A stretch of DNA of 64,000 bases from Laetmonice hystrix (lineage: Eukaryota), in NCBI GenBank assembly GCA_965235115.1, contig OZ249436.1:24430001-24494000 (forward strand). The letters are read 5' to 3'. The notes under the pieces were generated by a model. That model saw only the letters and a list, made by a program, of their open reading frames with translations, did not search any database and was not told where the DNA came from. The translations under genes and the position numbers were made by a program. Numbering within the stretch: position 1 is the first letter of the stretch; each line of letters begins with the position of its first letter. Positions 1-64,000 of this stretch are shown here, piece by piece.

Positions 1-885
1 ACAAATAACAGGATTCAGGGCTTCCTACCACGTTACAAGTCACAATAGATTGCTGCCTGTCGTAAAAATATACCAGACCATTTTAAAAAGTCACAGAACC
101 CCAATCCGGCCCTAATATGTCACTCCCAGTACCAATAGACGCTGGAAGCACCATCAACTGAAATTCAGGCCTAGAACCCACCTCTCTCTACCAATATCAT
201 GCACCTAGTCCGTATACGAGGTTGTAATTTCCTTTAATCAACGGGCTGCGCCGCAGCAACCCACTCTGGTCTTTGCAATCTTTTTCAATATGCGTTAACA
301 TTTGTGACCAGCTCAACGCGCCTTGTAAAATTTTTCAAAGTGCGTAAAAGTGTGTGTCCACCCCGACACGCTTTCCAAACCACTATACCCACCGAGCGAC
401 ATCCACTCAAATACAGGCTTCGACCGATCCTCACTGTGCCAATAATCCGCCACAAGGCAAATTCAGTCAATGCAAGCTGGAAAATCGAATGTCAAACCTA
501 ATGCTCCCCCCCCAGCACGTTAACTGAAAAAAATCAACTAGCTTGAAAACTAGAATATAGCTTTGTTTAGCTAACAATCTACTCTCCCAGCGCCATCAAC
601 TCGCATACAGGCGTAAAAGCAAACGCACTGCCCCATATAATGCTCCCAGCATAAAACGATGTTGCAATTAATTTAAAATTAACAAGATGCACTAGTAATC
701 CGATCCAAGCTTAATTACGTCATTGCTAGTTTCATAACCAAATCTCACAGAAAATACCCCACCCGGGCACATAACCTGAAAATATTCAACTTTTATCTCC
801 AATGTATCCCTGTGCACCTAGTAGCACCCAAGCGGGCCCAATTTTGACATTCCAACACAAATACCGCAAATACCCGCCTAATGGC
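1..885. repeat. Half-unit H1 (885 bp) of the dimeric unit; first copy shown, present in every unit
   Basis: Colinear with 886-1753: CAAGTCACA 37/909, TTAACATTTG 295/1141, TAGCTTGAAAACTAGAATATAGCTTTG 539/1436, TTAACAAGATGCACTA 679/1547, ATTTTGACATT 841/1709. The boundary phase is arbitrary (set by window start). Confidence 0.95.
506..513 (+). repeat. Length-variable poly-C tract (C7-C12), one per unit; first copy shown
   Basis: CTAATRCT(C)nAGCACG: C8 in U1/U2, C10 in U3, C11 in U9/U20/U21/U22/U30/U35, C7 in U32, C12 in U37. It explains most of the 1751-1755 bp unit-length variation. Confidence 0.9.
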
Positions 886-1753
886 ACAAAAAACTTTCTA
901 CCCCGTTGCAAGTCACATTAGCTTGCTGCTTGTCGTAAAAAATGGTGCAGACCATTTCTAAAGTCACAGTACCCCACTCCCGGCCTAATATTACGTTTCA
1001 GTATCCATATACGCTGCAAGCGGCAGGAACTCGAATACAGGCCTAAAAGTAACCCCAGTCTAGCAATATCATACTCTCATGCCATATACGAGCTTGTAAT
1101 TATCTTTAATTAATGGGCTCCGCAGCACCAACCCACTGCATTAACATTTGTTTAACAGCTTAACGCACCTTGTAAAAAAATTTTCAAGTGCGTAAAAATG
1201 CGTGTCCACCTCCACATACTTTAAAAATCACTATACCCACCCAGCGACATTCACTCTAATACACGCCTAAGAGGAACTTCACTGTCCCATTTGATTCTCC
1301 AGCACGTATAGGATGTTTCAAGTAACATTTATCCACGGTCTGGCCCAATAACGTGCAACAAGGCATAGTAAGTCAATGCGACCTCGCATGTCAAACCTAA
1401 CCCGCCCCCCAGCACATGAGCTGAAAATATTCAAATAGCTTGAAAACTAGAATATAGCTTTGCTTAATACCATTATACCATCAACTCGCATTACAGGCCT
1501 AATGCGAAGCTCCCAGCCTAAAACGAGTTTCCAATTAATTTAAAGTTAACAAGATGCACTAATAATCGATTCCAAGCCTAATTAGGCCATTGCTAGTTGG
1601 ATAACCAAATCTCATACAAAATACACCCTCCCGGCAGATGACCTGAGAATATTCAACTCTTATGTCCGATATATCCCTGTCCGCTTAGTAGCACCCAGCC
1701 GGGCCCCCATTTTGACATTGCAACACCAATACAGCAAGTGCCCAGCTAACAGC
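886..1753. repeat. Half-unit H2 (868 bp), diverged paralogue of H1; first copy shown
   Basis: Same anchors as H1. Identity by eye is roughly 70-85% depending on segment, with several 10-60 bp indels (anchor offsets 885, 872, 846, 906, 897, 868). Confidence 0.95.
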
Positions 1754-4700
1754 ACAAATAACAGGATTCAGGGCTTCCTACCACGTTACAAGTCACAATA
1801 GATTGCTGCCTGTCGTAAAAATATACCAGACCATTTTAAAAAGTCACAGAACCCCAATCCGGCCCTAATATGTCACTCCCAGTACCAATACACGCTGGAA
1901 GCACCATCAACTGAAATTCAGGCCTAGAACCCACCTCTCTCTACCAATATCATGCACCTAGTCCGTATACGAGGTTGTAATTTACTTTAATCAACGGGCT
2001 GCGCCGCAGCAACCCACTCTGGTCTTTGCAATCTTTTTCAATATGCGTTAACATTTGTAACCAGCTCAACGCGCCTTGTAAAATTTTTCAAAGTGCGTAA
2101 AAGTGTGTGTCCACCCCGACACGCTTTCCAAACCACTATACCCACCGAGCGACATCCACTCAAATACAGGCTTCGACCGATCCTCACTGTGCCAATAATC
2201 CGCCACAAGGCAAATTCAGTCAATGCAAGCTGGAAAATCGAATGTCAAACCTAATGCTCCCCCCCCAGCACGTTAACTGAAAATAATCAACTAGCTTGAA
2301 AACTAGAATATAGCTTTGTTAAGCTAACAATCTACTCTCCCAGCGCCATCAACTCGCATACAGGCGTAAAAGCAAACGCACTGCCCCATATAATGCTTCC
2401 AGCCTAAAACGATGTTGCAATTAATTTAAAATTAACAAGATGCACTAGTAATCCGATCCAAGCCTAATTACGTCATTGCTAGTTTCATAACCAAATCTCA
2501 CAGAAAATACCCCACCCGCGCACATAACCTGAAAATATTCAACTTTTATCTCCAATGTATCCCTGTGCACCTAGTAGCACCCAAGCGGGCCCAATTTTGA
2601 CATTCCAACACAAATACCGCAAATACCCGCCTAATGGCACAAAAAACTTTCTACCCCGTTGCAAGTCACATTAGCTTGCTGCTTGTCGTAAAAAATGGTG
2701 CAGACCATTTCTAAAGTCACAGTACCCCACTCCCGGCCTAATATTACGTTTCAGTATCCATATACGCTGCAAGCGGCAGGAACTCGAATACAGGCCTAAA
2801 AGTAACCCCAGTCTAGCAATATCATACTCTCATGCCATATACGAGCTTGTAATTATCTTTAATTAATGGGCTCCGCAGCACCAACCCACTGCATTAACAT
2901 TTGTTTAACAGCTTAACGCACCTTGTAAAAAATTTTCAAGTGCGTAAAAATGCGTGTCCACCTCCACATACTTTAAAAATCACTATACCCACCCAGCGAC
3001 ATTCACTCTAATACACGCCTAAGAGGAACTTCACTGTCCCATTTGATTCTCCAGCACGTATAGGATGTTTCAAGTAACATTTATCCACGGTCTGGCCCAA
3101 TAACGTGCAACAAGGCATAGTAAGTCAATGCGACCTCGCATGTCAAACCTAACCCGCCCCCCAGCACATGAGCTGGAGATATTCAAATAGCTTGAAAACT
3201 AGAATATAGCTTTGCTTAATACCATTATACCATCAACTCGCATTACAGGCCTAATGCGAAGCTCCCAGCCTAAAACGAGTTTCCAATTAATTTAAAGTTA
3301 ACAAGATGCACTAATAATCGATTCCAAGCCTAATTAGGCCATTGCTAGTTGGATAACCAAATCTCATACAAAATACACCCTCCCGGCAGATGACCTGAGA
3401 ATATTCAACTCTTATGTCCGATATATCCCTGTCCGCTTAGTAGCACCCAGCCGGGCCCCCATTTTGACATTGCAACACCAATACAGCAAGTGCCCAGCTA
3501 ACAGCACAAATAACAGGATTCAGGGCTTCCTACCACGTTACAAGTCACAATAGATTGCTGCCTGTCGTAAAAATATACCAGACCATTTTAAAAAGTCACA
3601 GAACCCCAATCCGGCCCTAATATGTCACTCCCAGTACCAATAGACGCTGGAAGCACCATCAACTGAAATTCAGGCCTAGAACCCACCTCTCTCTACCAAT
3701 ATCATGCACCTAGTCCGTATACGAGGTTGTAATTTACTTTAATCAACGGGCTGCGCCGCAGCAACCCACTCTGGTCTTTGCAATCTTTTTCAATATGCGT
3801 TAACATTTGTGACCAGCTCAACGCGCCTTGTAAAATTTTTCAAAGTGCGTAAAAGTGTGTGTCCACCCCGACACGCTTTCCAAACCACTATACCCACCGA
3901 GCGACATCCACTCAAATACAGGCTTCGACCGATCCTCACTGTGCCAATAATCCGCCACAAGGCAAATTCAGTCAATGCAAGCTGGAAAATCGAATGTCAA
4001 ACCTAATGCTCCCCCCCCCCAGCACGTTAACTGAAAATAATCAACTAGCTTGAAAACTAGAATATAGCTTTGTTAAGCTAACAATCTACTCTCCCAGCGC
4101 CATCAACTCGCATACAGGCGTAAAAGCAAACGCACTGCCCCATATAATGCTCCCAGCCTAAAACGATGTTGCAATTAATTTAAAATTAACAAGATGCACT
4201 AGTAATCCGATCCAAGCCTAATTACGTCATTGCTAGTTTCATAACCAAATCTCACAGAAAATACCCCACCCGCGCACATAACCTGAAAATATTCAACTTT
4301 TATCTCCAATGTATCCCTGTGCACCTAGTAGCACCCAAGCGGGCCCAATTTTGACATTCCAACACAAATACCGCAAATACCCGCCTAATGGCACAAAAAA
4401 CTTTCTACCCCGTTGCAAGTCACATTAGCTTGCTGCTTGTCGTAAAAAATGGTGCAGACCATTTCTAAAGTCACAGTACCCCACTCCCGGCCTAATATTA
4501 CGTTTCAGTATCCATATACGCTGCAAGCGGCAGGAACTCGAATACAGGCCTAAAAGTAACCCCAGTCTAGCAATATCATACTCTCATGCCATATACGAGC
4601 TTGTAATTATCTTTAATTAATGGGCTCCGCAGCACTAACCCACTGCATTAACATTTGTTTAACAGCTTAACGCACCTTGTAAAAAATTTTCAAGTGCGTA

Positions 4701-7700
4701 AAAATGCGTGTCCACCTCCACATACTTTAAACATCACTATACCCACCCAGCGACATTCACTCTAATACACGCCTAAGAGGAACTTCACTGTCCCATTTGA
4801 TTCTCCAGCACGTATAGGATGTTTCAAGTAACATTTATCCACGGTCTGGCCCAATAACGTGCAACAAGGCATAGTAAGTCAATGCGACCTCGCATGTCAA
4901 ACCTAACCCGCCCCCCAGCACATGAGCTGGAGACATTCAAATAGCTTGAAAACTAGAATATAGCTTTGCTTAATACCATTATACCATCAACTCGCATTAC
5001 AGGCCTAATGCGAAGCTCCCAGCCTAAAACGAGTTTCCAATTAATTTAAAGTTAACAAGATGCACTAATAATCGATTCCAAGCCTAATTAGGCCATTGCT
5101 AGTTGGATAACCAAATCTCATACAAAATACACCCTCCCGGCAGATGACCTGAGAATATTCAACTCTTATGTCCGATATATCCCTGTCCGCTTAGTAGCAC
5201 CCAGCCGGGCCCCCATTTTGACATTGCAACACCAATACAGCAAGTGCCCAGCTAACAGCACAAATAACAGGATTCAGGGCTTCCTACCACGTTACAAGTC
5301 ACAATAGATTGCTGCCTGTCGTAAAAATATACCAGACCATTTTAAAAAGTCACAGAACCCCAATCCGGCCCTAATATGTCACTCCCAGTACCAATAGACG
5401 CTGGAAGCACCATCAACTGAAATTCAGGCCTAGAACCCACCTCTCTCTACCAATATCATGCACCTAGTCCGTATACGAGGTTGTAATTTACTTTAATCAA
5501 CGGGCTGCGCCGCAGCAACCCACTCTGGTCTTTGCAATCTTTTTCAATATGCGTTAACATTTGTGACCAGCTCAACGCGCCTTGTAAAATTTTTCAAAGT
5601 GCGTAAAAGTGTGTGTCCACCCCGACACGCTTTCCAAACCACTATACCCACCGAGCGACATCCACTCAAATACAGGCTTCGACCGATCCTCACTGTGCCA
5701 ATAATCCGCCACAAGGCAAATTCAGTCAATGCAAGCTGGAAAATCGAATGTCAAACCTAATGCTCCCCCCCCCAGCACGTTAACTGAAAAAAATCAACTA
5801 GCTTGAAAACTAGAATATAGCTTTGTTTAGCTAACAATCTACTCTCCCAGCGCCATCAACTCGCATACAGGCGTAAAAGCAAACGCACTGCCCCATATAA
5901 TGCTCCCAGCCTAAGACGATGTTGCAATTAATTTAAGATTAACAAGATGCACTAGTAATCCGATCCAAGCCTAATTACGTCATTGCTAGTTTCATAACCA
6001 AATCTCACAGAAAATACCCCACCCGCGCACATAACCTGAAAATATTTAACTTTTATCTCCAATGTATCCCTGTGCACCTAGTAGCACACAAGCGGGCCCA
6101 ATTTTGACATCCCAACACAAATACCGCAAATACCCGCCTAATGGCACAAAAAACTTTCTACCCCGTTGCAAGTCACATTAGCGTGCTGCTTGTCGTAAAA
6201 AATGGTGCAGACCATTTCTAAAGTCACAGTACCCCACTCCCGGCCTAATATTACGTTTCAGTATCCATATACGCTGCAAGCGGCAGGAACTCGAATACAG
6301 GCCTAAAAGTAACCTCAGTCTAGCAATATCATACTCCCATGCCATATACGAGCTTGTAATTATCTTTAATTAATGGGCTCCGCAGCACCAACCCACTGCA
6401 TTAACATTTGTTTAACAGCTTAACGCACCTTGTAAAATTTTTTCAAGTGCGTAAAAATGCGTGTCCACCTCCACATACTTTAAAAATCACTATACCCACC
6501 CAGCGACATCCACTCTAATACACGCCTAAAAGGAACTTCACTGTCCCATTTGATTCTCCAGCACGTATAGGATGTTTCAAGTAACATTCATCCACGGTCT
6601 GGCCCAATAACGTGCAGCAAGGCATAGTAAGTCAATGCGAGCTCGCATGTCAAACCTAACCCGCCCCCAAGCACATGAGCTGAAAATATTCAAATAGCTT
6701 GAAAACTAGAATATAGCTTTGCTTAATACCATTATACCATCAACTCGCATTACAGGCCTAATGCGAAGCTCCCAGCCTAAAACGAGTTTCCAATTAATTT
6801 AAAGTTAACAAGATGCACTAATAATCGATTCCAAGCCTAATTAGGCCATTGCTAGTTGGATAACCAAATCTCATACAAAATACACCCTCCCGGCAGATGA
6901 CCTGAGAATATTCAACTCTTATGTCCGATATATCCCTGTCCGCTTAGTAGCACCCAGCCGGGCCCCCATTTTGACATTGCAACACCAATACAGCAAGTGC
7001 CCAGCTAACAGCACAAATAACAGGATTCAGGGCTTCCTACCACGTTACAAGTCACAATAGATTGCTGCCTGTCGTAAAAATATACCAGACCATTTTAAAA
7101 AGTCACAGAACCCCAATCCGGCCCTAATATGTCACTCCCAGTACCAATAGACGCTGGAAGCACCATCAACTGAAATTCAGGCCTAGAACCCACCTCTCTC
7201 TACCAATATCATGCACCTAGTCCGTATACGAGGTTGTAATTTACTTTAATCAACGGGCTGCGCCGCAGCAACCCACTCTGGTCTTTGCAATCTTTTTCAA
7301 TATGCGTTAACATTTGTGACCAGCTCAACGCGCCTTGTAAAATTTTTCAAAGTGCGTAAAAGTGTGTGTCCACCCCGACACGCTTTCCAAACCACTATAC
7401 CCACCGAGCGACATCCACTCAAATACAGGCTTCGACCGATCCTCACTGTGCCAATAATCCGCCACAAGGCAAATTCAGTCAATGCAAGCTGGAAAATCGA
7501 ATGTCAAACCTAATGCTCCCCCCCCAGCACGTTAACTGAAAAAAATCAACTAGCTTGAAAACTAGAATATAGCTTTGTTTAGCTAACAATCTACTCTCCC
7601 AGCGCCATCAACTCGCATACAGGCGTAAAAGCAAACGCACTGCCCCATATAATGCTCCCAGCCTAAGACGATGTTGCAATTAATTTAAGATTAACAAGAT

Positions 7701-10700
7701 GCACTAGTAATCCGATCCAAGCCTAATTACGTCATTGCTAGTTTCATAACCAAATCTCACAGAAAATACCCCACCCGCGCACATAACCTGAAAATATTCA
7801 ACTTTTATCTCCAATGTATCCCTGTGCACCTAGTAGCACCCAAGCGGGCCCAATTTTGACATTCCAACACAAATACCGCAAATACCCGCCTAATGGCACA
7901 AAAAAACTTTCTACCCCGTTGCAAGTCACATTAGCTTGCTGCTTGTCGTAAAAAATGGTGCAGACCATTTCTAAAGTCACAGTACCCCACTCCCGGCCTA
8001 ATATTACGTTTCAGTATCCATATACGCTGCAAGCGGCAAGAACTCGAATACAGGCCTAAAAGTAACCCCAGTCTAGCAATATCATACTCTCATGCCATAT
8101 ACGAGCTTGTAATTATCTTTAATTAATGGGCTCCGCAGCACCAACCCACTGCATTAACATTTGTTTAACAGCTTAACGCACCTTGTAAAAAATTTTCAAG
8201 TGCGTAAAAATGCGTGTCCACCTCCACATACTTTAAACATCACTATACCCACCCAGCGACATTCACTCTAATACACGCCTAAGAGGAACTTCACTGTCCC
8301 ATTTGATTCTCCAGCACGTATAGGATGTTTCAAGTAACATTTATCCACGGTCTGGCCCAATAACGTGCAACAAGGCATAGTAAGTCAATGCGACCTCGCA
8401 TGTCAAACCTAACCCGCCCCCCAGCACATGAGCTGGAGATATTCAAATAGCTTGAAAACTAGAATATAGCTTTGCTTAATACCATTATACCATCAACTCG
8501 CATTACAGGCCTAATGCGAAGCTCCCAGCCTAAAACGAGTTTCCAATTAATTTAAAGTTAACAAGATGCACTAATAATCGATTCCAAGCCTAATTAGGCC
8601 ATTGCTAGTTGGATAACCAAATCTCATACAAAATACACCCTCCCGGCAGATGACCTGAGAATATTCAACTCTTATGTCCGATATATCCCTGTCCGCTTAG
8701 TAGCACCCAGCCGGGCCCCCATTTTGACATTGCAACACCAATACAGCAAGTGCCCAGCTAACAGCACAAATAACAGGATTCAGGGCTTCCTACCACGTTA
8801 CAAGTCACAATAGATTGCTGCCTGTCGTAAAAATATACCAGACCATTTTAAAAAGTCACAGAACCCCAATCCGGCCCTAATATGTCACTCCCAGTACCAA
8901 TAGACGCTGGAAGCACCATCAACTGAAATTCAGGCCTAGAACCCACCTCTCTCTACCAATATCATGCACCTAGTCCGTATACGAGGTTGTAATTTACTTT
9001 AATCAACGGGCTGCGCCGCAGCAACCCACTCTGGTCTTTGCAATCTTTTTCAATATGCGTTAACATTTGTGACCAGCTCAACGCGCCTTGTAAAATTTTT
9101 CAAAGTGCGTAAAAGTGTGTGTCCACCCCGACACGCTTTCCAAACCACTATACCCACCGAGCGACATCCACTCAAATACAGGCTTCGACCGATCCTCACT
9201 GTGCCAATAATCCGCCACAAGGCAAATTCAGTCAATGCAAGCTGGAAAATCGAATGTCAAACCTAATGCTCCCCCCCCAGCACGTTAACTGAAAAAAATC
9301 AACTAGCTTGAAAACTAGAATATAGCTTTGTTTAGCTAACAATCTACTCTCCCAGCGCCATCAACTCGCATACAGGCGTAAAAGCAAACGCACTGCCCCA
9401 TATAATGCTCCCAGCCTAAGACGATGTTGCAATTAATTTAAGATTAACAAGATGCACTAGTAATCCGATCCAAGCCTAATTACGTCATTGCTAGTTTCAT
9501 AACCAAATCTCACAGAAAATACCCCACCCGCGCACATAACCTGAAAATATTTAACTTTTATCTCCAATGTATCCCTGTGCACCTAGTAGCACACAAGCGG
9601 GCCCAATTTTGACATCCCAACACAAATACCGCAAATACCCGCCTAATGGCACAAAAAACTTTCTACCCCGTTGCAAGTCACATTAGCGTGCTGCTTGTCG
9701 TAAAAAATGGTGCAGACCATTTCTAAAGTCACAGTACCCCACTCCCGGCCTAATATTACGTTTCAGTATCCATATACGCTGCAAGCGGCAGGAACTCGAA
9801 TACAGGCCTAAAAGTAACCTCAGTCTAGCAATATCATACTCCCATGCCATATACGAGCTTGTAATTATCTTTAATTAATGGGCTCCGCAGCACCAACCCA
9901 CTGCATTAACATTTGTTTAACAGCTTAACGCACCTTGTAAAATTTTTTCAAGTGCGTAAAAATGCGTGTCCACCTCCACATACTTTAAAAATCACTATAC
10001 CCACCCAGCGACATCCACTCTAATACACGCCTAAAAGGAACTTCACTGTCCCATTTGATTCTCCAGCACGTATAGGATGTTTCAAGTAACATTCATCCAC
10101 GGTCTTGCCCAATAACGTGCAGCAAGGCATAGTAAGTCAATGCGAGCTCGCATGTCAAACCTAACCCGCCCCCAAGCACATGAGCTGAAAATATTCAAAT
10201 AGCTTGAAAACTAGAATATAGCTTTGCTTAATACCATTATACCATCAACTCGCATTACAGGCCTAATGCGAAGCTCCCAGCCTAAAACGAGTTTCCAATT
10301 AATTTAAAGTTAACAAGATGCACTAATAATCGATTCCAAGCCTAATTAGGCCATTGCTAGTTGGATAACCAAATCTCATACAAAATACACCCTCCCGGCA
10401 GATGACCTGAGAATATTCAACTCTTATGTCCGATATATCCCTGTCCGCTTAGTAGCACCCAGCCGGGCCCCCATTTTGACATTGCAACACCAATACAGCA
10501 AGTGCCCAGCTAACAGCACAAATAACAGGATTCAGGGCTTCCTACCACGTTACAAGTCACAATAGATTGCTGCCTGTCGTAAAAATATACCAGACCATTT
10601 TAAAAAGTCACAGAACCCCAATCCGGCCCTAATATGTCACTCCCAGTACCAATAGACGCTGGAAGCACCATCAACTGAAATTCAGGCCTAGAACCCACCT

Positions 10701-13700
10701 CTCTCTACCAATATCATGCACCTAGTCCGTATACGAGGTTGTAATTTACTTTAATCAACGGGCTGCGCCGCAGCAACCCACTCTGGTCTTTGCAATCTTT
10801 TTCAATATGCGTTAACATTTGTGACCAGCTCAACGCGCCTTGTAAAATTTTTCAAAGTGCGTAAAAGTGTGTGTCCACCCCGACACGCTTTCCAAACCAC
10901 TATACCCACCGAGCGACATCCACTCAAATACAGGCTTCGACCGATCCTCACTGTGCCAATAATCCGCCACAAGGCAAATTCAGTCAATGCAAGCTGGAAA
11001 ACCGAATGTCAAACCTAATGCTCCCCCCCCAGCACGTTAACTGAAAAAAATCAACTAGCTTGAAAACTAGAATATAGCTTTGTTTAGCTAACAATCTACT
11101 CTCCCAGCGCCATCAACTCGCATACAGGCGTAAAAGCAAACGCACTGCCCCATATAATGCTCCCAGCATAAAACGATGTTGCAATTAATTTAAAATTAAC
11201 AAGATGCACTAGTAATCCGATCCAAGCTTAATTACGTCATTGCTAGTTTCATAACCAAATCTCACAGAAAATACCCCACCCGGGCACATAACCTGAAAAT
11301 ATTCAACTTTTATCTCCAATGTATCCCTGTGCACCTAGTAGCACCCAAGCGGGCCCAATTTTGACATTCCAACACAAATACCGCAAATACCCGCCTAATG
11401 GCACAAAAAACTTTCTACCCCGTTGCAAGTCACATTAGCTTGCTGCTTGTCGTAAAAAATGGTGCAGACCATTTCTAAAGTCACAGTACCCCACTCCCGG
11501 CCTAATATTACGTTTCAGTATCCATATACGCTGCAAGCGGCAGGAACTCGAATACAGGCCTAAAAGTAACCCCAGTCTAGCAATATCATACTCTCATGCC
11601 ATATACGAGCTTGTAATTATCTTTAATTAATGGGCTCCGCAGCACCAACCCACTGCATTAACATTTGTTTAACAGCTTAACGCACCTTGTAAAAAAATTT
11701 TCAAGTGCGTAAAAATGCGTGTCCACCTCCACATACTTTAAAAATCACTATACCCACCCAGCGACATTCACTCTAATACACGCCTAAGAGGAACTTCACT
11801 GTCCCATTTGATTCTCCAGCACGTATAGGATGTTTCAAGTAACATTTATCCACGGTCTGGCCCAATAACGTGCAACAAGGCATAGTAAGTCAATGCGAGC
11901 TCGCATGTCAAACCTAACCCGCCCCCCAGCACATGAGCTGAAAATATTCAAATAGCTTGAAAACTAGAATATAGCTTTGCTTAATACCATTATACCATCA
12001 ACTCGCATTACAGGCCTAATGCGAAGCTCCCAGCCTAAAACGAGTTTCCAATTAATTTAAAGTTAACAAGATGCACTAATAATCGATTCCAAGCCTAATT
12101 AGGCCATTGCTAGTTGGATAACCAAATCTCATACAAAATACACCCTCCCGGCAGATGACCTGAGAATATTCAACTCTTATGTCCGATATATCCCTGTCCG
12201 CTTAGTAGCACCCAGCCGGGCCCCCATTTTGACATTGCAACACCAATACAGCAAGTGCCCAGCTAACAGCACAAATAACAGGATTCAGGGCTTCCTACCA
12301 CGTTACAAGTCACAATAGATTGCTGCCTGTCGTAAAAATATACCAGACCATTTTAAAAAGTCACAGAACCCCAATCCGGCCCTAATATGTCACTCCCAGT
12401 ACCAATACACGCTGGAAGCACCATCAACTGAAATTCAGGCCTAGAACCCACCTCTCTCTACCAATATCATGCACCTAGTCCGTATACGAGGTTGTAATTT
12501 ACTTTAATCAACGGGCTGCGCCGCAGCAACCCACTCTGGTCTTTGCAATCTTTTTCAATATGCGTTAACATTTGTAACCAGCTCAACGCGCCTTGTAAAA
12601 TTTTTCAAAGTGCGTAAAAGTGTGTGTCCACCCCGACACGCTTTCCAAACCACTATACCCACCGAGCGACATCCACTCAAATACAGGCTTCGACCGATCC
12701 TCACTGTGCCAATAATCCGCCACAAGGCAAATTCAGTCAATGCAAGCTGGAAAATCGAATGTCAAACCTAATGCTCCCCCCCCCAGCACGTTAACTGAAA
12801 ATAATCAACTAGCTTGAAAACTAGAATATAGCTTTGTTAAGCTAACAATCTACTCTCCCAGCGCCATCAACTCGCATACAGGCGTAAAAGCAAACGCACT
12901 GCCCCATATAATGCTTCCAGCCTAAAACGATGTTGCAATTAATTTAAAATTAACAAGATGCACTAGTAATCCGATCCAAGCCTAATTACGTCATTGCTAG
13001 TTTCATAACCAAATCTCACAGAAAATACCCCACCCGCGCACATAACCTGAAAATATTCAACTTTTATCTCCAATGTATCCCTGTGCACCTAGTAGCACCC
13101 AAGCGGGCCCAATTTTGACATTCCAACACAAATACCGCAAATACCCGCCTAATGGCACAAAAAACTTTCTACCCCGTTGCAAGTCACATTAGCTTGCTGC
13201 TTGTCGTAAAAAATGGTGCAGACCATTTCTAAAGTCACAGTACCCCACTCCCGGCCTAATATTACGTTTCAGTATCCATATACGCTGCAAGCGGCAGGAA
13301 CTCGAATACAGGCCTAAAAGTAACCCCAGTCTAGCAATATCATACTCTCATGCCATATACGAGCTTGTAATTATCTTTAATTAATGGGCTCCGCAGCACC
13401 AACCCACTGCATTAACATTTGTTTAACAGCTTAACGCACCTTGTAAAAAATTTTCAAGTGCGTAAAAATGCGTGTCCACCTCCACATACTTTAAAAATCA
13501 CTATACCCACCCAGCGACATTCACTCTAATACACGCCTAAGAGGAACTTCACTGTCCCATTTGATTCTCCAGCACGTATAGGATGTTTCAAGTAACATTT
13601 ATCCACGGTCTGGCCCAATAACGTGCAACAAGGCATAGTAAGTCAATGCGACCTCGCATGTCAAACCTAACCCGCCCCCCAGCACATGAGCTGGAGATAT

Positions 13701-16700
13701 TCAAATAGCTTGAAAACTAGAATATAGCTTTGCTTAATACCATTATACCATCAACTCGCATTACAGGCCTAATGCGAAGCTCCCAGCCTAAAACGAGTTT
13801 CTAATTAATTTAAAGTTAACAAGATGCACTAATAATCGATTCCAAGCCTAATTAGGCCATTGCTAGTTGGATAACCAAATCTCATACAAAATACACCCTC
13901 CCGGCAGATGACCTGAGAATATTCAACTCTTATGTCCGATATATCCCTGTCCGCTTAGTAGCACCCAGCCGGGCCCCCATTTTGACATTGCAACACCAAT
14001 ACAGCAAGTGCCCAGCTAACAGCACAAATAACAGGATTCAGGGCTTCCTACCACGTTACAAGTCACAATAGATTGCTGCCTGTCGTAAAAATATACCAGA
14101 CCATTTTAAAAAGTCACAGAACCCCAATCCGGCCCTAATATGTCACTCCCAGTACCAATAGACGCTGGAAGCACCATCAACTGAAATTCAGGCCTAGAAC
14201 CCACCTCTCTCTACCAATATCATGCACCTAGTCCGTATACGAGGTTGTAATTTACTTTAATCAACGGGCTGCGCCGCAGCAACCCACTCTGGTCTTTGCA
14301 ATCTTTTTCAATATGCGTTAACATTTGTGACCAGCTCAACGCGCCTTGTAAAATTTTTCAAAGTGCGTAAAAGTGTGTGTCCACCCCGACACGCTTTCCA
14401 AACCACTATACCCACCGAGCGACATCCACTCAAATACAGGCTTCGACCGATCCTCACTGTGCCAATAATCCGCCACAAGGCAAATTCAGTCAATGCAAGC
14501 TGGAAAATCGAATGTCAAACCTAATGCTCCCCCCCCCCCAGCACGTTAACTGAAAATAATCAACTAGCTTGAAAACTAGAATATAGCTTTGTTAAGCTAA
14601 CAATCTACTCTCCCAGCGCCATCAACTCGCATACAGGCGTAAAAGCAAACGCACTGCCCCATATAATGCTCCCAGCCTAAAACGATGTTGCAATTAATTT
14701 AAAATTAACAAGATGCACTAGTAATCCGATCCAAGCCTAATTACGTCATTGCTAGTTTCATAACCAAATCTCACAGAAAATACCCCACCCGCGCACATAA
14801 CCTGAAAATATTCAACTTTTATCTCCAATGTATCCCTGTGCACCTAGTAGCACCCAAGCGGGCCCAATTTTGACATTCCAACACAAATACCGCAAATACC
14901 CGCCTAATGGCACAAAAAACTTTCTACCCCGTTGCAAGTCACATTAGCTTGCTGCTTGTCGTAAAAAATGGTGCAGACCATTTCTAAAGTCACAGTACCC
15001 CACTCCCGGCCTAATATTACGTTTCAGTATCCATATACGCTGCAAGCGGCAGGAACTCGAATACAGGCCTAAAAGTAACCCCAGTCTAGCAATATCATAC
15101 TCTCATGCCATATACGAGCTTGTAATTATCTTTAATTAATGGGCTCCGCAGCACCAACCCACTGCATTAACATTTGTTTAACAGCTTAACGCACCTTGTA
15201 AAAAATTTTCAAGTGCGTAAAAATGCGTGTCCACCTCCACATACTTTAAACATCACTATACCCACCCAGCGACATTCACTCTAATACACGCCTAAGAGGA
15301 ACTTCACTGTCCCATTTGATTCTCCAGCACGTATAGGATGTTTCAAGTAACATTTATCCACGGTCTGGCCCAATAACGTGCAACAAGGCATAGTAAGTCA
15401 ATGCGACCTCGCATGTCAAACCTAACCCGCCCCCCAGCACATGAGCTGGAGATATTCAAATAGCTTGAAAACTAGAATATAGCTTTGCTTAATACCATTA
15501 TACCATCAACTCGCATTACAGGCCTAATGCGAAGCTCCCAGCCTAAAACGAGTTTCTAATTAATTTAAAGTTAACAAGATGCACTAATAATCGATTCCAA
15601 GCCTAATTAGGCCATTGCTAGTTGGATAACCAAATCTCATACAAAATACACCCTCCCGGCAGATGACCTGAGAATATTCAACTCTTATGTCCGATATATC
15701 CCTGTCCGCTTAGTAGCACCCAGCCGGGCCCCCATTTTGACATTGCAACACCAATACAGCAAGTGCCCAGCTAACAGCACAAATAACAGGATTCAGGGCT
15801 TCCTACCACGTTACAAGTCACAATAGATTGCTGCCTGTCGTAAAAATATACCAGACCATTTTAAAAAGTCACAGAACCCCAATCCGGCCCTAATATGTCA
15901 CTCCCAGTACCAATAGACGCTGGAAGCACCATCAACTGAAATTCAGGCCTAGAACCCACCTCTCTCTACCAATATCATGCACCTAGTCCGTATACGAGGT
16001 TGTAATTTACTTTAATCAACGGGCTGCGCCGCAGCAACCCACTCTGGTCTTTGCAATCTTTTTCAATATGCGTTAACATTTGTGACCAGCTCAACGCGCC
16101 TTGTAAAATTTTTCAAAGTGCGTAAAAGTGTGTGTCCACCCCGACACGCTTTCCAAACCACTATACCCACCGAGCGACATCCACTCAAATACAGGCTTCG
16201 ACCGATCCTCACTGTGCCAATAATCCGCCACAAGGCAAATTCAGTCAATGCAAGCTGGAAAATCGAATGTCAAACCTAATGCTCCCCCCCCCCAGCACGT
16301 TAACTGAAAATAATCAACTAGCTTGAAAACTAGAATATAGCTTTGTTAAGCTAACAATCTACTCTCCCAGCGCCATCAACTCGCATACAGGCGTAAAAGC
16401 AAACGCACTGCCCCATATAATGCTCCCAGCCTAAAACGATGTTGCAATTAATTTAAAATTAACAAGATGCACTAGTAATCCGATCCAAGCCTAATTACGT
16501 CATTGCTAGTTTCATAACCAAATCTCACAGAAAATACCCCACCCGCGCACATAACCTGAAAATATTCAACTTTTATCTCCAATGTATCCCTGTGCACCTA
16601 GTAGCACCCAAGCGGGCCCAATTTTGACATTCCAACACAAATACCGCAAATACCCGCCTAATGGCACAAAAAACTTTCTACCCCGTTGCAAGTCACATTA

Positions 16701-19700
16701 GCTTGCTGCTTGTCGTAAAAAATGGTGCAGACCATTTCTAAAGTCACAGTACCCCACTCCCGGCCTAATATTACGTTTCAGTATCCATATACGCTGCAAG
16801 CGGCAGGAACTCGAATACAGGCCTAAAAGTAACCCCAGTCTAGCAATATCATACTCTCATGCCATATACGAGCTTGTAATTATCTTTAATTAATGGGCTC
16901 CGCAGCACCAACCCACTGCATTAACATTTGTTTAACAGCTTAACGCACCTTGTAAAAAATTTTCAAGTGCGTAAAAATGCGTGTCCACCTCCACATACTT
17001 TAAACATCACTATACCCACCCAGCGACATTCACTCTAATACACGCCTAAGAGGAACTTCACTGTCCCATTTGATTCTCCAGCACGTATAGGATGTTTCAA
17101 GTAACATTTATCCACGGTCTGGCCCAATAACGTGCAACAAGGCATAGTAAGTCAATGCGACCTCGCATGTCAAACCTAACCCGCCCCCCAGCACATGAGC
17201 TGGAGATATTCAAATAGCTTGAAAACTAGAATATAGCTTTGCTTAATACCATTATACCATCAACTCGCATTACAGGCCTAATGCGAAGCTCCCAGCCTAA
17301 AACGAGTTTCCAATTAATTTAAAGTTAACAAGATGCACTAATAATCGATTCCAAGCCTAATTAGGCCATTGCTAGTTGGATAACCAAATCTCATACAAAA
17401 TACACCCTCCCGGCAGATGACCTGAGAATATTCAACTCTTATGTCCGATATATCCCTGTCCGCTTAGTAGCACCCAGCCGGGCCCCCATTTTGACATTGC
17501 AACACCAATACAGCAAGTGCCCAGCTAACAGCACAAATAACAGGATTCAGGGCTTCCTACCACGTTACAAGTCACAATAGATTGCTGCCTGTCGTAAAAA
17601 TATACCAGACCATTTTAAAAAGTCACAGAACCCCAATCCGGCCCTAATATGTCACTCCCAGTACCAATAGACGCTGGAAGCACCATCAACTGAAATTCAG
17701 GCCTAGAACCCACCTCTCTCTACCAATATCATGCACCTAGTCCGTATACGAGGTTGTAATTTACTTTAATCAACGGGCTGCGCCGCAGCAACCCACTCTG
17801 GTCTTTGCAATCTTTTTCAATATGCGTTAACATTTGTGACCAGCTCAACGCGCCTTGTAAAATTTTTCAAAGTGCGTAAAAGTGTGTGTCCACCCCGACA
17901 CGCTTTCCAAACCACTATACCCACCGAGCGACATCCACTCAAATACAGGCTTCGACCGATCCTCACTGTGCCAATAATCCGCCACAAGGCAAATTCAGTC
18001 AATGCAAGCTGGAAAATCGAATGTCAAACCTAATGCTCCCCCCCCCAGCACGTTAACTGAAAAAAATCAACTAGCTTGAAAACTAGAATATAGCTTTGTT
18101 TAGCTAACAATCTACTCTCCCAGCGCCATCAACTCGCATACAGGCGTAAAAGCAAACGCACTGCCCCATATAATGCTCCCAGCCTAAGACGATGTTGCAA
18201 TTAATTTAAGATTAACAAGATGCACTAGTAATCCGATCCAAGCCTAATTACGTCATTGCTAGTTTCATAACCAAATCTCACAGAAAATACCCCACCCGCG
18301 CACATAACCTGAAAATATTTAACTTTTATCTCCAATGTATCCCTGTGCACCTAGTAGCACACAAGCGGGCCCAATTTTGACATCCCAACACAAATACCGC
18401 AAATACCCGCCTAATGGCACAAAAAACTTTCTACCCCGTTGCAAGTCACATTAGCGTGCTGCTTGTCGTAAAAAATGGTGCAGACCATTTCTAAAGTCAC
18501 AGTACCCCACTCCCGGCCTAATATTACGTTTCAGTATCCATATACGCTGCAAGCGGCAGGAACTCGAATACAGGCCTAAAAGTAACCTCAGTCTAGCAAT
18601 ATCATACTCCCATGCCATATACGAGCTTGTAATTATCTTTAATTAATGGGCTCCGCAGCACCAACCCACTGCATTAACATTTGTTTAACAGCTTAACGCA
18701 CCTTGTAAAAAATTTTCAAGTGCGTAAAAATGCGTGTCCACCTCCACATACTTTAAAAATCACTATACCCACCCAGCGACATCCACTCTAATACACGCCT
18801 AAAAGGAACTTCACTGTCCCATTTGATTCTCCAGCACGTATAGGATGTTTCAAGTAACATTCATCCACGGTCTGGCCCAATAACGTGCAGCAAGGCATAG
18901 TAAGTCAATGCGAGCTCGCATGTCAAACCTAACCCGCCCCCAAGCACATGAGCTGAAAATATTCAAATAGCTTGAAAACTAGAATATAGCTTTGCTTAAT
19001 ACCATTATACCATCAACTCGCATTACAGGCCTAATGCGAAGCTCCCAGCCTAAAACGAGTTTCCAATTAATTTAAAGTTAACAAGATGCACTAATAATCG
19101 ATTCCAAGCCTAATTAGGCCATTGCTAGTTGGATAACCAAATCTCATACAAAATACACCCTCCCGGCAGATGACCTGAGAATATTCAACTCTTATGTCCG
19201 ATATATCCCTGTCCGCTTAGTAGCACCCAGCCGGGCCCCCATTTTGACATTGCAACACCAATACAGCAAGTGCCCAGCTAACAGCACAAATAACAGGATT
19301 CAGGGCTTCCTACCACGTTACAAGTCACAATAGATTGCTGCCTGTCGTAAAAATATACCAGACCATTTTAAAAAGTCACAGAACCCCAATCCGGCCCTAA
19401 TATGTCACTCCCAGTACCAATACACGCTGGAAGCACCATCAACTGAAATTCAGGCCTAGAACCCACCTCTCTCTACCAATATCATGCACCTAGTCCGTAT
19501 ACGAGGTTGTAATTTACTTTAATCAACGGGCTGCGCCGCAGCAACCCACTCTGGTCTTTGCAATCTTTTTCAATATGCGTTAACATTTGTGACCAGCTCA
19601 ACGCGCCTTGTAAAATTTTTCAAAGTGCGTAAAAGTGTGTGTCCACCCCGACACGCTTTCCAAACCACTATACCCACCGAGCGACATCCACTCAAATACA

Positions 19701-22700
19701 GGCTTCGACCGATCCTCACTGTGCCAATAATCCGCCACAAGGCAAATTCAGTCAATGCAAGCTGGAAAATCGAATGTCAAACCTAATGCTCCCCCCCCAG
19801 CACGTTAACTGAAAAAAATCAACTAGCTTGAAAACTAGAATATAGCTTTGTTTAGCTAACAATCTACTCTCCCAGCGCCATCAACTCGCATACAGGCGTA
19901 AAAGCAAACGCACTGCCCCATATAATGCTCCCAGCCTAAGACGATGTTGCAATTAATTTAAGATTAACAAGATGCACTAGTAATCCGATCCAAGCCTAAT
20001 TACGTCATTGCTAGTTTCATAACCAAATCTCACAGAAAATACCCCACCCGCGCACATAACCTGAAAATATTCAACTTTTATCTCCAATGTATCCCTGTGC
20101 ACCTAGTAGCACCCAAGCGGGCCCAATTTTGACATTCCAACACAAATACCGCAAATACCCGCCTAATGGCACAAAAAAACTTTCTACCCCGTTGCAAGTC
20201 ACATTAGCTTGCTGCTTGTCGTAAAAAATGGTGCAGACCATTTCTAAAGTCACAGTACCCCACTCCCGGCCTAATATTACGTTTCAGTATCCATATACGC
20301 TGCAAGCGGCAAGAACTCGAATACAGGCCTAAAAGTAACCCCAGTCTAGCAATATCATACTCTCATGCCATATACGAGCTTGTAATTATCTTTAATTAAT
20401 GGGCTCCGCAGCACCAACCCACTGCATTAACATTTGTTTAACAGCTTGACGCACCTTGTAAAAAATTTTCAAGTGCGTAAAAATGCGTGTCCACCTCCAC
20501 ATACTTTAAAAATCACTATACCCACCCAGCGACATTCACTCTAATACACGCCTAAGAGGAACTTCACTGTCCCATTTGATTCTCCAGCACGTATAGGATG
20601 TTTCAAGTAACATTCATCCACGGTCTGGCCCAATAACGTGCAACAAGGCATAGTAAGTCAATGCGAGCTCGCATGTCAAACCTAACCCGCCCCCCAGCAC
20701 ATGAGCTGAAAATATTCAAATAGCTTGAAAACTAGAATATAGCTTTGCTTAATACCATTATACCATCAACTCGCATTACAGGCCTAATGCGAAGCTCCCA
20801 GCCTAAAACGAGTTTCCAATTAATTTAAAGTTAACAAGATGCACTAATAATCGATTCCAAGCCTAATTAGGCCATTGCTAGTTGGATAACCAAATCTCAT
20901 ACAAAATACACCCTCCCGGCAGATGACCTGAGAATATTCAACTCTTATGTCCGATATATCCCTGTCCGCTTTGTAGCACCCAGCCGGGCCCCCATTTTGA
21001 CATTGCAACACCAATACAGCAAGTGCCCAGCTAACAGCACAAATAACAGGATTCAGGGCTTCCTACCACGTTACAAGTCACAATAGATTGCTGCCTGTCG
21101 TAAAAATATACCAGACCATTTTAAAAAGTCACAGAACCCCAATCCGGCCCTAATATGTCACTCCCAGTACCAATACACTCTGGAAGCACCATCAACTGAA
21201 ATTCAGGCCTAGAACCCACCTCTCTCTACCAATATCATGCACCTAGTCCGTATACGAGGTTGTAATTTACTTTAATCAACGGGCTGCGCCGCAGCAACCC
21301 ACTCTGGTCTTTGCAATCTTTTTCAATATGCGTTAACATTTGTAACCAGCTCAACGCGCCTTGTAAAATTTTTCAAAGTGCGTAAAAGTGTGTGTCCACC
21401 CCGACACGCTTTCCAAACCACTATACCCACCGAGCGACATCCACTCAAATACAGGCTTCGACCGATCCTCACTGTGCCAATAATCCGCCACAAGGCAAAT
21501 TCAGTCAATGCAAGCTGGAAAATCGAATGTCAAACCTAATACTCCCCCCCCCCAGCACGTTAACTGAAAATAATCAACTAGCTTGAAAACTAGAATATAG
21601 CTTTGTTTAGCTAACAATCTACTCTCCCAGCGCCATCAACTCGCATACAGGCGTAAAAGCAAACGCACTGCCCCATATAATGCTCCCAGCCTAAAACGAT
21701 GTTGCAATTAATTTAAAATTAACAAGATGCACTAGTAATCCGATCCAAGCTTAATTACGTCATTGCTAGTTTCATAACCAAATCTCACAGAAAATACCCC
21801 ACCCGGGCACATAACCTGAAAATATTCAACTTTTATCTCCAATGTATCCCTGTGCACCTAGTAGCACCCAAGCGGGCCCAATTTTGACATCCCAACACAA
21901 ATACCGCAAATACCCGCCTAATGGCACAAAAAACTTTCTACCCCGTTGCAAGTCACATTAGCGTGCTGCTTGTCGTAAAAAATGGTGCAGACCATTTCTA
22001 AAGTCACAGTACCCCACTCCCGGCCTAATATTACGTTTCAGTATCCATATACGCTGCAAGCGGCAGGAACTCGAATACAGGCCTAAAAGTAACCTCAGTC
22101 TAGCAATATCATACTCCCATGCCATATACGAGCTTGTAATTATCTTTAATTAATGGGCTCCGCAGCACCAACCCACTGCATTAACATTTGTTTAACAGCT
22201 TAACACACCTTGTAAAATTTTTTCAAGTGCGTAAAAATGCGTGTCCACCTCCACATACTTTAAAAATCACTATACCCACCCAGCGACATCCACTCTAATA
22301 CACGCCTAAAAGGAACTTCACTGTCCCATTTGATTCTCCAGCACGTATAGGATGTTTCAAGTAACATTCATCCACGGTCTGGCCCAATAACGTGCAACAA
22401 GGCATAGTAAGTCAATGCGAGCTCGCATGTCAAACCTAACCCGCCCCCAAGCACATGAGCTGAAAATATTCAAATAGCTTGAAAACTAGAATATAGCTTT
22501 GCTTAATACCATTATACCATCAACTCGCATTACAGGCCTAATGCGAAGCTCCCAGCCTAAAACGAGTTTCCAATTAATTTAAAGTTAACAAGATGCACTA
22601 ATAATCGATTCCAAGCCTAATTAGGCCATTGCTAGTTGGATAACCAAATCTCATACAAAATACACCCTCCCGGCAGATGACCTGAGAATATTCAACTCTT

Positions 22701-25700
22701 ATGTCCGATATATCCCTGTCCGCTTAGTAGCACCCAGCCGGGCCCCCATTTTGACATTGCAACACCAATACAGCAAGTGCCCAGCTAACAGCACAAATAA
22801 CAGGATTCAGGGCTTCCTACCACGTTACAAGTCACAATAGATTGCTGCCTGTCGTAAAAATATACCAGACCATTTTAAAAAGTCACAGAACCCCAATCCG
22901 GCCCTAATATGTCACTCCCAGTACCAATAGACGCTGGAAGCACCATCAACTGAAATTCAGGCCTAGAACCCACCTCTCTCTACCAATATCATGCACCTAG
23001 TCCGTATACGAGGTTGTAATTTCCTTTAATCAACGGGCTGCGCCGCAGCAACCCACTCTGGTCTTTGCAATCTTTTTCAATATGCGTTAACATTTGTGAC
23101 CAGCTCAACGCGCCTTGTAAAATTTTTCAAAGTGCGTAAAAGTGTGTGTCCACCCCGACACGCTTTCCAAACCACTATACCCACCGAGCGACATCCACTC
23201 AAATACAGGCTTCGACCGATCCTCACTGTGCCAATAATCCGCCACAAGGCAAATTCAGTCAATGCAAGCTGGAAAATCGAATGTCAAACCTAATGCTCCC
23301 CCCCCCAGCACGTTAACTGAAAATAATCAACTAGCTTGAAAACTAGAATATAGCTTTGTTAAGCTAACAATCTACTCTCCCAGCGCCATCAACTCGCATA
23401 CAGGCGTAAAAGCAAACGCACTGCCCCATATAATGCTCCCAGCCTAAAACGATGTTGCAATTAATTTAAAATTAACAAGATGCACTAGTAATCCGATCCA
23501 AGCCTAATTACGTCATTGCTAGTTTCATAACCAAATCTCACAGAAAATACCCCACCCGCGCACATAACCTGAAAATATTTAACTTTTATCTCCAATGTAT
23601 CCCTGTGCACCTAGTAGCACACAAGCGGGCCCAATTTTGACATCCCAACACAAATACCGCAAATACCCGCCTAATGGCACAAAAAACTTTCTACCCCGTT
23701 GCAAGTCACATTAGCGTGCTGCTTGTCGTAAAAAATGGTGCAGACCATTTCTAAAGTCACAGTACCCCACTCCCGGCCTAATATTACGTTTCAGTATCCA
23801 TATACGCTGCAAGCGGCAGGAACTCGAATACAGGCCTAAAAGTAACCTCAGTCTAGCAATATCATACTCCCATGCCATATACGAGCTTGTAATTATCTTT
23901 AATTAATGGGCTCCGCAGCACCAACCCACTGCATTAACATTTGTTTAACAGCTTAACGCACCTTGTAAAATTTTTTCAAGTGCGTAAAAATGCGTGTCCA
24001 CCTCCACATACTTTAAAAATCACTATACCCACCCAGCGACATCCACTCTAATACACGCCTAAAAGGAACTTCACCGTCCCATTTGATTCTCCAGCACGTA
24101 TAGGATGTTTCAAGTAACATTCATCCACGGTCTGGCCCAATAACGTGCAGCAAGGCATAGTAAGTCAATGCGAGCTCGCATGTCAAACCTAACCCGCCCC
24201 CAAGCACATGAGCTGAAAATATTCAAATAGCTTGAAAACTAAAATATAGCTTTGCTTAATACCATTATACCATCAACTCGCATTACAGGCCTAATGCGAA
24301 GCTCCCAGCCTAAAACGAGTTTCCAATTAATTTAAAGTTAACAAGATGCACTAATAATCGATTCCAAGCCTAATTAGGCCATTGCTAGTTGGATAACCAA
24401 ATCTCATACAAAATACACCCTCCCGGCAGATGACCTGAGAATATTCAACTCTTATGTCCGATATATCCCTGTCCGCTTAGTAGCACCCAGCCGGGCCCCC
24501 ATTTTGACATTGCAACACCAATACAGCAAGTGCCCAGCTAACAGCACAAATAACAGGATTCAGGGCTTCCTACCACGTTACAAGTCACAATAGATTGCTG
24601 CCTGTCGTAAAAATATACCAGACCATTTTAAAAAGTCACAGAACCCCAATCCGGCCCTAATATGTCACTCCCAGTACCAATACACGCTGGAAGCACCATC
24701 AACTGAAATTCAGGCCTAGAACCCACCTCTCTCTACCAATATCATGCACCTAGTCCGTATACGAGGTTGTAATTTACTTTAATCAACGGGCTGCGCCGCA
24801 GCAACCCACTCTGGTCTTTGCAATCTTTTTCAATATGCGTTAACATTTGTGACCAGCTCAACGCGCCTTGTAAAATTTTTCAAAGTGCGTAAAAGTGTGT
24901 GTCCACCCCGACACGCTTTCCAAACCACTATACCCACCGAGCGACATCCACTCAAATACAGGCTTCGACCGATCCTCACTGTGCCAATAATCCGCCACAA
25001 GGCAAATTCAGTCAATGCAAGCTGGAAAATCGAATGTCAAACCTAATGCTCCCCCCCCAGCACGTTAACTGAAAAAAATCAACTAGCTTGAAAACTAGAA
25101 TATAGCTTTGTTTAGCTAACAATCTACTCTCCCAGCGCCATCAACTCGCATACAGGCGTAAAAGCAAACGCACTGCCCCATATAATGCTCCCAGCCTAAG
25201 ACGATGTTGCAATTAATTTAAGATTAACAAGATGCACTAGTAATCCGATCCAAGTCTAATTACGTCATTGCTAGTTTCATAACCAAATCTCACAGAAAAT
25301 ACCCCACCCCCGCACATAACCTGAAAATATTCAACTTTTATCTCCAATGTATCCCTGTGCACCTAGTAGCACCCAAGCGGGCCCAATTTTGACATTCCAA
25401 CACAAATACCGCAAATACCCGCCTAATGGCACAAAAAACTTTCTACCCCGTTGCAAGTCACATTAGCTTGCTGCTTGTCGTAAAAAATGGTGCAGACCAT
25501 TTCTAAAGTCACAGTACCCCACTCCCGGCCTAATATTACGTTTCAGTATCCATATACGCTGCAAGCGGCAAGAACTCGAATACAGGCCTAAAAGTAACCC
25601 CAGTCTAGCAATATCATACTCTCATGCCATATACGAGCTTGTAATTATCTTTAATTAATGGGCTCCGCAGCACCAACCCACTGCATTAACATTTGTTTAA

Positions 25701-28700
25701 CAGCTTGACGCACCTTGTAAAAAATTTTCAAGTGCGTAAAAATGCGTGTCCACCTCCACATACTTTAAAAATCACTATACCCACCCAGCGACATTCACTC
25801 TAATACACGCCTAAGAGGAACTTCACTGTCCCATTTGATTCTCCAGCACGTATAGGATGTTTCAAGTAACATTCATCCACGGTCTGGCCCAATAACGTGC
25901 AACAAGGCATAGTAAGTCAATGCGAGCTCGCATGTCAAACCTAACCCGCCCCCCAGCACATGAGCTGAAAATATTCAAATAGCTTGAAAACTAGAATATA
26001 GCTTTGCTTAATACCATTATACCATCAACTCGCATTACAGGCCTAATGCGAAGCTCCCAGCCTAAAACGAGTTTCCAATTAATTTAAAGTTAACAAGATG
26101 CACTAATAATCGATTCCAAGCCTAATTAGGCCATTGCTAGTTGGATAACCAAATCTCATACAAAATACACCCTCCCGGCAGATGACCTGAGAATATTCAA
26201 CTCTTATGTCCGATATATCCCTGTCCGCTTTGTAGCACCCAGCCGGGCCCCCATTTTGACATTGCAACACCAATACAGCAAGTGCCCAGCTAACAGCACA
26301 AATAACAGGATTCAGGGCTTCCTACCACGTTACAAGTCACAATAGATTGCTGCCTGTCGTAAAAATATACCAGACCATTTTAAAAAGTCACAGAACCCCA
26401 ATCCGGCCCTAATATGTCACTCCCAGTACCAATACACTCTGGAAGCACCATCAACTGAAATTCAGGCCTAGAACCCACCTCTCTCTACCAATATCATGCA
26501 CCTAGTCCGTATACGAGGTTGTAATTTACTTTAATCAACGGGCTGCGCCGCAGCAACCCACTCTGGTCTTTGCAATCTTTTTCAATATGCGTTAACATTT
26601 GTAACCAGCTCAACGCGCCTTGTAAAATTTTTCAAAGTGCGTAAAAGTGTGTGTCCACCCCGACACGCTTTCCAAACCACTATACCCACCGAGCGACATC
26701 CACTCAAATACAGGCTTCGACCGATCCTCACTGTGCCAATAATCCGCCACAAGGCAAATTCAGTCAATGCAAGCTGGAAAATCGAATGTCAAACCTAATA
26801 CTCCCCCCCCCAGCACGTTAACTGAAAATAATCAACTAGCTTGAAAACTAGAATATAGCTTTGTTTAGCTAACAATCTACTCTCCCAGCGCCATCAACTC
26901 GCATACAGGCGTAAAAGCAAACGCACTGCCCCATATAATGCTCCCAGCCTAAAACGATGTTGCAATTAATTTAAAATTAACAAGATGCACTAGTAATCCG
27001 ATCCAAGCTTAATTACGTCATTGCTAGTTTCATAACCAAATCTCACAGAAAATACCCCACCCGGGCACATAACCTGAAAATATTCAACTTTTATCTCCAA
27101 TGTATCCCTGTGCACCTAGTAGCACCCAAGCGGGCCCAATTTTGACATCCCAACACAAATACCGCAAATACCCGCCTAATGGCACAAAAAACTTTCTACC
27201 CCGTTGCAAGTCACATTAGCGTGCTGCTTGTCGTAAAAAATGGTGCAGACCATTTCTAAAGTCACAGTACCCCACTCCCGGCCTAATATTACGTTTCAGT
27301 ATCCATATACGCTGCAAGCGGCAGGAACTCGAATACAGGCCTAAAAGTAACCTCAGTCTAGCAATATCATACTCCCATGCCATATACGAGCTTGTAATTA
27401 TCTTTAATTAATGGGCTCCGCAGCACCAACCCACTGCATTAACATTTGTTTAACAGCTTGACGCACCTTGTAAAAAATTTTCAAGTGCGTAAAAATGCGT
27501 GTCCACCTCCACATACTTTAAAAATCACTATACCCACCCAGCGACATTCACTCTAATACACGCCTAAGAGGAACTTCACTGTCCCATTTGATTCTCCAGC
27601 ACGTATAGGATGTTTCAAGTAACATTCATCCACGGTCTGGCCCAATAACGTGCAACAAGGCATAGTAAGTCAATGCGAGCTCGCATGTCAAACCTAACCC
27701 GCCCCCCAGCACATGAGCTGAAAATATTCAAATAGCTTGAAAACTAGAATATAGCTTTGCTTAATACCATTATACCATCAACTCGCATTACAGGCCTAAT
27801 GCGAAGCTCCCAGCCTAAAACGAGTTTCCAATTAATTTAAAGTTAACAAGATGCACTAATAATCGATTCCAAGCCTAATTAGGCCATTGCTAGTTGGATA
27901 ACCAAATCTCATACAAAATACACCCTCCCGGCAGATGACCTGAGAATATTCAACTCTTATGTCCGATATATCCCTGTCCGCTTTGTAGCACCCAGCCGGG
28001 CCCCCATTTTGACATTGCAACACCAATACAGCAAGTGCCCAGCTAACAGCACAAATAACAGGATTCAGGGCTTCCTACCACGTTACAAGTCACAATAGAT
28101 TGCTGCCTGTCGTAAAAATATACCAGACCATTTTAAAAAGTCACAGAACCCCAATCCGGCCCTAATATGTCACTCCCAGTACCAATACACTCTGGAAGCA
28201 CCATCAACTGAAATTCAGGCCTAGAACCCACCTCTCTCTACCAATATCATGCACCTAGTCCGTATACGAGGTTGTAATTTACTTTAATCAACGGGCTGCG
28301 CCGCAGCAACCCACTCTGGTCTTTGCAATCTTTTTCAATATGCGTTAACATTTGTAACCAGCTCAACGCGCCTTGTAAAATTTTTCAAAGTGCGTAAAAG
28401 TGTGTGTCCACCCCGACACGCTTTCCAAACCACTATACCCACCGAGCGACATCCACTCAAATACAGGCTTCGACCGATCCTCACTGTGCCAATAATCCGC
28501 CACAAGGCAAATTCAGTCAATGCAAGCTGGAAAATCGAATGTCAAACCTAATACTCCCCCCCCAGCACGTTAACTGAAAATAATCAACTAGCTTGAAAAC
28601 TAGAATATAGCTTTGTTTAGCTAACAATCTACTCTCCCAGCGCCATCAACTCGCATACAGGCGTAAAAGCAAACGCACTGCCCCATATAATGCTCCCAGC

Positions 28701-31700
28701 CTAAAACGATGTTGCAATTAATTTAAAATTAACAAGATGCACTAGTAATCCGATCCAAGCTTAATTACGTCATTGCTAGTTTCATAACCAAATCTCACAG
28801 AAAATACCCCACCCGGGCACATAACCTGAAAATATTCAACTTTTATCTCCAATGTATCCCTGTGCACCTAGTAGCACCCAAGCGGGCCCAATTTTGACAT
28901 CCCAACACAAATACCGCAAATACCCACCTAATGGCACAAAAAACTTTCTACCCCGTTGCAAGTCACATTAGCGTGCTGCTTGTCGTAAAAAATGGTGCAG
29001 ACCATTTCTAAAGTCACAGTACCCCACTCCCGGCCTAATATTACGTTTCAGTATCCATATACGCTGCAAGCGGCAGGAACTCGAATACAGGCCTAAAAGT
29101 AACCTCAGTCTAGCAATATCATACTCCCATGCCATATACGAGCTTGTAATTATCTTTAATTAATGGGCTCCGCAGCACCAACCCACTGCATTAACATTTG
29201 TTTAACAGCTTAACACACCTTGTAAAATTTTTTCAAGTGCGTAAAAATGCGTGTCCACCTCCACATACTTTAAAAATCACTATACCCACCCAGCGACATC
29301 CACTCTAATACACGCCTAAAAGGAACTTCACTGTCCCATTTGATTCTCCAGCACGTATAGGATGTTTCAAGTAACATTCATCCACGGTCTGGCCCAATAA
29401 CGTGCAACAAGGCATAGTAAGTCAATGCGAGCTCGCATGTCAAACCTAACCCGCCCCCAAGCACATGAGCTGAAAATATTCAAATAGCTTGAAAACTAGA
29501 ATATAGCTTTGCTTAATACCATTATACCATCAACTCGCATTACAGGCCTAATGCGAAGCTCCCAGCCTAAAACGAGTTTCCAATTAATTTAAAGTTAACA
29601 AGATGCACTAATAATCGATTCCAAGCCTAATTAGGCCATTGCTAGTTGGATAACCAAATCTCATACAAAATACACCCTCCCGGCAGATGACCTGAGAATA
29701 TTCAACTCTTATGTCCGATATATCCCTGTCCGCTTAGTAGCACCCAGCCGGGCCCCCATTTTGACATTGCAACACCAATACAGCAAGTGCCCAGCTAACA
29801 GCACAAATAAGAGGATTCAGGGCTTCCTACCACGTTACAAGTCACAATAGATTGCTGCCTGTCGTAAAAATATACCAGACCATTTTAAAAAGTCACAGAA
29901 CCCCAATCCGGCCCTAATATGTCACTCCCAGTACCAATAGACGCTGGAAGCACCATCAACTGAAATTCAGGCCTAGAACCCACCTCTCTCTACCAATATC
30001 ATGCACCTAGTCCGTATACGAGGTTGTAATTTCCTTTAATCAACGGGCTGCGCCGCAGCAACCCACTCTGGTCTTTGCAATCTTTTTCAATATGCGTTAA
30101 CATTTGTGACCAGCTCAACGCGCCTTGTAAAATTTTTCAAAGTGCGTAAAAGTGTGTGTCCACCCCGACACGCTTTCCAAACCACTATACCCACCGAGCG
30201 ACATCCACTCAAATACAGGCTTCGACCGATCCTCACTGTGCCAATAATCCGCCACAAGGCAAATTCAGTCAATGCAAGCTGGAAAATCGAATGTCAAACC
30301 TAATGCTCCCCCCCCAGCACGTTAACTGAAAAAAATCAACTAGCTTGAAAACTAGAATATAGCTTTGTTTAGCTAACAATCTACTCTCCCAGCGCCATCA
30401 ACTCGCATACAGGCGTAAAAGCAAACGCACTGCCCCATATAATGCTCCCAGCATAAAACGATGTTGCAATTAATTTAAAATTAACAAGATGCACTAGTAA
30501 TCCGATCCAAGCTTAATTACGTCATTGCTAGTTTCATAACCAAATCTCACAGAAAATACCCCACCCGGGCACATAACCTGAAAATATTCAACTTTTATCT
30601 CCAATGTATCCCTGTGCACCTAGTAGCACCCAAGCGGGCCCAATTTTGACATTCCAACACAAATACCGCAAATACCCGCCTAATGGCACAAAAAACTTTC
30701 TACCCCGTTGCAAGTCACATTAGCTTGCTGCTTGTCGTAAAAAATGGTGCAGACCATTTCTAAAGTCACAGTACCCCACTCCCGGCCTAATATTACGTTT
30801 CAGTATCCATATACGCTGCAAGCGGCAGGAACTCGAATACAGGCCTAAAAGTAACCCCAGTCTAGCAATATCATACTCTCATGCCATATACGAGCTTGTA
30901 ATTATCTTTAATTAATGGGCTCCGCAGCACCAACCCACTGCATTAACATTTGTTTAACAGCTTAACGCACCTTGTAAAAAAATTTTCAAGTGCGTAAAAA
31001 TGCGTGTCCACCTCCACATACTTTAAAAATCACTATACCCACCCAGCGACATTCACTCTAATACACGCCTAAGAGGAACTTCACTGTCCCATTTGATTCT
31101 CCAGCACGTATAGGATGTTTCAAGTAACATTTATCCACGGTCTGGCCCAATAACGTGCAACAAGGCATAGTAAGTCAATGCGACCTCGCATGTCAAACCT
31201 AACCCGCCCCCCAGCACATGAGCTGAAAATATTCAAATAGCTTGAAAACTAGAATATAGCTTTGCTTAATACCATTATACCATCAACTCGCATTACAGGC
31301 CTAATGCGAAGCTCCCAGCCTAAAACGAGTTTCCAATTAATTTAAAGTTAACAAGATGCACTAATAATCGATTCCAAGCCTAATTAGGCCATTGCTAGTT
31401 GGATAACCAAATCTCATACAAAATACACCCTCCCGGCAGATGACCTGAGAATATTCAACTCTTATGTCCGATATATCCCTGTCCGCTTAGTAGCACCCAG
31501 CCGGGCCCCCATTTTGACATTGCAACACCAATACAGCAAGTGCCCAGCTAACAGCACAAATAACAGGATTCAGGGCTTCCTACCACGTTACAAGTCACAA
31601 TAGATTGCTGCCTGTCGTAAAAATATACCAGACCATTTTAAAAAGTCACAGAACCCCAATCCGGCCCTAATATGTCACTCCCAGTACCAATACACGCTGG

Positions 31701-34700
31701 AAGCACCATCAACTGAAATTCAGGCCTAGAACCCACCTCTCTCTACCAATATCATGCACCTAGTCCGTATACGAGGTTGTAATTTACTTTAATCAACGGG
31801 CTGCGCCGCAGCAACCCACTCTGGTCTTTGCAATCTTTTTCAATATGCGTTAACATTTGTAACCAGCTCAACGCGCCTTGTAAAATTTTTCAAAGTGCGT
31901 AAAAGTGTGTGTCCACCCCGACACGCTTTCCAAACCACTATACCCACCGAGCGACATCCACTCAAATACAGGCTTCGACCGATCCTCACTGTGCCAATAA
32001 TCCGCCACAAGGCAAATTCAGTCAATGCAAGCTGGAAAATCGAATGTCAAACCTAATGCTCCCCCCCCCCAGCACGTTAACTGAAAATAATCAACTAGCT
32101 TGAAAACTAGAATATAGCTTTGTTAAGCTAACAATCTACTCTCCCAGCGCCATCAACTCGCATACAGGCGTAAAAGCAAACGCACTGCCCCATATAATGC
32201 TTCCAGCCTAAAACGATGTTGCAATTAATTTAAAATTAACAAGATGCACTAGTAATCCGATCCAAGCCTAATTACGTCATTGCTAGTTTCATAACCAAAT
32301 CTCACAGAAAATACCCCACCCGCGCACATAACCTGAAAATATTCAACTTTTATCTCCAATGTATCCCTGTGCACCTAGTAGCACCCAAGCGGGCCCAATT
32401 TTGACATTCCAACACAAATACCGCAAATACCCGCCTAATGGCACAAAAAACTTTCTACCCCGTTGCAAGTCACATTAGCTTGCTGCTTGTCGTAAAAAAT
32501 GGTGCAGACCATTTCTAAAGTCACAGTACCCCACTCCCGGCCTAATATTACGTTTCAGTATCCATATACGCTGCAAGCGGCAGGAACTCGAATACAGGCC
32601 TAAAAGTAACCCCAGTCTAGCAATATCATACTCTCATGCCATATACGAGCTTGTAATTATCTTTAATTAATGGGCTCCGCAGCACCAACCCACTGCATTA
32701 ACATTTGTTTAACAGCTTAACGCACCTTGTAAAAAATTTTCAAGTGCGTAAAAATGCGTGTCCACCTCCACATACTTTAAAAATCACTATACCCACCCAG
32801 CGACATTCACTCTAATACACGCCTAAGAGGAACTTCACTGTCCCATTTGATTCTCCAGCACGTATAGGATGTTTCAAGTAACATTTATCCACGGTCTGGC
32901 CCAATAACGTGCAACAAGGCATAGTAAGTCAATGCGACCTCGCATGTCAAACCTAACCCGCCCCCCAGCACATGAGCTGGAGATATTCAAATAGCTTGAA
33001 AACTAGAATATAGCTTTGCTTAATACCATTATACCATCAACTCGCATTACAGGCCTAATGCGAAGCTCCCAGCCTAAAACGAGTTTCCAATTAATTTAAA
33101 TTTAACAAGATGCACTAATAATCGATTCCAAGCCTAATTAGGCCATTGCTAGTTGGATAACCAAATCTCATACAAAATACACCCTCCCGGCAGATGACCT
33201 GAGAATATTCAACTCTTATGTCCGATATATCCCTGTCCGCTTAGTAGCACCCAGCCGGGCCCCCATTTTGACATTGCAACACCAATACAGCAAGTGCCCA
33301 GCTAACAGCACAAATAACAGGATTCAGGGCTTCCTACCACGTTACAAGTCACAATAGATTGCTGCCTGTCGTAAAAATATACCAGACCATTTTAAAAAGT
33401 CACAGAACCCCAATCCGGCCCTAATATGTCACTCCCAGTACCAATAGACGCTGGAAGCACCATCAACTGAAATTCAGGCCTAGAACCCACCTCTCTCTAC
33501 CAATATCATGCACCTAGTCCGTATACGAGGTTGTAATTTACTTTAATCAACGGGCTGCGCCGCAGCAACCCACTCTGGTCTTTGCAATCTTTTTCAATAT
33601 GCGTTAACATTTGTGACCAGCTCAACGCGCCTTGTAAAATTTTTCAAAGTGCGTAAAAGTGTGTGTCCACCCCGACACGCTTTCCAAACCACTATACCCA
33701 CCGAGCGACATCCACTCAAATACAGGCTTCGACCGATCCTCACTGTGCCAATAATCCGCCACAAGGCAAATTCAGTCAATGCAAGCTGGAAAATCGAATG
33801 TCAAACCTAATGCTCCCCCCCCCCCAGCACGTTAACTGAAAATAATCAACTAGCTTGAAAACTAGAATATAGCTTTGTTAAGCTAACAATCTACTCTCCC
33901 AGCGCCATCAACTCGCATACAGGCGTAAAAGCAAACGCACTGCCCCATATAATGCTCCCAGCCTAAAACGATGTTGCAATTAATTTAAAATTAACAAGAT
34001 GCACTAGTAATCCGATCCAAGCCTAATTACGTCATTGCTAGTTTCATAACCAAATCTCACAGAAAATACCCCACCCGCGCACATAACCTGAAAATATTCA
34101 ACTTTTATCTCCAATGTATCCCTGTGCACCTAGTAGCACCCAAGCGGGCCCAATTTTGACATTCCAACACAAATACCGCAAATACCCGCCTAATGGCACA
34201 AAAAACTTTCTACCCCGTTGCAAGTCACATTAGCTTGCTGCTTGTCGTAAAAAATGGTGCAGACCATTTCTAAAGTCACAGTACCCCACTCCCGGCCTAA
34301 TATTACGTTTCAGTATCCATATACGCTGCAAGCGGCAGGAACTCGAATACAGGCCTAAAAGTAACCCCAGTCTAGCAATATCATACTCTCATGCCATATA
34401 CGAGCTTGTAATTATCTTTAATTAATGGGCTCCGCAGCACCAACCCACTGCATTAACATTTGTTTAACAGCTTAACGCACCTTGTAAAAAATTTTCAAGT
34501 GCGTAAAAATGCGTGTCCACCTCCACATACTTTAAACATCACTATACCCACCCAGCGACATTCACTCTAATACACGCCTAAGAGGAACTTCACTGTCCCA
34601 TTTGATTCTCCAGCACGTATAGGATGTTTCAAGTAACATTTATCCACGGTCTGGCCCAATAACGTGCAACAAGGCATAGTAAGTCAATGCGACCTCGCAT

Positions 34701-37700
34701 GTCAAACCTAACCCGCCCCCCAGCACATGAGCTGGAGATATTCAAATAGCTTGAAAACTAGAATATAGCTTTGCTTAATACCATTATACCATCAACTCGC
34801 ATTACAGGCCTAATGCGAAGCTCCCAGCCTAAAACGAGTTTCCAATTAATTTAAAGTTAACAAGATGCACTAATAATCGATTCCAAGCCTAATTAGGCCA
34901 TTGCTAGTTGGATAACCAAATCTCATACAAAATACACCCTCCCGGCAGATGACCTGAGAATATTCAACTCTTATGTCCGATATATCCCTGTCCGCTTAGT
35001 AGCACCCAGCCGGGCCCCCATTTTGACATTGCAACACCAATACAGCAAGTGCCCAGCTAACAGCACAAATAACAGGATTCAGGGCTTCCTACCACGTTAC
35101 AAGTCACAATAGATTGCTGCCTGTCGTAAAAATATACCAGACCATTTTAAAAAGTCACAGACCCCCAATCCGGCCCTAATATGTCACTCCCAGTACCAAT
35201 AGACGCTGGAAGCACCATCAACTGAAATTCAGGCCTAGAACCCACCTCTCTCTACCAATATCATGCACCTAGTCCGTATACGAGGTTGTAATTTACTTTA
35301 ATCAACGGGCTGCGCCGCAGCAACCCACTCTGGTCTTTGCAATCTTTTTCAATATGCGTTAACATTTGTGACCAGCTCAACGCGCCTTGTAAAATTTTTC
35401 AAAGTGCGTAAAAGTGTGTGTCCACCCCGACACGCTTTCCAAACCACTATACCCACCGAGCGACATCCACTCAAATACAGGCTTCGACCGATCCTCACTG
35501 TGCCAATAATCCGCCACAAGGCAAATTCAGTCAATGCAAGCTGGAAAATCGAATGTCAAACCTAATGCTCCCCCCCCCCCAGCACGTTAACTGAAAATAA
35601 TCAACTAGCTTGAAAACTAGAATATAGCTTTGTTAAGCTAACAATCTACTCTCCCAGCGCCATCAACTCGCATACAGGCGTAAAAGCAAACGCACTGCCC
35701 CATATAATGCTCCCAGCCTAAAACGATGTTGCAATTAATTTAAAATTAACAAGATGCACTAGTAATCCGATCCAAGCCTAATTACGTCATTGCTAGTTTC
35801 ATAACCAAATCTCACAGAAAATACCCCACCCGCGCACATAACCTGAAAATATTCAACTTTTATCTCCAATGTATCCCTGTGCACCTAGTAGCACCCAAGC
35901 GGGCCCAATTTTGACATTCCAACACAAATACCGCAAATACCCGCCTAATGGCACAAAAAACTTTCTACCCCGTTGCAAGTCACATTAGCTTGCTGCTTGT
36001 CGTAAAAAATGGTGCAGACCATTTCTAAAGTCACAGTACCCCACTCCCGGCCTAATATTACGTTTCAGTATCCATATACGCTGCAAGCGGCAGGAACTCG
36101 AATACAGGCCTAAAAGTAACCCCAGTCTAGCAATATCATACTCTCATGCCATATACGAGCTTGTAATTATCTTTAATTAATGGGCTCCGCAGCACCAACC
36201 CACTGCATTAACATTTGTTTAACAGCTTAACGCACCTTGTAAAAAATTTTCAAGTGCGTAAAAATGCGTGTCCACCTCCACATACTTTAAACATCACTAT
36301 ACCCACCCAGCGACATTCACTCTAATACACGCCTAAGAGGAACTTCACTGTCCCATTTGATTCTCCAGCACGTATAGGATGTTTCAAGTAACATTTATCC
36401 ACGGTCTGGCCCAATAACGTGCAACAAGGCATAGTAAGTCAATGCGACCTCGCATGTCAAACCTAACCCGCCCCCCAGCACATGAGCTGGAGATATTCAA
36501 ATAGCTTGAAAACTAGAATATAGCTTTGCTTAATACCATTATACCATCAACTCGCATTACAGGCCTAATGCGAAGCTCCCAGCCTAAAACGAGTTTCCAA
36601 TTAATTTAAAGTTAACAAGATGCACTAATAATCGATTCCAAGCCTAATTAGGCCATTGCTAGTTGGATAACCAAATCTCATACAAAATACACCCTCCCAG
36701 CAGATGACCTGAGAATATTCAACTCTTATGTCCGATATATCCCTGTCCGCTTAGTAGCACCCAGCCGGGCCCCCATTTTGACATTGCAACACCAATACAG
36801 CAAGTGCCCAGCTAACAGCACAAATAACAGGATTCAGGGCTTCCTACCACGTTACAAGTCACAATAGATTGCTGCCTGTCGTAAAAATATACCAGACCAT
36901 TTTAAAAAGTCACAGAACCCCAATCCGGCCCTAATATGTCACTCCCAGTACCAATAGACGCTGGAAGCACCATCAACTGAAATTCAGGCCTAGAACCCAC
37001 CTCTCTCTACCAATATCATGCACCTAGTCCGTATACGAGGTTGTAATTTACTTTAATCAACGGGCTGCGCCGCAGCAACCCACTCTGGTCTTTGCAATCT
37101 TTTTCAATATGCGTTAACATTTGTGACCAGCTCAACGCGCCTTGTAAAATTTTTCAAAGTGCGTAAAAGTGTGTGTCCACCCCGACACGCTTTCCAAACC
37201 ACTATACCCACCGAGCGACATCCACTCAAATACAGGCTTCGACCGATCCTCACTGTGCCAATAATCCGCCACAAGGCAAATTCAGTCAATGCAAGCTGGA
37301 AAATCGAATGTCAAACCTAATGCTCCCCCCCCCCCAGCACGTTAACTGAAAATAATCAACTAGCTTGAAAACTAGAATATAGCTTTGTTAAGCTAACAAT
37401 CTACTCTCCCAGCGCCATCAACTCGCATACAGGCGTAAAAGCAAACGCACTGCCCCATATAATGCTTCCAGCCTAAAACGATGTTGCAATTAATTTAAAA
37501 TTAACAAGATGCACTAGTAATCCGATCCAAGCCTAATTACGTCATTGCTAGTTTCATAACCAAATCTCACAGAAAATACCCCACCCGCGCACATAACCTG
37601 AAAATATTCAACTTTTATCTCCAATGTATCCCTGTGCACCTAGTAGCACCCAAGCGGGCCCAATTTTGACATTCCAACACAAATACCGCAAATACCCGCC

Positions 37701-40328
37701 TAATGGCACAAAAAACTTTCTACCCCGTTGCAAGTCACATTAGCTTGCTGCTTGTCGTAAAAAATGGTGCAGACCATTTCTAAAGTCACAGTACCCCACT
37801 CCCGGCCTAATATTACGTTTCAGTATCCATATACGCTGCAAGCGGCAGGAACTCGAATACAGGCCTAAAAGTAACCCCAGTCTAGCAATATCATACTCTC
37901 ATGCCATATACGAGCTTGTAATTATCTTTAATTAATGGGCTCCGCAGCACCAACCCACTGCATTAACATTTGTTTAACAGCTTAACGCACCTTGTAAAAA
38001 ATTTTCAAGTGCGTAAAAATGCGTGTCCACCTCCACATACTTTAAAAATCACTATACCCACCCAGCGACATTCACTCTAATACACGCCTAAGAGGAACTT
38101 CACTGTCCCATTTGATTCTCCAGCACGTATAGGATGTTTCAAGTAACATTTATCCACGGTCTGGCCCAATAACGTGCAACAAGGCATAGTAAGTCAATGC
38201 GACCTCGCATGTCAAACCTAACCCGCCCCCCAGCACATGAGCTGGAGATATTCAAATAGCTTGAAAACTAGAATATAGCTTTGCTTAATACCATTATACC
38301 ATCAACTCGCATTACAGGCCTAATGCGAAGCTCCCAGCCTAAAACGAGTTTCCAATTAATTTAAAGTTAACAAGATGCACTAATAATCGATTCCAAGCCT
38401 AATTAGGCCATTGCTAGTTGGATAACCAAATCTCATACAAAATACACCCTCCCGGCAGATGACCTGAGAATATTCAACTCTTATGTCCGATATATCCCTG
38501 TCCGCTTAGTAGCACCCAGCCGGGCCCCCATTTTGACATTGCAACACCAATACAGCAAGTGCCCAGCTAACAGCACAAATAACAGGATTCAGGGCTTCCT
38601 ACCACGTTACAAGTCACAATAGATTGCTGCCTGTCGTAAAAATATACCAGACCATTTTAAAAAGTCACAGAACCCCAATCCGGCCCTAATATGTCACTCC
38701 CAGTACCAATAGACGCTGGAAGCACCATCAACTGAAATTCAGGCCTAGAACCCACCTCTCTCTACCAATATCATGCACCTAGTCCGTATACGAGGTTGTA
38801 ATTTACTTTAATCAACGGGCTGCGCCGCAGCAACCCACTCTGGTCTTTGCAATCTTTTTCAATATGCGTTAACATTTGTGACCAGCTCAACGCGCCTTGT
38901 AAAACTTTTCAAAGTGCGTAAAAGTGTGTGTCCACCCCGACACGCTTTCCAAACCACTATACCCACCGAGCGACATCCACTCAAATACAGGCTTCGACCG
39001 ATCCTCACTGTGCCAATAATCCGCCACAAGGCAAATTCAGTCAATGCAAGCTGGAAAATCGAATGTCAAGCCTAATGCTCCCCCCCCCCAGCACGTTAAC
39101 TGAAAATAATCAACTAGCTTGAAAACTAGAATATAGCTTTGTTAAGCTAACAATCTACTCTCCCAGCGCCATCAACTCGCATACAGGCGTAAAAGCAAAC
39201 GCACTGCCCCATATAATGCTCCCAGCCTAAAACGATGTTGCAATTAATTTAAAATTAACAAGATGCACTAGTAATCCGATCCAAGCCTAATTACGTCATT
39301 GCTAGTTTCATAACCAAATCTCACAGAAAATACCCCACCCGCGCACATAACCTGAAAATATTCAACTTTTATCTCCAATGTATCCCTGTGCACCTAGTAG
39401 CACCCAAGCGGGCCCAATTTTGACATTCCAACACAAATACCGCAAATACCCGCCTAATGGCACAAAAAACTTTCTACCCCGTTGCAAGTCACATTAGCTT
39501 GCTGCTTGTCGTAAAAAATGGTGCAGACCATTTCTAAAGTCACAGTACCCCACTCCCGGCCTAATATTACGTTTCAGTATCCATATACGCTGCAAGCGGC
39601 AGGAACTCGAATACAGGCCTAAAAGTAACCCCAGTCTAGCAATATCATACTCTCATGCCATATACGAGCTTGTAATTATCTTTAATTAATGGGCTCCGCA
39701 GCACCAACCCACTGCATTAACATTTGTTTAACAGCTTAACGCACCTTGTAAAAAATTTTCAAGTGCGTAAAAATGCGTGTCCACCTCCACATACTTTAAA
39801 CATCACTATACCCACCCAGCGACATTCACTCTAATACACGCCTAAGAGGAACTTCACTGTCCCATTTGATTCTCCAGCACGTATAGGATGTTTCAAGTAA
39901 CATTTATCCACGGTCTGGCCCAATAACGTGCAACAAGGCATAGTAAGTCAATGCGACCTCGCATGTCAAACCTAACCCGCCCCCCAGCACATGAGCTGGA
40001 GATATTCAAATAGCTTGAAAACTAGAATATAGCTTTGCTTAATACCATTATACCATCAACTCGCATTACAGGCCTAATGCGAAGCTCCCAGCCTAAAACG
40101 AGTTTCCAATTAATTTAAAGTTAACAAGATGCACTAATAATCGATTCCAAGCCTAATTAGGCCATTGCTAGTTGGATAACCAAATCTCATACAAAATACA
40201 CCCTCCCAGCAGATGACCTGAGAATATTCAACTCTTATGTCCGATATATCCCTGTCCGCTTAGTAGCACCCAGCCGGGCCCCCATTTTGACATTGCAACA
40301 CCAATACAGCAAGTGCCCAGCTAACAGC

Positions 40329-43300
40329 ACAAATAACAGGATTCAGGGCTTCCTACCACGTTACAAGTCACAATAGATTGCTGCCTGTCGTAAAAATATA
40401 CCAGACCATTTTAAAAAGTCACAGAACCCCAATCCGGCCCTAATATGTCACTCCCAGTACCAATAGACGCTGGAAGCACCATCAACTGAAATTCAGGCCT
40501 AGAACCCACCTCTCTCTACCAATATCATGCACCTAGTCCGTATACGAGGTTGTAATTTACTTTAATCAACGGGCTGCGCCGCAGCAACCCACTCTGGTCT
40601 TTGCAATCTTTTTCAATATGCGTTAACATTTGTGACCAGCTCAACGCGCCTTGTAAAATTTTTCAAAGTGCGTAAAAGTGTGTGTCCACCCCGACACGCT
40701 TTCCAAACCACTATACCCACCGAGCGACATCCACTCAAATACAGGCTTCGACCGATCCTCACTGTGCCAATAATCCGCCACAAGGCAAATTCAGTCAATG
40801 CAAGCTGGAAAATCGAATGTCAAACCTAATGCTCCCCCCCCAGCACGTTAACTGAAAAAAATCAACTAGCTTGAAAACTAGAATATAGCTTTGTTTAGCT
40901 AACAATCTACTCTCCCAGCGCCATCAACTCGCATACAGGCGTAAAAGCAAACGCACTGCCCCATATAATGCTCCCAGCCTAAGACGATGTTGCAATTAAT
41001 TTAAGATTAACAAGATGCACTAGTAATCCGATCCAAGCCTAATTACGTCATTGCTAGTTTCATAACCAAATCTCACAGAAAATACCCCACCCGCGCACAT
41101 AACCTGAAAATATTTAACTTTTATCTCCAATGTATCCCTGTGCACCTAGTAGCACACAAGCGGGCCCAATTTTGACATCCCAACACAAATACCGCAAATA
41201 CCCGCCTGATGGCACAAAAAACTTTCTACCCCGTTGCAAGTCACATTAGCGTGCTGCTTGTCGTGAAAAATGGTGCAGACCATTTCTAAAGTCACAGTAC
41301 CCCACTCCCGGCCTAATATTACGTTTCAGTATCCATATACGCTGCAAGCGGCAGGAACTCGAATACAGGCCTAAAAGTAACCTCAGTCTAGCAATATCAT
41401 ACTCCCATGCCATATACGAGCTTGTAATTATCTTTAATTAATGGGCTCCGCAGCACCAACCCACTGCATTAACATTTGTTTAACAGCTTAACGCACCTTG
41501 TAAAATTTTTTCAAGTGCGTAAAAATGCGTGTCCACCTCCACATACTTTAAAAATCACTATACCCACCCAGCGACATCCACTCTAATACACGCCTAAAAG
41601 GAACTTCACTGTCCCATTTGATTCTCCAGCACGTATAGGATGTTTCAAGTAACATTCATCCACGGTCTGGCCCAATAACGTGCAGCAAGGCATAGTAAGT
41701 CAATGCGAGCTCGCATGTCAAACCTAACCCGCCCCCAAGCACATGAGCTGAAAATATTCAAATAGCTTGAAAACTAGAATATAGCTTTGCTTAATACCAT
41801 TATACCATCAACTCGCATTACAGGCCTAATGCGAAGCTCCCAGCCTAAAACGAGTTTCCAATTAATTTAAAGTTAACAAGATGCACTAATAATCGATTCC
41901 AAGCCTAATTAGGCCATTGCTAGTTGGATAACCAAATCTCATACAAAATACACCCTCCCGGCAGATGACCTGAGAATATTCAACTCTTATGTCCGATATA
42001 TCCCTGTCCGCTTAGTAGCACCCAGCCGGGCCCCCATTTTGACATTGCAACACCAATACAGCAAGTGCCCAGCTAACAGCACAAATAACAGGATTCAGGG
42101 CTTCCTACCACGTTACAAGTCACAATAGATTGCTGCCTGTCGTAAAAATATACCAGACCATTTTAAAAAGTCACAGAACCCCAATCCGGCCCTAATATGT
42201 CACTCCCAGTACCAATAGACGCTGGAAGCACCATCAACTGAAATTCAGGCCTAGAACCCACCTCTCTCTACCAATATCATGCACCTAGTCCGTATACGAG
42301 GTTGTAATTTACTTTAATCAACGGGCTGCGCCGCAGCAACCCACTCTGGTCTTTGCAATCTTTTTCAATATGCGTTAACATTTGTGACCAGCTCAACGCG
42401 CCTTGTAAAATTTTTCAAAGTGCGTAAAAGTGTGTGTCCACCCCGACACGCTTTCCAAACCACTATACCCACCGAGCGACATCCACTCAAATACAGGCTT
42501 CGACCGATCCTCACTGTGCCAATAATCCGCCACAAGGCAAATTCAGTCAATGCAAGCTGGAAAATCGAATGTCAAACCTAATGCTCCCCCCCCAGCACGT
42601 TAACTGAAAAAAATCAACTAGCTTGAAAACTAGAATATAGCTTTGTTTAGCTAACAATCTACTCTCCCAGCGCCATCAACTCGCATACAGGCGTAAAAGC
42701 AAACGCACTGCCCCATATAATGCTCCCAGCCTAAGACGATGTTGCAATTAATTTAAGATTAACAAGATGCACTAGTAATCCGATCCAAGCCTAATTACGT
42801 CATTGCTAGTTTCATAACCAAATCTCACAGAAAATACCCCACCCGCGCACATAACCTGAAAATATTCAACTTTTATCTCCAATGTATCCCTGTGCACCTA
42901 GTAGCACCCAAGCGGGCCCAATTTTGACATTCCAACACAAATACCGCAAATACCCGCCTAATGGCACAAAAAAACTTTCTACCCCGTTGCAAGTCACATT
43001 AGCTTGCTGCTTGTCGTAAAAAATGGTGCAGACCATTTCTAAAGTCACAGTACCCCACTCCCGGCCTAATATTACGTTTCAGTATCCATATATGCTGCAA
43101 GCGGCAAGAACTCGAATACAGGCCTAAAAGTAACCCCAGTCTAGCAATATCATACTCTCATGCCATATACGAGCTTGTAATTATCTTTAATTAATGGGCT
43201 CCGCAGCACCAACCCACTGCATTAACATTTGTTTAACAGCTTGACGCACCTTGTAAAAAATTTTCAAGTGCGTAAAAATGCGTGTCCACCTCCACATACT

Positions 43301-46300
43301 TTAAAAATCACTATACCCACCCAGCGACATTCACTCTAATACACGCCTAAGAGGAACTTCACTGTCCCATTTGATTCTCCAGCACGTATAGGATGTTTCA
43401 AGTAACATTCATCCACGGTCTGGCCCAATAACGTGCAACAAGGCATAGTAAGTCAATGCGAGCTCGCATGTCAAACCTAACCCGCCCCCCAGCACATGAG
43501 CTGAAAATATTCAAATAGCTTGAAAACTAGAATATAGCTTTGCTTAATACCATTATACCATCAACTCGCATTACAGGCCTAATGCGAAGCTCCCAGCCTA
43601 AAACGAGTTTCCAATTAATTTAAAGTTAACAAGATGCACTAATAATCGATTCCAAGCCTAATTAGGCCATTGCTAGTTGGATAACCAAATCTCATACAAA
43701 ATACACCCTCCCGGCAGATGACCTGAGAATATTCAACTCTTATGTCCGATATATCCCTGTCCGCTTTGTAGCACCCAGCCGGGCCCCCATTTTGACATTG
43801 CAACACCAATACAGCAAGTGCCCAGCTAACAGCACAAATAACAGGATTCAGGGCTTCCTACCACGTTACAAGTCACAATAGATTGCTGCCTGTCGTAAAA
43901 ATATACCAGACCATTTTAAAAAGTCACAGAACCCCAATCCGGCCCTAATATGTCACTCCCAGTACCAATACACTCTGGAAGCACCATCAACTGAAATTCA
44001 GGCCTAGAACCCACCTCTCTCTACCAATATCATGCACCTAGTCCGTATACGAGGTTGTAATTTACTTTAATCAACGGGCTGCGCCGCAGCAACCCACTCT
44101 GGTCTTTGCAATCTTTTTCAATATGCGTTAACATTTGTAACCAGCTCAACGCGCCTTGTAAAATTTTTCAAAGTGCGTAAAAGTGTGTGTCCACCCCGAC
44201 ACGCTTTCCAAACCACTATACCCACCGAGCGACATCCACTCAAATACAGGCTTCGACCGATCCTCACTGTGCCAATAATCCGCCACAGGGCAAATTCAGT
44301 CAATGCAAGCTGGAAAATCGAATGTCAAACCTAATACTCCCCCCCCCAGCACGTTAACTGAAAATAATCAACTAGCTTGAAAACTAGAATATAGCTTTGT
44401 TTAGCTAACAATCTACTCTCCCAGCGCCATCAACTCGCATACAGGCGTAAAAGCAAACGCACTGCCCCATATAATGCTCCCAGCCTAAAACGATGTTGCA
44501 ATTAATTTAAAATTAACAAGATGCACTAGTAATCCGATCCAAGCTTAATTACGTCATTGCTAGTTTCATAACCAAATCTCACAGAAAATACCCCACCCGG
44601 GCACATAATCTGAAAATATTCAACTTTTATCTCCAATGTATCCCTGTGCACCTAGTAGCACCCAAGCGGGCCCAATTTTGACATCCCAACACAAATACCG
44701 CAAATACCCGCCTAATGGCACAAAAAACTTTCTACCCCGTTGCAAGTCACATTAGCGTGCTGCTTGTCGTAAAAAATGGTGCAGACCATTTCTAAAGTCA
44801 CAGTACCCCACTCCCGGCCTAATATTACGTTTCAGTATCCATATACGCTGCAAGCGGCAGGAACTCGAATACAGGCCTAAAAGTAACCTCAGTCTAGCAA
44901 TATCATACTCCCATGCCATATACGAGCTTGTAATTATCTTTAATTAATGGGCTCCGCAGCACCAACCCACTGCATTAACATTTGTTTAACAGCTTAACAC
45001 ACCTTGTAAAATTTTTTCAAGTGCGTAAAAATGCGTGTCCACCTCCACATACTTTAAAAATCACTATACCCACCCAGCGACATCCACTCTAATACACGCC
45101 TAAAAGGAACTTCACTGTCCCATTTGATTCTCCAGCACGTATAGGATGTTTCAAGTAACATTCATCCACGGTCTGGCCCAATAACGTGCAACAAGGCATA
45201 GTAAGTCAATGCGAGCTCGCATGTCAAACCTAACCCGCCCCCAAGCACATGAGCTGAAAATATTCAAATAGCTTGAAAACTAGAATATAGCTTTGCTTAA
45301 TACCATTATACCATCAACTCGCATTACAGGCCTAATGCGAAGCTCCCAGCCTAAAACGAGTTTCCAATTAATTTAAAGTTAACAAGATGCACTAATAATC
45401 GATTCCAAGCCTAATTAGGCCATTGCTAGTTGGATAACCAAATCTCATACAAAATACACCCTCCCGGCAGATGACCTGAGAATATTCAACTCTTATGTCC
45501 GATATATCCCTGTCCGCTTAGTAGCACCCAGCCGGGCCCCCATTTTGACATTGCAACACCAATACAGCAAGTGCCCAGCTAACAGCACAAATAACAGGAT
45601 TCAGGGCTTTCTACCACGTTACAAGTCACAATAGATTGCTGCCTGTCGTAAAAATATACCAGACCATTTTAAAAAGTCACAGAACCCCAATCCGGCCCTA
45701 ATATGTCACTCCCAGTACCAATACACGCTGGAAGCACCATCAACTGAAATTCAGGCCTAGAACCCACCTCTCTCTACCAATATCATGCACCTAGTCCGTA
45801 TACGAGGTTGTAATTTCCTTTAATCAACGGGCTGCGCCGCAGCAACCCACTCTGGTCTTTGCAATCTTTTTCAATATGCGTTAACATTTGTGACCAGCTC
45901 AACGCGCCTTGTAAAATTTTTCAAAGTGCGTAAAAGTGTGTGTCCACCCCGACACGCTTTCCAAACCACTATACCCACCGAGCGACATCCACTCAAATAC
46001 AGGCTTCGACCGATCCTCACTGTGCCAATAATCCGCCACAAGGCAAATTCAGTCAATGCAAGCTGGAAAATCGAATGTCAAACCTAATGCTCCCCCCCCA
46101 GCACGTTAACTGAAAAAAATCAACTAGCTTGAAAACTAGAATATAGCTTTGTTTAGCTAACAATCTACTCTCCCAGCGCCATCAACTCGCATACAGGCGT
46201 AAAAGCAAACGCACTGCCCCATATAATGCTCCCAGCATAAAACGATGTTGCAATTAATTTAAAATTAACAAGATGCACTAGTAATCCGATCCAAGCTTAA

Positions 46301-49300
46301 TTACGTCATTGCTAGTTTCATAACCAAATCTCACAGAAAATACCCCACCCGGGCACATAACCTGAAAATATTCAACTTTTATCTCCAATGTATCCCTGTG
46401 CACCTAGTAGCACCCAAGCGGGCCCAATTTTGACATTCCAACACAAATACCGCAAATACCCGCCTAATGGCACAAAAAACTTTCTACCCCGTTGCAAGTC
46501 ACATTAGCTTGCTGCTTGTCGTAAAAAATGGTGCAGACCATTTCTAAAGTCACAGTACCCCACTCCCGGCCTAATATTACGTTTCAGTATCCATATACGC
46601 TGCAAGCGGCAGGAACTCGAATACAGGCCTAAAAGTAACCCCAGTCTAGCAATATCATACTCTCATGCCATATACGAGCTTGTAATTATCTTTAATTAAT
46701 GGGCTCCGCAGCACCAACCCACTGCATTAACATTTGTTTAACAGCTTAACGCACCTTGTAAAAAAATTTTCAAGTGCGTAAAAATGCGTGTCCACCTCCA
46801 CATACTTTAAAAATCACTATACCCACCCAGCGACATTCACTCTAATACACGCCTAAGAGGAACTTCACTGTCCCATTTGATTCTCCAGCACGTATAGGAT
46901 GTTTCAAGTAACATTTATCCACGGTCTGGCCCAATAACGTGCAACAAGGCATAGTAAGTCAATGCGAGCTCGCATGTCAAACCTAACCCGCCCCCCAGCA
47001 CATGAGCTGAAAATATTCAAATAGCTTGAAAACTAGAATATAGCTTTGCTTAATACCATTATACCATCAACTCGCATTACAGGCCTAATGCGAAGCTCCC
47101 AGCCTAAAACGAGTTTCCAATTAATTTAAAGTTAACAAGATGCACTAATAATCGATTCCAAGCCTAATTAGGCCATTGCTAGTTGGATAACCAAATCTCA
47201 TACAAAATACACCCTCCCGGCAGATGACCTGAGAATATTCAACTCTTATGTCCGATATATCCCTGTCCGCTTAGTAGCACCCAGCCGGGCCCCCATTTTG
47301 ACATTGCAACACCAATACAGCAAGTGCCCAGCTAACAGCACAAATAACAGGATTCAGGGCTTCCTACCACGTTACAAGTCACAATAGATTGCTGCCTGTC
47401 GTAAAAATATACCAGACCATTTTAAAAAGTCACAGAACCCCAATCCGGCCCTAATATGTCACTCCCAGTACCAATACACGCTGGAAGCACCATCAACTGA
47501 AATTCAGGCCTAGAACCCACCTCTCTCTACCAATATCATGCACCTAGTCCGTATACGAGGTTGTAATTTACTTTAATCAACGGGCTGCGCCGCAGCAACC
47601 CACTCTGGTCTTTGCAATCTTTTTCAATATGCGTTAACATTTGTAACCAGCTCAACGCGCCTTGTAAAATTTTTCAAAGTGCGTAAAAGTGTGTGTCCAC
47701 CCCGACACGCTTTCCAAACCACTATACCCACCGAGCGACATCCACTCAAATACAGGCTTCGACCGATCCTCACTGTGCCAATAATCCGCCACAAGGCAAA
47801 TTCAGTCAATGCAAGCTGGAAAATCGAATGTCAAACCTAATGCTCCCCCCCCCCAGCACGTTAACTGAAAATAATCAACTAGCTTGAAAACTAGAATATA
47901 GCTTTGTTAAGCTAACAATCTACTCTCCCAGCGCCATCAACTCGCATACAGGCGTAAAAGCAAACGCACTGCCCCATATAATGCTTCCAGCCTAAAACGA
48001 TGTTGCAATTAATTTAAAATTAACAAGATGCACTAGTAATCCGATCCAAGCCTAATTACGTCATTGCTAGTTTCATAACCAAATCTCACAGAAAATACCC
48101 CACCCGCGCACATAACCTGAAAATATTCAACTTTTATCTCCAATGTATCCCTGTGCACCTAGTAGCACCCAAGCGGGCCCAATTTTGACATTCCAACACA
48201 AATACCGCAAATACCCGCCTAATGGCACAAAAAACTTTCTACCCCGTTGCAAGTCACATTAGCTTGCTGCTTGTCGTAAAAAATGGTGCAGACCATTTCT
48301 AAAGTCACAGTACCCCACTCCCGGCCTAATATTACGTTTCAGTATCCATATACGCTGCAAGCGGCAGGAACTCGAATACAGGCCTAAAAGTAACCCCAGT
48401 CTAGCAATATCATACTCTCATGCCATATACGAGCTTGTAATTATCTTTAATTAATGGGCTCCGCAGCACCAACCCACTGCATTAACATTTGTTTAACAGC
48501 TTAACGCACCTTGTAAAAAATTTTCAAGTGCGTAAAAATGCGTGTCCACCTCCACATACTTTAAAAATCACTATACCCACCCAGCGACATTCACTCTAAT
48601 ACACGCCTAAGAGGAACTTCACTGTCCCATTTGATTCTCCAGCACGTATAGGATGTTTCAAGTAACATTTATCCACGGTCTGGCCCAATAACGTGCAACA
48701 AGGCATAGTAAGTCAATGCGACCTCGCATGTCAAACCTAACCCGCCCCCCAGCACATGAGCTGGAGATATTCAAATAGCTTGAAAACTAGAATATAGCTT
48801 TGCTTAATACCATTATACCATCAACTCGCATTACAGGCCTAATGCGAAGCTCCCAGCCTAAAACGAGTTTCCAATTAATTTAAAGTTAACAAGATGCACT
48901 AATAATCGATTCCAAGCCTAATTAGGCCATTGCTAGTTGGATAACCAAATCTCATACAAAATACACCCTCCCGGCAGATGACCTGAGAATATTCAACTCT
49001 TATGTCCGATATATCCCTGTCCGCTTAGTAGCACCCAGCCGGGCCCCCATTTTGACATTGCAACACCAATACAGCAAGTGCCCAGCTAACAGCACAAATA
49101 ACAGGATTCAGGGCTTCCTACCACGTTACAAGTCACAATAGATTGCTGCCTGTCGTAAAAATATACCAGACCATTTTAAAAAGTCACAGAACCCCAATGC
49201 GGCCCTAATATGTCACTCCCAGTACCAATAGACCCTGGAAGCACCATCAACTGAAATTCAGGCCTAGAACCCACCTCTCTCTACCAATATCATGCACCTA

Positions 49301-50847
49301 GTCCGTATACGAGGTTGTAATTTACTTTAATCAACGGGCTGCGCCGCAGCAACCCACTCTGGTCTTTGCAATCTTTTTCAATATGCGTTAACATTTGTGA
49401 CCAGCTCAACGCGCCTTGTAAAATTTTTCAAAGTGCGTAAAAGTGTGTGTCCACCCCGACACGCTTTCCAAACCACTATACCCACCGAGCGACATCCACT
49501 CAAATACAGGCTTCAACCGATCCTCACTGTGCCAATAATCCGCCACAAGGCAAATTCAGTCAATGCAAGCTGGAAAATCGAATGTCAAACCTAATGCTCC
49601 CCCCCCCCAGCACGTTAACTGAAAATAATCAACTAGCTTGAAAACTAGAATATAGCTTTGTTAAGCTAACAATCTACTCTCCCAGCGCCATCAACTCGCA
49701 TACAGGCGTAAAAGCAAACGCACTGCCCCATATAATGCTCCCAGCCTAAAACGATGTTGCAATTAATTTAAAATTAACAAGATGCACTAGTAATCCGATC
49801 CAAGCCTAATTACGTCATTGCTAGTTTCATAACCAAATCTCACAGAAAATACCCCACCCGCGCACATAACCTGAAAATATTCAACTTTTATCTCCAATGT
49901 ATCCCTGTGCACCTAGTAGCACCCAAGCGGGCCCAATTTTGACATTCCAACACAAATACCGCAAATACCCGCCTAATGGCACAAAAAACTTTCTACCCCG
50001 TTGCAAGTCACATTAGCTTACTGCTTGTCGTAAAAAATGGTGCAGACCATTTCTAAAGTCACAGTACCCCACTCCCGGCCTAATATTACGTTTCAGTATC
50101 CATATACGCTGCAAGCGGCAGGAACTCGAATACAGGCCTAAAAGTAACCCCAGTCTAGCAATATCATACTCTCATGCCATATACGAGCTTGTAATTATCT
50201 TTAATTAATGGGCTCCGCAGCACCAACCCACTGCATTAACATTTGTTTAACAGCTTAACGCACCTTGTAAAAAATTTTCAAGTGCGTAAAAATGCGTGTC
50301 CACCTCCACATACTTTAAACATCACTATACCCACCCAGCGACATTCACTCTAATACACGCCTAAGAGGAACTTCACTGTCCCATTTGATTCTCCAGCACG
50401 TATAGGATGTTTCAAGTAACATTTATCCACGGTCTGGCCCAATAACGTGCAACAAGGCATAGTAAGTCAATGCGACCTCGCATGTCAAACCTAACCCGCC
50501 CCCCAGCACATGAGCTGGAGATATTCAAATAGCTTGAAAACTAGAATATAGCTTTGCTTAATACCATTATACCATCAACTCGCATTACAGGCCTAATGCG
50601 AAGCTCCCAGCCTAAAACGAGTTTCCAATTAATTTAAAGTTAACAAGATGCACTAATAATCGATTCCAAGCCTAATTAGGCCATTGCTAGTTGGATAACC
50701 AAATCTCATACAAAATACACCCTCCCGGCAGATGACCTGAGAATATTCAACTCTTATGTCCGATATATCCCTGTCCGCTTAGTAGCACCCAGCCGGGCCC
50801 CCATTTTGACATTGCAACACCAATACAGCAAGTGCCCAGCTAACAGC
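40329..50847. repeat. One intact six-unit higher-order repeat (types D-E-F-A-B-C, U24-U29, ~10.5 kb)
   Basis: Diagnostic alleles: D (CTAAGACG, AATATTTAAC, GCACACAAG, GCAGCAA); E (GCGGCAAGA, GCTTGACG, GCTTTGTAG); F (TACACTCT, AATACTCCC, TAACACACC); A (TTTCCTT, CAGCATAAA, A7 before TTTTCAAG); B (GTAACC, ATGCTTCC, CTGGAGAT); C (TTTAAACATC, CTGGAGAT). The same adjacencies recur at U1-4, U10-13, U17-20 and U32-35. Confidence 0.8.
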
Positions 50848-53800
50848 ACAAATAACAGGATTCAGGGCTTCCTACCACGTTACAAGTCACAATAGATTGC
50901 TGCCTGTCGTAAAAATATACCAGACCATTTTAAAAAGTCACAGAACCCCAATCCGGCCCTAATATGTCACTCCCAGTACCAATAGACGCTGGAAGCACCA
51001 TCAACTGAAATTCAGGCCTAGAACCCACCTCTCTCTACCAATATCATGCACCTAGTCCGTATACGAGGTTGTAATTTACTTTAATCAACGGGCTGCGCCG
51101 CAGCAACCCACTCTGGTCTTTGCAATCTTTTTCAATATGCGTTAACATTTGTGACCAGCTCAACGCGCCTTGTAAAATTTTTCAAAGTGCGTAAAAGTGT
51201 GTGTCCACCCCGACACGCTTTCCAAACCACTATACCCACCGAGCGACATCCACTCAAATACAGGCTTCGACCGATCCTCACTGTGCCAATAATCCGCCAC
51301 AAGGCAAATTCAGTCAATGCAAGCTGGAAAATCGAATGTCAAACCTAATGCTCCCCCCCCCCCAGCACGTTAACTGAAAAAAATCAACTAGCTTGAAAAC
51401 TAGAATATAGCTTTGTTTAGCTAACAATCTACTCTCCCAGCGCCATCAACTCGCATACAGGCGTAAAAGCAAACGCACTGCCCCATATAATGCTTCCAGC
51501 CTAAAACGATGTTGCAATTAATTTAAAATTAACAAGATGCACTAGTAATCCGATCCAAGCCTAATTACGTCATTGCTAGTTTCATAACCAAATCTCACAG
51601 AAAATACCCCACCCGCGCACATAACCTGAAAATATTCAACTTTTATCTCCAATGTATCCCTGTGCACCTAGTAGCACCCAAGCGGGCCCAATTTTGACAT
51701 TCCAACACAAATACCGCAAATACCCGCCTAATGGCACAAAAAACTTTCTACCCCGTTGCAAGTCACATTAGCTTGCTGCTTGTCGTAAAAAATGGTGCAG
51801 ACCATTTCTAAAGTCACAGTACCCCACTCCCGGCCTAATATTACGTTTCAGTATCCATATACGCTGCAAGCGGCAGGAACTCGAATACAGGCCTAAAAGT
51901 AACCCCAGTCTAGCAATATCATACTCTCATGCCATATACGAGCTTGTAATTATCTTTAATTAATGGGCTCCGCAGCACCAACCCACTGCATTAACATTTG
52001 TTTAACAGCTTAACGCACCTTGTAAAAAATTTTCAAGTGCGTAAAAATGCGTGTCCACCTCCACATACTTTAAAAATCACTATACCCACCCAGCGACATT
52101 CACTCTAATACACGCCTAAGAGGAACTTCACTGTCCCATTTGATTCTCCAGCACGTATAGGATGTTTCAAGTAACATTTATCCACGGTCTGGCCCAATAA
52201 CGTGCAACAAGGCATAGTAAGTCAATGCGACCTCGCATGTCAAACCTAACCCGCCCCCCAGCACATGAGCTGGAGATATTCAAATAGCTTGAAAACTAGA
52301 ATATAGCTTTGCTTAATACCATTATACCATCAACTCGCATTACAGGCCTAATGCGAAGCTCCCAGCCTAAAACGAGTTTCCAATTAATTTAAAGTTAACA
52401 AGATGCACTAATAATCGATTCCAAGCCTAATTAGGCCATTGCTAGTTGGATAACCAAATCTCATACAAAATACACCCTCCCGGCAGATGACCTGAGAATA
52501 TTCAACTCTTATGTCCGATATATCCCTGTCCGCTTAGTAGCACCCAGCCGGGCCCCCATTTTGACATTGCAACACCAATACAGCAAGTGCCCAGCTAACA
52601 GCACAAATAACAGGATTCAGGGCTTCCTACCACGTTACAAGTCACAATAGATTGCTGCCTGTCGTAAAAATATACCAGACCATTTTAAAAAGTCACAGAA
52701 CCCCAATCCGGCCCTAATATGTCACTCCCAGTACCAATAGACGCTGGAAGCACCATCAACTGAAATTCAGGCCTAGAACCCACCTCTCTCTACCAATATC
52801 ATGCACCTAGTCCGTATACGAGGTTGTAATTTACTTTAATCAACGGGCTGCGCCGCAGCAACCCACTCTGGTCTTTGCAATCTTTTTCAATATGCGTTAA
52901 CATTTGTGACCAGCTCAACGCGCCTTGTAAAATTTTTCAAAGTGCGTAAAAGTGTGTGTCCACCCCGACACGCTTTCCAAACCACTATACCCACCGAGCG
53001 ACATCCACTCAAATACAGGCTTCGACCGATCCTCACTGTGCCAATAATCCGCCACAAGGCAAATTCAGTCAATGCAAGCTGGAAAATCGAATGTCAAACC
53101 TAATGCTCCCCCCCCCAGCACGTTAACTGAAAATAATCAACTAGCTTGAAAACTAGAATATAGCTTTGTTAAGCTAACAATCTACTCTCCCAGCGCCATC
53201 AACTCGCATACAGGCGTAAAAGCAAACGCACTGCCCCATATAATGCTCCCAGCCTAAAACGATGTTGCAATTAATTTAAAATTAACAAGATGCACTAGTA
53301 ATCCGATCCAAGCCTAATTACGTCATTGCTAGTTTCATAACCAAATCTCACAGAAAATACCCCACCCGCGCACATAACCTGAAAATATTTAACTTTTATC
53401 TCCAATGTATCCCTGTGCACCTAGTAGCACACAAGCGGGCCCAATTTTGACATCCCAACACAAATACCGCAAATACCCGCCTAATGGCACAAAAAACTTT
53501 CTACCCCGTTGCAAGTCACATTAGCGTGCTGCTTGTCGTAAAAAATGGTGCAGACCATTTCTAAAGTCACAGTACCCCACTCCCGGCCTAATATTACGTT
53601 TCAGTATCCATATACGCTGCAAGCGGCAGGAACTCGAATACAGGCCTAAAAGTAACCTCAGTCTAGCAATATCATACTCCCATGCCATATACGAGCTTGT
53701 AATTATCTTTAATTAATGGGCTCCGCAGCACCAACCCACTGCATTAACATTTGTTTAACAGCTTAACGCACCTTGTAAAATTTTTTCAAGTGCGTAAAAA

Positions 53801-56800
53801 TGCGTGTCCACCTCCACATACTTTAAAAATCACTATACCCACCCAGCGACATCCACTCTAATACACGCCTAAAAGGAACTTCACTGTCCCATTTGATTCT
53901 CCAGCACGTATAGGATGTTTCAAGTAACATTCATCCACGGTCTGGCCCAATAACGTGCAGCAAGGCATAGTAAGTCAATGCGAGCTCGCATGTCAAACCT
54001 AACCCGCCCCCAAGCACATGAGCTGAAAATATTCAAATAGCTTGAAAACTAGAATATAGCTTTGCTTAATACCATTATACCATCAACTCGCATTACAGGC
54101 CTAATGCGAAGCTCCCAGCCTAAAACGAGTTTCCAATTAATTTAAAGTTAACAAGATGCACTAATAATCGATTCCAAGCCTAATTAGGCCATTGCTAGTT
54201 GGATAACCAAATCTCATACAAAATACACCCTCCCGGCAGATGACCTGAGAATATTCAACTCTTATGTCCGATATATCCCTGTCCGCTTAGTAGCACCCAG
54301 CCGGGCCCCCATTTTGACATTGCAACACCAATACAGCAAGTGCCCAGCTAACAGCACAAATAACAGGATTCAGGGCTTCCTACCACGTTACAAGTCACAA
54401 TAGATTGCTGCCTGTCGTAAAAATATACCAGACCATTTTAAAAAGTCACAGAACCCCAATCCGGCCCTAATATGTCACTCCCAGTACCAATACACGCTGG
54501 AAGCACCATCAACTGAAATTCAGGCCTAGAACCCACCTCTCTCTACCAATATCATGCACCTAGTCCGTATACGAGGTTGTAATTTACTTTAATCAACGGG
54601 CTGCGCCGCAGCAACCCACTCTGGTCTTTGCAATCTTTTTCAATATGCGTTAACATTTGTGACCAGCTCAACGCGCCTTGTAAAATTTTTCAAAGTGCGT
54701 AAAAGTGTGTGTCCACCCCGACACGCTTTCCAAACCACTATACCCACCGAGCGACATCCACTCAAATACAGGCTTCGACCGATCCTCACTGTGCCAATAA
54801 TCCGCCACAAGGCAAATTCAGTCAATGCAAGCTGGAAAATCGAATGTCAAACCTAATGCTCCCCCCCAGCACGTTAACTGAAAAAAATCAACTAGCTTGA
54901 AAACTAGAATATAGCTTTGTTTAGCTAACAATCTACTCTCCCAGCGCCATCAACTCGCATACATGCGTAAAAGCAAACGCACTGCCCCATATAATGCTCC
55001 CAGCCTAAGACGATGTTGCAATTAATTTAAGATTAACAAGATGCACTAGTAATCCGATCCAAGCCTAATTACGTCATTGCTAGTTTCATAACCAAATCTC
55101 ACAGAAAATACCCCACCCGCGCACATAACCTGAAAATATTCAACTTTTATCTCCAATGTATCCCTGTGCACCTAGTAGCACCCAAGCGGGCCCAATTTTG
55201 ACATTCCAACACAAATACCGCAAATACCCGCCTAATGGCACAAAAAACTTTCTACCCCGTTGCAAGTCACATTAGCTTGCTGCTTGTCGTAAAAAATGGT
55301 GCAGACCATTTCTAAAGTCAGAGTACCCCACTCCCGGCCTAATATTACGTTTCAGTATCCATATACGCTGCAAGCGGCAAGAACTCGAATACAGGCCTAA
55401 AAGTAACCCCAGTCTAGCAATATCATACTCTCATGCCATATACGAGCTTGTAATTATCTTTAATTAATGGGCTCCGCAGCACCAACCCACTGCATTAACA
55501 TTTGTTTAACAGCTTGACGCACCTTGTAAAAAATTTTCAAGTGCGTAAAAATGCGTGTCCACCTCCACATACTTTAAAAATCACTATACCCACCCAGCGA
55601 CATTCACTCTAATACACGCCTAAGAGGAACTTCACTGTCCCATTTGATTCTCCAGCACGTATAGGATGTTTCAAGTAACATTCATCCACGGTCTGGCCCA
55701 ATAACGTGCAACAAGGCATAGTAAGTCAATGCGAGCTCGCATGTCAAACCTAACCCGCCCCCCAGCACATGAGCTGAAAATATTCAAATAGCTTGAAAAC
55801 TAGAATATAGCTTTGCTTAATACCATTATACCATCAACTCGCATTACAGGCCTAATGCGAAGCTTCCAGCCTAAAACGAGTTTCCAATTAATTTAAAGTT
55901 AACAAGATGCACTAATAATCGATTCCAAGCCTAATTAGGCCATTGCTAGTTGGATAACCAAATCTCATACAAAATACACCCTCCCGGCAGATGACCTGAG
56001 AATATTCAACTCTTATGTCCGATATATCCCTGTCCGCTTTGTAGCACCCAGCCGGGCCCCCATTTTGACATTGCAACACCAATACAGCAAGTGCCCAGCT
56101 AACAGCACAAATAACAGGATTCAGGGCTTCCTACCACGTTACAAGTCACAATAGATTGCTGCCTGTCGTAAAAATATACCAGACCATTTTAAAAAGTCAC
56201 AGAACCCCAATCCGGCCCTAATATGTCACTCCCAGTACCAATACACTCTGGAAGCACCATCAACTGAAATTCAGGCCTAGGACCCACCTCTCTCTACCAA
56301 TATCATGCACCTAGTCCGTATACGAGGTTGTAATTTACTTTAATCAACGGGCTGCGCCGCAGCAACCCACTCTGGTCTTTGCAATCTTTTTCAATATGCG
56401 TTAACATTTGTAACCAGCTCAACGCGCCTTGTAAAATTTTTCAAAGTGCGTAAAAGTGTGTGTCCACCCCGACACGCTTTCCAAACCACTATACCCACCG
56501 AGCGACATCCACTCAAATACAGGCTTCGACCGATCCTCACTGTGCCAATAATCCGCCACAAGGCAAATTCAGTCAATGCAAGCTGGAAAATCGAATGTCA
56601 AACCTAATACTCCCCCCCCCAGCACGTTAACTGAAAATAATCAACTAGCTTGAAAACTAGAATATAGCTTTGTTTAGCTAACAATCTACTCTCCCAGCGC
56701 CATCAACTCGCATACAGGCGTAAAAGCAAACGCACTGCCCCATATAATGCTCCCAGCCTAAAACGATGTTGCAATTAATTTAAAATTAACAAGATGCACT

Positions 56801-59800
56801 AGTAATCCGATCCAAGCTTAATTACGTCATTGCTAGTTTCATAACCAAATCTCACAGAAAATACCCCACCCGGGCACATAACCTGAAAATATTCAACTTT
56901 TATCTCCAATGTATCCCTGTGCACCTAGTAGCACCCAAGCGGGCCCAATTTTGACATCCCAACACAAATACCGCAAATACCCGCCTAATGGCACAAAAAA
57001 CTTTCTACCCCGTTGCAAGTCACATTAGCGTGCTGCTTGTCGTAAAAAATGGTGCAGACCATTTCTAAAGTCACAGTACCCCACTCCCGGCCTAATATTA
57101 CGTTTCAGTATCCATATACGCTGCAAGCGGCAGGAACTCGAATACAGGCCTAAAAGTAACCTCAGTCTAGCAATATCATACTCCCATGCCATATACGAGC
57201 TTGTAATTATCTTTAATTAATGGGCTCCGCAGCACCAACCCACTGCATTAACATTTGTTTAACAGCTTAACACACCTTGTAAAATTTTTTCAAGTGCGTA
57301 AAAATGCGTGTCCACCTCCACATACTTTAAAAATCACTATACCCACCCAGCGACATCCACTCTAATACACGCCTAAAAGGAACTTCACTGTCCCATTTGA
57401 TTCTCCAGCACGTATAGGATGTTTCAAGTAACATTCATCCACGGTCTGGCCCAATAACGTGCAACAAGGCATAGTAAGTCAATGCGAGCTCGCATGTCAA
57501 ACCTAACCCGCCCCCAAGCACATGAGCTGAAAATATTCAAATAGCTTGAAAACTAGAATATAGCTTTGCTTAATACCATTATACCATCAACTCGCATTAC
57601 AGGCCTAATGCGAAGCTCCCAGCCTAAAACGAGTTTCCAATTAATTTAAAGTTAACAAGATGCACTAATAATCGATTCCAAGCCTAATTAGGCCATTGCT
57701 AGTTGGATAACCAAATCTCATACAAAATACACCCTCCCGGCAGATGACCTGAGAATATTCAACTCTTATGTCCGATATATCCCTGTCCGCTTAGTAGCAC
57801 CCAGCCGGGCCCCCATTTTGACATTGCAACACCAATACAGCAAGTGCCCAGCTAACAGCACAAATAACAGGATTCAGGGCTTCCTACCACGTTACAAGTC
57901 ACAATAGATTGCTGCCTGTCGTAAAAATATACCAGACCATTTTAAAAAGTCACAGAACCCCAATCCGGCCCTAATATGTCACTCCCAGTACCAATAGACG
58001 CTGGAAGCACCATCAACTGAAATTCAGGCCTAGAACCCACCTCTCTCTACCAATATCATGCACCTAGTCCGTATACGAGGTTGTAATTTCCTTTAATCAA
58101 CGGGCTGCGCCGCAGCAACCCACTCTGGTCTTTGCAATCTTTTTCAATATGCGTTAACATTTGTGACCAGCTCAACGCGCCTTGTAAAATTTTTCAAAGT
58201 GCGTAAAAGTGTGTGTCCACCCCGACACGCTTTCCAAACCACTATACCCACCGAGCGACATCCACTCAAATACAGGCTTCGACCGATCCTCACTGTGCCA
58301 ATAATCCGCCACAAGGCAAATTCAGTCAATGCAAGCTGGAAAATCGAATGTCAAACCTAATGCTCCCCCCCCAGCACGTTAACTGAAAAAAATCAACTAG
58401 CTTGAAAACTAGAATATAGCTTTGTTTAGCTAACAATCTACTCTCCCAGCGCCATCAACTCGCATACAGGCGTAAAAGCAAACGCACTGCCCCATATAAT
58501 GCTCCCGGCATAAAACGATGTTGCAATTAATTTAAAATTAACAAGATGCACTAGTAATCCGATCCAAGCTTAATTACGTCATTGCTAGTTTCATAACCAA
58601 ATCTCACAGAAAATACCCCACCCGGGCACATAACCTGAAAATATTCAACTTTTATCTCCAATGTATCCCTGTGCACCTAGTAGCACCCAAGCGGGCCCAA
58701 TTTTGACATTCCAACACAAATACCGCAAATACCCGCCTAATGGCACAAAAAACTTTCTACCCCGTTGCAAGTCACATTAGCTTGCTGCTTGTCGTAAAAA
58801 ATGGTGCAGACCATTTCTAAAGTCACAGTACCCCACTCCCGGCCTAATATTACGTTTCAGTATCCATATACGCTGCAAGCGGCAGGAACTCGAATACAGG
58901 CCTAAAAGTAACCCCAGTCTAGCAATATCATACTCTCATGCCATATACGAGCTTGTAATTATCTTTAATTAATGGGCTCCGCAGCACCAACCCACTGCAT
59001 TAACATTTGTTTAACAGCTTAACGCACCTTGTAAAAAAATTTTCAAGTGCGTAAAAATGCGTGTCCACCTCCACATACTTTAAAAATCACTATACCCACC
59101 CAGCGACATTCACTCTAATACACGCCTAAGAGGAACTTCACTGTCCCATTTGATTCTCCAGCACGTATAGGATGTTTCAAGTAACATTTATCCACGGTCT
59201 GGCCCAATAACGTGCAACAAGGCATAGTAAGTCAATGCGACCTCGCATGTCAAACCTAACCCGCCCCCCAGCACATGAGCTGAAAATATTCAAATAGCTT
59301 GAAAACTAGAATATAGCTTTGCTTAATACCATTATACCATCAACTCGCATTACAGGCCTAATGCGAAGCTCCCAGCCTAAAACGAGTTTCCAATTAATTT
59401 AAAGTTAACAAGATGCACTAATAATCGATTCCAAGCCTAATTAGGCCATTGCTAGTTGGATAACCAAATCTCATACAAAATACACCCTCCCGGCAGATGA
59501 CCTGAGAATATTCAACTCTTATGTCCGATATATCCCTGTCCGCTTAGTAGCACCCAGCCGGGCCCCCATTTTGACATTGCAACACCAATACAGCAAGTGC
59601 CCAGCTAACAGCACAAATAACAGGATTCAGGGCTTCCTACCACGTTACAAGTCACAATAGATTGCTGCCTGTCGTAAAAATATACCAGACCATTTTAAAA
59701 AGTCACAGAACCCCAATCCGGCCCTAATATGTCACTCCCAGTACCAATACACGCTGGAAGCACCATCAACTGAAATTCAGGCCTAGAACCCACCTCTCTC

Positions 59801-62800
59801 TACCAATATCATGCACCTAGTCCGTATACGAGGTTGTAATTTACTTTAATCAACGGGCTGCGCCGCAGCAACCCACTCTGGTCTTTGCAATCTTTTTCAA
59901 TATGCGTTAACATTTGTAACCAGCTCAACGCGCCTTGTAAAATTTTTCAAAGTGCGTAAAAGTGTGTGTCCACCCCGACACGCTTTCCAAACCACTATAC
60001 CCACCGAGCGACATCCACTCAAATACAGGCTTCGACCGATCCTCACTGTGCCAATAATCCGCCACAAGGCAAATTCAGTCAATGCAAGCTGGAAAATCGA
60101 ATGTCAAACCTAATGCTCCCCCCCCCCCAGCACGTTAACTGAAAATAATCAACTAGCTTGAAAACTAGAATATAGCTTTGTTAAGCTAACAATCTACTCT
60201 CCCAGCGCCATCAACTCGCATACAGGCGTAAAAGCAAACGCACTGCCCCATATAATGCTTCCAGCCTAAAACGATGTTGCAATTAATTTAAAATTAACAA
60301 GATGCACTAGTAATCCGATCCAAGCCTAATTACGTCATTGCTAGTTTCATAACCAAATCTCACAGAAAATACCCCACCCGCGCACATAACCTGAAAATAT
60401 TCAACTTTTATCTCCAATGTATCCCTGTGCACCTAGTAGCACCCAAGCGGGCCCAATTTTGACATTCCAACACAAATACCGCAAATACCCGCCTAATGGC
60501 ACAAAAAACTTTCTACCCCGTTGCAAGTCACATTAGCTTGCTGCTTGTCGTAAAAAATGGTGCAGACCATTTCTAAAGTCACAGTACCCCACTCCCGGCC
60601 TAATATTACGTTTCAGTATCCATATACGCTGCAAGCGGCAGGAACTCGAATACAGGCCTAAAAGTAACCCCAGTCTAGCAATATCATACTCTCATGCCAT
60701 ATACGAGCTTGTAATTATCTTTAATTAATGGGCTCCGCAGCACCAACCCACTGCATTAACATTTGTTTAACAGCTTAACGCACCTTGTAAAAAATTTTCA
60801 AGTGCGTAAAAATGCGTGTCCACCTCCACATACTTTAAAAATCACTATACCCACCCAGCGACATTCACTCTAATACACGCCTAAGAGGAACTTCACTGTC
60901 CCATTTGATTCTCCAGCACGTATAGGATGTTTCAAGTAACATTTATCCACGGTCTGGCCCAATAACGTGCAACAAGGCATAGTAAGTCAATGCGACCTCG
61001 CATGTCAAACCTAACCCGCCCCCCAGCACATGAGCTGGAGATATTCAAATAGCTTGAAAACTAGAATATAGCTTTGCTTAATACCATTATACCATCAACT
61101 CGCATTACAGGCCTAATGCGAAGCTCCCAGCCTAAAACGAGTTTCCAATTAATTTAAAGTTAACAAGATGCACTAATAATCGATTCCAAGCCTAATTAGG
61201 CCATTGCTAGTTGGATAACCAAATCTCATACAAAATACACCCTCCCGGCAGATGACCTGAGAATATTCAACTCTTATGTCCGATATATCCCTGTCCGCTT
61301 AGTAGCACCCAGCCGGGCCCCCATTTTGACATTGCAACACCAATACAGCAAGTGCCCAGCTAACAGCACAAATAACAGGATTCAGGGCTTCCTACCACGT
61401 TACAAGTCACAATAGATTGCTGCCTGTCGTAAAAATATACCAGACCATTTTAAAAAGTCACAGAACCCCAATCCGGCCCTAATATGTCACTCCCAGTACC
61501 AATAGACGCTGGAAGCACCATCAACTGAAATTCAGGCCTAGAACCCACCTCTCTCTACCAATATCATGCACCTAGTCCGTATACGAGGTTGTAATTTCCT
61601 TTAATCAACGGGCTGCGCCGCAGCAACCCACTCTGGTCTTTGCAATCTTTTTCAATATGCGTTAACATTTGTGACCAGCTCAACGCGCCTTGTAAAATTT
61701 TTCAAAGTGCGTAAAAGTGTGTGTCCACCCCGACACGCTTTCCAAACCACTATACCCACCGAGCGACATCCACTCAAATACAGGCTTCGACCGATCCTCA
61801 CTGTGCCAATAATCCGCCACAAGGCAAATTCAGTCAATGCAAGCTGGAAAATCGAATGTCAAACCTAATGCTCCCCCCCCAGCACGTTAACTGAAAAAAA
61901 TCAACTAGCTTGAAAACTAGAATATAGCTTTGTTTAGCTAACAATCTACTCTCCCAGCGCCATCAACTCGCATACAGGCGTAAAAGCAAACGCACTGCCC
62001 CATATAATGCTCCCGGCATAAAACGATGTTGCAATTAATTTAAAATTAACAAGATGCACTAGTAATCCGATCCAAGCTTAATTACGTCATTGCTAGTTTC
62101 ATAACCAAATCTCACAGAAAATACCCCACCCGGGCACATAACCTGAAAATATTCAACTTTTATCTCCAATGTATCCCTGTGCACCTAGTAGCACCCAAGC
62201 GGGCCCAATTTTGACATTCCAACACAAATACCGCAAATACCCGCCTAATGGCACAAAAAACTTTCTACCCCGTTGCAAGTCACATTAGCTTGCTGCTTGT
62301 CGTAAAAAATGGTGCAGACCATTTCTAAAGTCACAGTACCCCACTCCCGGCCTAATATTACGTTTCAGTATCCATATACGCTGCAAGCGGCAGGAACTCG
62401 AATACAGGCCTAAAAGTAACCCCAGTCTAGCAATATCATACTCTCATGCCATATACGAGCTTGTAATTATCTTTAATTAATGGGCTCCGCAGCACCAACC
62501 CACTGCATTAACATTTGTTTAACAGCTTAACGCACCTTGTAAAAAAATTTTCAAGTGCGTAAAAATGCGTGTCCACCTCCACATACTTTAAAAATCACTA
62601 TACCCACCCAGCGACATTCACTCTAATACACGCCTAAGAGGAACTTCACTGTCCCATTTGATTCTCCAGCACGTATAGGATGTTTCAAGTAACATTTATC
62701 CACGGTCTGGCCCAATAACGTGCAACAAGGCATAGTAAGTCAATGCGACCTCGCATGTCAAACCTAACCCGCCCCCCAGCACATGAGCTGAAAATATTCA

Positions 62801-64000
62801 AATAGCTTGAAAACTAGAATATAGCTTTGCTTAATACCATTATACCATCAACTCGCATTACAGGCCTAATGCGAAGCTCCCAGCCTAAAACGAGTTTCCA
62901 ATTAATTTAAAGTTAACAAGATGCACTAATAATCGATTCCAAGCCTAATTAGGCCATTGCTAGTTGGATAACCAAATCTCATACAAAATACACCCTCCCG
63001 GCAGATGACCTGAGAATATTCAACTCTTATGTCCGATATATCCCTGTCCGCTTAGTAGCACCCAGCCGGGCCCCCATTTTGACATTGCAACACCAATACA
63101 GCAAGTGCCCAGCTAACAGCACAAATAACAGGATTCAGGGCTTCCTACCACGTTACAAGTCACAATAGATTGCTGCCTGTCGTAAAAATATACCAGACCA
63201 TTTTAAAAAGTCACAGAACCCCAATCCGGCCCTAATATGTCACTCCCAGTACCAATACACGCTGGAAGCACCATCAACTGAAATTCAGGCCTAGAACCCA
63301 CCTCTCTCTACCAATATCATGCACCTAGTCCGTATACGAGGTTGTAATTTACTTTAATCAACGGGCTGCGCCGCAGCAACCCACTCTGGTCTTTGCAATC
63401 TTTTTCAATATGCGTTAACATTTGTAACCAGCTCAACGCGCCTTGTAAAATTTTTCAAAGTGCGTAAAAGTGTGTGTCCACCCCGACACGCTTTCCAAAC
63501 CACTATACCCACCGAGCGACATCCACTCAAATACAGGCTTCGACCGATCCTCACTGTGCCAATAATCCGCCACAAGGCAAATTCAGTCAATGCAAGCTGG
63601 AAAATCGAATGTCAAACCTAATGCTCCCCCCCCCCCCAGCACGTTAACTGAAAATAATCAACTAGCTTGAAAACTAGAATATAGCTTTGTTAAGCTAACA
63701 ATCTACTCTCCCAGCGCCATCAACTCGCATACAGGCGTAAAAGCAAACGCACTGCCCCATATAATGCTTCCAGCCTAAAACGATGTTGCAATTAATTTAA
63801 AATTAACAAGATGCACTAGTAATCCGATCCAAGCCTAATTACGTCATTGCTAGTTTCATAACCAAATCTCACAGAAAATACCCCACCCGCGCACATAACC
63901 TGAAAATATTCAACTTTTATCTCCAATGTATCCCTGTGCACCTAGTAGCACCCAAGCGGGCCCAATTTTGACATTCCAACACAAATACCGCAAATACCCG

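Follow-up and report, generated by a model that had tools for sequence, protein, structure and literature searches.

The stretch of DNA analysed here, a 64,000-bp window, is occupied in its entirety by a satellite array that continues beyond both of its ends. We located 37 unit starts, all in one orientation, and, as a long head-to-tail array of similar non-coding units, it is a tandem satellite. Its base composition is 43% G+C, with a C-rich plus strand (GC skew -0.31). Alignment of the units gave 37 shared substitution columns, five shared indel columns and 28 singleton columns, and the mean difference between pairs of units was 14.7 substitutions (0.84%). The private substitutions (n=27) comprised 19 transitions and eight transversions, the pattern expected of mutations. 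Telomeric arrays were absent, neither TTAGGG nor tandem CCCTAA being present. Tandem Repeats Finder, whose longest period is 500 bp, returned nothing on positions 1-8000, and exact-match scans of JGI metagenome contigs with 27 and 20 bases gave no match. In sequencing run X1 (4,466 contigs) the summed contig word depth over one unit was 0.09-2.1 million, a value that is not a copy number.

The 1,753-bp unit is a dimer of ~876-bp halves, parts of which are 84-89% alike. In unit 10, our reference, each half comprised three sub-repeats of ~200-250 bp, 63-71% alike, plus ~200 bp unmatched to them. A clean reading of the unit as 8 x 219 bp was ruled out, since there are only six sub-repeats, each half having a further ~200 bp. 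The sub-repeat level (~220 bp) is supported by local alignments and by ungapped self-match peaks at lags 222 and 253 (z of 8.4 and 7.3, against a null maximum of 6.7); gapped global identity between sub-repeats was no better than in shuffles (null mean 65%). A basic unit of ~50-60 bp is doubtful, its z of 5.9 falling under the same null maximum. The internal periods are ~876, ~220-250 and, doubtfully, ~50 bp, and the 171-bp monomer of primate alpha satellite is not matched. The CENP-B box had no occurrence with at most one mismatch, compared with 6.6 expected in shuffles. The unit has no inverted repeats longer than 18 bp and the frames scanned gave no Pfam match, results still compatible with descent from a transposon such as an LTR element or a Helentron. 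A recognisable RNA or protein gene per unit was not found: Rfam gave no match at the gathering score (12 kb searched) or at E up to 5 (2.2 kb searched), the array sequence yielded no tRNA genes and five of five frames scanned were without a Pfam match, searches that families outside Rfam and Pfam would escape. The longest stop-free frame has 87 aa.

A first-pass annotation had proposed that about 30 recurrent SNPs sort the units into six linked haplotypes with strongly non-random adjacencies. The sorting was borne out by the 37 shared substitutions across the 36 full units, which define six types, A-F, with a divergence of 0.14% within and 1.0% between types. The string of nearest types reads ABCDCDABCCDEFDEFFABCCBCDEFABCBDEFABA. 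It contains 25 ordered neighbours out of 35 (A>B 5, B>C 5, C>D 4, D>E 4, E>F 4 and F>A 3), so that each of the proposed transitions does recur three to five times. The comparison with shuffled unit orders that the annotation had suggested came out in its favour: even when the best of all 120 cycles was taken for each shuffle, the mean was 11.6 and the maximum 19, and none of 20,000 reached 25. A test of order made without type labels agreed (0.52 vs 0.12; 0 of 2,000), and each half of the window independently chose ABCDEF, the cross-score on the other half being 12 of 17 (0 of 20,000). Scored as a path over a circular ABCDEF template, the array had a cost of 42.5, that is, 11 jumps and 15 mismatches in 36 x 37 cells, while the next-best of the 120 cyclic orders tried cost 70 and 40 shuffles scored in the same way cost at least 72.5. 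The order A>B>C>D>E>F>A is real, and in the general sense of a higher-order repeat (HOR), distinct types recurring in a set order, the array is one.

The number of types was less clear-cut. The six centroids were picked by hand, and k-medoids returned the same count; automatic k-medoids with K=6 gave 23-25 ordered neighbours at all seven cut points tried, and four, five or seven types gave fewer at each of them. The haplotypes are not equally distinct. B and C differ at only four sites, against 9-23 for the other pairs of types, and average-linkage clustering fused them, leaving five groups (silhouette 0.745), the sixth group being the chimeric unit 16. The four-gamete test among the six centroids failed for 88 of 561 pairs of sites, which implies that the types are themselves mosaics.

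The super-repeat period of ~10.5 kb, which had also been claimed, did not hold. The same type recurred at lag 6 in five of 30 pairs, which is the chance level (p=0.49), and no lag from 1 to 18 was notable once the 18 tests were taken into account (the lowest p, 0.048, was at lag 17). Successive A units are spaced by 10.5, 19.3, 15.8, 12.3 and 3.5 kb, and the cycles from one A-B to the next span 6, 11, 9 and 7 units. An intact run of six types occurs only as three overlapping frames within one stretch, units 22-29. The array lacks the fixed long-range period of a regimented, alpha-satellite-like HOR. Its structure is that of an order on a template, without the periodicity of a 10.5-kb super-repeat. 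We read the window as traversing a 10.5-kb template about five times, with about 11 whole-unit jumps and chimeric units at the junctions (Table 1).

Table 1. Coordinates of the array, its reference unit, and the passes, junctions and duplications along the window.
Feature	Positions	Strand	Remarks
Satellite array, head-to-tail	1..64000	.	36 full units of 1,751-1,755 bp and 880 bp of the 37th
First pass, A-B-C-D and left part of E (units 1-5)	1..8039	.	
Junction E>C within unit 5	8039..8175	.	Two units back
Junction D -> F/A	10122..10655	.	+2 units, phase restored
Units 8-10 (B, C, C)	12271..17532	.	One-unit tandem duplication; private SNP column 1537 in units 8 and 9 only
Unit 10, type C, reference unit	15779..17532	+	Two ~876-bp halves, ~70% alike
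Unit 14, chimera A/C/D	22793..24545	.	C>D junction at 23470-23580, same interval as that of unit 31
Junction F>E within unit 16	27375..27460	.	One-unit duplication
Units 20-23 (C, C, D/B, C)	33310..40328	.	One-unit and two-unit duplications
D>B junction within the region of units 20-23	37125-37353	.	
Longest jump-free stretch (B-right C D E F A B C D-left)	37353..51418	.	About 8 units
Junctions D>B (unit 30) and C>D (unit 31)	51418..53390	.	D>B at 51418-51495; C>D at 53280-53390
Units 34-37 (A, B, A, B-part)	57860..64000	.	Youngest two-unit duplication

The order is interrupted every 3.3 units on average, and these departures coincide with chimeric units or local duplications, as the annotation had noted. 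Breakpoints lie inside units and the jumps leave unit length unchanged; junctions fall at many positions within the unit, with no hot spot apparent by eye. Unit 7 may alternatively be read as E on the left and A on the right, its junction then lying a few hundred bases further on. Only the longest jump-free stretch holds a complete six-unit pass, for example CDEFAB at 38575-49093. For three of the backward jumps (units 8/9, 21/23 and 34/36) a private SNP is present in both copies, which makes these recent tandem duplications: column 1638 is private to units 21 and 23, and units 34 and 36, which share column 652, are identical. Over the 870 bp compared, the only difference between units 35 and 37 is a single base in a C run. 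Passes in register differed by 4-12 substitutions per 5.3-7.0 kb (0.08-0.17%) in four of four comparisons, and the single off-register control gave 78 per 7.0 kb (1.1%); copies in register resemble each other far more closely than the units within one copy do. This result, together with the dimeric unit, upholds the earlier idea of a young HOR built on a compound 1.75-kb unit.

We propose, with a probability of roughly 0.78, that a six-unit block was amplified and is now eroding by unequal exchange, in a non-coding satellite with a layered history of duplication. In the earliest step, a ~220-bp sub-repeat would have been triplicated and joined by ~200 bp of other sequence to give ~876 bp, whose doubling to 1,753 bp may have founded a very abundant family. 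Neighbours in a local sub-array would then have drifted about 1% apart and swapped segments, producing six mosaic types, a step that the four-gamete result in part documents. Tandem copying of the six-unit block (10.5 kb) many times in a short period would explain why in-register copies differ by only 0.1-0.2%. The last step is the one visible in the assembly: since then, one or two whole units at a time have been gained or lost about 11 times in 36 units, through homologous exchange or repair out of register, its breakpoints inside units leaving chimeras and a constant unit length. Unequal crossing-over, break-induced replication and long-tract conversion would each fit, and one window cannot separate them. 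Under this explanation the order is a trace of common ancestry and has no function in itself.

Simulations, which are our own toy models with autocorrelated samples, bear on the tempo of this history. A six-unit burst followed by 0.3 small events per unit reproduced the observed order in 140 of 300 samples, although the fit was loose (lag-6 identity 0.27 and 19.5 singletons, vs 0.17 and 27 observed). Steps of one or two units alone gave the observed degree of order in none of 600 samples, and it was reached in 0 of 15 settings of 20 samples; within the toy model, turnover by such steps alone is rejected. That only about five passes are visible, one of them uninterrupted, counts against our proposal. 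A history without a discrete burst, in which steady duplication and deletion with multi-unit steps let one six-unit lineage become dominant by chance, as in a heterogeneous, Arabidopsis-like array, is unlikely but has points in its favour. It accommodates the missing fixed period; with mean steps of 6-12 units it matched the observed mean divergence and, like the array, left neighbours no more similar than other units (lag-1 ratio 1.0-1.07, vs 0.99 observed); and published simulations, as given in the available text of 10.1101/2025.06.02.657473, obtain homogenised blocks from local indels alone. Nevertheless, the steady models averaged 16-17 ordered neighbours and doubled the residual around six medoids (0.17 vs 0.079 observed). 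With broad step sizes, the observed order (25 or more ordered neighbours and three or more passes) arose in 4-7 of 600 samples, that is, about 1%, or 3% with a built-in six-unit step. Since steady turnover sometimes reaches this order, and the window was picked from many, a burst followed by decay is favoured by these models but not proven; steady turnover differs from it in tempo only. The array had been described as either forming or decaying, and it is decay after block amplification that the simulations favour.

We consider it quite improbable that reads of a more regular array, or of two haplotypes, were mis-stitched during assembly, creating some or all of the jumps or the order itself. 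In favour of such an error, similarity among the units is 99%, a single C-run base is all that separates units 34-35 from units 36-37, as would be the case in a false duplication, and the C-type marker at column 1231 is absent from the contigs of run X1, which accounts for the bulk of the sequence and may underlie the assembly (0 of 225,903 depth). However, other duplicated pairs (units 21/23, 4/6 and 20/21) differ by one to three substitutions, private changes are rich in transitions, junctions are scattered over the unit, the depths of six window-array alleles in run X1 track how often each is present in the window (448-524 depth per copy), and the available text on replicated Arabidopsis assemblies reports only 15 centromeric errors (10.1101/2025.06.02.657473). 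An artefact might add a jump or two, but hardly an order common to both halves of the window. That the order or the unit is functional, as it would be in a tandem array of genes or RNAs that maintains six variants or in a 10.5-kb chromatin module under selection, is scarcely credible: unit length is tightly kept (1,751-1,755 bp) and the unit halves are similar in parts, but homologous exchange alone would conserve length, the parts searched held no gene match or long reading frame, and the order is so often broken.

An alpha-satellite 'superHOR' has reportedly been described. The implication that HORs on long units are rare does not stand, as kilobase-unit cases have been published (PMC2588610; PMC10475015). 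The human MSTA/THE1 'LTR arrays' of chromosomes 13, 18 and 21 are described as HORs of six compound units of ~3.5 kb, in which loss of one or three whole units was attributed to unequal crossing-over (Warburton et al. 2008, PMC2588610). They resemble our array in having six kilobase-size compound units and whole-unit loss. In the available description, their units consist of LTR-retrotransposon fragments, have an insertion and deletions as markers and are visible in dot plots at 90% identity, whereas ours are non-coding satellite dimers, 99% alike and separable by SNPs only, with denser jumps. The three-unit NBPF/Olduvai HORs likewise have units of ~1.6 kb and canonical and variant copies, but consist, as presented in PMC10475015, of protein-coding exons in genes, with three unit types at a 5% threshold, and we claim no homology with them.

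Alpha-satellite HORs and the nested repeats of HSat2/3 share with the window a diverged multimer as the amplified unit, and alpha-satellite HOR-haplotypes are likewise typed by shared SNPs, with recent local duplications and larger repeats on top (Altemose et al., 10.1101/2021.07.12.452052). In the window, the counterpart of the HOR or nested unit is the 1,753-bp unit, whose SNP-defined haplotypes are A-F. Unlike alpha satellite, the window has neither the 171-bp monomer nor a CENP-B box, and the available account of Altemose et al. describes layered HOR-haplotypes and macro-repeats, not a short six-member cycle. According to the accessible text of a survey of 263 satellite families in 165 species (10.64898/2026.09.17.752431), HORs are prevalent in plants, chordates and invertebrates, and unit length is 201 bp to 5 kb in 103 of the 263 families. 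Ordered but aperiodic, the window matches its description of heterogeneous HORs, but its rule (blocks of at least four units, at least 96% alike) is trivially satisfied by units 99% alike and leaves order at the SNP level unresolved. The word 'annelid' does not occur in its main text. In Arabidopsis CEN178 mutation-accumulation lines, the available text reports whole-unit indels and chimeric junction units (10.1101/2025.06.02.657473). As in the window, these indels are of kilobase size, with insertions exceeding deletions, chimeras at breakpoints and conversion between near units. With a 178-bp unit, the same kilobase event is 1-31 units there and 1-2 units here, and whole-unit exchange was measured in Arabidopsis and is inferred in the window.

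More tentatively, and on balance doubtfully, the 1,753-bp family might be a centromeric satellite of a marine invertebrate. The six-type sub-array would then be its youngest expanding layer, in a four-tier nest (220 > 876 > 1,753 > 10,500 bp) whose whole-unit exchanges can be located and ordered by SNPs, and the -2/+2 pair of jumps in units 5-7 would mark an out-of-register conversion tract several kilobases long. If so, the 63 kb, with about 11 jumps and 27 private substitutions, would allow unit exchange to be measured directly as a ratio to point mutation, for a lineage with poorly described centromeric DNA. The available part of a preprint describes putative clitellate centromeres without a predominant satellite, and a centromeric family in an annelid would fill a small gap.

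Biologically the array is ordinary: higher-order patterns that build up and erode are to be expected in satellite DNA. The value of the array is that of a clean test case. HOR callers that use a 96% threshold or a fixed period would overlook an order this strong. Given units of 1.75 kb and 34 type-defining SNPs, each junction can be confined to an interval, often of about 100 bp, and private SNPs place the junctions in order, so that the array is readable as a log of recent exchanges.

In the assembly, the entire window is a single tandem array with a G+C content of 43% throughout and a main k-mer spacing of 1,752-1,755 bp. It represents a six-unit higher-order arrangement, now eroding, of a nested 1.75-kb satellite unit; the structure is real and well resolved but ordinary. 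An invariant 20-mer marks 37 unit starts, so that the window comprises 36 complete units, each 1,751-1,755 bp long, and 880 bp of a 37th; as no 20-mers are common to the window and its reverse complement, all copies share the same orientation. Among the columns of the unit alignment, 37 carry a shared substitution, 5 a shared indel and 28 a singleton; the mean difference between units is 14.7 substitutions. Six type centroids (A to F) were chosen by hand from the alignment table and every unit was given its nearest centroid, yielding the string ABCDCDABCCDEFDEFFABCCBCDEFABCBDEFABA. In this string 25 of the 35 neighbours obey A>B>C>D>E>F>A (5, 5, 4, 4, 4 and 3 for the successive steps), while shuffled unit orders, each scored with the best of 120 cycles, averaged 11.6 and peaked at 19, none of 20,000 reaching 25.

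The ordered adjacency proposed by the first-pass annotation was thus borne out. Automatic k-medoids likewise gave 25 ordered neighbours, and in a label-free test the successors of near-identical units were also near-identical (0.52 vs 0.12). Either half of the window selected ABCDEF, scoring 12/17 on the opposite half with centroids derived from the whole window. The claim of six linked haplotypes stood in part: K=6 gave the highest ordered-neighbour count at all seven cut points (23-25), but B and C differ at 4 sites only and average-linkage clustering produced five clean groups. The ~10.5-kb super-repeat of the same annotation failed as a period. Units six apart were of the same type in 5/30 pairs (p=0.49), A-to-A spacing was 10.5, 19.3, 15.8, 12.3 and 3.5 kb, and all six types run intact in a single stretch; therefore the 10.5-kb unit is a template, not a period. 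The array qualifies as a higher-order repeat in the general sense, fails the fixed-period test of a regular one, and is not of the alpha satellite kind.

A circular ABCDEF template path through the 36 x 37 matrix required 11 jumps (departures from the circular order) and 15 mismatches, at a cost of 42.5; the runner-up order cost 70 and 40 shuffles at least 72.5. Seven jumps were backward and four forward, each by one or two units, so the window runs through the template some five times, at around seven units a pass. As had been proposed, these departures coincide in the assembly with chimeric units or local duplications. Several junctions were bracketed to ~80-230 bp inside units, at widely varied positions within the unit; four were bracketed no tighter than 0.5-1.1 kb, and the script's placing of the A>C step of unit 14 is unreliable. 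Three backward jumps are independently identified as tandem duplications by a SNP that is present in both copies and in no other unit (units 8/9, 21/23 and 34/36). Units 14 and 31 have a common C>D junction interval and may come from one event, so that the independent events may be fewer than 11. In units 5-7 a -2 and a +2 jump cancel, keeping the six-unit phase (A at 1 and 10,518); this pair resembles an out-of-register conversion tract several kilobases long, or else a double exchange.

In-register stretches differed by 11, 12, 12 and 4 substitutions over 7.0, 7.0, 7.0 and 5.3 kb, compared with 78 over 7.0 kb in the one off-register control; divergence was 0.14% within and 1.0% between types. 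Among centroids, 88 of 561 site pairs failed the four-gamete test, indicating a mosaic relationship among the types. The 27 private substitutions comprised 19 transitions, 3 of them at CpG, and 8 transversions; with a CpG observed/expected ratio of 0.83 in the window, there is little sign of methylation-driven decay. Strand asymmetry was strong (GC skew -0.31, AT skew +0.14).

Toy simulations combined point mutation with whole-unit duplication and deletion at random in-unit breakpoints; their parameters were set by us and samples along one chain are correlated, which applies to all the following counts. When a six-unit burst was followed by 0.2-0.4 small events per unit, the observed order was recovered in 95-149 of 300 samples and periodicity was mostly gone (lag-6 identity 0.23-0.38 vs 0.17 observed). 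The window itself shows 0.3 jumps per unit (11 per 36). The order was reached in 20/600 samples with a six-unit step built into the mix, and in 4-7/600 with broad step sizes. Steps of one or two units made neighbours alike (lag-1 ratio 0.38 vs 0.99 observed) and gave the order in 0/600. We infer that a six-unit block was amplified in a burst, after which small whole-unit duplications and deletions, arising through a presumed recombination pathway and probably neutral, would have eroded the six-unit order.

The 1,753-bp unit is itself a dimer in the assembly. Its ~876-bp halves are ~70% alike, and each holds three ~200-250-bp sub-repeats, 63-71% alike (local alignments, E down to 1e-17), and ~200 bp without match to them. 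Together with the unit order, this gives a nesting of 220 > 876 > 1,753 > 10,500 bp, in which divergence falls with each step up from the tier beneath. Ungapped autocorrelation peaked at 222 and 253 bp above the null maximum; an ancestral unit of ~50-60 bp is possible, its 51-bp peak lying below that maximum. The longest stop-free frame of the array is 87 aa. A Pfam scan of five of the listed frames gave no match, Rfam gave none, either in 12 kb at the gathering score or in 2.2 kb with E values allowed up to 5, and a tRNA search found none.

Features located within the window or the repeat unit
Feature	Window positions	Unit positions	Observation
Unit 10 (type C)	15779-17532		Reference unit
Units 5-7	7013-12270		Cancelling jumps 2-3 kb apart
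CCTAA words		Offsets 111-1578 of unit 10	12 per unit; CCAGC-like words ~59 bp apart in places
Adjoining 50-bp copies	273-372		Two, 70% alike, within each unit
Imperfect 30-bp palindrome	316-345		Within each unit
C run	60118-60128 (example)	Columns 505-515	Length varies by three bases, tracks type only loosely; likeliest site of sequencing error
D and F block		Columns 855-1415	Alleles shared by D and F, including columns 1256, 1276 and 1387
X1 depth peaks	16428-16486, 17372-17430		Best conserved between halves; depth 1.3-2.1 million, elsewhere 0.1-0.25 million

The array behaves like several known systems. These include human arrays built from six compound units of ~3.5 kb, in which unequal crossing-over has deleted one or three units (Warburton et al., PMC2588610), NBPF triplets as higher-order repeats with ~1.6-kb units (PMC10475015), and human centromeres with SNP-defined HOR-haplotypes, macro-repeats, recent local duplications and nested tandem repeats (10.1101/2021.07.12.452052). 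A survey of 263 satellite families, 103 with units of 201 bp to 5 kb, describes higher-order repeats, regimented or heterogeneous, as prevalent, invertebrates included (10.64898/2026.09.17.752431), and Arabidopsis mutation-accumulation lines display exactly the event types inferred here (10.1101/2025.06.02.657473). Small patterns are described as ubiquitous in maize satellites (PMC13011684). In the literature searched, mostly open papers judged by title and the start of the abstract, together with the survey's main text, we found neither the 1,753-bp family nor, for an annelid satellite, a six-member cycle at SNP level. That the array is the youngest layer of a putative centromeric satellite, recording exchange rates, seems to us unlikely.

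Of the 11 public runs listed, 8 contain all or part of the stretch; they come from organism A (one sample), organism B and marine metagenomes. JGI contigs, scanned twice, gave no match. Four runs were aligned to unit 10, as contigs of which none reaches across the whole unit. Run X1 may represent the source sample of the assembly; more than half of its 4,466 aligned contigs were below 95% alike, which places the unit in a large family that has relatives. Allele analysis in X1 covered 8 type-defining sites among the 40 listed of 112 difference rows; column 1335, where relatives inflate the depth, and columns 1184-1185 were set aside. The array-typical allele made up 3-7% of family depth at six sites, scaling with window count (448-524 depth per copy), a high correlation that means little as these sites form only three groups; 231C (728 per copy) and 1231C (0) were discordant. 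As a loose estimate from depth, which does not equal copy number, the six-type sub-array accounts for roughly one tenth of the family in X1. At columns 1256, 1276 and 1387 the family-wide majority in X1 is the D/F state, the rarer one being found in A, B and C; part of the between-type difference is therefore older family variation. The A marker 231C occurred on one contig (depth 6.6) of the independent metagenome X3, and the D/F dinucleotide at 1184-1185 on one contig of a further run, X6 (depth 4, flagged as possible error). At the X1 depth peaks many contigs were 85-95% alike, and low-depth joints skip 869-877 bp. Together these features suggest that related satellite subfamilies of larger size exist, perhaps built on a unit of ~876 bp.
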